Positions 1 to 64,000 of a stretch of DNA of 64,000 nucleotides are shown piece after piece. The stretch covers positions 19,034,001-19,098,000 of the forward strand of contig CM059427.1 in NCBI GenBank assembly GCA_030390025.1, read 5' to 3'. The notes under the pieces were generated by a model. That model was not told the origin of the DNA. It saw only the letters and a list, made by a program, of their open reading frames with translations, and made no database searches. The first letter of the stretch is position 1. Each line of letters begins with the position of its first letter. A program made the translations under genes and the position numbers. This DNA comes from Squalus acanthias (Eukaryota).

Positions 1-870
1 TGACCCGTTTATCCCTACTCTCTTTTCTGTCCGTTAACCAATCCTCTCCATGTTCATATATTACCCCCAACCCTGTGAGACCTTAACTTGTGTTACAGCC
101 TTTTATGTGGCACATTATCGAATGCCTTTTGGAAATCCAAATATGCTACATATAGTGGTTCCCCTTTATCTACCCTGCTAGTTGCATCCTCAGAAAACTC
201 TAACAAATTTGTTAAACATGATTTCCCTTTCATAGAAAACAGGCAGTCAACATGGTTTTAAGTACACTATTACCACTTCCTTAATAATGGATTCCAGCAT
301 TTTCCCGACAACTGATGTCAGGCTAACTGGCCTGTAGTTCCCTGGTTTTTCTTTCTCCCTCCTTTCTTGTATAGCAGGGTTACATTTGCTACCTTCCAAT
401 CTGCTGGGACCGTTCTAGAATCTAGGGAATTTTGGAAGATCACAACCAATACAGCCACTATCTCTGTAGCCACCTCTTTCAGAACCTTAGGATGTAGGCC
501 ATCAGGTCCAGGGCATTTGTCGGCTTTTAGTCCCATGAGTTTCTCAAGTACTTTTTCTCTACTGATATTAATTACTTTATGTTCCTCACTCTCATTAGCC
601 CCTTGGTTCCCCACTATTTTTGGTATGCTTTTTGTGTCTTCTACTGTGAAGATAGATACAAAATATTCATTTAAAGTCGCTGCCATTTCCTTATTCCCCT
701 TTATAATTTCTCCTGTATCAGCTTTTCTTTTCCGGAGAAAGAGCCCCAGCCTGTTTAGTCTTAACCTCTCAGTTCTGGTATCGTCCTTGTAAATCTTTTT
801 TGCACCTTCTCCAGTGCCTCTATATCCTTTTTGTAATACAGAGACCAGAACTGTGCACAGTACTACGTGT
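1..870 (-). mobile_element. CR1 LINE ORF2 fragments, rearranged
   Basis: Minus-strand ORF contains LNEYFVSIFT, PGPDGLHPKVLKE and VPADWKVANV, all CR1 ORF2 signatures. Confidence 0.9.
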
Positions 871-2417
871 CGTCTCACCTTTTGAATCGTATAATGACAG
901 GTTTGTTTTAGTATTTGCTATGGACCTTGAAATAGTGGATTTAGTCTTGAAGTATTTAATCAATGTTGTATTCTTAAAACTAACTTTTTCTTTTTACCAT
1001 GTTTATAATTTTTTTGAAGTCATTTACTCATTTTTAATCTTCAGTTTTTCCTCGTGATCATTAACCTCAACTTAGCCTACTTCAGCTAAGTTTTGCTGTG
1101 TGGTTGGGTGACAAAGACATGCTTGCAGTGGGCACGACATGAGTTAATCTGTTGGAGTTATTATCTTTTCTCCAGTTGGATGCTTTGGTATTTCACCAAT
1201 ATTGTCTCTAGTTTGGAACTGACAATTCATCTGTTATAAATACCAAATTGAAGTGTTTAGTGGCTCTAGGATTTAAACTTCTTACTTTTAGATTGGGTGG
1301 TGGATATTTTACTACAATAACAACTCCTCGCATTTATATAATGCCTTTAATGTAGTAAAACATCCCAAGCTGCTTCATCTCTACGAGTTGCCCAGTTCAT
1401 ACAGGTTCCAAAATGGTTCTATTGTGACAGTCCATTGGTGGAGCAGTGTGATGTGCAACAGAGTAGAATAGGAACAGAATAGAAAAGTTTGTAACAATTT
1501 CCAAAATGGAATTCTCACTCTTGGCTCAATCATTGGTAAGGGGGTGAGCAGAGTCAGATGTTTCCCCTTCAGAGGCTTGAGATCACATTTGCTTTTTGAT
1601 CGAAGTCCGGTTCGTTGTTTAATGAGGATGCGGATAATATAAATATAAACATACCAAGTTTAGCAACTGATGGCGTAAATGCTTCATTGCTTGAATTTGA
1701 AACAAATGGAGTTGAGATTGGATCATAGATCAGCTCTTCCACAAGATGGCTACAAAGACCACAAATGATGTTTTAAAATCGTACTTTTTAAAAAAAAAAG
1801 TAAAATGCTTCAATATTTTTGAACATTCAAAACCAGTACTGTTAATTTGTTTTGTCATTTTTCAGTTGCTTATATCGCAGCATAGTTTCCAAGTGCCTAT
1901 ATCCCATCATTGTGTATATTTCCTTCAATTTTGGACTTTGCAAACTCTGCATTCCTCCAATTTTAAACCTCATCTTTCTTTTGCAGAAGATCATGCCCGT
2001 TTTTCAATGTCCTTGGAATGGTCAGAGCAAAACTGCATGGTGGCAAGGGATGTAATTTTTTATTTTAAATGAAAAGAATATAATGGGAATAAGCACGGAT
2101 TACCTTTTTGTCATCCACTCTCTCCCCTTGTGATGTCACAGAATGTTTAATATGAAGAGAAGAGAATACTTCAGAAAATTAGTCGATTAATCATTCTGTA
2201 ATTTGAAATCAAATTGATAGAGATGCGGAATTTGTCCAGTTAAAACTTGTAGCACGTTCTACAGCTGATTATGGGAACATGTACTAATTGTTTTTAATCA
2301 TTCATTATTTCAGCATCTTGAGTATGCAGCCTTATTTGGCTTCTAGTTCAAATAAATTAAGAGTGTGATGCAAAAATGTGGCCATAACTATTTTTTACAT
2401 TTTGGTTAGGCCCAGAA

Positions 2418-2600
2418 ATGGCTGAGAGCACTCTTCAGGACGACAAAGAGACCATTCCTGCCAGAGAAACTCCCACTGATTTGGAGAACCCTGTGAATAC
2501 AGGGGATGGGGCAATTTCAAGTAGCTCAGACAGTGAGGAGAGTGCGGCCAGCAGTGGTACAGCCGTCCAAAAAATGAAAAGCAGCATAGTACAGATACAG
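2418..2600 (+). CDS. CWC22: CWC22 first coding exon in window (acceptor at 2409/2410; MAESTL...MKSSIVQIQ)
   Basis: ttag acceptor, ATG in strong context (gaaATGg), donor cag|gtaaga. The last 9 codons MKSSIVQIQ resemble the human N-terminus MKSSVAQIK as recalled. Phase 0 fits the next exon. Confidence 0.85.
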
Positions 2601-3421
2601 GTAAGATTATTGTTCAGTCAGTATGAATACTTTGAGAGGCTACCAGTAGCTGAAAACAATTGGTTTACTCAAGCTACTTTTCTTAAAGAACTAATTGTAT
2701 TTTCCATGTGTGTTTGCATGAAGTTTATTTTTCCCCATTACTGGAGTGACTAACTTGAATTCAAACTCCATAACTCAGGAATCCCCAAGTCACACACCAA
2801 TTGCAGTAAAGGTTGGACTGTTGGCTGACATGGTCACATGCTGGTACCAATCCCACTCTGAACCATTGCTGGCCAAATCAGAAGAGCAGTCTGGTGGTGA
2901 CTCCAGTTTTCATTTCCACATATGAGGAAGTATTTGGCCTCCTATGGTGCTTCCCTCACACAGCGTGGCTGAAATTAGAACTCAACACAGTGGGATGATT
3001 GTAAATATGAACCCAAAAAATAGTACTGAGAGATCTTCAACAGCTACCTGAACCAGAGGGACAAGCGCACAGGACCTTGGTCTGAAGCTGCAGCCAAAGG
3101 AGCACAGCAGCACACCCACAGTACTGCACTGGAACTAAAACTGAGTAGTAATGTGACTTGAGTTTATATTCATGATCATCCCATAGTGCCGAGTTCTTAA
3201 GTTCAGCTGATTACTGTGAGAAAGGGAAAACTGGAATCGCCACCAGCAGCAGTTCCATGAGGTGTGCAGCCCAAGATCCTGCTGTTCGGCACTCCAAATG
3301 GTTTCAATGATCTGTTCACCAATAGCCGCAAATGATTTCTGTGTGGGCCAACACCATTCAATTCATAGTTCGAATATTTATTATCCTTCTCTAGTCCCAT
3401 CACTATACACTTGTAAATGAT

Positions 3422-4055
3422 GGGCCGTAATTTGCGGCCCGTACGGATGTGTACGAGGTGTGTAAGGGCCGCGCAAGTTCCGGGTTTAGGCATGCGCTAA
3501 AACCCAGAACTTGCGATCTGTCAAGAATTTTCTTGACGGATCATCCGCATCCGCTATTAGCCCAACTTCTGCCCAGCGAATGCCTGTGAAATTCTTGCGC
3601 CTGGTAAAAGAATTTTTTTAAGTAAGATTTTATTTCTGTTTTTTTAAAATGTTATCAATAATTTATACATTTAAAAACCTGTGAAATAAGGTAAGTGTAT
3701 TTTTAGCCCCTTTAAAACATATAAATTTATTTATCAATTAATTTTTAAATTTTTTTTAATTAAATGCCATTTTAATTAATTTTAAGGTTTTTTTTATTTG
3801 AAGTGTAGAGGTATTTTTTGGGGTATTCCCATTCATGCTTATGGGGTTTCTGTACATACGGAATCCCCCATAAGCATGAATGGGGATCCCCTTCTGTCAT
3901 TCGTTGGGCCGGCCCATGTGACCCCAAGGGTGCTCGCGAACCGCATGCGCCCCTGAGCTACGTGGGCCTCTTCGCGCGGGTACCCACAGAGGCCCAGGAC
4001 CTCCCGGACTATCAGGTAGGCGCAGATTTTATTTGCAGATCGGAGGCATTTCCTC
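3422..4055. mobile_element. Hairpin-rich non-autonomous DNA transposon (MITE) copy, far end lost
   Basis: Begins gggccgtaatttgc. Reverse-complement similarity to 29154-30694 and 60114-60810. Internal palindromes around an AT-rich core. Confidence 0.7.
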
Positions 4056-4056
4056 G

Positions 4057-4395
4057 TAGAGAGAGAGCGCGCAAGCGAGACAGTCTGACTGCGGGCCAGA
4101 GAGAGAGAGCGCGCGCCTCTCTTCTTTCCCTCTCCCACCCGCAGAGTGTCTCTGTCTCTGTGTGTCTCTCTCTCTCCTTTTTTCTCTCTCCCTCCCTACA
4201 GTGTGTGTCTCTCTCTCCCTCTCAGCCCACAGTCTGTCTCTCGCGCGCTCTCCCTCCGTGCGAGAGCGAGGCAGACTGACCAGGCCAGAGAGAGAGCGCT
4301 CGCTCTCTTTATTTCCCCCCCTCTTCTCCCGTGTGTGTGTGTGTCTCCCCTTCCCCCTCTTCCTGTCCACCCCCTCCCCCAACCAACTCACACAG
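4057..4395. repeat. GA/CT/GT-rich low-complexity and microsatellite mosaic
   Basis: Runs of gagaga, ctctct and gtgtgt with reiterated gagagagcgcgc units. Confidence 0.85.
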
Positions 4396-4558
4396 TATGG
4401 GGATAACTCAGGGTAGTGGGATTAGTTTTGGGAGAATCAGGAAAATGGTACTTGATGAAATAAGCTTCAAGAGAGTCCTAAATTCATGCCAGGACAGAAG
4501 GGCTGACTTGCCTCTGCTCTGATTTTTTTTTTTAATGTGATTTTTTTTATTTTCTCAG

Positions 4559-4626
4559 CTCAACTCGAGCCAGGAGAGGCGGGACGGCCACAGTCCGCGT
4601 CAAAGAAGCTCTTCTCCTGAGTACAG
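4559..4626 (+). CDS. CWC22: CWC22 coding exon 2 (LNSSQERRDGHSPRQRSSSPEY-R)
   Basis: Long T tract, ctcag acceptor, ag|gtaaaa donor. 68 nt, phase 0 to 2. Similar to human PSSGHDRRENLNSYQRNSSPEDR. Confidence 0.88.
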
Positions 4627-5854
4627 GTAAAATTGGATTTTATACATTTTCTAGGATTACACTTGTGAACTAACACAGTTCATTAATTGTAACAAATATT
4701 TTCAAATTTTGATCTTGGCGCTAAGTGAGTAATTTTCCATGTGTCTGCAATTTAATACTGACTTACTGTTGAGCAGAAAATAGCTTGGGTACTCATTTAT
4801 TTCTGCTGTTAAATGTTCCCCATTAGTATAGCAAAACATGCTACAGTATTGAACCAGCCTGATGCAGTTAATTTAAGTCTTGATGCCAACACTGCAAGAA
4901 CTCAGAGATCAGGCTTGAATGCCACTGTCTGCCTTAAATTGTTGCATTATTTATTTTTTCACATTAGAATTTCTTATGCAAATTTTTTATACTGTACAGT
5001 TGCATCATGGAACAAGACAAATGAGATTTAACAACATCACGTGTTTGTGTGATGCCTCTAATGTATCCGTTCCCATTGAATTGCGCATCTTCAGTTTGGT
5101 AAAATGGCACTTAAGCAACATTGGTACTTGCAGCATTTTTGTATCATAAGTTATTGATGATGTGGCAACATCTAAGTAATATCCTATGTGAATATGTTGA
5201 AAGTGGGACATGCAGCACTTACCGCATCATAGGGGACTACACGTTAAAACTGACATGGACAAAAGATGATGCTTCTAAAAAATATATATTTAATGAAATG
5301 AAAATAAGCTGTGCACTTAATCACAAACCAAAGTATTTGCATTTTTGATCGTTCAAAACATTAGATGTACTTCCACTGTTTTCAAAAAACTTTATTGGCA
5401 AACCCTTAAAATGCAGCATATCATTATAAATATTTATTTATGTGCAAAATAACATGGAAGAGTAAGTAACCTCTGAATGACAGGACTGGGAGCCAGACGG
5501 GCGAACTCCAGTGGCATGATCGGAGAGCTGAAGTAAATTGATCTGAAGGGTGTGGGGGAATTGTTCAACACTTCAGTAGAACACCTTTCACAACATAATC
5601 CTGGCCATGCAGGATCAATGCATGCCAAATATTACTAAGCGCTGGCCAAACAAATGTGACCACAAAGTAATCAGAAGCTTAAAAAGGGAGGAACTTTTTT
5701 TTGCACAAATCCTGCAAGGAAATGAGGAAGGAATTCACAGGGATCTATATAATAACATGTAGAAACATCAATGTGCAGTTGGAGGAGGCAAGAGAGACCT
5801 GCAAAGAAGCATAGCTGCAGACACAAAATATAACTAAGAAATTCTTTCAACACC

Positions 5855-6800
5855 AACTTGTATTTCAACTTTTTAAAGTCAAAAATCACTTGAAGGCACT
5901 TCACAAATGGTAAAGGAACATTGTTAAGCCATGAAGGAAGAGATTAGAAGGGATAACCAAAAGCCTACTTGAAAAGCTGGTTTTCAGAATGCTTTTAAAG
6001 GAGGAGAGAAAAGTGTTTTTTTAATTTATTCGCGGGATGTGGGCGTCGCTAGCAAGGGCAGCATTTATTGCCCATCCCTAATTGCCCTCGAGAAGGTGGT
6101 GGTGAGCTGCCTTCTTGAACCGCTGCAGTCCGTGTGGTGAAGGTACTCCCACAGTGCTGTTAGGGAGGGAGTTCTAGGATTTTGACCCAGTGACGATGAA
6201 GGAACGGCGATATACTTCCAAGTCAGGATGGTGTGTAACTTGGAGATGGTGGTGTTCGTATGTCCCTGCTGGCCTTGTCCTTCTAGGTGGTAGAGGTTGT
6301 GGGTTTGGGTGTGGAGGCAAAGGGACTTTGGTAGGGAGTTCGAGTGTGGGGCCACAGAAGCTGATGACTCTGTCACCAATGGTGGAGTGACTGGAAAAGG
6401 TGGCACAAAAGGTCAGAACCACAGGATCAAAGGGTGCGGGTAGGGCAACATAAGGCTGAAGGAGGTTGCAGAGATGGGAATGGGGGCATGTCTGTGGAAT
6501 GATTTGAGGACTAGGATGGGCACTTTAAATTTAATATGTTTGGGGGACTGGGAGCCAGTGTCAGTCATGTAAGATTGAAGATGGGGAAGTAGGACAGGAT
6601 ATGGCAGATACATTTGGCACAGTTTTGAGTTTGTGGAGGATGCAAGGAAAGAAAGGCAAGCATTGGAATAATTGAGTCTTCAGGTGACAAAAGCCTAGAT
6701 AAAGGTTTGGGCAGTTTTGCATAGGTGGTAATAGGCTGTCTTCGTAATGGATTGAATGTGGTGCTTCAAGTTCAGCTCTCGGTCAAATAGGATGTCAAGG
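5855..6800 (-). mobile_element. Degenerate L2 3' region interrupted by another LINE
   Basis: Starts caacttgtattt (antisense of the L2 tail). Minus strand reads KFKVPILVLKSFH, like the L2 at 14018. Confidence 0.7.
6015..6315 (-). mobile_element. 3' end of the poly(A)-tailed CR1-group (Zenon-like) LINE family
   Basis: Reverse complement of the 3' end of 52660-55145 (KSWNSLPNSTVGVPSPHGLQRFKK region). Confidence 0.85.
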
Positions 6801-6897
6801 TTTCAGTACTACAACATTAAAACACAGCAGAGATGAGAAACCTGAAAGATGCAAATACAGCCAAAAATAGATGAGCATAAGTAAGTTAATATGCTAA

Positions 6898-7031
6898 TTC
6901 CGACCAAGGGTTTCGACCTGAAACGTTAACTCTCTTTCTCTCTCCACGGATGCTGCCTGGCCTGCTGAGTTTTTCCAGCGTTTTCTGTTGTTATTTCGGA
7001 TTTCCAGCATCCGCAGTATTTTGCTATCGTC
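6898..7031 (+). mobile_element. Solo Penelope-like element tail (134 bp) with 12-bp TSD and a degenerate hammerhead core
   Basis: ttaatatgctaa at 6886-6897 and 7032-7043. Sequence matches the tails at 37506-37600 and 63341-63437. Confidence 0.85.
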
Positions 7032-7149
7032 TTAATATGCTAACTAGTTAATTCTTCACCGTATTCACAGCAGAAACAATATGTCCCTGTCTCTCCCCCG
7101 CCCCAAAACAAATGAATAACTTAAACATAAATGAGATGGAAGTTCAAGA

Positions 7150-8310
7150 CTGGCTAAAAGGCCTTGAAACCAATCAAGCTTCGGGGGTGGATGGTATTTA
7201 TCCCAGAGTACTAACAGACAAGGGATGAGACTTGAGGTATTGATGGTCATTTGAGGGAATAGATGAATACTGGGAGGTACTGGTAGATTCAAAGCAGGCT
7301 ATCATAACAACTACAGGCTCATTAGTCTCGCATCAAAACTAAGAATTAATTGTGTGATAAACCTAGTAATTGAAGTGGTAAATACTTATTGGAGGAGTTA
7401 TTTTGGGATCTATGGTGTTTAGTGTTTAGTGTTGAGTGGGGTGCTCCTGGAGTTGCTGTTGAAAACTCAAAAATGTTTCTAATTTACATTAACAACTTGT
7501 GTTCAGAAGCTGAATGTAAACATGTCAGTTTGAGAATCGTATAATATGGAAGTGGGTGGGACGATGGCAAATGAAATTTAATGTGAAGTATTGCACCTTG
7601 GAAAGGGGGAAAAAAAAATAGGGTGCGATAAGTAACTCCTGAATGGTATTCATAGCCAAGGATGAAAGTAAGAGGTCTAGCATTTTACGAGACTCCATGC
7701 TCAACATATGTTGTCCCGCCCGCACCCTTTAGTCCTATGGTTCTGTCCTATTGTCACTTTTATATTAATATCCATTAATTGCAGAGTAGCAACCAACAGA
7801 GCAAATAGAATTGTTATACTATATAGTTGAAACTGTAGTGTACAGTCAGAGGAAATTTTGTTCAAATTGTAATGTGCTCTGGTTAGATAACACCCTGTGT
7901 GTTGTGTCCAGTTCTAGTCAGATACGCAAAGACCTTCAAAACCTGTAGGCAGTTAAAATAAAAGGCCACAGAATTGATTTCTAGCATCAGAGGACTGAGT
8001 CTGAGGCAGGACTGGAGAAACTTGGTCTTGTCAGCCTTGTAAAAAGTGGCCTGAGGCAAATAAAATACTAAATAATATAGGAAAGATAGATCCAGTATAA
8101 CACTTCAAATTGAACCAGGATAAGGGGGCACAAGTTCAAAATATTACAGCAATTATACAACTAATGTTATAGTTCTTCATACATGGTTTGATCAATACTG
8201 CACATTGAATGAACTTTTGGATAGAGTAATGGTTGTACAAGAACTGGAATTATTTAATAAATAGTTAAATGTCTTGATGGGTGGATGAGCTAAGATGGGC
8301 CAAATCAGTG
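7150..8310 (+). mobile_element. Old degenerate CR1 ORF2 remnant
   Basis: Decayed CR1-type strings (gatggcaaatgaaatttaatgtg, gtgtccagttct, aggggcacaagttcaaa). No intact frame. Confidence 0.6.
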
Positions 8311-8869
8311 TCTATCTTCTGATAAATGTACCTGGAGACTAACTGCTGATTGCCGGGAGACCCATCATTTATAGAATCTTCCACATGATACTTTTCTGGA
8401 TCCAAGGATACATCAGCCAGAATATTGCACTGAAGAGCTCAGTGTATCCTCTCCACTCCTGCCTATTGATCTTCGGAAAGTTAGAGAGTTCTGAATAGCT
8501 ACATCGCAGCGAAGCGGAAGGTAGCCTTTGCTTTCAATAAATGTTTTATTTGGCACAAAGCAAACTATTAAATGGAATATTATTCACTGAGAATCTACAA
8601 ATTTGTTGCTTTTTTGGTATTTATATTGAAGAAAAATTAATAAGCATTGCAGTGATCGTCATGATTATAAAAGACAAATGTATTACTTGACCAGGTACAG
8701 CCAAAAATATGGAGTTCATAGTGTCTTTGCCCCTTTGATTGAACGGTGGTGCAGATGTCTTCTGATGTTGCGTAAAATATTCTTTTGATTTCTTGTAAGT
8801 TTTCCCTGTTGTTTCAGATAATGTTTTTCTGTGATTGTGATCTGTATTTGGGTTTTTGTACTGCTACCA

Positions 8870-9580
8870 GTCACAACTTGACAAGGTCACGCACAGCAGA
8901 TAACTCGCGGGAAGTTGGATCAAAAGCTGGTTACAAAGGAGAAAACAGTGGAAGTTGAGGGCATTTTCTTTGCTTAGAAGTGGGTGGCGTTGTCCTTCAG
9001 AGTTAGGGTTCGAGGACCACTTCTGTTCACTGTGTACATCAATGATTTGGGCTTTCAGATGATGGTAAAATGGGAGGCATAATAAATAGTTCTGAGGATC
9101 AAAAGAAGCTGCAAGGAAATATTGGTAAGATGGTGGAATGGAGAAAAAGTGGTAGATGGATTCCATGTCAGTAAATGTAATGGGAAAAAAAATTATACTT
9201 GGACTGAGGGAAGGTTGGGTGATGTGGAAGACCAGAGGGATTTGGGGGTTCTGGTCAACTAGACATTAAAAGCAGCACCTCAAGTACAGAAAGCTATAAA
9301 AAAAAACTAATTGAATGCTGACAAGAGGCATAGAGTATAAAAGCTGAGATCTAATGGAGAATCTATATAAAGCCTCAGACCACAGTTGGAGCACTATAGT
9401 AACGGTTTTGAGGCAATCGTGAGGGTACAGCGCAGATTCACTAGGGTGCTGCCTGGTATGAGGAATTACAAATGTGAAGAAAGACTTTGAAACATTGAGG
9501 CTGCTTTTGTTGGAATAGAGGAGATTGCAGGGTGATTTGATGTGTTTAAAATGATGAAGGGATGGAACCAGAGTAGCGAG
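8870..9580 (+). mobile_element. Old CR1 RT remnant
   Basis: ttgacaaggt (FDKV), cagaccacagttggagcact, gtacagcgcagattcactagg (VQRRFTR). Confidence 0.7.
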
Positions 9581-9967
9581 AAATAGAAGGAATAATTTTG
9601 AACTTGCTGCCGGAGTATAAAACCGGCACTTAATTTTCTGTTTCTCTGCCTTATTGATGACGATATATTAAGTAATTCTATTTATAAAAGTCAAGTGGCT
9701 CATTCCGTAGTAAATTTTAACAAGTGAAACGCAAGTTTATTTGGATGACTTAACCATCCCCTTGCTGCAAGATGTAAACTTGTTAGTGGTGAAAATGGAG
9801 CAGTCAGCTCAGTGGTAACTGTATGAAGTTCCAACTGCAAGCTTGTCGAAAGTGCCTTTTATATCAGACCATTGAAACTAGTTCCTTAAAAGTTTTGAGT
9901 CTGGGTTGCACTTCCACAGATCATCAGAAAAGTATGTCTACTAACCTGTTGTCTTTCTCCTCTTCAG

Positions 9968-10084
9968 ACGTAAAGGTCATGAGAAGTCACGGTCAAGATC
10001 CCCAAGAGATTATCCTGACAGGAATACCTGTGACAGAGGGCCATCTAGCAATGGCAGATATAATGATAGAAATTTGCAACCGAG
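9968..10084 (+). CDS. CWC22: CWC22 coding exon 3 (RKGHEKSRSRSPRDYPDRNTCDRGPSSNGRYNDRNLQP-R)
   Basis: Pyrimidine tract, ttcag acceptor, ag|gtattt donor. 117 nt, phase 2 to 2, open frame, RS/RD-rich with RSPRD as in the human protein. Confidence 0.8.
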
Positions 10085-10129
10085 GTATTTTTTTCAGTTT
10101 TGCAATACAAGGTCAACAGTTGAGATAAT

Positions 10130-11290
10130 CATAAGAGCATAAAGCTTAGAATAACAAAAGACCATTCAGCCCATCAAGTCGACTCCTTCTACAGCCCATC
10201 GGCAGTCTACACAGTTCATATGGAGTTGAGTCCACCAATTTCCTCATCCTGAGAATTTCTATACATTTTGTGTTCACCTCCAAGATAATCGTGAAACTGT
10301 AGAGTATTACAGTTTTCCCCTTTTCAGTGTTCAACCACAGCTGGCTGCTCTCCAAATCTGCCACCCCTCCCATGTCTTGGTCCAGCAACACAGGGACCAT
10401 CGTTTCTGTGGTAGATGTGATCATCTCAATCCATACTTCTCCCTCTGACGGCCACATATTCACTGCTTAGTGGAGAAAAAGTTCTTCTGATTTAAGTCTT
10501 GGTTGAATCCTGTCTATTTTGAACAGTATCCACCAGTTCTGAACTCACAGTACGAGTCAAATAGTTTATTTGCACCTTCATTGTCTCTCAAAGCTTTGAA
10601 GACTTGGATGACATCACCGTTCCATCTTCCCTCCAGTAAAACATCAACTCTGCATAAAAAGGGAGGCACTTGGCAAAGAATCAAGTGGTATCCTTCTTGC
10701 AAAAAAGAAAGCACTTAATGTATCCTGGTGTGATTTTACTTGGCCCAAAGCTACAAATACTGGTTCATTCCAAAATAGAACTGATTCATTGTGTGCATGT
10801 TCCGTGTTCCAGTGTGCATTTTTTTGTGTATATCTGTTAAAATCCATTTTCTGTTCCTTTGCTCATCAGCTGAATTAGTGTGGTTCTCTTCGATTTTTTT
10901 TTTCTCTTGCGACCTGAACACGCAACTTCATGTCATCGCTAAATTTTATAATAACACAAGAATTACTCTTCTCCAAATTATTGAAGAGGAGTGTGAACTG
11001 CAGGATATCCAGAAAAAAACGCTGCAGAACTCTGCCACCCCAGGCAGCGCTTTTTCCATTTATTGCCAACCTCTGCTTCTGATTATTAAGTTCGTTTTCA
11101 ATCCACATTGTTAATTTGTTAATTCCATGGGCCTTAACCTTTTAAAAATCTTGCATATGGAATCCAGTAAAATACCCATAGAAAGTAAAGTTGTATCTCT
11201 TGGATAAGACAGTTCCAGTAATTCAAATTAGCTTCTCAAAGAATTCTAGCAGATTGTTGAGGCATGACCTTTTACATCTCGATCCATGCT
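10130..11290 (-). mobile_element. Old CR1 fragments
   Basis: Minus ORFs contain LDGLNGLLLF, GDVIQVFK and IKFSDDMKL. Confidence 0.65.
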
Positions 11291-11609
11291 GTCTGCGTGT
11301 GGATCTAACATTTGCCATCCTCCAGCTATGAAAGAAAGCTTTTGTATTTATCTGCTTCTTACAATAACGTACGGCTGGGATTTTAAATGGATGTAAATTT
11401 GTAGAAAGCTAATGGAATATGAAGCGGTTACTTTTCTGTTTAAATGTGTTGCAGAATACTTCGAACTAAATTAATTTGAAAATAACATGTCTTTAAGAAT
11501 ATACAAGTTAATCTCCCTTGGTGTTGCACACACAGAATCAAGAACAGATAAAGTCTGCCCTTACTTTCATATATTTGGATTTTATATTACATTATTTATA
11601 ATTAAATGA

Positions 11610-11980
11610 AAACCTTATGCTATGTAGACCATTATTACATCACCCCTCCATTTTCTCTCCAATAAAACTTCAACTTTTGGTTGGGGCATTGGAATAAATC
11701 TGCTGTGCAGGCTGAGGAACTGGGACATGCAAAACTGAGGCACTACAGTACCACCAATGGTTTTTACCAGTTTTACTAGGTTTACCAGAATGGTACCAGA
11801 GATGAGGGACTTCATTTATGTGGAGAGACGAGAGAAGCTGGGATTGTTTTCCTTGGTGCTTCTCTGGTTAAGGGAAGATTTAATAGAAAGAGCAGGGGAG
11901 TGGGACTAATTGGATAGCTCTTTCACAGAGCAGGTACAATGGGCTGAATAACCTCCTCTGCTGTCAGATTCAATGATAGT
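11610..11980. mobile_element. Two short CR1 3' fragments in opposite orientation
   Basis: Minus strand RGDVIMVY up to about 11750, then plus strand tttaccagaatggtaccag...tgggctgaataacctcc. Confidence 0.55.
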
Positions 11981-12187
11981 TACAACATATGTTTTCATAG
12001 GCAGCTTATTTTCAGTGTGGTCATAGGAATTTATAATGGGAAAAAGTTGACCGAAATCTTAACGAAAATGTGATGGGAATTACGGTTTTATAGACAGGGC
12101 GTGTGAGCAGACATGAGATATTTTTAGATACATCAATCTATTCTAAATCTTCTAAGGAATTTCATGAAGAATTGCTTCTCATTTTAG

Positions 12188-12424
12188 AGGAAGAGACAAA
12201 GAGAGAAACATGAACATAGATCGTGAATCAGATCGTAGGAAGAGAGCAAAATCACCATCACCTATAACAAGAAATGAGGAAGAACCTGTCATTCAGAGCT
12301 CTTCCGAACCGCCAATGAAAAAGAAAAAGGCAGAGTTGGATCCTATTCTAACACGGACAGGTGGAGCGTACATTCCTCCTGCTAGACTAAGGATGATGCA
12401 AGATCAAATTGCTGACAAAAGCAG
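12188..12424 (+). CDS. CWC22: CWC22 coding exon 4 (...KKKKAELDPILTRTGGAYIPPARLRMMQDQIADKS)
   Basis: Diagnostic TRTGGAYIPPxxLRMMQ motif. tttag acceptor, ag|gtaagt donor. 237 nt, phase 2 to 2. Confidence 0.97.
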
Positions 12425-12864
12425 GTAAGTGGAAAATTAAGTGAAAATCTATGTTATTAATTTCCTGAAATTGTAGGGTATAGAATAAATCGGATGTTCT
12501 TACAGACAACATATATGATTGCGCTAAAGAGTTGTGTTTCTGTTTTGCCCCAGTGTTGGCATCAGATGACCGATTTAGTGCCAAGCTCACCTGCGTTCTG
12601 TTGATGGTACACTGAAGCAATTATCTGCCCCATGCTCTGACATTTCTATTTCTTCCTCCCTCTCACTGAAATTACCAAAGTAGTAATTGGTGTGAAATAT
12701 GGAGCTGGTTTTGTGCTCTTATATCATCCTCATTGGAAACTGGTTCGAAACTTGCTAAACCTGTTTCCCTCTGTTTGCTTATTAGCTGTTCAGGATTGAT
12801 TTTAAACTCGGCTCAGTAACATAGAGCAGTCTTGTTTCAGAATATGATGCTTCAAGTCTTTAAT

Positions 12865-14134
12865 AATCTGCTGACCATCCAACTTCCTTTTCTGGCTCCC
12901 ATGTTAGCTGACATTGTTAACGGTTCTCTCTCCTCAGGTACCGTCCCCCTCTCCGTCAAATCTGCCATCATCCCCCCCCTCCTCAAAAAAACAAACCTTG
13001 ATCCCTCTGTTCTTGCAAACTACCGCCCCATCTCCAACCTCCCTTTCCTCTCAAGTCCTTGTACGTGTCGTCGCCTCCCAAATCCGTGCCCATCTTTCCC
13101 GCAATTCCATGTTTGAATCCCTCCAATCAAGTTTCCGCCCTTGCCACAGTACCGAAACGGCTCTCATCAAAGTCACACATGACATCCTTTGTGACTGTGA
13201 CAAAGGTAAACTATCCCTCCTCGTCTTTCTTGACTTGTCTGCAGCCTTTGACACGGTTGACCTCTCCATCCTTCTCCAACGCCTCTCCACCGTCGTCCAG
13301 CTGGGTGGGACTGCACTCACCTGGGTCCATTATTATCTATCTAATTGTAGCCACAAAATCATCTGCAACGGATTCTCTTCCCGCTCCCGCATAGTTACCT
13401 CTGGTGTCCCCCAAGGATCTATCCTTGGCCCTCTCCTATTTCTCATCTGCATGTTGCCCCTTGGTGACATCATCGATAAAACAGCGTCAGTTTCCACATG
13501 TACGCTGACGACACCCAGCTCTACCTCACGACCACTTCTCTCGACCCCTCCACGGTGTTTAAATTGTCAGACTGCTTGTCCGACATCAGTTCTGGATGAG
13601 CAAAAATTTTCTCCAATTAAATATTGGGAAGACCGAAGCCATTGTTTTCGGTCCCTGCCACAAACTCCATTCCTCAGCCACTGACTCCATCCCTCTCCCT
13701 AACATCTGTCTGAGGCTGAACCGCACTGTTGTCAACCTTGGTGTCATATTTGACCCTGAAATGAGCTTCCGACCACATATCCGCAGCATAACAAAGACCG
13801 CCTACTTCCACCTCCATAACATCACCCGTCTCCGCCCTTGCCTCAGCTCATCTACTGCTTAAAAACCCTTATCCATGCTTTTGTTACCTCGAGACTTGAC
13901 TATCCCAATGCACTCCTGGCTGGCCTCCCACATTCCACCCTACGTAAACTTGAGGTCATCTAAAACTCGGCTGCCCGTGTCCTGACTCACACCAAGTCCC
14001 GTTCACCCATCACCCCTGTGCTCGCTGACCTTCATTGGCTCCTGGTTAAACAGCGCCTCGATTTCAAAATTCTCATCCTTGTTTTCAAATCCCTCCATTG
14101 CCTCGCCCCTCCCTATCTCTGTCATCTCCTTCAG

Positions 14135-14220
<86 letters not shown>

Positions 14221-14545
14221 TTCTCCTTTCTCCCCCCCCCCCGCCCCCGAGATATGTGCCCTCTTGAGCATCCCTGGATATAATCGCTCAACCTTTGGTG
14301 GTTGTGCTTTCTGTTGCCTCGACCCTAAGCTCTGGAATTCCCTGCCTAAATCTGTCCGCCTCGCCACCTCTTTCCTCCTTTAAGACGGTCCTTAAAACCT
14401 ACCTCTTTGACCAAGCTTTTGGTCACCTGCCCTAATATCTCCTTATGTGGATCGGTGTCAAATTTGTTGCCTTAAAATACTCCTGTACAGTGCCTTGGGA
14501 CATTTTACTATGTTAAAGGCGCTATGTAAATACAAGTTGTTGTTC
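12865..14545 (+). mobile_element. L2 LINE RT and 3' tail, frameshifted
   Basis: NYRPISNLPFLS, HSTETALIKV, LDLSAAFDTV, GVPQGSILGPLLF, LADLHWL. Tail aaaggcgctatgtaaatacaagttgttgtt. Confidence 0.95.
14136..14218. repeat. Perfect (CT)n microsatellite, about 41 units, inside the L2
   Basis: Directly visible. Confidence 0.99.
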
Positions 14546-14689
14546 TAATCTGATGGCTTTTGAATGGAATTGACTTTATTTGGAAACAAAAATAAATCTG
14601 TCTCTTAAATATAGATTATTTTTGTATTTTTTGTCAATAATTGTGAAGAATGAAATCCGCTTTCCATGTATGAAATGCAGTTGGTATTG

Positions 14690-16500
14690 AACCAAACTTG
14701 GCATTGGAGCCTGCCTGATGCCCTCAACGAGTCTTTCCCTGACCCTCCAGTGAACCAACCGTCTGCCTCTGCACCACATTGCAAAATATCCATTCACCTG
14801 CAAACAATATCTCCCCATCGAGGAGTAACGCAATAATATCTTAGGCCTAACTGAAACCTGTTACTGACGGAAACTCCTTCTTAATTAAGCCCCCCAGCCC
14901 AGATTTATATTTATGTTGCACCATATCCTCTGCCCAAATGAAGATCTCCGTCCTGTCATAGCCAATCCATTATGCCCACAACTCGTTTTCTTTTCTTTGA
15001 CATCCTCAAAAATCTCTTGGATCTTACATCCTCCTACCCCTTGCACTGACCAATGAATCATTCTGGATGACATCAGTTTCCACCTGGACTCATTTTTTCC
15101 TGCTGTTGCTGACTTCCTTGCCCTCAACCTTCTCAATCCTTTAAACCCTTGAGGCCTGAAATCTCGATCACCAAAAGGACTCTTTCTGATTATTTATCCT
15201 CGATTCCTTTCTTCTACATGTACTCCCACCCACTCTATACTGCTCCACTCTCTCTTTCCATCCTTTGAAAAATGACTCTTCAATTCTCCCCCCGTGACTC
15301 CCAACTACACCTACTGCCCTTCTCCCAACAGAGTCCTCGTTCCCCTGTACGCTACATTGTTTTCCCCCTTCTCCTCCCCTCCAGCCCTCATCAAATGTAT
15401 CACATCCATGAAACAATTCCTTACTACTCGCCCAACTTCCATTCAGTCCTATGCTGGCTGACTTCATCAATATTCCCTTTCCATAGAACTGTCTCCACCT
15501 CCTTCAAAACCATCTTTTGCAGCCTGTACCCCAAAATGCACTCTGAATCCTCCCCATTCTTTCCAACCACTACTCCATCTTCGCTCGAATTCTGGAATCT
15601 GTTATTGCCTTGCAATGATGCGCTTATCGCTACCATAATTCCTTTATCGAGACTCTCCACAACATGGATTTCACGCGGCCCACAGCACATAAATTGCCTT
15701 GATGAAAGCAATAAATGCTATCCTGTGCAACTGGGACCATGTCCACTTCTGTGGATTTCACGCGGCCCACAGCACATAAATTGCCTTGATGAAAGCAATA
15801 AATGCTATCCTGTGCAACTGGGACCATGTCCACTTCTGCTTCTCGACTTATCCGCTGCTTTTGACACCGCCAACCCAGTCCTTTCCCCTCTGCAGTTCAT
15901 TCCTATAATGTGGGTTTGTTATGATTTTCCAGTCCTATTGTTAGAAAGTGAGTTTACCTTCTCTGAACTTATCTTGCCCATACTGTTACCTTTGTTTACT
16001 CCTTGGCTTCATCCTTGATCCCCTCTTTTTTTTTGTTTACATGCTGCCCCTCAGTGACATCATCTGAAAACTGGAAGTGAGCTTCCATGTGCATACAATG
16101 AGTCCTAGATTCACCTGTCCACCTGCACCTTTGGTTCTGCTATCAACACCTCCAGACATTAAGTTCTGCATGAGGCATAACTTCCTCCAGCTTAACTTTG
16201 TTAAAAAATTAAGCACTTTGGCTCCCGCTAAGACTTCCATGCCATTGCCCTGAGATCCATGAACCTGTTAGGCCCACCCCTACCTCTAATGTCTCGCCCA
16301 GTTGTGCGTCATCTGCAAGCACCTCAGACATTGATCATTTCTCGCTCTACCATTAGCAGCTATTTTTCAGCCATTTTGTCTTCTGGAACTTGCTATTTCT
16401 GTTCCTGCGTTCAGAAGCCTCCTTAAACCCTTCTCTTCGACCTTGCTTTTGTTTCCCCTCTTTAACAACTGTCTCTTTTTCCTTAGTTGCTTGGTGTCTA
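14690..16500 (+). mobile_element. Older degenerate L2 (EN and RT remnants)
   Basis: LGLTET-like (ggcctaactgaaacctg), LLLLDLSAAFDT and cttcctccagcttaac motifs. Pyrimidine-rich. Confidence 0.75.
15665..15838. repeat. Perfect 87-bp tandem duplication
   Basis: 15665-15751 equals 15752-15838, seen as a repeated 29-aa block in ORF 15272..16018. Confidence 0.97.
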
Positions 16501-16560
16501 CCTCTCTATAAAATGCCATTCTCTAATAATGCCACGCTTGTTTCTCTTTTTTTGTTGTAG

Positions 16561-16689
16561 TTTGGCATATCAGCGAATGAGCTGGGAAGCTCTGAAGAAG
16601 TCGATTAATGGTCTCATCAATAAAGTGAATGTCTCAAACATAGCTAATATTATTCATGAACTTCTCCAAGAAAATATTGTTCGGGGAAG
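16561..16689 (+). CDS. CWC22: CWC22 coding exon 5, start of MIF4G ([23 protein letters not shown]...ENIVRG)
   Basis: Near-identical to known CWC22 sequence. gtag acceptor, ag|gtatgt donor. 129 nt. Confidence 0.98.
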
Positions 16690-17193
16690 GTATGTATGTG
16701 TGTGTCATTTTTATATATCTTGAGCAATCAGCGATGTGTTATAACGAATGAGTATAGGTACGAATTCTTGTGAATTCATGGTATGACAAAACAACTATAA
16801 ACATTATTTGGAGAAGGTATAAAATCTGCCCTAAATCTAAAAGATCAACTAATGGGTGCTCTTTTTTTTGAAGAAAACCAAATGTTTTCATTTGTAGTGA
16901 CAAAAATAAGCATAAGTAGGATTTCTGTCTTTGTGTAGTTGCATTGATTGTGATGGTTACAAAACATTATTTCCCAAGTATGGATTGAAAGAGCTTAATG
17001 AAGACATGGAAAAAGTTGCAGAGGGAAAATCTTGAATTAAATAGTACTAAAAGTTGAAGATTGTTCTGAATCTAACCAGTTTGGAGGGGATGAGGCTTTG
17101 TATTCCAAGTATTTCCCCCTTGTGCATTGTTTGAACAAAGTCATCAAAATTATTGCATATTCCAATACGTATGTATGTGTTCTTTCCATACAG

Positions 17194-17362
17194 GGGATTG
17201 ATTTCTAGATTTGTTATACAGGCACAGACTGCCTCTCCAATATTTACACACGTTTATGCTGCTGTTGTGGCAATTATAAATTCTAAGTTCCCTCAAATTG
17301 GGGAGCTGATTCTCAAGAGATTGATCCTAAATTTCCGCAAAGGTTATCGCAGAAATGATAAG
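17194..17362 (+). CDS. CWC22: CWC22 coding exon 6, MIF4G ([23 protein letters not shown]...KGYRRNDK)
   Basis: Conserved peptide. acag acceptor, aag|gtgagc donor. 169 nt, phase 2 to 0. Confidence 0.98.
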
Positions 17363-17495
17363 GTGAGCAAATGTTACTTTTGGTTTCAAGTAAAAATCAT
17401 ATTTTTCCTGTAACAATAATAATGAATCGAGTACACATTAAGTTTTGCTTTTTAATTGATTACCAAAAATCTGACACTTGTACTTTTTTCCCCAG

Positions 17496-17549
17496 CAACT
17501 GTGCCTTTCAGCCTGCAAGTTTGTAGGTCATCTCGTTAATCAGAATGTT
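17496..17549 (+). CDS. CWC22: CWC22 coding exon 7 (QLCLSACKFVGHLVNQNV)
   Basis: Not in the ORF track. cccag acceptor, gtt|gtaagt donor, 54 nt. Matches human QLCLTASKFVAHLINQNV. Confidence 0.96.
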
Positions 17550-18339
17550 GTAAGTACAGCTATAAATTCCTTTTCCTAACAGTGCGTATGTGAAGATAAT
17601 TGTCTGTTCAGTTTCATTTGCAGTTCAAATGGCTGCTTGGACACTGGACCTCCTTGATTAACCACACTTGCAATTATCTAGAAGAATTTTTGTGGAAGTT
17701 GGGGCTTTTGCACAGATCAACTAAAATGCAACTGGACATTTTAATGAATGTTTTCATTGCTTCTTAGTTAATTTAGAAGCATAAGTAGTTGTTGCCTGGA
17801 TGTCCAGTACATGGTAGAATTGCTATGCATGAAGCTCTTGGTATCTAGCTTTTAGTGAAAAAGCCAGTGTGAATTAGGACTTCTGGTCCAGGAGATCAGC
17901 AAAAGTTACGCACATAGCTTTTTAAAATGGAAAAACATGTTTTTTTAAATCTACACTTGCCAAGAAATTGTTGATTAGATAAATTGACGAATCAGAAACT
18001 GGAAACTCACCATTTCAGATTAAGTATAGGGCGATTTTCAATTATTTGGCAATTTCTCACACTCATAAGTGACATTGATCATGATGTGCGGTTTAAATTG
18101 ATCTTTAGGAGTTGGCTTCATAATTTTTTTTTTACAAAACTACAATTCAGAATGAGCTGCTGTCGTTGAAATGAAAGCTCTGAATCTGAAGTTGGGAATG
18201 CAGTTTGCAATTCTCACACAAAATAATAACATGAAAGAAAGATTTAATCTTTTAGTGGATATTGAATTCCTTTGCAGAGCATAAATCAAATTGACCCTCT
18301 TGTTGTGAATTGTGGTGGTACACAATTCTGAGGCTGTTG

Positions 18340-20240
18340 ATGATTAGTTAAGGTTGACCACTTCAACTTCCTGCACTGCCTCTCCTCTAGCCCGATCCTT
18401 TAATGGTTCTGTTCTTTCTTGTCCCAACAAAACTAGCACATTTTAATGACTGCTCTTCCTGTTTACCCATGGTCACCCATATGGCAAAGTTTCTATCCTT
18501 GCTCATCTACATTCCGTCTCTCCGTGACATTATCTGTAAGCGTGGGTCAGATGATTACACACTGCTTTACCATGCCGTAAGGCTTGCGGTGATGTGAATG
18601 TTCTTCCAGCTCGAGGTTGAAGCCATCTTGCTCGGTCCAATCTTTCTGTTCCATTCACCTTCTTAGCTGCTCGTTTAGGCTGATCCTTATGGCGTGCAGT
18701 CGCGGTGTCTTGTTTAATCCTGATCTGAGCTTCAAAGGTCATATCCAATCCATTGCTACGTCTGCATATTTTCACCTCCTTTAGCTTCCACTTCCATATG
18801 TTGCCACTACCTTATCTGCCATTTCAACCCTCACCTATGCCTTCCTCATCTCCCAGATTTTCCAACATTCACCTCACTGGCCTTTCAGCCTCCACCTGAC
18901 ACAAACTCCAACTCAATTCGAACTTAACCACCTGCATGCTGTCCCATATTAGCCATTCGTAATTCCTCAGACAATGAAGCAGTCCATGCCCACACGAGCA
19001 AGAACCGGACAACATCCAAGCTGATGCTGATAAGTGGAAGTAACATTCATAGAATGGTTACAACACAGAAGGAGGCCATTTGGTCCGTTGTGCCACACAA
19101 GTGCCAGGCAATGACCATCTCCAACAAGAGACAGTCTAACCACCTCCCCATGACGTTCAACGGCATTACCATCGCCGAATCCCCCACCATCAGTATCCTG
19201 GGGGTCATCATTGACCAGAAAGTTAGCTAGACCAGCCACATAAATACAGTGGCTGCAAGAGCAGATCAGAGAGTGGGTATTCTGTGGCGAGTGACTCACC
19301 TCCTGACTCCCCAAAGCCTTTCCACCACCTACAAGGCGCAAGTCAGAGTGTAATCGAATACTTTCCATTTGCCTGGACGAGTGACTTAAGAAGCTTGACG
19401 GCATGCAAGTCAAAGCAGCCCGCTTGATTGGCACCCCACCCACCACCTTAAATATTCACTCCCTCCACCATCGGCACACCGTAGCTGCAGTGTGTACCAT
19501 CTACAAGGTGCACTGCAGCAACTCGCCAAGGCTTCTTCGACAGCACCTCCCAAACCCGTGACCTCCACCACCTAGAAGGACAAGGGCAGCAGGTGCATGG
19601 GAGCACCATTACCTCCCAAGATTCCTTCCAAGTCACACACCATTCTGACTTGGAAATATATCGCCGTTCCTTCATCGTCGCTGGTTCAAATTCCTGGAAC
19701 TCCCTCCCTAACAGCACTGTGGGAGTACCTTCACCACACGGACTGCAGCGGTTCAAGAAGGCGGCTCACCACCACCTTCTCGGGTGCAATTAAGGATGGG
19801 AAATAAATGCTGCCGTTGCCAGTGATGCCCTCACACCGTGAATAAAAAAATAATGAAGTCCTGCTCACATTTCACCTTGTCACCACTGCTTTTTATTGGG
19901 GGCCTGGCACCTTAATTTACAAATTGCCCCATGACCTTGTTGCACTTTACCACTGCCACCTCGACCAGCCCCAAGCTCCAGCTCACACCCTCAGCACTTT
20001 TGACTCTGGTCTATGCATCATCCTTTTGCTCCACCATTGGCAGCAGAGCTGTCGGTCATCATCAAGCCTCTTCACTGTGTTCTGTTTCTCTGCACTTTAA
20101 AGATCTTCTCAATCTACCTTCTTGACCATGCCTAAGGCCATTAACTGTTCTCCTTACACTGCTTAATATTTGACTTCCCTATTGTGAAGTACCTTGGCAT
20201 GTTTTGCTATGTTAAAATTGCTATACAAGTGCAGGTTACG
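18340..20240 (+). mobile_element. Degenerate L2 split by a nested LINE
   Basis: L2 motifs on both sides of 18952-19852. Tail gctatacaagtgcaggtt near 20220-20240. Confidence 0.65.
18952..19852 (+). mobile_element. 5'-truncated CR1-group (Zenon-like) LINE with A-tail
   Basis: Collinear with 54280-55145 (HKCQAMTISNKR, ESPTISILGV, SWNSLPNSTVG). Confidence 0.9.
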
Positions 20241-20599
20241 AAGACTTGACCCATTTTTTTTGTCTTGATGGGCATGTTTTTGCTGTATATAAGCAATACT
20301 TTGCTGCTCGTTTTTAAACCTATTTCCTGAAAACGTTGTCAATTTTTTTTGTACATGATTTTAAGTTTTATTTCGTTTTATATCGGTGCAATGATTCGAC
20401 TCAACAAAGAATGTTTAGTTATGGATTGGCATTTCTCTAAGCTTGAAAATATTTACTGAAGAGAACCTAAATAGTGCCAAACCTAGTTGGTTCGACGAGC
20501 ACCATAAATTATATTTTCCAAGTGCATTTGCTAATTTTTGAATATTAGTTTTTCAGGTGGATGAAGGGCTTGAGCTAAATATAAATAATCTGAATACTT

Positions 20600-21000
20600 G
20601 TAAAGAGCCTTCTCTAAACTGCTCAAAGCACTTGACGCAATTAATTACATTTCAGTGCACTGATTGCGATATATGTAAATACAGCAGTCAAACTGCATCA
20701 GCAATGTCCCACCAACAGCAGAAATGAATGACTAATTAATCTGTATTTTTAGTGGTATTGGTTGAGGGAGCAGTGTTGGTCAGGACACTGGGAGAAGGTC
20801 ACATATTTTGTTGAATAGTTGTATGGGATCCTTAATACCTGCTTGAGCTATTGGAACAGGCAGACAGGATTTCTGTTTAATATTTCACCTGAAGGATGGT
20901 GGACTTGATCCCTCATTACTGCACAGATTGTCAATGCAGATTATATACTTGAGCCCCCTACCTTCTGACCTAGAGGCAAGAGTGGTATAAGCTGACGGTG
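20600..21000 (-). mobile_element. Decayed Deu-domain SINE
   Basis: gtttaatatttcacctgaaggatgg and tggttgaggga...ggtcaggacactgggaga resemble the antisense Deu core and share similarity with 30960-31137. Confidence 0.6.
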
Positions 21001-21193
21001 ACTAAATAATGATGCAACTTAAAGGGGCAGGAATTTGAAGAGGGAAAAATGGGAAGGAATTTGAAGAGGGGAAAGTTGGATACTTGTTCAAAGTACTCCT
21101 ATCTACGGGAGAAAAAAGTTGTGACTCTTGAAAATAACACTAGATTTAAAAATTGCAGACCATAAAAATACTTGTTTGTTTCTTCTGAATTAG

Positions 21194-21329
21194 GCCCATG
21201 AAGTGTTGTCTTTGGAAATGCTCACATTACTGCTCGAGCGGCCCACAGATGACAGTGTTGAAGTGTCAATTGCTTTTCTGAAGGAGTGTGGAATGAAGCT
21301 GACAGATGTTTCTCCTCGAGGCATTAATG
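21194..21329 (+). CDS. CWC22: CWC22 coding exon 8 ([45 protein letters not shown])
   Basis: Conserved PTDDSVEV motif. ttag acceptor, g|gtaatt donor. 136 nt, phase 0 to 1. Confidence 0.97.
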
Positions 21330-21369
21330 GTAATTGTGTAGCATTTTAACATTAACTCTGGTTTTGCTT

Positions 21370-24300
21370 AGAGTCACAGTTATACAGCACAGAAAGAGGC
21401 CCTTCGGCCCATCGTGTCTGCGCCGGCCATCAAGCCCTATATTCTAATCCCATTTTCCAGCACTTGGTCCGTAGCCTTGTATGCTATGGCGTTTGAAGTG
21501 CTCATCTAAATGCTTCTTGAATGTTGTGAGGGTTCCTGCCTCTACCACCCTTTCAGGCAGTGAGTTCCAGATTCCAACCACCCTCTGGGTGAAAAAGTTT
21601 TTCCTCAAATCCCCTCTAAACCTCCTGCCCCTTACCTTGAAACTATGGCCCCTGGTTACTGACCCCTCTACTAAGGGGAAAAGTTCCTTTCTATCGACCC
21701 TATCTATGCCCCTCATAATTTTGTACACCTCAATCAGGTCCCCCCTCAGCCTTCTCTGCTCTAAGGAAAACAACCCCAGCCTGTCCAGTCTCTCTTCATA
21801 GCTGAAACGCTCCAGCCCAGGTAACATCCTGGTGAATCTCCTCTGCACCCTCTCCAATGCAATCACATCCTTCCTATAGTGTGGCGACCAGAACTGCACA
21901 CAGTATTCCAGCTGTGGCCTAACTAACGTTTTGTACAGCTCCATCATAACCTCCCTGCTCTTATATTCTATGCCTCGGCTAATGAAGGCAAGTATCCCAT
22001 ATGCCTTTTTAACCACCTTATCTACCTGTCCTGCTGCCTTCAGGGATCTATGTACTTGCACACCAAGGTCCCTCTGATCCTCTGTCCTTCCGAGGGTCCT
22101 ACCATTCATTGTGTATTCCCTTTCCTTGTTAGTCCTCTCAAAATGCATCACCTCACACTTTTCAGGGTTAAATTCCATTTGCCACTGTTCTGCCCATCTG
22201 ACCAACCCATCTATATCGTCCTGTAGCCTGAGACTTCCCTCCTCGCTAGTTACCACTCCACCAATTTTCGTGTCATCTGCGAACTTACTGATCATACCTC
22301 CTACATTTATATCTAAATCATTAATGTACACTACAAACTGCAAAGGACCCAGCACTGATCCCTGCGGTACACCACTGGACACAGGCTTCCAGTCACAAAA
22401 ACAACCTTCGACCATCGCCCTCTGCCTCCTGCCACGAAGCCAATTTTGGATCCAATGTGCCAAATTGCCCTGGATCCCATGGGCTCTTACCTTCTTGACC
22501 AGTCTCCCATGCGGGACTTTGTCAAAAGCCTTACTGAAGTCCATGTAGACCACATCAACTGCACTACCCTCATCCACACACCTGGTCACCCCCCCTCAAA
22601 ATTCAATCAGATTGATTAGACATGATCTCCCCCTGACAAAGCCATGCTGACTATCCTTGATTAATCCTTGCCTCTCCAAGTGGAGACTAATTCTGTCCCT
22701 CAGAATTTTTTCCAATAATTTCCCTACCACTGATGTTAGGCTCACTGGCCTGTAATTCCCTGGTTTATCCCTACTACCCTTCTTGAATAATGGTACTACG
22801 TTAGCTGTCCTCCAGCCCTCTGGCACCTCCCCTGTGGCCAGAGAGGTTCTGAAAATTTGTGTCAGAGCCCCTGCAATCTCCTCCCTTGCTTCACACAGCA
22901 GCCTGGGATACATCTCATCTTGGCCTGGGGATTTAGCCACTTTTAAGCCCGCTAAAACCGCAAGTCCCTTCTCCCTCTCAATGCTAATTTGTTCAAGTAT
23001 ATCACAATCCCCCTGCCTGATTTCGATGCCTACATCGTCCTTCTCCATAGTGAACACAGATGCAAAATATTCATTTAAATCCTCACCTACATCTTCCGGC
23101 TCTACACACAGATTGCCACTTTGGTCCCTAATGGGCCCTACTCTTTCCCTGGTTATTCTCTTGCCCTTAATATACTCATAAAACACCTTTGGGATTTTCC
23201 TTTTATTTTGCCTGCCAGTGTTTTTTCATGCCCCCTCTTCGCTCTCCTAATTTCTTTTTTAAGTACCCCCCTGCACTTTCTATACTCCTCTAGGGCTTCC
23301 ACTGTTTTTAGTCCTTTGTATCTGCCAAAAGCCTCCCTTTTTTTTTCCCTAATCCATTCTAGTATATCCCTTGACATCCAGGGTTCCCTGGACTTGTTGG
23401 TCCCACCCTTGACCTTTACGGGAACATGTTGGCGCTGTACTCTCTCTATTTCCTTTCTGAATGACTCCCATTGCTCTGATGTGGATTTTCCTACAAGTAG
23501 CTGCTCCCAGTCCACTTTGGCCAGATCCTGCCTTCTATTAAAATCGGCTTTCCCCCAATTTAGAACCTATATTTCCGGTCCATCTTTGTCCTTTTCCATG
23601 ACAACCTTAAATCTCACCGAATTATGGTCACTGTCGCCAAAATGCTCTCCGACTGACACTTCTACCACTTGCCCGGCTACATTCCCTAGAATTAGGTCCA
23701 GTACTGCCCCCTCTCTTGTAGGACTTTCTACATGCTGGCTCAAAAAGCTCTCCTGGATGCACTTTAAGAATTCTGCACCCTCTAAGCCTTTCACACTCTG
23801 ACTATCCCATTTAATATTGGGAAAGTTGAAACACCCTACTATTATTACCCTATTATTTCTACACTTCTCTGAGATTTGCCTACATATCTCCTCTTCTATC
23901 TCCCCCTGACTGTTTGGGGGCCTATAGTACACTCCCAGCAAAGTGCTTGCCCTCTTTTTGTTTTTAAGTTCTACCCATATGGCCTCATTAGAGGAACCTG
24001 CTAAGATATCATCCCTCCTTACAGCAGTAATTGACTCCTTGATTAATATTGCGACACCCCCCTCTGTCTCGCCTGAAGATTCTATACCCCGGAATATTGA
24101 GCTGCCAGTCCTGCCCCTCCCTCAACCATGTCTCTGTGATAGCAACAATACCATACTCCCATGTGTTCATCAACACCTTCAATTCATCTGCCTTACTCGC
24201 AAGACTCCTTGCATTAAAATAAATGCCATCCATCCTTGCCATACTCCCTTCTGCTGTTCCATATTTGCTCTGCCTTCCAGGCTGACTTGTTTTTTCCTCT

Positions 24301-24435
24301 ATATTTGGCTGTGCATCACCCCCTACTATAGCTCCACTCCGTATCCCATCCCCCTGCCAAGTTAGTTTAAACCCCCCCCCCCCCATTCCAAACAGCACCA
24401 GCAAACCTCCCCGCAAGGATGTTGGTCCCGTTCCG
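21370..24435 (-). mobile_element. Relatively young CR1 LINE: ORF1 C-terminal end, near-complete ORF2 (APE endonuclease and RT) with a few frameshifts, 3' UTR
   Basis: YFNARSL, AITETWL, YYRPPN, LDLILGN, SDHNSV, NYRPVSLTS, YMDFSKAFDKVPH, GVPQGSVLGP and KFADDTK in ORFs 21444-24632. GTNILAGRF (ORF1 esterase-type end) near 24400. Confidence 0.97.
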
Positions 24436-24468
24436 CTTCTTGCTAACCGTATTTGATTTCTATTGCAG

Positions 24469-24675
24469 CAATATTTGAACGTCTTCGCAATATCCTTCAT
24501 GAATCTCAGATTGATAAGCGTGTCCAGTACATGATAGAAGTGATGTTTGCAATTCGAAAAGATGGTTTTAAGGATCACCCCATCATACCTGAAGGTCTTG
24601 ATCTGGTTGAGGAAGAGGATCAATTTACTCACATGCTTCCTTTGGAAGATGAATATAATCCGGAAGATGTGCTAA
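24469..24675 (+). CDS. CWC22: CWC22 coding exon 9 ([38 protein letters not shown]...YNPEDVL)
   Basis: Conserved peptide. Branch-like tgctaac at 24441-24447, tgcag acceptor, a|gtatgt donor. 207 nt, phase 1 to 1. Confidence 0.98.
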
Positions 24676-25020
24676 GTATGTATTCAAATAAAAACTAGTC
24701 CATAATTTGTCAACAGCTGAAAAGAAAATATATTGCATACATGCAAGATTTTCGTGCAATTCTACTGAACCTTGACTCTTGATTTTCTCCTGTTCAGTTT
24801 CATTCAGTGGGGATTTTTTGTCTCATGCAAAATAACTTTGTGCTTGGAGCAATGTTGTGATTACATTGGAGTAAAATGTAAACTAATGTGCATGGATCTA
24901 TTCAAAACTACCAAATACACATTATTTAATAAACTTGTCATTTTAGTTGTTAGATAGTTAAGTTTTAAGCATCATAACAATTGCTTGAATTTTTTTCATT
25001 ATGTAAACTTTCAAATACAG

Positions 25021-25083
25021 ATGTCTTCAAGATGGATTCAGAGTTTCTTGACAATGAGCAGAAGTACAAAGATATAAAAAGAG
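25021..25083 (+). CDS. CWC22: CWC22 coding exon 10 (NVFKMDSEFLDNEQKYKDIKR)
   Basis: tacag acceptor, g|gtgaga donor, 63 nt. Matches human NVFKMDPNFMENEEKYKAIKK. Confidence 0.95.
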
Positions 25084-25491
25084 GTGAGATTTTGTAATTC
25101 ATGATTTAATGAAAGACTAAAATCTAAATATACAGTAGAAGCTGCTTATTATTGGCTTTTAATCGGGGTATGTGAGAGAAGTGAGGGTGTAAAAGCAGTT
25201 CAGTTAATTTCTATCCAGCCATTTCTTTAACTCTCGCCAGATGCCAGGTCCATTGAGATTTCAGTTCAAGATTTTAGATTAATCTTTATTTTCTATATGC
25301 CATACACTTGCTCTTTTCATATTGCTCATCAGTTCCTCGTGTAGTATTTCTGTAAATATTAAATGAAACATAGTAAGGCAGCACTGCTGGAATAATAAAT
25401 TCAAACATTTTGGAAAGTATAATAAAAATGTGATCTGCATTGTTGATTATAACCATAAGCTACAGGTTTATTATAAATGTATTCCACACAG

Positions 25492-25605
25492 AAATCCTTG
25501 ATGAAGGTAGCAGTGACTCTGCGTCTGGTGATGAAGAGGGTGGTGGTGATGATGATGCTGATGGTAGTGAGAACGACAACGATGAGGATGATGATGAGGA
25601 AGAAG
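25492..25605 (+). CDS. CWC22: CWC22 coding exon 11, acidic linker (EILDEGSSDSASGDEEGGGDDDADGSENDNDEDDDEEE)
   Basis: EILDEG followed by an acidic tract as in orthologues. cacag acceptor, g|gtaagt donor. 114 nt, phase 1 to 1. Confidence 0.95.
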
Positions 25606-25884
25606 GTAAGTGTTTTTGCCCCTTTTATTTAATTACAATATTGTAGGTTTTAAATTTTATTATAGAAAAATCATAATTTTATTATACTAAAACTATAGTT
25701 TTATAAGTCACAAGTATCTGTTGGAGTTCGTTACAGCATGATTATTCCTGCATTTAATTCTGGGGTATGTTCATGTAATTTCGCTAGAATCTTTTTTGTT
25801 AGTTATGCAGTATTTATCGATTAAGATTTTATGGAGCCCTCTTAAAATGCTGCTCTTATTGGCAAAAGGTGATCTTGACATTTT

Positions 25885-26520
25885 TTAATTTGTTCTCTGG
25901 ATGTGGGTGACGCTGGCAAGGCCACATTTATTACCCATCTCTAGTTGCTTTGGGAAGGTGATGTTGGGCCTTTCACTTGAATTTCTGCAGTCGTTGGCAA
26001 TGATGTTCCCACTGGTGTTATATCAGGAATTCCAAGATATCAACCCAGCAAAGATGAATGAAAAGAGAAAAATAAAGACTTACATTTATATAGCGCCTTT
26101 CACGACCTCTGGATGTCCCAAACCGCTTTACAGCTATTTAAGTACTTTTGACGTGCAGTCACTGTTGTAAAGTACGAAACGGTATGCCATAGGCAGGGCA
26201 CTGTCACTTGGAGGTAGTGGTGTGTTTCCACAGCATTGCTGCTCTTGTCCTTCTCATTGGTGGAGGTAGCGGGAATTAAGGTGCTGTCGAAATGTATCCT
26301 TGGCAACCACCTCCTCCTCATCTACATGCTGCCCTTTGGTGACATCATCCAAAGACATGGGGTCAGCTTCCACATGTACACTGCCAGCACCTCTCAACCT
26401 CTTCTCTTGACCCCTTTGTGCCATGCTGTCTGACTGCTTGTCCGATATCCTGTCTTGGATGAGCCACAAATTCCTCCAGTTAAATATTGGGAATATTTAA
26501 TATTGATATTCCACAAATTG
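25885..26520. mobile_element. Mosaic of short LINE fragments (Zenon-like tail minus, L2 tail minus, L2 RT plus)
   Basis: ggatgtgggtgacgctggcaaggcc; acttacatttatatagcgcctttcacg; LLLIYMLPFGDII. Confidence 0.7.
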
Positions 26521-27945
26521 ACTTGTTTGCCTTTAATACACATGCTCAATGTCTGCAACCTATGTTTTTTTTTAAGAACTGGAAATTCACCTTGTTTTAA
26601 AACACAATGCTTAAACATAACTCATTCCCAAATCCTTGCAGTGATGGAAAATTATCAAAAACACAAAGTGTGACATTGGCCCTGTCTTTTATTTAACAGT
26701 TCTTTTACTTTTTATGTTTACAAAATCTCTTTACTTTTCATTTTCTATTACCTGCCAGTCTTTTTTCACACCCACTCTTGGCTCTTCTAATATTATTTTC
26801 TTCTTGTCCATATTTTTCTGCACTGCTTGATTTTTCTTTTGTATTATTAACCCTGGACTTTTATATGCCCCCTTTTTAAATCTCATTTTAATTTTCGCTT
26901 TATCCAATGAACTTCAGTTTTTGCTCCACTTCCTTTACTACTTCTAGCAATATGTCTAGTCTAGCCTAATTATTACACGTTGCGATTTTTAACCTTTTGG
27001 CCTACAAAGGATTTGGATTCATTTATATTAAGATGTTATATTAAGATGTTACTATTAAGTTAAATTCAGTTTACAAGATGTTCAATCTATAGAGAACACA
27101 GGCTTTTGGCAATTCAGATTAGATTCAATAAAGCGGCGGGAGAAATTGTATTTCTCGCATAACACATGAGTTTGGCACAATGGGATTCCTTGAGGCATTC
27201 TAGCAATCTTTACACGCAGTGCTAGAATAGCTTCCTTCATTTGAGCCTCGTGGTAGGTAGCTGCCAGGAGTCCATGCCTAGGAGGACAGTAGTATGTTTG
27301 TTTGGAAGCTTTTATGGCCAATTGCCAAGCACAGAGAAACGGGGAAGTGTTGGAGCTGAAGTCTTTGGCTACCTTTCTGTTGGGACAAAAGCTTAATCTG
27401 GATAAATTTACAGTGGAAGTCCGACAGAGAGAGAATTCTCTTCCTAAGGTTAGACCTACTAAATTCACAAATTTGCAAGTCAATGGAAAGAATTTTACAT
27501 GTTACCAGGGCTGGTGTGGCATGCTTTGTTATTTTCCGTTCGAATTTTTACTTTAGAACACACATTATATTGGTTCATGAATTGCATTTAAAGCTTACCT
27601 TTCTTCAACTGCCTGTTTATCGACGAGTCAATTAAATAGTCAATTCTTTTCATTCAATGGAAAATATTTTGCTGGAAGGAGTTCATGTCAAACTCCTAGC
27701 ACATTATTTAAGTGTGCAGTGCATTTGTGGAGTTCTGCCACCACCTCGTCACACCAGCATGTAATAGCATAATGAGACAGCTTCTAAGTTCCACCAAAGC
27801 ACAAATGCTGATGGGGTTGCTTTGGTACGATCCATAGAATGGCAGAATAATGCACCAGCAGGCTAACTTGGTGATTTATTTGTTGTGGAAATCTATATTT
27901 TTTAACAGTTTAAAAATCAATTGGAATTATTCTACTTTATTTTAG

Positions 27946-28030
27946 GGGAAAAGAAAATAACCATACATGACAAGACTGAAGTAAATCTAGTTTCATTTCG
28001 TCGTACCATTTATCTTGCTATCCAGTCAAG
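27946..28030 (+). CDS. CWC22: CWC22 coding exon 12, start of MA3/MI (GEKKITIHDKTEVNLVSFRRTIYLAIQS)
   Basis: Conserved RRTIYL motif. tttag acceptor, ag|gtaagc donor. 85 nt, phase 1 to 2. Confidence 0.97.
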
Positions 28031-28119
28031 GTAAGCAAATGTTTCAATATTTCACTGTTTATGGAATACTAGCTGTAAAGCACTTTTTTATTGCATCATG
28101 GTGTAGAAAATAAAGTTAT

Positions 28120-28345
28120 TTCTTCACTCAAAGGGTGGTGAATCTTTGGAATTCTCTACCCCAGAGGGCTGTGGATGCTCAGTCGTTGAGTATATCCAAG
28201 ACAGAGATTTAGATTTTTGGATACTAAGGGATATGGGGATAGTGCGGGAAGGTGGAGTTGAGGTAGAAGATAAGCCATGATCTTATTGAATGGTGGAGCA
28301 GGCTCGAAGGGCCGAATGGCCTACTCCTGTTCCTATTTCTTACGT
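28120..28345 (+). mobile_element. CR1 3' tail
   Basis: gtgaatctttggaattctctacc...gggccgaatggcctactcctgttcctatttctta, same family as 51520-51770. Confidence 0.9.
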
Positions 28346-29730
28346 TATTTAAAACAAAATTCTTTACTATCTCAACCATGTCCGTCTCCCTGCAATGTAG
28401 TTGCATACTATTGTATAATTCTTGAGGATTTGGGATATGTACAGTTAAATATCGAAGTATGAAATGAGTAATTTAACGCATTGTTTGAATTAGACTGAGC
28501 TGAAGACTTCAAATTGCAATAACGAAAGAAAGTACAGTATTCATAACGTTCTGATCATGAGTTAGCTTTGTTTTTGACAAAAAGGGCATGGTATGTTGAT
28601 TTTATTTAGTAAATATACCATATAAGGTGCCTGCCAGGGTTTGGCTGATGAGTTTAATCTCCTTTCTACCTAACCCTTTCAGTCACTTTCTTGACTGCGA
28701 TATATAGTCACAGTACTTGGTGTTGCATTTGTTAATGTTTTTATTTCACAAATTCAGGACTGGGGCCGGAACTGAACAGCTTAAATAACTAAAGATAAAA
28801 ATAATCCAACATGATCATGGCTGAAGAGAATACACACATAATAGAATGAAAAAACTGACCAAACAGATTATACATTTGGCATTAAATTTTCTAGCTGCAA
28901 TTTTATATCTGCAAGATGTTCTGTTGTGTTTTAGAAATCATCTAATCAATTATTAACTGATGAGAGTTTTTTTTTTAAAGTGTTACGGCAGTGCATATTT
29001 TTAACATCTGATTGAAACAAATTATCTTATTTCTATGTTAGAATATGCTATGGGAGGGGGGAGAAAGAGGTGGGAGATTTAACATGCATTTTTGTAAGAC
29101 TCATATGCACATCTCTCAGGATTATATATGTGAATGAACTTGGTATAAATATTGGCCCGTATTTTCTGATTGCAGGCCTCCAGCGTGCGATCTGTAAAAA
29201 TCTACGCCCTTACCTGAGGGCTCCCGGGACACGCACACTTCCGCTCCTGGGCCTCTCCAAACTCCAAGTGTGCAGGGCCCACGTATCCCAGAGGCGCAGG
29301 CAGTTCGCAGCATCCCTGGGATCACGTGGGCCATGGGGAGCCAATCAAAGAAGGGAATCTCCCTTCATACACTTGACAGGAAGACCTGTCAAATATATGA
29401 ATGGAGATCACCCCAAAAACATAGTACAACTTTAAATACATTTTTTTAAAAATCACATTTTTAAAATTACTTGAAATTACAATAAATATTAAACAAATTT
29501 AATTTTTTGAAAAAATAATTAGCTTTTACGGGGCTAAAAATAAACTTTTTTAAAAAGTATTTTTAAATGATAACTCAGTGGAAAAAAAATGTTTATTACT
29601 TTTTTTGAACTCTTATCCTGGTAAAAGCAGGCCTTGTAAAGGTTTTCTCCAGGGCAGCCGGAGGATCTGTCAAGAGCATTCTTGAGAAGTCGCACAACAC
29701 CAGGTTATAGTCCAACAGATTTATTTAATT

Positions 29731-29769
29731 TTACAAGCTTTCGAAGCAGTTCGCTCCTTCGTCAGGTAA
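29731..29769 (-). ncRNA. Minimal type I hammerhead ribozyme motif (antisense to CWC22)
   Basis: Exact reverse complement of 30435-30473. Confidence 0.75.
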
Positions 29770-30434
29770 GTTAGCAATGAGAGAATCTCCCAGAATTCAC
29801 AATTTAAACCCAGACAAAATCTATTCACATTATTCCCTACAACAAAGAGCATAGCCAAGACAATGAGATGTGTCCCAGGGGGTCCAACGTGTCAAACCAC
29901 CTGCTGGCTGCATATCCTGTCAATTTGTGTTCTTGTGTTAGACTTTTTTTTTTAAAAAAACACCTGGGAAGACCGGCCATGATGTCAAGTCACGTTCTGT
30001 ATCGTGACATGAACCCGATATCGCGATTGAGGCCATCCTCATGAGTGCGGAACTTGGCTATCAGTTTCTGCTCTATGATTTTGCGCTGTCGTGTATCTCG
30101 AAGGCCGCCTTGGAGAACGCTTACCCGCAGATCCGAGGCTGAATGCCCCTGGCTGCTGAAGTGTTCCCCGACTGGGAGGCAACCCTCCTGCCTGGCGATT
30201 GTTGCGCGGTGTCCGTTCATACGTTGTCTCAGTGTCTGCATGGTCTCGCCGATGTACCATGCTCTGGAGCATCCTTTACTGCAACGTATCAGGTTGACAA
30301 CCTGATGACACATCTCATTGTCCCCCTGGGACACATCTCATTGTCTTGGCTATGCTCTTTGTTGTAGGGAATAATGTGAATAGATTGTGTCTGGGTTTAA
30401 ATTGTGAATTCTGGGAGATTCTCTCATTGCTAAC

Positions 30435-30473
30435 TTACCTGACGAAGGAGCGAACTGCTTCGAAAGCTTGTAA
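30435..30473 (+). ncRNA. Minimal type I hammerhead ribozyme motif
   Basis: UUAC CUGACGA A GGAGC gaacu GCUUC GAAA GC UU GUAA: stem I UUAC/GUAA, stem II GGAGC/GCUUC, palindromic stem III AAGCUU, predicted cut after CUU (30469). Confidence 0.78.
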
Positions 30474-30959
30474 AATTAAATAAATCTGTTGGACTATAAC
30501 CTGGTGTTGTGCGACTTCTCATTTTTGTCCACCCCAGTCCAACGCCGGCATCTCCACATCAAGAGCATTCTTGACAGATGGGAAATGCCGGTTTACAGCG
30601 CATGCGCTGTGCATGCCTGAAACCGGCATTTCTAATGTCCCTACGGGTGGGTACACAGCGCGTAGCCACCCGTAGGGATCGGAATATCTGGGCCATTGTT
30701 TGAGGTAGTTATTTGAATTAGATATATATACCAATTTTATGTTTTTAAGAAGTAAGCCATCTCCATTTTCTATAACTCCTAGCTTCCAATCCACACAGCT
30801 TCTTGTAACCATTCTTGTGGGAAAGATTAAATTTCTCCATGGCTTCCAGTCGCGATGCTGCACGAACTATCTGTGCTCATTTATGTCATGGGCAAATGGA
30901 TGTTTCTGCAGTGTTGCTGGACACACGGTTTCCCCCACGTTTGCATGCTTCACCAATGT

Positions 30960-31137
30960 CCACTTGAACTGGCAGATGGGACTTCAGTTTAATGTCTCAC
31001 CCGAAAGAAGGCACCTCCCTCACTCGGTATTGCAGTGAAGTGGCAGAAGAGATTCTGTGCTCAAGTCTCTGGAGTGGGGCTTGAACCCACAACCTTCTAA
31101 GTGAGAGGCGAGAGTACAATAATTGAGCCAAGGCTAC
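30960..31137 (-). mobile_element. tRNA-derived Deu-domain SINE, 5' part
   Basis: Minus strand shows A-box-like tggctcaatt, B-box ggttcaagccc, then ggtgccttctttcgggtgagacattaaactgaagtccc, which resembles the Deu core. Confidence 0.7.
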
Positions 31138-31179
31138 AACGTATTGCATCACTGTTTATAAACCCTTCAAATGTATTTG

Positions 31180-32345
31180 TTAGAATCTAGGAACAGGAGT
31201 AGGCCATTCAGCCCCTTGAGCCTGTTCTGCCATTCAATGAGATCATAGCTGTTCTATCTTCACTCCATCCACCTGCCTTGGCTCCATATCCTTTTATACC
31301 CTTTATTGAGCAAAAGTCTAACGATCTCAGATGTAAAATTAATTTCACACTTCGACCACCATTTGCATGTAGAAGTGTTTCCTAACTTCTCTCCTGAATG
31401 GCCCGGGATTATGTCCTTTTTACCTAGACTCCCCCACCAGCGGAAAAAGTTTATCTCGATCTACCCTATTAATTGGTTTCAAAATGCTAAAAGCCTCAAT
31501 CAAATCACCCATTAACCTTCTATATTCCAGGGAATACAAGCCTAATTTATGTAATTTCTCCTCATAATCTAACCCTTGGAGCCCTGGTAACATTCTGGTG
31601 AATCTGCGCTGCACTCCTTCCAAGGCTAATATATCCTTTCTACGGTGCAGTGCTCAGAACTGTACACAGTACTCCAGATGTGGTCTAACCAGGGCTTTGA
31701 ATAGCTGCAGCAAAACTTCCTCCCTTTTATATTCGAGCCCTCTAGTTATAAAGGCTAAGTTTCAATTAGCCTTTTTGATTATTTTTTGTACCTGACGACA
31801 ACCACATTTCAGTGATCTGTGTCTATGGACACTAAATCTCTTTGGACCTCCACTGTTCCTGGCTTTTTAGCATTTGAATAATAATTGTCTGTATCATTTT
31901 TTTGGTCTAGAATGGATGACCTCACATTTACCTGCATTGAAATCCATCTGCCACAGTTTCACCCACTCACTTAATCTTTCAATGTCTCTAGTAATTTATG
32001 CTCCCGTCTACACTACTTACTATTCCACCAATCTTTGTATCATTGGCAAACTTGGATATATGGCTCTCTCTTGTGTTATTTAAGTCAGTGATAAATGTGG
32101 TGAATAGTTGAGGCCCCAGCAAAGATCCTTGTGGGACACCACAAGTTACTTCCTTCCAATTCGAGTACATACCCATCATCCCTACTCTGTCTTCGACTGC
32201 CGAACCAATCTCTTAATTAGGTCAATAATTGGCCTTCAATTCCATGAGCTTTAATTTTAGCTAACAGTCTCTTATGTGGAACTTACGGACTTCCAGAATG
32301 CATTCGATATGAACTGCATCCATAGACCTTGCCCTGTCTACTACT
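31180..32345 (-). mobile_element. CR1 RT and 3' UTR, degenerate
   Basis: GVPQGSLLGP, SKFANDTKIGG, EGVQRRFTRMLPG. Confidence 0.9.
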
Positions 32346-33239
32346 TTAGAAACAGCCTTCCTCTTTGTTCAAATTGAATTGCAAATATTTGCCGTAAAAA
32401 TTAATAGGATTAATTGCTCGAGTTACTGAGTAGATTGCTATGCTGTAAAGTTATCTTTGGGTGCAATCTCCTAACATCCAGCTGGTTGCAGAGCATAAAA
32501 TGGATTAAAGAAGGTTTATGTTGGAAGGGCAATTGGGATTCCGTGCAATGAATAGTTTCAAGACTTTTGAGTTTACAGTGCTTAGCGGAAAAGGTCACTT
32601 TTGAAGTTAATAAATATGTACAATTTTTCTTCCAGAAAGCCTAATCTGCATACTTGCAATTGTTGCTTAAAGGGTTATTCTTGGAATCAGGTCCAATGTT
32701 GTACTTTTACCATGTATATTTACGGAAGAAAATGCCTTTTATTTTCCTTGGGTGGGGTTACACTGCAGGCTCAAATGTGACACAGACTTCGATCTTGTTT
32801 AAGAAAGTAGACTTGTGGTGGGTCAGTTCCTCAAGAAAATGCTGTCTTTTTTTTTAAATGTGTTTTTTTAATATTTCCTAGCTCATTTTTACTGCAGCTA
32901 ATTAGCAATCAAACTGTAATGCAATATATTTTGTTTTCCCTTGGGTGGACAATCTTTTAGCTTGGGATTTCATGTCTATGTCTGGAATATGACGAACAGA
33001 ATACCTACTGCTGCATATATGCAAATTATTTTGCAGGGTTACCATTACAACTTGTTTTCCTGGGAATCCTGCTTAATATCTATGATAAATAGTTCATACT
33101 GGAATCTGGAAATACAAGGTTACACAGATTTATTCTTGTTGGCTTCTGAAATTAATCTTGATGCACACAATAGAAACAGGACTGATGGGTTTTTTCACAA
33201 ATTTCATCAAGACTTGGTGGATAAGGATAAAAGTAGAGT

Positions 33240-33620
33240 GTTCTAGGAATAGCTTTACATGCAGCAATGTTTATTTTAACACGCTGCCAAATAACAGACT
33301 TATTCGGAAAATAGAAACACATGGTATTACAGGGACGGTGGTAACTTGGGTATTTAATTGACTAAGAGATAGGAGGCAGAAAGTAGTTGTTTTTCTGGCT
33401 GGAGAGAGGTATGCAGTGGGGCCCCCCAGTGGTCGGTATTAGGAGCATTGCTTTTCTTGTTATATATAAATAACCTGGCCTTGGGTATCGGGAGTACAAT
33501 TTCGAAGTTTGCGGATGACAGAAAACTTGGCAATGTACTCAGTAGTGAGCAAGATAGTAGCAGACTTCAGAGGACGCAGACAGATTAGTGAAATGGGCAG
33601 CCACATGGCAGAGGCAATTG
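33240..33620 (+). mobile_element. CR1 RT remnant
   Basis: RLIRKIETHGITG; tcgaagtttgcggatgacagaaaact (SKFADD). Confidence 0.75.
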
Positions 33621-33621
33621 A

Positions 33622-34590
33622 AGGACATCGCTGCAGGAGTTCCTCAGGGCTGTGTCCAAAGTCCAACCACCTTCAGATGCTTCATCAATGACCTTCCTGC
33701 CATCATAAGGGCAGAAGTGGGGATGTTCACAGATGATTGCACAGTGTTCAGTTCAATTTGCAACTCCTTAGATAATGAAGCAGCCCATGCCCGAATGCAG
33801 CAAGACCTGGACGACATTCAGGCTTGGGCTGATAAGTGGCAAGTAACATTTGCACCTCACAAGTGCCAGGCAATGACTATCTCCAACAAGAGATAGTCTA
33901 ACCACCTCCCCATGACATTCAATGGCATTGCCATCGCCGAATCCCCCACCATCAACATCCTGGGGGTCACCATTGACCAGAAACTTAACTGGACCAGCCA
34001 CATAAATACTGTGGCTACAAGAGCAGGTCAGAGGCTGGGTATTCTGCAGCAGGTGACTCACCTCCTGACTCCCCAAAGCCTTTCCATCTACAAGGCACAA
34101 GTCAGAAGTGTAATGGAATACACTCCACTTGCCTGGATGAGTGCAGCTCCAGCAGCACTCGAAACTCAACACCATCCAGGACAAAGCAGCCCACTTGATT
34201 GGCACCCCACCAAGCACCTTAAACATTCACTCCCTCCACCACCTGTGCACTGTGGCTGCAGTGTGTACCATCTACAAGATGCGCTGCAGCAACTCGCCAA
34301 GGCTTCTTCGACTGCACCTCCCAAGCCCACGACCTCTACCACCTAGAAAGACAAGGGCAGCAGGCGCATGGGACCACCACCACCTCCAAGTTCCCCTCCA
34401 AGTCACACACCATCCTGACTTGGAAATCTGTTGCCGTTCCTTCATTGTCATTGGATCAAAATCCTGGAACGCCCTACCTAACAGCACTGTGGGAGTACCT
34501 TCACCACACGGGCTGCAGCGGTTCAAGAAGGCGGCTCACCACCACCTTCTCACAGGCAATTAGGGATGGGCAATAAATGCTGGCCTTGCT
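33622..34590 (+). mobile_element. 5'-truncated Zenon-like LINE
   Basis: AGVPQGCVQSP, MFTDDCTVF, QAWADKWQVTF. Collinear with 54150-55100. Confidence 0.92.
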
Positions 34591-35034
34591 GGTATTTTTT
34601 TAGTTTTCATTATTAAATGCGATCCTTTCCCCCTTCATTGACTAACCGTTTGTAATAAAGTCTGTCCTGGCTCTTTAAAAAATGTTTATCTATCAGTGCA
34701 TAAAATAAGCCATCCCCTGGGATGCATGCAGAAAGGTGAAAGGTTACAGTTTACAAACCTTAAGATCTGCTCTCCTGTTAAACTCTCTGTGGAACTATTT
34801 GTCATAGATGTGAATTAACTTGACAATTCAATTACAATTAAAGATTTATTCCTCATTAAACTGGTGGTTGAGACTCAAATAATCAAGGGATGTGAGGATC
34901 GGGCGGGAAAGTGGAATTGAATTTGAAGATCAGCCATGATCTTATTGTATGGCAGAGCAGGCTCGAGGGGCCAATTGGCCTACTCCTGCTCCTATTTCTT
35001 ATGTTCTTATGTCAGTAATCTGTTCGTGACGGCC

Positions 35035-35098
35035 GAATGCACTTCCAGTCCGGGAGCAAAGGTCACTGAATGCACTTCCTGCCCGGGAGCAAAGGTCA
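35035..35098. repeat. 33-bp tandem duplication (2 copies, 2 mismatches)
   Basis: gaatgcacttcc(a/t)g(t/c)ccgggagcaaaggtca repeated. Confidence 0.9.
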
Positions 35099-35237
35099 AC
35101 GAGGTGTCGGGTCAGGAAAAAAATAGCAACTTGTGATTTCTTACCAAATCTCATGATTTTTAAGAGTTTGTCTCCTGATTTATGAAGCGGTGGGGTTGGC
35201 AATATGGGATTTAGCCACGAACACTGGAACAGATATC

Positions 35238-35720
35238 ATCAGATAGAATCATACAGCACAGAAGGAGGGCATTCAGCCCATCGTGCCTGTGCCAGCTCTT
35301 GGTCGAGCTATCCAATTAGTCCCACTCCCTTGCTCTTTCGCCATAACCCTTCATATTTTAACTTTTCAAATATTTATCCAGTTCCCTTTTGAAAGATATT
35401 ATTGAATCTACTTCCACAGCCCTTTCAGGCAGTGCATTCCAGATCATAACTCGCTGTATAAAAAAAATTCTCATCTCACCTCTGGTTCTTTTGCCAATCA
35501 CCTTAAATCTGTCCTCCGGTTGCTGACCCTCTGGCCAATGGAAACAGTTTCTCCTTTACTGTATCAAAACCCTTCAAAACTTTTGAACACCTCTATTAAA
35601 TCTCCTCTGAACCTTCTCTGCTCTAAAGAAAACAACCCCATCTTCTTTAATCTCTCCAGATTACTGAAGTTCCCTGGTACCATTCTAGTAAATCTCCTCT
35701 GCACCCTCTCCAAGGCCTCA
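35238..35720 (-). mobile_element. CR1 3' fragment
   Basis: atagaatcatacagcacagaaggagg...; antisense of the RRFTR / LGLFSLE region. Confidence 0.85.
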
Positions 35721-35739
35721 AGATATTAGAACCTGACCT

Positions 35740-37600
35740 GGGAACTTATCTCTTCCTATCTCAACTCTTTTTTCCCCCCTTGTCCAGTCTCTTCCCACCT
35801 ACATCCGCGACTCTTCCGACGCCCTCTGCCATTTTAACAGTTTCCAGTTTCCCGGCCCCAACCGTCTCCTCTTCACTATGGACGTACAATCCCTCTACAC
35901 CTCCATTCCCCACCAGGATGGCCTGAGGGCGCTCCGCTTCTTCCTTGAACAGAGGCCCAACCAGACCCCATCCACCGCCACCCTCCTCCGCCTGGCTGAA
36001 CTTGTTCTCACATTGAACAATTTCTCCTTTGACTCTACCCATTTCCTCCAAATTAAAGGTGTTGCTATGGGTACCCACATGGGTCCTAGCTATGCCTGCC
36101 TTTTCATGGGATATGTGGAACACTCTTTGTTCCAGTCCTACTCGGGTCCCCTCCCTCACCTCTTTTTCCGGTACATTGATGACTGTATCGGTGCCGTCTC
36201 CTGCTCTCGCCCTGAACTAGAACGTTTCATTCACTATGCTTCCAATTTCCACCCTTCCCTCACCTTCACATGGTCCATCTCCGACTCTTCCCTTCCCTTC
36301 CTCGACTTCTCCATCTCCATCTCTGGGGATAGGTTATTGACTAACATTCACTACAAGCCCACCGACTCCCACAGCTACCTGGACTACACTTCCTCCCACC
36401 CCGCCTCCTGTAAGGACTCTATTCCATTCTCCCAGTTTCTCCAGCTCCGCCGCATCTGCTCTGATGATGCCACCTTCCATACCAGTGCTTCCGACATGTC
36501 TTCCTTTTTCCTCAACCGAGGATTCCCCTCTACCGTGGTCGACACGGCCCTCGACCGTGTCCGTTCTATCTCCCGCACTTCTGCCCTCACCCCTGCCCCT
36601 CCCTCCCGGAACCACGATAGGGTTCCCCTTGTCCTCACCTTTCACCCCACCAGCCTCCACATTCAACGGATCATCCTCCGCCACCTCCAGCGTGATCCCA
36701 CCACCAAACACATCTTCCCCTCACCTCCCCTTTCAGCATTCCGCAGGGACCGCTCCCTCCGCGACACCCTAGTCCACTCCTCTACCACCCCCAGCACCCC
36801 TTCCCCTTCGCCCGGCACCTTCCCGTGCACGCGCAGGAGATGCAACACATGCCCTTACACCTCCCCTCTTCCCACTGTCCAGGGCCCCAAACACCCCTTC
36901 CAGGTGAAACAGCGATTTACTTGTACTTCCTGCAATTTAGTATACTGTATTCGCTGCTCACGATGTGGTCTCCTCTACATTGGCGAGACCAAACGCAGAT
37001 TGGGTGACCGCTTTGCGGAACACCTCCGTTCAGTCCGTAAGGGGGACCCCGAGCTCCCGGTGGCCTGTCACTTTAATTCACCGCTTCACTCCCACTCTGA
37101 CCTCACCGTCCTCGGCCTATTACACTGTTCCACGGAAGCGCAGTGTAAGCTCGAGGAACAGCACCTCATCTTTCGTTTAGGCACGCTACAGCCCTCTGGA
37201 CTCTATCGAGTTCAACAATTTTAGATCATAACCTCAGCTCCAATCACATTTATATTTTATTTTTTCCACCCTTTTATTTGCCCCCCCCCCCCCCACCTTT
37301 TTTTTCCTCCTAGAAGCTGGCAGCTGTCCTTCATTCTGCCAGTGGATTTCACACTTCATTCAGCCTTAATCTGTCACATTAACACCACCTCTAGCCTTGC
37401 ATATCTCTTAATGTCTCTTCATCTCCCACTTTGTTCCTTTATCCCCTCCCCCTTTTCCCAGCTTTACCCTGGCCTTAAATCTATTTGATTTCCGGCTCTT
37501 CCCAGTTCTGACGAAAGGTCATCGACCTGAAACGTTAACTCTTTCTCTCTCCACGGATGTTGTCTGGCCCGCTGAGTTTTTCCAGCGTTTTCTGTTGTTA
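35740..37600 (+). mobile_element. Penelope-like retroelement (family A), 5'-truncated, with 448-aa RT, Cys-rich linker and GIY-YIG ORF (35878..37224) and tail
   Basis: DVQSLYTSIP, KGVAMGTHMGPSYA, RYIDD, FLD, YKPT, CTRRRCNTC, VYCIRCSRCGLLYIGETKR. The Cys-rich linker suggests the Neptune group. Frameshift at the extreme C-terminus relative to the 62826 copy. Confidence 0.96.
37504..37540 (+). ncRNA. Minimal type I hammerhead ribozyme motif
   Basis: AGUU CUGACGA A AGGUC auc GACCU GAAA CG UU AACU: stem I AGUU/AACU, stem II AGGUC/GACCU, palindrome AACGUU, predicted cut after GUU (37536). Confidence 0.75.
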
Positions 37601-37814
37601 TCTGGGATTTCTTGATGTGAAGAGGGGAGTTAAGAGAAAAAGATAAAGTGAAGATATCAAGTCATTAACTCTTCAGACTCCAAAAAGTATTTGCGCAAAG
37701 AACAAAAATAATGTAAGATCTGAATTTTCTGATGTTGTTAACTGGCCATCAACAAAAAAGTCGCGCTCAGGAATTTGTCGCCCACCCAGTACAAATAAAA
37801 ATTAGAGGGAGCAT

Positions 37815-38345
37815 TGGTCAGGAGGTGAGTTACACACTGCAGAATACCCAGCCTCTGAACTGCTCTTGTTGCCACAGTATTTATGTGGCTGGTTCAGTTA
37901 AGTTTCTGGTCAATGGTGACCCCCCCCAGGATGTTGATGGTGGGGGATTCGACGATGGTAATCCCATTGAATGTCACGGGGAGGTGGTTAGACTCTCGCT
38001 TGTTGGAGATGGTCATTGCCTGGCACTTGTGTGGCACGAATGTTACTTGCCACTTATCAGCCCAAGCCTGAATGTCATTCAGGTCTTGCTGCGTGCGGAT
38101 ACGGACTGCTTCATTATCTGAGGAGTTGCGAATGGAACTGAACACTGTGCAAACATCCCCACTTCTGACCTTATGATGGAGGGGAGGTCATTGATGAAGT
38201 AGCTGAAGATGGTTGGGCCCAGGGCACCGCTGCAGGAGTTCCTCAGAGCAATATCCTGAGGCTGAGATGATTGGCCTCCAACAACCACAACCATCTTCCT
38301 TTGTCCGAGGTATGACTCCAGCCAGTGGAGAGTTTTACCCCCGAA
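37815..38345 (-). mobile_element. Internal fragment of Zenon-like LINE
   Basis: TLHWLESYL, QAWADKWQVTF on the minus strand. Confidence 0.9.
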
Positions 38346-39082
38346 TGACTGCATTTGTCTTTATTAGCAAATATTTATGCAAATTTAGTCTTTCAGTTTT
38401 TATTGTGTATAAAAAGAATGTATACTACAGTTTGTGGAAGATCATAACTTTTGTCGTCCAACTTTCTGGAATTGAGAGGTTATGTTTCTAACTGATCGCA
38501 GACACTTAAAATCTGGGGTTCTGCCCAAAGCGAGCCAGCATAAACATGTTCACTTACTTAGTGCCTCCTTTTAGTCTAGTTATTCTATTCGTTGATTAAT
38601 ATGTAATGCTGCAAGTGCTGTTTGAAAATTTTACCTGCTTTGAGTGGTGCAATCGGATAACACAAGAGTTGCACTGTTGCACTCACCACAGTGTGGAGAA
38701 CGCAAACTTCTTGGCACATGCCTAAATACTTAGAGAACTATAACCTGCTGGGAAAACATTTATATTGTTAAAATCAAACTGTCCTGTCATTATTAACAAA
38801 TGTTAAAAATGTGAAGATGACTCAGCAGACCTCTTGAGACTCGATGTAAAGTTTCAAGTTCTAAAATTTCGAGTTCTAAGTGTTCAATGAACACTGGCTA
38901 TAATTAAACTCTGTTCATTTTGAAGCCCAAGAGGTACAAGACTGCTGGGGTTCTGAACCAAAATTTAGATGAGCTAGTTAGACTTAAATTATGTATGATC
39001 TTTTGCATCACTGTGAAGTTGAAACCACTGAAATAAATGTATAGTATAATAGCACTGTAAATGTTATGACTGGAGATAGGAA

Positions 39083-39196
39083 GTGAAGGAAAAGCCTCCA
39101 ATTATTTAATTAATTTACCGTGAAGAAAAAGCCTCCAATTATTTAATTAATTTACCGTGAAGAAAAAGCCTCCAATTATTTAATAAATTTACCATG
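39083..39196. repeat. 37-bp tandem repeat, 3 copies
   Basis: gtgaagaaaaagcctccaattatttaattaatttacc; gcctcc starts at 39094, 39131 and 39168. Confidence 0.95.
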
Positions 39197-41049
39197 TCAG
39201 TAGGATAATTTGTATCACTAAGAACCTGGGTGAATGGTTAACCTGTGCAATAACACATTGGTGTAGAAAAGTTTATGTTTAGGGGAACGCTGCCGGGTAA
39301 AGTCATTAACCTTTGTAATTGGAATCGTCTTGGAGAAACTAATCACTTTCTGTTCCAGCATTCGAGAGCAAACAAATTAAGTTGCTGTGAAGTGTGCCAA
39401 TAACTTTTTTTTGTTTCGTGTATAGAGCTAAGTGAGCTTGAATTAAAGCATCTCGGTAGTTTAGATTTTTGACCTTGATTGCTGATGCACAATTCTCCAA
39501 GCTAACATTTTCTTTAGCCTAAAACAATAAATTTTAATCGATTCCACTTGCCGCTTGGATTGATGAGTCCTCCAACAGTCCATGTGGAACTGCCTGCAAT
39601 TTAGCTTATTTTCACATTATCTTGAATTCCTGCAAACCTGATGGGAAATGAAATGCAATCTCTAAAAATGAACTTGTTCCTCACATTCAGAAATTCTCAA
39701 TTAACTGTTAAAATCACAGGACGAAATTGTGAAGCTCTGTTAATTGTAACATTCTTTTCATCCCCCAGACAACTTCTTCCTGAACTGAGACATTTACTGA
39801 TAACTAGCTGTACTTTCCTTCCCTCAAAGTAAACATTTCAATGTTGGTGTAGTAAAGATTAGAAGTATTTAGCAATTGACTGGAGCTGGTCAGTCGCTGG
39901 ATATCTCTTTTTCATTGATGCAGAATGTCGAATTTGTTTCTTTATTGAAATCAGTTACATGGATGCCTGTAAAATACTGGCATCACAATATTGTCAAAAA
40001 ACTAAATGCATTGTTAAACTATCCCATTATGTATCACCAGACTATCCCAGATTGTTGTACAATTTGAAGCTTTGCATGACATCACTACTTTTGTTTATAT
40101 CCTATTCTGACAGTTGTATTAAGAACATGAAGTGTGGAATTGAGAAATGGCCATTTGGCTCTACAAACCTTATCCTTCCCCAAACGACGTACTGTTTAAT
40201 CTCTAGTGGACTCAACCCAACCCAATTTATCTCTCGAGGAAATGTTCTGAAAACTTTTCATCCAAATCTCGCCCACCCCCCACCCACAAGCAAATGAAGC
40301 AAAGCTCCAGATTACCAACCCAATGCTGTATTTTTTTAAAAATTATTTATTCAGCATCCTCCACAGCTAAGGCGTATAGCCCAACTTAATAGGTTCTAGC
40401 AAAACAGTGTGTGTTGTGTATGCATGTGCAAATATTGTTGTGTGAGCACCATTTTTTTTTTTTATTGCCTGTACTGAGAAGCTGGGCCTTCTCCTTGAAC
40501 CTCTACAGTTCTTTGGTGATGAGACTGCTACAGTTGGGGAATTGCAGGATTTTGGCCCAGCAACGAATGGTGACCTGTATCCAAGTCAGGATGGTGTATG
40601 ACTTGGTGGAAAACTTGGATATGATGGTGTTTCCATGCACCTGCTGCCCTGGTCCTTCTTGGTGGTAGTGGTATTGTCAAAGTAAACTTGGTGCAACCTT
40701 TAAGGTAATACATACTGAAGACACAGTACACCAGTGGTGGAGGGTCTGGATATTTGAGTTCATTGTCGGAGGTACTGGTCAAATGGGCTCCTCTGTCTTG
40801 GACAGTATCGAGCTTCTTGAGTGTTGTGACTTAAACCCATCCAGGCATGCAATATACAGCACCAGTAACATAATCTCTGCATATCTCATTGTTGAATTCC
40901 CTCTTGCAGTGCGTTGTCCTGTCCTTGTGCATTCACCCCTCATGCCATCACTTCATTTGTTTCACCTGAAGTGATAGAAATTACAGTACAAAAGGTCGTT
41001 TGGCCCATTGCACCTGTGCCAATGCAAGCTCTTGAACTGAAGCTGTCGA

Positions 41050-41700
41050 CTCAGTTCAATGTAGAAAAATATGAAGTAATACAGTTTGGCAGTAAAAGCT
41101 GGGAAACATCTCGATGCTACTGTTTCTAATGGAGTATGTCGGCTGAGGGGTCATGATGTACAGTTACACAGGTCATTAAAGGTGGCAGCGCAATAGGTAA
41201 GGCCAAAAAGTAATGGAATTCTTGGTTTTGCATGTAAAGGCGTAGTATTTTAAGAAAGCAAGCATGCAATGTTGAACTTGTAGAAGATCTTGATTAGGCT
41301 GCAGTTAAAGTGCTGTGTACATTTATAGGAAGCATTTCAAAGCAATGAAGAAGATTCACTAGGCTGTTTCCAGGAATGAGGGATTGATGCTATGACGAGC
41401 AACTTGAGATATTAGGGCTTTTTTCACTGGAGCTGGAAGGGTTAAAGTGCAACTTGATTGCACTGGCTTCAAGATTATGAAGGGTTATAATGAGGTAAAT
41501 AGTGATAGATTGTTTCTACTGTTCAGTGAAACGGTAATGAGGAGGCATAAATATTAGATAATCACCAAAATCAAGGAGAGGTCAGAATTTCTTTTTTGCG
41601 TTGTTAGAATGTGGAATTGAACTGGGTTTGTGGAGGGTAACACCAGTGCAGACTTGATGGGCTGAATGACTTGTTTCTGTGCTGTATGATTCCACTGTAA
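41050..41700 (+). mobile_element. Old CR1 3' remnant
   Basis: QFNVEKYEVIQFG; tail gggctgaatgacttgtttctgtgctgtatgattc. Confidence 0.75.
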
Positions 41701-41899
41701 TCTTCAGCCCTCCAATTCAACTGAACAACCAAAACCAGCACCCCAGCTAATAATCTGCCACTTGAACAGTTCTTCGATCCACTCCCTCTCCGTAATCTGA
41801 GCACTGGTTCTTGGGGCACTTTATGCTGTTGCCATGCTGTCGACCGGATAATTTCATCCCACCACAGGGCCTCAGACTTAAACTTTGGGCTTTTTCATA

Positions 41900-42945
41900 A
41901 TGTGTTTAAAACCAGGATTTGTCTCCTGACTCCTGACCCCTGCCATGTGACTGTAACCCAAATTCACTGTGTTCTTTTGCATGCACATTTCAGCTGCTGC
42001 TCCGGTCCTGAGCCTGTTAGTTCTATCACTTCCCCCAGCCATTCTCTTCTGCCTCCTCCCCTTCTTGTCACCCAGATGTGTGCCACCTTTCATTTCTCCC
42101 CTCTCTGGTACTTTTCCCCATTAATCCTTCCCCCTTTCCATCACTGCTTCCTACTTTCCTGCCAGGAATTTGAAAGTACAGTTAGAAGTGACTTGGAGAG
42201 TTTTTCCCAGCAGAGGACACAGAACGAAGTGGGGTTTGAAGGAGGCTTGAATCTCTCCTTCAATAAGCCTACAGCAACCCTCTGCTTCTTTTGACATTCT
42301 CCGAAGGGCCCATCAAGACACGAGGCATCAACCCCAACTGCCCCATCCTTCTTGCACAACGTGTCGACTGGGAGATTAGCTCACCAACCGCCACCTTGTC
42401 CCACTCACTCCACCCATCACTGCCTCTTTGGACTCTGCCAGCATCAGCTACATCCCAATCTTAATATTTATCACCAGCATGTCAGTTCACTGGCAAACAA
42501 GGCCCTTGCTATCCATGACCTTATTGTGGATAGCATTGACATCCTGGGTTTGATTGCATCTTCGCTCATGGGAGGCAACTTCTTGCCCGTTAACGAAACC
42601 TCCCTGGCTGACTTTGTCCTCTCTCTCTATAAATTCATTGACCTCCTATCCTCCCTAATTATATCCTTCCATGTAAACTGTCCTACCCACCTTCACGAGC
42701 ACTCCCCGATCTTGCCACCTCCCTTGGTTTTCATCATTGACCAAGCCATCTCCGATCATTTCTTCGTATTCCTCACCGCGCACATCCCCCTGCCTCCTTC
42801 AAACCCCACTTCGTTCTGTGTCCTCTGCTGGGGAAAAACTCTCCAAGTCACTTCTAACTGTACTTTCAAATTCCGAACTGCCTAGCCTTTGGCCATCCAT
42901 TCACCATAATACGTCTGCAACCATCAATTAGCTCAACCACTCCCT
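41900..42945 (+). mobile_element. Old L2 endonuclease-region remnant containing an 82-bp inverted duplication
   Basis: SLANKALAIHDLIVDSIDILGL, PTH and ISDHFFV in ORF 42352..42885. Confidence 0.7.
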
Positions 42946-43514
42946 AGCGTCAATGGTTAGGCCACAGTTAAGAGCACTGTGTAGTTGTGGGAACCTCAAA
43001 GAACATTGAAGCCTTGCATAGTGTACAGTACAGCATAGATTCACCAGGATGATACTAGGGATAAGAAACCATTGGTCCAAAGAGAAACTTGTTATGCTGG
43101 ATCTATTTCCACTGGAGCAGAGAATGCCAAGAGGATATTTAAGAGGTTTTTAAAATTGTGTTTTGTTAGAGTGAATAGGGAAAGATTATTTCCTCTGGCT
43201 CGGGAGTTAGGTGTTCATCAATTTAAAATTGTTAACATTTTTTTACACAGTCTTTCAAGCTTGGAATGCTTTTCCAAAAGGGAATATTTGAGGCAGAAAC
43301 TATTGCATCTTTTAAAGGAAAAGTTGATTAGAAATTGGTAGCAGTGCCAGACACTGAGCAGGGAGGGTGGGAGTAGTTTTGGATTGCTTCAGCAAAAACG
43401 CGGCATAGACGCAATTAGCCAAATGACCTCCTTTTGTGTAGTAAACCTCCATCATTTCCTGCCCATTTCTTTTGACCTCAGGATCTGCATGACCGCAATT
43501 AGCCTCCAGTTGAA

Positions 43515-43630
43515 CAAAAAACAAAATATTACAGGTGCTGGAAATCTGAAACAAAATACTGGAAACGCTCAGCAGGTCAGGTAGCATCTGAGGAGAGAGA
43601 ACAATTAAAATTTCAAGTATAACCCATCAT
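43515..43630 (-). mobile_element. Decayed solo Penelope family A tail
   Basis: Similar to 61390-61510 (gctggaaatctgaaa...ctcagcaggtcagg). Hammerhead core degenerate. Confidence 0.75.
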
Positions 43631-44084
43631 TGTAATGTAGATTTTTGTTTTTGATTTAGCTTCCAACGGAGCCTGAACAATAAAACCTAGTGGTCTTAAA
43701 GGGTTGCACACTAGCACCGTGGCAGCAGAATAATACATTGTGCTTTCAGGGTTATGCAGTTGAGCTGAATAGTATAGATGCATTTAGGGGTTAGCTAGAT
43801 GGCATATGAGAGAGAAGGGAATAGAGGGTTATGCTGACAGTGTTAGATGAGGAAGAATGGGAGGAGGCTCGAGTGGAGCATAAACGCTGATGGCCTGATC
43901 CTGTGCTGTATATTCTGTGTAACAGTAGCATTAATTTATTTTGGGATCTAGGGATCTTAAGTTATGAAAAGAAATTCTCAGAACTTAAAAGTTTCCCCTT
44001 TTCTATCTTGGGATTCTTTGAGATGCTGCGTTAAAGTTCCTTGCGAATTGGAAAACCTGTATTACTGGACAAGTGCTCATTCTT

Positions 44085-44930
44085 GATGCTTGACAGGGTA
44101 GATGCTGAGAGGCTGTTTCCCCTTGCTGTAGTGTCTGGAACTAGGGGTCATAGTCTCAGCATAAGGGGTCGGCCATTTAGGACTGAGATGAGGAGAAATA
44201 CCTTCACTCAGAGGGTTGTGAATCTTTGGAATTCTCTACCCCAGAGGACTGTGGATGTTCAGTCGATGAGTATTTTGAAGGCTGAGTTCGATAGAATTTT
44301 GGGCACTGAGGGAATCCAGGGATATGGGAATAGGGCGGGAAAGTGGAGTTGATGTATAAGTTCAGCCATGATCTTATTTAATGGCGGAGCAGGCTCGAGG
44401 GACCGTATGGCCTACTCCAGCTCCTATTTCCTGTGTTATCTTAATCCCACCATGGCAAGTTGGGAAAGTAAATTCAGTAAAATCTGATAATTTGAAAGAT
44501 AATATAAAAACCCAACTGATTTACTAATCCCTTTCAGGGAGGGGAACCCGCCACACTGAACTGATCGAGATCTTTAAGATTAAGAAAGTATTTAATAGGG
44601 TAGACGTAGAGAAAATGTTTTCACTGGTGAGGAGTCCAAAACTAGAGGTCCTCAATATAAGATGGCCACTAATAAATCCTATAGGAATTCAGGAGAAACT
44701 TCATTATCCAAAGAGTGGTAAAAAGTGGAATGTGCTACCATATTGAGTAGTTGAGGCAAATAGGGAAGTTAGACAAGCATGTGAGGGAGAAAGGAATAGA
44801 AGGATATGTTGATGGGGTTAGATGAAGAGGGTTGGCAGGAGGCTGGTGTGGAACATAAACGCAGGCATAGACCACTTGGGCCGAATGGCCTGTTTCTGTG
44901 CTGTAGACTATATGTAATTCTCTGTAATAC
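44085..44930 (+). mobile_element. Two tandem CR1 3' fragments (about 44085-44440 and 44575-44930)
   Basis: LDRVDAERLFP, TRGHSL, FTQRVVNLWNSLP; tails ending gaatggcctgtttctgtgctgta. Confidence 0.88.
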
Positions 44931-45457
44931 ATGTGACTACATGGTTGACTCTTAATGTACACGGGGTAAGCAGGGACAGGCAATAAATGTAGACTTGCAA
45001 GCAGTGCACACATTCAAAGAAAAAAAAAAATTTTTTTAAAGGCTGCAGTGGGGAGGCCAGAATCCTTCACATCTTCACCAATGGTACAGCACCACTGGGA
45101 AAAGGTTACCTTGCGTGCTACAGCATTCGATCTAGCGCACTGCCTCCCCGTAGTGAACCCCAGCATTACGTTTATTTAGGACATTCAGTAAAAAAGCTTC
45201 ATAGAATTAATGATTCTGAAGTGAAGCAACAGGTTAACGTGGCCATACTTGGATTTTCACTAAATTGCAGTCCATTGTTTCATCCCATTGAGGTGGCAGC
45301 AGGATGACTTTTCCACCTGGTCAGTGTGGATTGAAATACTTGGGTGGAAAACAACCCAGCCCAACAAAATCATGGACTTTGAGGCTATTTCAGGAAAATA
45401 CAGTCACTTTTCTTGATTCAGTGACCAGTTAGCATATTGATGATGATCCCCACATTT

Positions 45458-46360
45458 TTTTTTAATTTATTCGTTCATGGGATGTGGGCATCGCTGGTAA
45501 GGCCAGCATTTATTGCCCATCCCTAATTGCCCTCGAAGGTGGTGGTGAGCCGCCGCCTTGAACCGCTGCAGTCCGTGTGGTGAAGGTACTCCCACAGTGC
45601 TGTTAGGGAGGGAGTTCCAGGATTTTGACCCAGCGACGATGAAGCAACGGTGATATACTTCCAAGTCAGGATGGTGGGGAACTTGGAGGTGGTGGTGTTC
45701 CCATGCGCTTGCTGCCCTTGTCCTAGGTGGAAGAGGTCGCGGGTTTGGGAGGTGCTGCCGCAGAAGCCTTGGTGAGTTGCTGCAGTGCATCTTGTAGATG
45801 GTACACACTGCAGCCACGGTACGCTGGTGGTGGAGGGAGTGAATGTTTAAGGTGGTGGATGGGGTGCCAATCAAGTGGGCTGCTTTGTCCTGGATGATGT
45901 CGAACTTCTTGAGAGTTGGTGGAACTGCATTCATCCAGGCAAGTGGAGAGTATTCCATCACACACCTCGCTTGTGCCTTGTAGATGGTGGAAAGGCTTTG
46001 GGGAGTCAGGAGGTGAGACACTCGCTGCAGAATACCCAGCCTCTGACCTCTTGTTGCCACAGTATTTATGTGGCTGGTCCAGTTAAGTTTCTTGTCAATG
46101 GTGACCCCCCCCAGGATGTTGATGGTGGGGGATTCGGTGATGGTAATGCAGTTGAATGTCAAGGGCTGGTGGTTAGATTCTCGCTTGTTGGAGGTAGGCA
46201 TTGTGTGGCACGAATGTTACCTGTCATTTATCAGCCCAAGCCTGAACGTCGTCCAGGTTTTGTTGCATGCGGGCCTGGACTGCTTCATTATCTGAGGAGT
46301 TGTGAATGGCACTGAAGACTGTGCAGTCATCAGCGAACATCCCCATTTCTGATCTTATGT
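45458..46360 (-). mobile_element. 5'-truncated Zenon-like LINE with tail
   Basis: ORF 45467..46201, collinear with 54240-55145. T-run at its 3' end. Confidence 0.93.
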
Positions 46361-47057
46361 TGGGTATATATATATATATCCAGGGTCTGGAGCATGTTCC
46401 AACTCACCCAGATAGGGTAACTTAAAAAACTTTACCAAAATATGTTAGGAAGGCACAGTAATATGCATTGAAGCTCCATAGGTTCAATCCTCAGTTATGT
46501 GCAACCCAGAACGCTCTGTAAATCTCACTTAGCGCAATGCAATGCTGCACTGTATACTGTGCATGTAATATGTTTAAATAATATAGACAAACAATTTGAA
46601 TTGCTGTAGCCACACCTACAGAAAACTGTCTTGAATTGCAAAAGGGAAAATAGGTTGGGGAACAGAGGCTTTTTAAAGCAAGGAAGGAGATGAGGCTGTA
46701 ATGTTGAGGAAGGAAAACAGCAGTAAAAATAAAATTGAAACTTTCTCGTTTGGAATTGGGCTACAAATACTGGTTGAAAATGTTGCACAATTTAAGCATT
46801 TTAATATTCATCAAGGCTTGTGAAATATTGAATAGGAAAATGTAAGTAAGAAGATTGTATCTATGCTTAATGATTTATTCCCAGTTCATAAAATCAGTTA
46901 ATTGTTCGATACAACATTACGCATTTTGATTTTGCCTCTACCTGCTGCTTAATTTGTGGGTTTTTTTGTACAATTGCAATTTGAGTGAAAGGTGTGGTCA
47001 GTTCAGATTTTGGGGCTTTTCTTAATGACATTTAATGTCCTTGTTGTATCTCTACAG

Positions 47058-47118
47058 TTTGGACTTTGAAGAATGTGCTCATAAATTATTGAAGATGGAA
47101 TTTCCTGAAAGTCAAACC
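47058..47118 (+). CDS. CWC22: CWC22 coding exon 13 (SLDFEECAHKLLKMEFPESQT)
   Basis: Matches the human peptide as recalled. tacag acceptor, acc|gtgagt donor. 61 nt, phase 2 to 0. Confidence 0.97.
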
Positions 47119-47249
47119 GTGAGTATTGATTTATGCTGATTTATGTAGTCTGCAGAATGTTGATACAATTGGAAATGTTGCTGGCACCCATAAGGAGCAT
47201 GACTGATCTAAACTGCTCCTTTACCAACTGCAATTTGAGTGAAAGGTGT

Positions 47250-48790
47250 GGACTTCGCCATCGACGTCTGCCCTTGTTGACAATAGGCTCCCGAGGTTTG
47301 GAAAGTGGTCCACGTTGTCCAAGGCCTCGTCATGGTTTTTGATAATCGGGGAGCAGTACTGTGTGGTGGGGGCAGGTTGGTAGAGGACCTTTGTTTTACG
47401 GATGTTTAGTGTAAGGCCCATGCTCTCATACGCTTCAGTGAAGGTGTTGACGATGATTTGGAGTTCGACCTCAGTGTGCGCAGACGCAAGCGTTGTCTGC
47501 ATACTGTAATTCGATGACAGAGGATGGGGCGACCTTGGATCTGGACTGGAGGCGACGGAGCTTGAACAGTTTCCTGTTTGTTCTGTAGATTAGCTCCACT
47601 CCAGCGGGGAGCTTACTGAGGGTGAGATGGAGCATTGCAGCCAGGAAAATTGAGAAGTGCGTTGGTGCGATGACACAGCCTTGCTTGACCCCGGTCCATA
47701 CGTGAATTGGGTCTGTGGTGGATCCATTGGTCAGGATCACGGCTTGCATGTCGTCATGAAGCAGGCGGAGGATGGTGACAAACTTTTGAGGGCAGCCGGA
47801 TTTGAGGAGGACACTCCATAATCCCTCACGGTTGACTGTGTTGAAGGCCTTTGAGGTCAAAGAAGGCCATGTACAGCAGTTGGTGCTGTTCCCTGCATTT
47901 CTCTTGTAGTTGACGCGCGGTGAAGATCATGTCCATTGTGCCCCTTAGTGGGCGGAATACGCATTGCGACTCTGGGAGGAGCTCTTCAGCCACTGGGAGA
48001 AGGCGATTGAGGAGGATCCTTGCGATGACGTTCCCTGTGGCAGACAGCAGGGAGACTCCTCTGTAATTACCGCAATCGGACTTGTCACCTTTCTTGAAGA
48101 TGGTCATGATTACGGCGCCTGAGATCTCCTGGTATGCTCTCCTCCTTCCAAATAAGAGAAATGAGTTCATGTATTCATGGCAATAGTGCTTCTCCACCAT
48201 GTTTTAGCGCTTCGGGGATTCCATCTGCTCCTGGGACCTTGTTGTTGTTCAGTTATCGGATGGTCTTTTCAACCTCATGCCGGGCTGGGGTTGTGCTGAG
48301 GTGGTGGCGGGTAGCATGCTGCGGGATGGAGTTGAGGACACTCGCGTCGAAGACAGAGTCTCGGTTAAGGAGATCTTCGAAGTGCTCCTTCCAGCGGGCA
48401 CTGACTGCCTCTCTGTCCTTGATGAGTACACCTCCGTTCTTGGCCCGCAGTGGGGTAGGACCTTGGGTGCTTGGGCCGTAGGTGGTCTTGACTGCGCTAA
48501 AGAATCCATGCACGTCGTGGTTGTTGGCTAGCTGCTGGATCTCCTGCGCTTTCTCCACCCACCATCTGTTCTTTAGGTCGCGAGTTTTTTGTTGGACCTC
48601 AGCCTTCAGGCGTCTGTGTAGAGCTGCTTTCTTGCTCTCAAGTTCTGTTGCTGTTTCCAGATCAGGAATGCCTTGCGCTTGCGGCTTATTAGCTCCTGGA
48701 TCTCCTGGTCGTTCTCGTCGAGCCAGTCTTGGTGTTTCCTGGTCGAGTGATCGAGCTTCTCTTCACAGGTGCTGATTATGGAGGCCTTGA
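47250..48790 (-). mobile_element. RTE-clade LINE internal fragment, truncated at both ends
   Basis: RWKEHFEDLLN, DCGNYRGVSLLS, LPESQCVFRPLRGTMDMIF, GVKQGCVIAPTHF, ELQYADN. Confidence 0.93.
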
Positions 48791-48802
48791 TTATGGACTC
48801 TT

Positions 48803-49255
48803 CTGCTCACTGACCTACATTGGCTTCCAGTTCAGCAACACCTCGAGTTTTAAAATTCTCATCCTTGTTTTCAAATCTCTCCATGACCTCGCTCCTCCCT
48901 ACCTCTGTAACCTCCTACATTCCGACAACCCTCCGAGATCTCTGCACGCCTCTTAATTCTGGCCTATTGTGCAACCCCGATTTTGATCGCTCCAGCGTTG
49001 CCAATCATGTCTTCAGCTTCCTTGGCCCTAAGATCTGGAATACCCTCCCTAAACCTCTCCACCTCTATGCCTCTCTCTCCTTTAAGACGCTCTTTATAAC
49101 CTACCTCTTTGACCAAGCTTTCCATTGTCCTCATGTCCCACCTGTCCTAATATCACCTTGTGTGGCTCAGTGTCAAATTTTGTTTGATAACGCTGCTGTG
49201 AAGTGCCTTAGGATGTTTTACTAGGTTAAAGGTGCTATATAAATGCAAGTTGTTC
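48803..49255 (+). mobile_element. L2 3' end
   Basis: FKILILVFKSLHDLAPPYL; tail aaaggtgctatataaatgcaagttgtt. Confidence 0.92.
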
Positions 49256-50179
49256 TAAAGAAAAATGTAATTAATTGATTTTGAGTGTTTTATCTGAACA
49301 CAGTATTGAATGGAATGGAATTCATTACATGGCATTCCCACATAACAATCATTCCAATAAATGTCATTGTCATAGCTAAAAATGCAAACTGGAAGTGGAA
49401 TTCATTTTTTGGAGACATGTGTATTCTTGGCAAAATGCTGCTGCCATTTATCATTTCTGTTCCATTCACTGACCTATTTTTTTTTTAGTTTGTCTGCAGG
49501 GATTGTATTGTGGAACAGCTCTGCCTGTACAGAAGTTTTATTATATCTAGTGCTGCAATATATAATATGCATCGTCTTTGGGTTTCAACTTAGCATGTAC
49601 AGTAATATTATATTGCTCCCTCTGATAGTTTCAGCCAAACTAACAATGACATAGATGATGGCTTGTTATTTCTTCACCAGTACAACCATTGTAGGAAAAC
49701 TGGGTCATTTGTGTGTGCAGTGGGAAGGGGAGGCAAAGCAAGAGAAGGGAGGAGAAAGCATGACAATTGTGTCCTCAATGCAGCCCAAGATTGATAAGAT
49801 CTAAAAGATGCTTAGTTATTTTTAAATTTTTGTAATGGAAACATTGATGCTTTAGGTGTGAGTAAAATTACTGTATTAGCCAGACACATACTATGTCATA
49901 CTGCTATTTTGAATGAACTCAGGGCTATAATATTCTGTGAATCATCCTTCCTGTCACTGGTTCCCATCAAAAGAAATAAATGGATGCTGTTTCAGTTATA
50001 GTGCTCAAACGTATACAACACCAATTTTATCAAAGTTCACTTGCCATCAAAGTAAGTGGATTGTAGCTGTCATGGAGAAGTACGTAACTGCAGTTTGGTC
50101 TCTTGATTTTAAATAGGCTTGAGTTACATCTTTCATTTAGGCTATGTGAAGTCATTTTGTAGTGAAGCTTTCTCATTTC

Positions 50180-50770
50180 CCAACAACAACTTGCATTTGT
50201 ATAGTGCCTTTATTTAAAAAATTTGAGTCCCAAGACGTTTCACAGATATGAGTGTGGAAAACGAACGCCAAGCCAAGATGAGAGATTAGAAGGGTGATAA
50301 AAAGCTAGGTCCAAAAGGTGGATTTTGCAGGAGGAGAGAGGTAGAGGGAATTCCAGAATGTAGCACCCATGTAACGGAAGGTGCTCCGACCAATGTTGGA
50401 CAAAACCACATAATACCAGAGCTGGAGGAATGCAGAATTTTGGATGGGTGGGGCCATGGAGGGAATTAAAGATGAGGATAAGGATTCTAAAGTTGAGATG
50501 TTGGGAGACAGAGCCGATGTAAATCATTTAGGACTGGTGTGATGGGCAAGCTAGACCTAGCGCAGCCCAAGATGCGTGCAACAGAATTTTGGTCAAACTG
50601 GGGTTTACAGAGGGTGGAGGATGGCAAGCCTGCAAGGAGAGTTTTGGGATAGACGAGTTTGGAGATGACCAAGGAAATGTGTAAGGGTTTTGCTGGGAGA
50701 GGAGTGGAAGTCAAGTTGGAGTCTGAAGCTCGGCTCCGAGTCGAACAGCATTAAGGACTTAACCTGATAA
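50180..50770 (-). mobile_element. L2 3' end, older
   Basis: Starts caacaacaacttgcatttgtatagtgcctt. PITPVLNDLH on the minus strand. Confidence 0.85.
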
Positions 50771-50904
50771 TTGCCCTCAAAATAAATTCCGTTAGGTTAA
50801 ATCCAAGAAAACACAAAACACAAGACACAAATGCAGCCAAACAAAATTATAAGACAACTCTGCTCTCTCCCTCACTACAAAATGAGTCGGGTGATTTACA
50901 GCAC

Positions 50905-51770
50905 ACTTTTGATTTGGACAGGTTGGGTGATTGGGCAGAAGCATGGCAGATGCAATATAATGTGGATAAATGTGAGGTTATCCATTTTGGTGGCAAAAAC
51001 AGGAAGGCAGATTATTATCTGAATGGCAATAGATTGGGAGAAGGGGAAGTGCAACGAGACCTGGGTGTCCTTGTGCACCAGTCGCTGAAGGTAAGCATGC
51101 AGGTGCAGCAGGCAGTCAAGAAGGCAAATGGTATGTTGGCCTTCGGAGCAAAAGGGTTCGAGTACAGAAACAAGGATGTCTTGCTGCAGTTGTACAGGGC
51201 CTTGATGAGACCACACCTTGAGTATTGTGTGCAGTTTTAGTCGCCTTATCTGAGGAAGGATGTTCTTGCCATGGAGGGAGTGCAGCGAAGATTCACCAGA
51301 CTGATACCTGGGATGGCAGGAATGACGTATGAGGAGAGATTGGGTCGATTGGGCTTATACTCGCTGGAGTTTAGAAGAATGAGAGGGGATCTCATTGAAA
51401 CTTATAAAATTCTAACAGGACTAGACAGACTAGATGCAGGAAGGATGTTCCCGATGGCCGGGGAGTCCAGAACCAGGGGTCACAGTCTAAGGATAAGGGG
51501 TAAGCCATTTAGGACTGAGATGAGGAATTTCTTCACCCAGAGAGTGGTGAACCTGTGGAATTCTCTACCACAGAAGGCAGTAGAGGCCAATTCATTAAAT
51601 ATATTCAAGAAGGAGTTAGATATATTTCTTAAGGCTAAAGGGATCAAGGGATATGGGGAGAAAGCAGGGACAGGGTACTGAATTTGGATGATCAGCCATG
51701 ATCTCATTGAATGGCGGAGCAGGCTCGAGGGGCTGAATGGCCTGCTCCTGCTCCTATCTTCTATGTTTCT
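50905..51770 (+). mobile_element. CR1 3' portion, well preserved
   Basis: WQMQYNVDKCEVIHFG, RPHLEYCVQF*, EGVQRRFTRLIPG. One in-frame stop at 51238. Confidence 0.96.
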
Positions 51771-52659
51771 GCTTTGCAAAGAATTCTCACTTGGAAATTC
51801 AGTTGAAAGCATTTTTATTCTTTTGCTGTGATTTCTCAATTAAACCTGAAGTTTTGTGATTTCATTTTCCTTTTTTTTTGACCCCAAGAAGTGCATTTGT
51901 TTGTATCTGATTTTGCTTTTTTTTGATGGGGTGGGAAATACAAAACTCCAGGAACAGATGTCATGTTAAAAATGGCTGTGGAGGCTTTGTAATTCAGTAT
52001 TTATAGTACCGAGTATTGGTCCAACAGAATGCATGCTTGCTATACAGGGAGATGCAGCTTTGATGCAGACAGAAAATTCAATTTTGCAACAGTTAAATAA
52101 CTGAGGTGGTGCTGAGACCGATGTGAAGAGGTGATTTTTTTGTTGGTACGGGATGTGGGCCTGCTTGTCACTGAGCTTGTGACATAATGGTGCATTGTAG
52201 TATGATTCAATCCTCGTTGTACAACGAACTTGACAGGTCACAAATGGGTAAATGTTTCCATCCTGTCGACAGCATGAAAGTTATTTTTTCAGCTTTACAT
52301 GTTTTAATAAGATTGTTCTATCTTAAGTAAGTCTCTCTTAATAATGCTTGCAGGTGATGCAAATTCAGTCACAAAAGACTGAAGAAGTTGCCCAGATTCT
52401 TATTCAAGTCTAATGAGTAATTGTAATGCGTTGAATTTTCTTTTGAATAGTTATCAATTTAAAAATTTGTTTTATTGGCATGGGTACTGATTCAGAAATT
52501 ATCCATGTAACCAATTAAATTGAATAGCGAAGCAATTCATACAAAATATTTGCTCTCTATAGTGGGTCATCAAAAGGTCACATTTTAAAATGTAATAGTT
52601 GTTGCATCTTTACTGTTCTGTCAAACTGCTTCCTCAGAAGTAAGGAACTATATCAGTCA

Positions 52660-55145
52660 TGGAAGAAGCACTGAGAGTAGCAAGGGTGCAGCATGTACTC
52701 TGGGTGGGGGACTTCAATGTCCATCACCGAGTGGCTCGGTAGCACCACTACTGACCGAGCTGGCCGAGTCCTAAAGGACATAGCTGTCAGCCTGCGACAG
52801 GTGGTGAGAGAAGCAACACGAGGGAAAAACCTACTTGACCTCGTCCTCACCAATCTACCTGTCGCAGATGCATCTGTCCATGACAGTATTGGTAGCAGGG
52901 ACCACTGCACAGTCATTGTGGAGACGAAGTCCCGTCTTCACACTGAGAGCACCCTCCATCGTGTTGTGTGGCACTACGACCGTGCTAAATGGGATAGATT
53001 CAGAACAGATCTAGCAGCTCAAAACTGGGCATCCATGAGGCACTATGGGCCATCAGCAGCAGCTGAATTGTATTCCAGCACAATCTGTAACCTCATGGCC
53101 CAGCATATCCCTCACTCTACCATTACCATCAAGCCAGGGGACCAACCCTGGTTCAATAAGGAGTGCAGAAGAGTATGCCAGGAGCAGCACCAGGTGTACC
53201 TAAAAATGAGGTGCCAACCTGGGGAAGCTGCAACACAGGACTACATGCATGCTAAACAACGGAAGCAGCATGTTATAGACGGAGCTATGCAATCCCACAA
53301 TCAACGGATCAGATCAAAGCTCTGCAGTCCTGCCACATCCAGTCGTGAATGGTGGTGGACCATTGAACAACTAACGGGAGGAGGAGGCTCCATGAATATC
53401 CCATCCTGAATGATGGGGGAGTCCAGCACGTGAGTGCAAAAGACAAGCTGAAGCATTTGCAACCATCTTCAGCCAGAAGTGCCGAGTGGATGATCCATAT
53501 CGGCCTCCTCCTGAGGTCCCCACCATCACAGAAGCCAGTCTTCAGCCAATTCGATTCACTCCACGTGATATCAAGAAACAGCTGAGTGCACTAGATACAG
53601 CAAAGGCTATGGGCCCTGACAACATCCCGGCTATCATGCTGAAGACTTGTGCTCCAGAACTAGCCGCGCCTCGAGCCAAGCTGTTCCAGTACAGCTACAA
53701 CACTGGCATCTATCTGACAATGTGGAAAACTGCCCAGGTATGTCCTATCCACAAAAAGCAGGATAAATCAAATCCAGCCAATTACCGCCCCATCAGTCTA
53801 CTCTCAATCATCAGCAAAGTGATGGAAGGTGTCATCGACCGTGGTATCAAGCGGCACTTACGCACCAATAACCTGCTTACTGATGCCCAGTTTGGGTTCC
53901 GCCAAGACCACTCGGCTCCCGACCTCATTACAGCCTTGGTCCAAACATGGACAAAGGAGCTGAATTCCAGAGGTGAGGTGGGAGTGACTGCCATTGACAT
54001 CAAGGCAGCATTTGACCGAGTGTGGCATGAAGGAGCCCTAGTAAAACTGAAGTCAACGGGAATCGGGGAGAAAACTCTCCACTGGCTGGAGTCATACCTA
54101 GCACAAAGGAAGATGGTTGTGGTGATTGAAGGCCAATCATCACAGCCCCAGGACATCACTGCAGGAGTTACTCAGGGCAGTGTCCTAGGCCCACCCATCT
54201 TCAGCTGCTTCATCAATAACCTTCCCTCCAACATAAGGTCAGAAATGGGGATGTTCGCTGATGACTGCAGTGTTCAGTGCCATTCACAACTCCTCAGATA
54301 ATGAGGCAGTCCATGCCCGCATGCAACAAGACCTGGATGACGTTCAGGCTTGGGCTGATAAGTGGCAGGTAACATTTGCGCCACAGAAGTGCCAGGCAAT
54401 GACTATCTCCAACAAGCGAGAGTCTAACCACTGCCCCTTGACATTCAATGGCATTACCATCGCCGAATCCCCACCATCAACATCCTGGGAGTCACCATTG
54501 ACCAGAAACATAACTGGACCAGCCACATAAATACTGTGGCAACAAGAGCAGGTCAGAGGCTAGGTATTCTGCGGCGAGTGTCTCACTTCGTGACTCACCA
54601 AAGCCTTTCTACCATCTACAAGGCACAAGTAAGGAGTGTGATGGAATACTCTCCACTTGCCTGGATGAGTGCAGCTCCAACAACACTCAAGAAACTCAAC
54701 GCCATCCAGGACAAAGCAGCCCGCTTGATTGGCACCCCATCTACCACCTTAAACATTCACTCACTCCTCCACCGGCGTACCGTGGCTGCAGTGTGTGCCA
54801 TCTGCAAGATGCACTGCAGCAACTCGCCAAGGCTTCGTCAGCACCTCCCAAACCTACTACCTCGTCCACCGAGAAGGACAAGGGCAGCAGACTCATGGGA
54901 ACAGCTCCACCTCCAAGTCACACATCATCCTGACTTAGAAGTATATCGCCGTTCCTTCATCGTCACTGGGTTAAAATCCTGGAACTCCCTCCCTAACAGC
55001 ACTGTGGGAGTACCTTCACCACACGGACTGCAGCGGTTCAAGAAGGTGGCTCACCACCACCTTAAGGGCAATTAGGGATAGGCAATAAATGCTGGCATTG
55101 CCAGCGTGTCTCTCATCCCATAAAAATGAAATAAAAAAAAAAAAA
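52660..55145 (+). mobile_element. Longest copy of the poly(A)-tailed CR1-group LINE (Zenon-like, tentative): EN C-half, RT and 3' UTR
   Basis: LLDLVLTN, SRDH, DQPWFN, SREWWWTI, NYRPISLL, DIKAAFDRVWH, QGSVLGP, FADD. A-tail at 55133-55145. The clade name is inferred from the FDRVWH and REWW motifs. Confidence 0.9.
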
Positions 55146-55789
55146 TCATGTTGGTTTTCATTCCTGTATCTTGGGTATTGCTGTACATACATGCAAGACC
55201 AAAATTTGGTAACTCTTGAGAATCTGCCAATTGTATTGCCCATCTGCTGGCGGAGGCCAGTTTGGGTATTTGTGACCAGAAACCAACAACCTTTCTGTGT
55301 GGTGTAGGGTGTCTGCAGTAAGGCACTGAGCTGCCCAAATTTGTTGTAATAGAGTAAGCGTTCTTTGCAAAGGCCCCTATTGTTCAACCGGCTGTTCCTG
55401 ATGCGCATACTATGCTTAGCCATCTGGGCAGTAAAGATGCTAACTAATCAGCTTTATGCAGCAAACTCCATCCTATATTATTGCTCACAACTGTAAGTGC
55501 ATTATTCATTCAGTTCCTTTTCTACAGAAGATTAATAATTTTTTTGCAACACAAACCTGCAGCGGAAACTCCATTATCCACCATAATGAAAGCTCTTCAT
55601 CCCTGGTTGATAATGGAAATGGGCAAATAATCAAGTCAAATAATCAAATGTATGAATGATCTAGTAATGCCCAATGAATGGGATTGAAGACAAATTCAGT
55701 AAGAATAACATGAATTGAATCTTTCTTGCATTGAGCAGTTGTCAGACAGTAGCAGATTAATGTGTGAGATGATACATTGTGGAAGGCTT

Positions 55790-56505
55790 TGTCCCACTGG
55801 CCACATTCGCCTCATTCCACCTTTGAAACTGACCGCAACTTCAGGATTTAGCGCATGCGCATCCTTATGCGGAAATCCTGAAGTTGCAGTCTGTCATTCA
55901 CTGCTCGGACACTGGCTGTGCTGTGCTGTGCACCCCGCCCCCCCCACAGAACCGGCAATTAGTGGAATCTCTCAAATCAGGGAAACTGATAAACTTCAGC
56001 TCCTCCACAGTAATACTGCTGTTAAGTTCCCCACTAAAAATTAGCCCCAAAGGGATTAGGTGTAACTGGGGTTTGAACAGCGTATTGACTGCTAAGCAAA
56101 GGCCCTGAAAAACTAATTTTAATTTTGCGCAGTGTTAAATTTATCCATTTTAATAAATATTAAAATTTTTGAGTTTGTTAATCTTTATTTCAGGTTTGCA
56201 TTTTCCCCATGCGCGCCCCAATCTTTGTTTTGCTCTCTAACATGTTTAAAAAGTTAGAACTTTAAGAGCTTACCCACTTCCTTGTTTGCTATTGTACAAA
56301 TTCTGCGTTTTGATTGGCTGCTTAGACAGCTTGTTGACGTCACAGCAGCGCGCACTAGGGGATCCCCACTATACTCCGTTGATTTGAAATACACATCGGA
56401 AAACCCGAACTTCTCGACACCGAGATCGCAAGATCTTTGTGCGAAGCTTACTTCGGGGCCAGCGGCGGACGCCTTTGCTTCGTCGCTGACTGCAAATTCC
56501 AGGCC
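55790..56505. mobile_element. Hairpin-containing MITE-like element related in architecture to 29154-30694
   Basis: Right end gcaaattccaggcc followed by att. Hairpin 55831-55891 with gcgcatgcgc in the loop. AT-rich core. Left TIR not recognisable. Confidence 0.6.
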
Positions 56506-57749
56506 ATTCTTTTTGGTGTGTAGCTACCATTTTCTGGGCCAGTCAAACAGTGATCGGCTTCTGGCTGCATGGTTTTAAAAAGACATAATCCATGCAGCGT
56601 TACACACCCTTTTTAATGATTCGAGGTTTTACACTGTTTACTGAAACATGTTTCTTAATAAAAAGGCATTTGGGTGCTTTTCACAATGTTTCTGGAATTA
56701 AACTGAACTTTCAAACTGGAACATGTGTAATTTTGTTGAACTAGAAACCAGATAAGACCAGACTGTATATAATATGTTCAGTGTTTCATCTGACAAGAAC
56801 GAACACAAACTAGAACTTAATCAGAGCTGTTGTCAAAGATAGCAGTCATCAGGGGATTGGGAAACCAAATGTCTTGGCCCAGAGCACTTTCTTTAAGAGG
56901 GACTGTACGAACTTAATTTTAAACCTAGTCCTCCATATATGATATCTAGCATATGGTGCACATTTAGAGTCCACAAACTTATGTCATGATTTTTGAGTGA
57001 TATTTTTGTCAATATTTACAATGTAAGCTATGTAAACATTTCGATGGAAATGTTAATATTAGAACTGTCAGCAGTTACCTGTAATAATTCTGTCATGCTA
57101 CTAACTGGTGCTGTAGAGTCTTCTATCCACACACCCAGCAACTGAACCTCTACTGTCCATAGCTGAAAACCTGTTTCTCAGCTTCTGAGTTTAAAAACAT
57201 CAGCTGTCGGTTAAAAAAAAATTGTGCCTGCAAAAGACTTTCCTTCAAAGGATTTTGTGCCTTCCTATAGCCCCGTTTAAATTTTTATGCCTCCCCTTTA
57301 CCCCAATTCCTTCCTGGCCTAACCCTGTTCCTTTTCAACCTTGGATTTAGCTTTGTGCCTCCTTGGCCCAGCTGAAATTTTCTTGCCCTTCTTCTGTCCC
57401 CCTTCTTATTGCTACCTACGTCTTGCTCACTATTTTACCTCTCTCCCTCCACTCTGTAAACCTTTTTTCAGGCCACTCCTAGACTTGCTCTTAACATATT
57501 AGCATATTAAGACAAGAAAGAGAATATTTCCTCATTCTAATTTGAGTTCTTTTTTAAAATAGAGTTGAGTTTTGAAAGTAAATAGAAAATTAGCTCTGTC
57601 TTGATGATCAGAAACATTTTTTAGAGATGTCATTAATTATAATGGTTAGAGGAGAGACAAACTGACACAGATGCACATACAGTAACCATGGCCACTTGGA
57701 GCCATCCATAACCTTGCCCAACTAGAAATTCTTAATGTGGTTCTAGACA

Positions 57750-57990
57750 GTAAGTGTTGGCCAGCTATTTAGTCATGGTGAGCATCACATCCAAGGCTGC
57801 TTCTGTCCTCACAACATCCACTTGCAGGAAAGATCACTATAGAGTGATATTACGTGGGAACTTCGACTAATTCCGCCCCTCCCCCAAAAGCCCTGCTCAG
57901 GAGAGCTGAGACCAGCTGTACCTAAGTGTGTCCTCGGCTGAGAACAGCTCACTTAGCTACGTATCAGAATTCAAATCTGGGATTTTCCAT
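57750..57990 (-). mobile_element. Possible decayed tRNA-derived SINE
   Basis: ggctgagaacagctcacttagc...gaattcaaatctggga resembles an antisense B-box head. Weak. Confidence 0.35.
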
Positions 57991-58913
57991 TCTCTCTGGC
58001 TTAGAACCCGACAAAATAATACTTCGATCCACAAGGCCATTGGGGGGGAGCAAGACACCTATTTTTAACAAAGCATTACTATTTTGATCTGACAGCTCAC
58101 GGTGATTAGCACCTGGCCCAAATAATAATTGACCATGAATCCTTTGATCTTCTATTCTGTACCACATTGGCATTAATCTTGTGTGTAAATTGACTGCCTT
58201 GCTTGCCTGCATAATTGTTAATATATTTCAGCGTACTGAAGTGCTTTGAGATGTTTTTGAAAGAGGTGATGAGGCACTAAATAAGAAGATATAGCTGACT
58301 TCTGTGTGGAGACTGAGTGTTGTCTATTAAACTATGAATGCTGAAAACGGACAGGAGGTCCATCAGAATCTGAAAGAGAAAATGCTTTGGGCGGGTGGGG
58401 CCTTCAGAGCAGGTACCAGCTAATTTTACAAAGTAAGCAACGTGTTTAATAGTTTGGGAATAAATTTAAAAATGAAAATTGTGAAAAGTGCTGGATATCA
58501 ATCATCTTTTAAACTGAGTTGGCAATTGAACAACAAGGGGTAAGTGAAATGGGGGCAACATAATAACTAATTTGCATAATTATTTTAAGTGTAAAATACA
58601 AAGAATATTTTCACTAAAATTGGAATTCACCTCATTACAAACCACCTGACTTAATGGAGCCATCAGATTATGTGTATCCTCTTCCCATTGCAGGATAGTA
58701 CTTGATTACCACTGGACAGTTCTTCATATAAATATGGCTGAAATCGAACTCGGTAGTGGTAAATTAAGCTCGTGTCTCATCATTCTCTCCACATATAGAC
58801 ATTCCTATACTGTGTTTCACCATTTCCTCAGCTCTTTTCCCCATTTACTTTGCACGACAAAATTATTATTTTTTTTTTTAAAGTGTTGAAACCGATTTCT
58901 TTTCTCTTCGCAG

Positions 58914-58991
58914 AAAGAACTATGCAACATGATTCTGGATTGTTGTGCTCAACAGAGAACATATGAGAAATTTTTCGGCCTCTTGGCTGGG
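58914..58991 (+). CDS. CWC22: CWC22 coding exon 14 ([26 protein letters not shown])
   Basis: Conserved MA3 peptide. cgcag acceptor, ggg|gtgagt donor. 78 nt. Confidence 0.97.
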
Positions 58992-59259
58992 GTGAGTCAT
59001 TCATTGTAAACATCTATTATTGTTTCTGTGATTTGATTAATAGATTTGCTAAGGATTGAAGCTGAAGAGGGATACTGTTAAAATAGGCAAGGATGTGGTC
59101 GGGAGTTCTAATTGCAGTTGTTCTGTAACAGTGTGATATTTCCGCTTTTAAGTACATAATCATTAATGGTCCTTGAATATAATCTTTAGTGTATTGATTT
59201 TGTTGTGTGGCAGATTGCACACTTCACTTCACTCTCTTTGCGTTTCATTATCCTTGCAG

Positions 59260-59412
59260 CGCTTTTGCATGTTGAAAAAGGACTATATGGAGGCTTTCGA
59301 AGGAATCTGCAAGGAGCAGTATGAAACTATACATCGCTTAGAAACAAATAAACTACGCAATGTAGCCAAGATGTTTGCACATCTCTTGTACACCGATTCA
59401 ATTCCATGGAGT
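59260..59412 (+). CDS. CWC22: CWC22 coding exon 15 ([51 protein letters not shown])
   Basis: Conserved [11 protein letters not shown] motif. tgcag acceptor, agt|gtaagt donor. 153 nt. No later exon is recognisable in the window. Confidence 0.98.
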
Positions 59413-60113
59413 GTAAGTCATAGCCAGTGGCAAGACTGCATTTATTTGTGTCTTTTAAAACTTGGTGTTTCTCTGATATTTCTTATGGGTTTTTGTGAAA
59501 TTAATATTGAGACTCAATGAATATTTTAGGTTGATTAAGGCAGAAAAACTTGTACGCCGTATATCACAAAATTTGAACTTTCGGTTAAAAAGAATAGTGG
59601 GGGAAAATGCCTGGTTTTGTTGGTACTTGATGTTGTGGGTTACTCAATTATAATTCTGTTTTTAAAATAAAATACTTCTTATCTGTACAGTCAAGTCATA
59701 CTCAAAGTGGATGTGTGAGCTGCAGTCTTCCTCATATACTAATTTGACTTTGCGGGTATGCTGGAGGAGGTATGCCTTTTTTTTAAGAATAAAGTTGATG
59801 TAGCATCAACTTTTTCTAGCCTTGGGGAAACTGAATTTATGCTTTCGAAGTGTGTTGGAAATGTGGTTGTGCCACACTCCAATCTTTCATTTGTAGTAGT
59901 GAGAGTTGAATGTGCTTAATAAAGCACCAACCTTAATTTTTCTTTGAACTTCGTGGGTAAATTTTTACGAATTAGTGAGCTTTAACAGTTTATATTAAAG
60001 TGTCAACACAGCATTATAAAGCACAATGTGCTCTATCAGCTACTGTGTTGCTCATGTCCTAGTCCTTCAGGCCAAATTATCTATTTGAATAGACTGAACT
60101 ATGTCAGAATAAA

Positions 60114-60810
60114 GGCCCAGAAATTCCGTTGGCAGCCCTCCCGCGGAAAGATCTGCGCCTGTACCGGAGGGCTCCCGGGAGGTGCAGAATTCCGTTGCTG
60201 TGCCTCTTCAAACTGCCGGTGTGCAGGGCACGAGTATCCCAGGGGCGCAGGCAGATCGCAGCGTCCCTGGGATCACGTGGACCATGGGGAGCCAATCAGA
60301 GCAGGGAATCTCCATTCATAGATTTGACAGGAAGACCTGTCAAATCTATGAATAGAGATCAGCCCCAAAACATAAGTAAAACTTCAAATAATTTTTTTTA
60401 AATCACATTTTAAAAATAACTAAATTACATAAATTAACTATTAAACAAATTAAAATTTTTGAAAAAAATAATTAAAGTTTTTAACGGGGCTAAAACTAAA
60501 CTTTCCTTTCTTTAAAGTATTTTAAAATGATAAATCAGTGGGGGAAAAAAAAATTGTAAAATTTTTTTTTTTACATAAACTATTAGCCTGGTAAAAGCAG
60601 GCCTTGCGCCTGCTTTTCTAGGCGCAGCTGTTCCCGACTTACCTGGACTGATAAAACTGAAAAAAACATAAGTTTCTGACGTACGCGCTGCCTATCCGGC
60701 GCAGGCGTTTGTCCAGTCAAGCCCTTTCTCCAGAGAACGGGAGTTCCGGTTTCCAGTGCATGCGTAAAACCGGCACTTCCGTTGGCCCTACGGGTGAGTA
60801 CACAGCTGCT
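60114..60810. mobile_element. MITE copy, same family and orientation as 29154-30694, right TIR missing
   Basis: Begins ggcccagaaattccg. Collinear with 29154-29660 and 30580-30660. Confidence 0.85.
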
Positions 60811-61484
60811 GTTCTTGGATTGAAGTCTGTCCTAAATTTAAAAAAAAAACTTTCTTTTTCTTTCAGAATTAAATGCAGTTGAGTCTCAAATATGGTGAAT
60901 TGTACATTACGTTGAATTACATAGAAATTACAACACAAAAATGGTCTATTCGGCCCAACCAGTTTGTCTTGGTGTTTCCTCATAAGCAGTAATCCTAATC
61001 CATTGTACTCTCCCTGTTCCATATCCCTTATCTTCCTTTTTTCAGACAGCTATCTAACTTATTCTGGAACATTGACATGGTCTCTGCTTCAATCACTAAT
61101 TCCAATAGAGCATTTCACGACCCTCTGTGTAAAACTTTTCCTGTTCTCTGACCTAAATCTCTTGCATTTAATCTTATATCAACGTCCCCTCATTCTAGAC
61201 TCCTCAATATGGAAACAGTCTTTCAATAAACCCTGTCCCATCATTAAACAGTTTTAAACACACCTGTTCTAACTAAAACGGCCCCAGTCTTTGAAGTTGT
61301 TAATTTTTGTATTTCCTCATGCCAGGCCGCATCCTAGTAAATCTACACAGTACCCTCTTGATTGCTTCAATATCCTTCCTATAGTACAAAAGCAAAATAC
61401 TGCGGATGCTGGAAATCTGAAATAAAAACAGAAAATGCTGGAAATACTCAGCAGGTCAGGCAGCATCTGTGGAGAGAGCAACAG

Positions 61485-61522
61485 AGTTAACGTTTCAGGT
61501 CAATGAGCCTTCGTCAGAACTG
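61485..61522 (-). ncRNA. Hammerhead motif with disrupted stem II (antisense to CWC22)
   Basis: Minus strand reads AGUU CUGACGA A GGCUC auu GACCU GAAA CG UU AACU. Stem II has a C-C mismatch. Confidence 0.55.
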
Positions 61523-63337
61523 GAAAAAGCTGGAGATCGAACAGGTTTTTAAGCAAGTGCAGGGACAGGGGAGGAAAGAACAAAAGGGGAAGGTCTGTGA
61601 TAGGATGGAAGGCAGGAGAGATTAAGAGATGGTGCAAGGCAGAAGGAGATGGTAATGGGACAAGTTAAGAAACAAAAGATGGCTCTAGATGAAGTGTAAA
61701 TGGCACTGGCAGAAGGAGAGACAGCTGCCATGTGGGAGAGAGAGGGAAAAAAATATATAATAAATAAAATAAATGGAAAAAAAAGACAGGGGCAGAGGTT
61801 ATGGTCTGAAATTATTGAACTCTATGAGTCCAGAAGGCTGTAAAGTGCCTAATCGAAAGATGAGGTGCTGTTCCTCGAGCTTACGTTGAGCTTTATTGGA
61901 ACAGTGCAAGAGGCTGAGGACAGTGAGGTCTGAGTGAAGCGGAGAATTAAAGTGACAGGCGTCCGGAAGCTCGGGGTCACCCTTACGGACTGAACGGAGG
62001 TGTTCCGCAAAGCGGTCACCCAATCTGCGTTTGGTCTTCCCAATGTCGAGGAGACCGCATAGTGAGCAGCGAATACAGTATATTAAATTGCAAGAAGTGC
62101 AAGTAAATCGCTGTTTCACCTGGAAGGAGTGTTTGGGTCCCTGGACAGTGGGAAAGGTGGAGGTAAAAGGGCATGTGTTGCACCTCCTGCGCTTGCATGG
62201 AAAGGTGCCGGGCGAAGGGGTGTTGGGGGTGATAGAGGAGTGGACCAGGGTGTCGCGGAGGGAGCGGTCCTTTCGGAATGCTGAAAGGAGAGGTGAGGGG
62301 AAGATGTGTTTGGTGGTGGGATCACGCTGGAGGTGGCGGAAATGGCGGAGGATGATCCGTTGAATGTGGAGGCTAGTGGGGTGAAAGATGAGGACAAGGG
62401 GAACCCTATCGTGGTTCCGGAAGGGGTAGGGGTGAGAGCAGAAGTGCGGGAAATAGAACGGACACGGTCAAGGGCCGTGTCAGCCACGGTAGAGGGGAAT
62501 CCTCGGTTGAGGGAAAAGGAAGACATGTCGGAAGCACTGGTATGGAAGGTGGCATCGTCAGAGCAGATGCGGTGGAGACCGAGAAACTGGGAGAATGGAA
62601 TAGAGTCCTTACAGGAGGCGGGGTGGGAGGAAGTGTAGTCCAGGTGGCTGTGGGAGTCAGTGGGCTTGTAGTGAATGATTGTCAATAGCCTACCCCCAGA
62701 GATGGAGACAGAGAAGTCCCACTGTCCAGGTGAAACAGCGATTTACTTGTACTACTTGCAATTTAGTATACTGTATTCACTGCTCATGATGCGCTCTCCT
62801 CTACATTGGGGAGACCAGACGCAGATTGGGTGACCGCTTTGCGGAACACCTCCGTTCAGTCCGTAAGGGTGACCCCGAGCTTCCGGTCTCCTGTCAATTT
62901 AATTCTCCGCTCCACTCCCACTCTGACCTCTCCGTCCTCGGCCTCTTGCACTGTTCCAATGAAGCTCGGCGTAAGCTCGAGGAACAGCACCTCATCTTTC
63001 AATTCGGCACTTTACAGCCTTCTGGACTCAACATTGAGTTCAACAATTTCAGATCATAACCTCTGCCCCATCTCTTTTCCATTTATTTTATTTATTATAT
63101 ATTTTTTTCTCTCCCACATGGCAGCTGTCTCTCCTTCTGCCAGTGCCATTTACACTTCATCTAGAGCCATCTTTTGTTTCTTAACTTGTCCCATTACCAT
63201 CTCCTTTTGCCTTGCACCATCTCTTAATCTCTCCTGCCTTCCATCCTATCACAGACCTTCCCTTTTGTTCTTTCCTCCCCTCCCACCTTCCCTGTCCCTA
63301 CACTTGCTTAAAAACCTGTTCGATCTCCAGCTTTTTC

Positions 63338-63376
63338 CAGTTCTGACGAAGGGTCGTCGACCTGAAACGTTAACTG
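63338..63376 (+). ncRNA. Minimal type I hammerhead ribozyme motif
   Basis: CAGUU CUGACGA A GGGUC guc GACCU GAAA CG UU AACUG: 5-bp stem I, stem II with a basal G-U pair, palindrome AACGUU, predicted cut after GUU (63371). Confidence 0.78.
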
Positions 63377-64000
63377 TTTCTCTCTCCACAGATGCTGCCT
63401 GACCTGCTGAGTATTTCCAGCATTTTCTGTTCTTATTTCCTTCCTATAGTGTTGAGCCCGAAACTGTACACAGTACTCGAACTGTACTCAAAGTTTTGTA
63501 TAGATTCACCATTGCATCTCAACTTTTATATTCTGTATCTCTTGCCATAAAACATTCGTATTCCATTTTATGGCCTTATCCTTGTACATGTCTGGACTTG
63601 ATGGGAAGAATTACCTTTTCTTGCTCCACAATTTTCACGTTAATTCAGATGCTGGAGGGGGAAAAAGTCCTGGGTGGCATGGTGTGTGAATACACAGTTC
63701 TTTCACCTCTGGGATAACTTTAAACTGTTTTGAAGTTTAATAGCTTGCAGTAAGCTAGTTTAGTCAGTAATTTTTACATTTAAAAATAAAAATGGGTGGA
63801 CTTGAGATGCAGCACTTTTTGTGATCATGGCCCACTCAGTCTTGAGGAGAGGAGCAGAGAAAAATCCAGCTGCCCACCTGTTCATTGTCTGTTATGAGCA
63901 ACAGATATTTTATCATAACCTTCAATGTATCATTTTAAGATATTTTGTACCTTTTGAACATTTATAATATTGCTCGAGGATACGCTGTCAGAATTTTGCA

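Follow-up and report, generated by a model that had tools for sequence, protein, structure and literature searches.

Hammerhead motifs in CWC22 introns of Squalus acanthias belong to Penelope-like insertions and probably play no part in host pre-mRNA cleavage

Three intact hammerhead motifs lie in sense orientation within introns of CWC22, the gene of an essential splicing factor, in a 64,000-nucleotide stretch of the Squalus acanthias genome (the window). Do they cut the pre-mRNA that carries them? We trace them to 3' repeats carried by three insertions of Penelope-like elements (PLEs), and conclude that they are probably inert in the CWC22 pre-mRNA.

Motifs and insertions at the CWC22 locus

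Five hammerhead sites are present in the window, three sense and two antisense to CWC22, which is encoded on the plus strand. The sense motifs are at 30435..30473 (family A, palindrome AAGCUU, predicted cut 30469/30470), 37504..37540 (family B, palindrome AACGUU, predicted cut 37536/37537) and 63338..63376 (family B, AACGUU, predicted cut 63371/63372). The first two are in intron 12 (28031-47057) and the third in intron 15 (59413-64063), with coding exons counted within the window: exon 12 at 27946..28030, exon 13 at 47058..47118, exon 14 at 58914..58991 and exon 15, encoding the MA3 domain, at 59260..59412, all on the plus strand. Positions, stems, palindromes, predicted cut sites and sense placement are all as an earlier note on this DNA had described them.

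The window motifs have the core CUGANGA ... GAAA ... UH. Stem I is 4 bp long at 30435 and 37504 and 5 bp at 63338; stem II, of 5 bp, is preceded in all three by a single bulged A, and two of the motifs, 30435 and 63338, have G-U wobbles in it. Helix I of 4-5 bp, one unpaired base before helix II, palindromic positions 15.2/16.2 and absence of loop 3 identify the minimal type I hammerhead of PLEs, a class already published, as the earlier note recognized (PMC4209133, main-text portions). Among 85 family copies, positions 15.2/16.2 pair in 82, and the bulged base is A in 83. A core-plus-stems descriptor kept 60 of the 104 core matches found in 1,984,000 bases, whereas five shuffles gave 14-26 core matches and none with stems; the motifs are therefore not due to chance. 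The Rfam search that had been proposed as a check returned six matches at E up to 10, none of them to a hammerhead model, and we infer that the missing stem III is the reason.

On the minus strand, the motif at 29731..29769 is the twin of the 30435 motif from the same insertion, and that at 61485..61521 belongs to the inverted family B insertion. Both had been located correctly; being the other arms of insertions that carry sense motifs, they are not independent copies. Pairing in every stem holds for the sense copies and fails at 61485, where stem II has a C-C mismatch. Two decayed copies had been overlooked: a family B 3' end that is truncated and whose core is broken (6898..7004, plus strand), and a decayed one, antisense in intron 12 (43517..43618, minus strand).

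The family A motif comes from a single inverted insertion (29686..30558, both strands), made of a minus-strand endonuclease end with its 3' repeat, followed by an inverted short copy. Its arms, 29683-29882 and 30322-30521, are complementary at 199 of 200 positions; it has a tail on one side only, about 37 bp long (30522-30558), and a 16-bp target-site duplication (29670-29685 and 30559-30574). The 37504 motif ends a 5'-truncated family B element on the plus strand (35741..37611), with reverse transcriptase (RT), a C-X4-C-X2-C linker and GIY-YIG endonuclease (EN) in the open frame 35737-37221, and 89-97% identity to 11 other copies in the genome. No inverted partner was found within 5 kb of it, and no duplication of at least 8 bp in its flanks. 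The 63338 motif belongs to a single inverted family B insertion (61386..63437, both strands), a minus copy and a plus copy back to back. Its arms, 61419-62124 and 62725-63439, are 90.5% complementary over 727 columns, and its target-site duplication has 13 bp (61373-61385 and 63438-63450). After this motif come a branch-point-like UUAAC, a pyrimidine tract and CAG, forming an acceptor-like tail.

The order RT then GIY-YIG in one frame is the layout of EN+ PLEs, whose endonuclease is C-terminal; the Pfam matches of the family B frame (RVT_1, E 3e-6; GIY-YIG, E 5e-4) are both below the cut-offs. The linker CTRRRCNTC fits the CX2-5CxxC spacing between RT and EN which, in the portions of PMC8557442 concerned, defines Neptune and is also found in Nematis, and thus suggests a Neptune (or Nematis) affinity, not a Poseidon one. 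Of the family A frame, the window contains just the endonuclease end, with no linker; it shares 39% identity with its family B counterpart over 94 aa. The 5' truncation, inverted copies and one-sided tail of 30-40 bp seen here are PLE hallmarks. Non-LTR retrozymes, which consist of short ORF-less tandem units with a hammerhead in each, do not fit: every motif comes after sequence that codes for the endonuclease, or after an inverted copy of it, and no tandem hammerhead units were found around the motifs in the window.

Selection, copy number and orientation

The compensatory stem changes that had been noticed between the two families are borne out: in 85 copies, both sides differ at 8 of 10 pair positions, although the copies are not 85 independent cases and the changes reduce to a few events at the level of families. 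Pairs were counted in a core-anchored register, since a MAFFT alignment (61 of the 85 copies) set the families one column off register past loop II. The 10.1-11.1 pair, highly conserved but not absolute according to the main-text portions of PMC4209133, is G-C in 37 of the 85 copies (family A), A-U in 32 and G-U in 14 (family B), so that 83 are paired. The families had been thought to share the catalytic core only; they also have in common U17, the bulged A before stem II, two invariant pairs within that stem and the related endonucleases mentioned above. Genome-wide, the core CpG is intact (C7G8) in 24,115 matches, changed to the tolerated U7G8 in 9,532 and to the dead C7A8 in 2,179. Together, stem covariation and this asymmetric decay point to selection on the motif within the retroelement, not the host. 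A domesticated intronic ribozyme would occupy one or few loci and be conserved in the host; here the copies exceed 100,000, and the 37504 element is 95-97% identical to dispersed ones.

The genome-wide search that the earlier note had called for gave, with four non-overlapping exact patterns, 52,065, 4,770, 20,500 and 25,307 matches, a total of 102,642 that is a lower bound on motif number; reversed patterns matched 2, 1, 0 and 0 times. Because at least this many motifs exist (27.6 per Mb), three sense copies in 70 kb are unremarkable (chance P 0.07-0.09). The locus itself is ordinary, and a pair like 37504 and 63338 is nothing unusual at such a density.

Orientation was scored in a small sample, 1.8 Mb within four giant genes inferred to be neuronal rather than housekeeping; contig C3575 was excluded as a possible duplicate haplotype. 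Exact patterns gave 27 sense and 26 antisense copies, for 24.9 expected per strand, and the stem descriptor 32 and 21. Adding listed positions from further parts of one gene brought the counts to 40:34, for a sense share with a 95% confidence interval of 0.42-0.66 (P = 0.0002 for a twofold depletion). The apparent sense excess (32:21; 14:7 for unpaired copies) is discounted as noise, as it faded with exact patterns and with the added parts. Sense copies thus show no depletion in the genes sampled, and a depletion to about 42% sense is compatible with the data. Likewise, among family B copies found via their tail and retaining the motif region, the core was intact in 19 of 31 sense versus 18 of 39 antisense copies (Fisher P = 0.24). 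Counting all family B tails, however, 43 were sense and 65 antisense (P = 0.043), which speaks against inertness: the sense tail may contain a slightly deleterious feature, though intact cores gave no such signal.

Cleavage of an intron can be tolerated, thanks to exon tethering. Absence of an orientation bias does not, therefore, imply absence of cutting, all the more as the insertions are young and their purging may still be incomplete.

Predicted folding and the possibility of cutting

In a folding model that leaves aside proteins, tertiary contacts and the kinetics of co-transcriptional folding, the 30435 motif prefers a duplex with its own arm by far (-379 kcal/mol, versus -7.0 for the hammerhead fold), all 39 nt being paired to the arm with a probability of 1.0, and so does the 63338 motif (-624 versus -9.5 kcal/mol). 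The two are thus predicted to be buried in duplexes of 200 bp and about 700 bp, respectively. In both insertions the antisense arm lies upstream, and is hence transcribed ahead of the sense motif. The same arrangement recurs in other copies, where inverted partners, classed by homology and not by any nearby core match, are 5' of the motif in 33 of 35 cases, and close pairs are back to back in 26 of 26 among the pairs listed. Given this geometry of insertion, many sense copies should be masked automatically. The 37504 motif is the only sense one with no complementary arm nearby (none within 5 kb). Weakness of monomers had been anticipated, and agrees both with the inactivity of published relatives as monomers and with predicted misfolds more stable than the hammerhead fold by 2.5-3.2 kcal/mol. 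The AAGCUU copy indeed has no compatible sense partner: G-G and C-C clashes make its palindrome incompatible with AACGUU, and the other 8 kb of CWC22 yielded no further hammerhead motif.

We therefore favor the view that the motifs, as 3' ends of PLE insertions, are inert passengers in host pre-mRNA. Selection would act on the motif while it is in the RNA of an active element, where a partner repeat is close and the element protein may aid folding; after insertion, it would decay passively. A lone copy in a host transcript, having no stem III, would preferentially adopt a misfold that pairs the core, and in inverted insertions the antisense arm, transcribed first, would sequester the motif in a long duplex. 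Splicing would thus remove the intron uncut in nearly all molecules.

A conditional cleavage in trans is unlikely, and would concern unmasked sense copies such as 37504, cutting slowly with the help of the element protein or of a partner from among the very numerous other AACGUU transcripts, and mostly tolerated by splicing so that no bias accrues. The 37504 core and stems are intact, and protein-assisted cutting was demonstrated for an Anolis element, though in Anolis the site coincided with no read ends (PMC11167929). Runs from two other organisms, presumably of RNA, have contigs in which the 3' end with the motif is plentiful; contigs from four runs of other organisms, which show neither RNA ends, strand nor level, did not bridge any junction between the 37504 element and its flanks. 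The distance from 37504 to exon 13, 9,521 nt, resembles the 9,931 nt of CPEB3, a likeness that is probably coincidental, the insertion being young and high-copy. Against cutting in trans, the intermolecular AACGUU stem III has just 4 bp (predicted -1.7 kcal/mol), co-folding of the 37504 and 63338 motifs is predicted to yield an inactive duplex that pairs the core, and intact sense copies are not depleted. Extending this idea to a latent, transcriptome-wide intron-cutting system, in which unmasked copies are activated by Penelope protein or a partner RNA, back-to-back geometry silences the rest and CWC22 intron 12 is one switchable site, gives a proposal that we regard as very unlikely.

It is very improbable that other features of the 3' repeats, namely double-stranded RNA hairpins (editing, altered splicing), the family A AATAAA or the family B acceptor-like tail, account in place of catalysis for any effect of the insertions on CWC22. 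Introns 12 and 15 do contain inverted repeats of 200 bp and about 700 bp; the AATAAA, a putative poly(A) signal on the plus strand (30479..30484), 10 nt past the predicted cut and within the duplexed arm, is retained in 33 of 35 family A tails among those listed; and the acceptor-like sequence is present in family B, whose sense tails are the rarer ones. However, the AG and GG forms of this tail do not differ significantly by orientation (5:14 in sense, 9:8 in antisense, P = 0.17), and AG is absent from a young, abundant subfamily.

Finally, the dimer imagined in the earlier note, 37504 and 63338 joining across exons 13-15 of one transcript to cut nascent CWC22 RNA, is extremely unlikely: although both motifs are intact, with palindromes compatible for a 4-bp stem III, and minimal hammerheads cut weakly as dimers (a review; main-text portions of PMC4209133), the 63338 motif is predicted to be locked by its own arm, which precedes it by about 1.9 kb in that RNA, the 25,835 nt between the motifs represent 6-7 min at mammalian elongation rates when the intron 12 acceptor emerges after 2-3 min, the 61485 arm is another predicted pairing partner for 37504 (-65 kcal/mol locally), the presence of two AACGUU copies in sense orientation within 64 kb is no surprise (P = 0.075), and sense copies are not depleted.

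Were a cutting model true, ribozymes would control an essential splicing factor along with thousands of other genes; a latent system would comprise intact hammerheads in excess of 100,000, and of those in introns about half would be sense to a host gene. For inert passengers, which we prefer, this first orientation sample indicates that host introns tolerate the motifs, and conservation of the core is seen in the lineage of the element.

Relation to known hammerheads and elements

Conserved amniote intronic hammerheads are single conserved loci, active as monomers. On sense-oriented intronic Penelope hammerheads we found nothing in the open-access literature.

The shark motifs resemble the minimal hammerheads of metazoan PLEs described in the main-text portions of Cervera and De la Pena (2014, PMC4209133), where sharks are not mentioned: type I without loop 3, helix I of 4-5 bp, an unpaired base between 9 and 10.1, a palindrome at 15.2/16.2, a place within the 3' repeat behind the RT/GIY-YIG frame, copies mostly lone or on opposite strands, and several covarying consensus families. 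Those portions report inactive monomers and low dimer activity. The shark families differ by A-U or G-U instead of G-C at 10.1-11.1 in family B, by a helix II of 5 bp (7-8 bp in Schistosoma families) and by number, at least 102,642 exact matches compared with about 9,000 in Xenopus tropicalis and 4,000 in coelacanth. This is about tenfold more than the largest counts of that defining paper, and makes the role of PLE hammerheads testable through orientation statistics. Among Xenopus retrozymes, one of nine dimers cut, and the elements are under-represented in introns, which counts against inertness; that study sampled one chondrichthyan (bioRxiv 10.64898/2026.07.22.740005). The shark families may already be listed in its supplements or in those of PMC4209133.

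Like PAc, the Poseidon of Anolis carolinensis (Frangieh et al. 2024, PMC11167929), these are vertebrate PLEs whose copies end tens of bases past the hammerhead, with a one-sided tail; the family B linker suggests another type, Neptune (or Nematis). The PAc ribozyme required the element protein, and RNA-seq ends were absent. Both inverted insertions fit an architecture described by Craig et al. (2021, PMC8557442), in which PLE insertions are inverted and truncated at the 5' end and have a tail of 30-40 bp; the family A insertion shows that tail, on one side. The portions of the paper considered do not discuss the back-to-back order that always places an antisense arm before the sense motif in a host transcript. 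Lastly, the HDV-like ribozyme of CPEB3 (PMC10919898, in the portions used) is also a self-cleaving motif type, sense and intronic, at a similar distance from the next exon (about 9.5-9.9 kb for 37504 and CPEB3). It is a single conserved locus, active as a monomer with a half-life of 2-3 min, whereas the shark motifs are high-copy, young and devoid of stem III, with no sign of host conservation.

Penelope-like elements and hammerheads in CWC22 introns

A sequence search of the window recovered, as the earlier note had claimed, three hammerhead motifs on the plus strand (30435..30473, 37504..37540 and 63338..63376) and two antisense motifs (29731..29769 and 61485..61521). In all five, stem I is followed by CUGACGA, one bulged A, stem II of 5 bp, GAAA, two further bases, UU and stem I'. 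The predicted cuts of the sense motifs fall after 30469, 37536 and 63371, as proposed. Positions within the motif (e.g. 7, 8, 17) follow the hammerhead numbering. A loose core pattern had 8 matches in the window versus 2.7 ± 1.9 in shuffled sequence, and a descriptor of core plus stems gave 60 hits out of 104 core matches (1,984,000 bases), with 0 in each of 5 shuffles. The Rfam check suggested at that stage ended without a matching model for these motifs. The host gene is indeed CWC22 on the plus strand, its top matches being shark proteins. By tblastn and splice sites, the 30435 and 37504 motifs lie in intron 12 and the 63338 motif in intron 15 (coding-exon count, all on the plus strand), and the gene extends about 8 kb past the window end.

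The motifs derive from Penelope-like elements (PLEs). Frame and repeat comparison places the 37504 motif at the end of a 5'-truncated PLE (35741-37611, plus strand), 89-97% identical to eleven other genomic copies. Within its 495-aa frame, RT and GIY-YIG domains are matched weakly, neither reaching its Pfam cut-off, and there is a C-X4-C-X2-C linker, a type that marks Neptune and Nematis PLEs (PMC8557442). The subfamily of the 63338 motif is related (77% over 739 columns; together family B, palindrome AACGUU), and the endonuclease end of the second family, which carries the 30435 motif (family A, palindrome AAGCUU), is 39% identical to that of the first. The antisense copies had been correctly reported as present, but their nature was overlooked: target-site duplications and arms show them to be the opposite arms of the same insertions. 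One inverted insertion, with the 30435 motif (29686-30558), is flanked by a target-site duplication of 16 bp and has a one-sided tail; its arms are complementary at 199/200 bases. For the other, with the 63338 motif (61386-63437), the duplication measures 13 bp and the arms agree at 90.5% over 727 columns.

The long intronic hairpins at 29683-30521 and 61419-63439 are candidate substrates for A-to-I editing of the CWC22 pre-mRNA. A second repeat, whose copies at 29196-29451 and 60147-60402 are 83% identical over 256 nt, is possibly a non-autonomous DNA transposon; it includes a short perfect hairpin (60308-60361), and ends that match lie near 29.6 and 60.5-60.6 kb. Long LINE-type RT frames occupy 21447-23225 (minus strand, intron 8; RVT_1 E 9e-22), and many more LINE fragments are found throughout the window.

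Many short family B copies start at or just inside the stem I 5' strand, with loose ends at 37502-37505; 5' truncation or strand inversion in this family seems clustered at the 5' edge of the motif, not at the cut site. In family A, AATAAA at 30479-30484, about 10 nt past the predicted cut and retained in 33 of the 35 tails printed, is possibly the element's poly(A) signal. In family B tails generally (e.g. 63370-63400), the sequence at the predicted cut resembles a 3' splice site: a branch-point-like UUAAC overlaps the cut, and after it come a pyrimidine tract and CAG/AUG. The AG of the tail reads GG in the 37504 copy, as it does in a young subfamily of family B; AG versus GG showed no significant dependence on orientation (sense 5:14, antisense 9:8, P = 0.17). 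An overlap between hammerhead and intron end is described for D. virilis Penelope (PMC4209133).

Copy number and covariation

Four mutually non-overlapping exact patterns gave 52,065 + 4,770 + 20,500 + 25,307 = 102,642 matches in 3.71 Gb, a sum that excludes further loop lengths and might be raised by duplicate haplotype contigs; reversed-control patterns gave 2, 1, 0 and 0. Published counts of minimal hammerheads are about 9,000 in Xenopus tropicalis and 4,000 in coelacanth (PMC4209133). With about 0.97 sense motifs expected per 70 kb, at least three in 70 kb has P = 0.07-0.09; the motifs are real, and ordinary at the CWC22 locus.

At least four N7 variants and several loop II variants exist, as does a family A subfamily in which position 17 is C (AAGCUC), so that the cleavage triplet differs. 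Same-strand family B motifs in runs on contig C1 (about 6.99-7.13 Mb), spaced about 1.2-3.3 kb, suggest tandem arrays, the setting where dimer cleavage would be most plausible. Contig C3575 and C1:11.6-13.3 Mb have like LamG exon spacing, suggesting a duplicate haplotype contig or a paralogue.

Covariation was assessed on 85 copies chosen by core and tail (loose tail filter), not by stems, with the register set by the core. By position, stem I paired in 79, 76, 74 and 69 copies, stem II in 83, 82, 77, 82 and 78, and the palindrome in 82; double-sided changes at 8/10 positions bear out the stem covariation claimed earlier. Where stem I pairing is lost, 5' truncation at the motif edge is in many copies the apparent cause. 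N7 was any of the four bases and loop II ran from 1 to 9 nt. Because the covariation amounts to a handful of family-level events, no P value was assigned to it.

Post-insertion decay by CpG deamination should yield U7G8 and C7A8 equally. Genome-wide, the core CpG was C7G8 in 24,115 copies, U7G8 in 9,532 and C7A8 in 2,179, and this 4.4-fold excess of U7G8, the tolerated form, over C7A8 suggests that U7 sources spread and A8 sources did not. Such counts suggest a core selected in the element lineage, a reading that rests on few founders and is uninformative on the host.

Orientation and predicted masking in host introns

The hammerhead would probably work, if at all, inside the element's own RNA-protein complex, and the intronic copies are likely passengers. 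Orientation was scored in 1.8 Mb between the exons of four giant genes located by exon matches, namely two LamG-repeat genes on the minus strand and one LamG-repeat and one CUB/Sushi gene on the plus strand, whose extents and likeness to neurexin, CNTNAP and CSMD we infer. Intact motifs show no sense deficit in this sample. The exact patterns gave 27 sense and 26 antisense (24.9 expected per strand), and the stem descriptor, 53 of whose 60 hits lie there, gave 32:21 (P = 0.17). With 8 sense and 13 antisense extra positions from parts of one gene outside the 1.8 Mb, among the matches listed, the ratio became 40:34 (95% CI of the sense share 0.42-0.66). A twofold depletion of sense copies was rejected on this ratio, among the matches listed (P = 0.0002). 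Among family B copies found by their tail and retaining the motif region, the core was intact in 19/31 sense and 18/39 antisense (P = 0.24); tails without an alignable motif numbered 12 sense and 26 antisense, and blast missed a few known copies. Three points count against inert passengers: the excess of antisense among all family B tails (43:65, P = 0.043), the sampled genes, which are not housekeeping, and the avoidance of introns by Xenopus retrozymes (bioRxiv 10.64898/2026.07.22.740005).

The hammerhead folds are predicted at -7.0 (30435), -6.5 (37504) and -9.5 (63338) kcal/mol, and each has a competing misfold more stable by 2.5-3.2 kcal/mol, in models that leave out tertiary contacts and proteins. 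Against these folds stand predicted duplexes with the upstream arm of -379 (30435) and -624 (63338) kcal/mol, and in the fold of 29660-30560 all bases of the 30435 motif pair to the arm with probability 1.0. This geometry is general: the inverted partner lay 5' of the motif, in the motif's own direction, in 33/35 cases, and close pairs were back to back in 26/26, among 100 family A matches listed, so that host polymerase, whichever way it travels, reaches the antisense arm before the motif. Of 32 intact sense copies, 18 have such an inverted partner no more than 5 kb away. Conditional cleavage in trans by unmasked copies is unlikely, and non-catalytic repeat effects, a minor alternative, are less probable still. 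That the 37504 and 63338 motifs dimerise and cut CWC22 pre-mRNA, as the earlier note had proposed, is highly improbable: co-folding favours a duplex pairing the cores, their stem III would have 4 bp (-1.7 kcal/mol), and the 25,835 nt between them would take 6-7 min to transcribe, the intron 12 acceptor being out after 2-3 min, at a rate quoted for mammals (3.5-4.1 kb/min) that may differ in shark. The 30435 motif clashes with either of the other two sense palindromes, as anticipated.

Comparison with known systems

A literature search that took in the 2026 preprint (one chondrichthyan sampled), its supplements apart, turned up no publication on PLE hammerheads in sharks or on how such motifs are oriented in introns. 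The class itself is not new, as had been said, minimal hammerheads and their dimer logic being already published. Cleavage of a lone minimal motif was undetectable and dimers cleaved weakly (PMC4209133), 1/9 Xenopus retrozyme dimers cleaved (bioRxiv 10.64898/2026.07.22.740005), and hammerhead function in EN+ PLEs was termed unclear (PMC8557442). The motif of an Anolis element cleaved only when the element's protein was present; insertion in vitro did not require the motif, and no reads ended at its site (PMC11167929). The inverted insertions are likewise already published as a type: those at 29686-30558 and 61386-63437 have the inverted PLE architecture described in PMC8557442.
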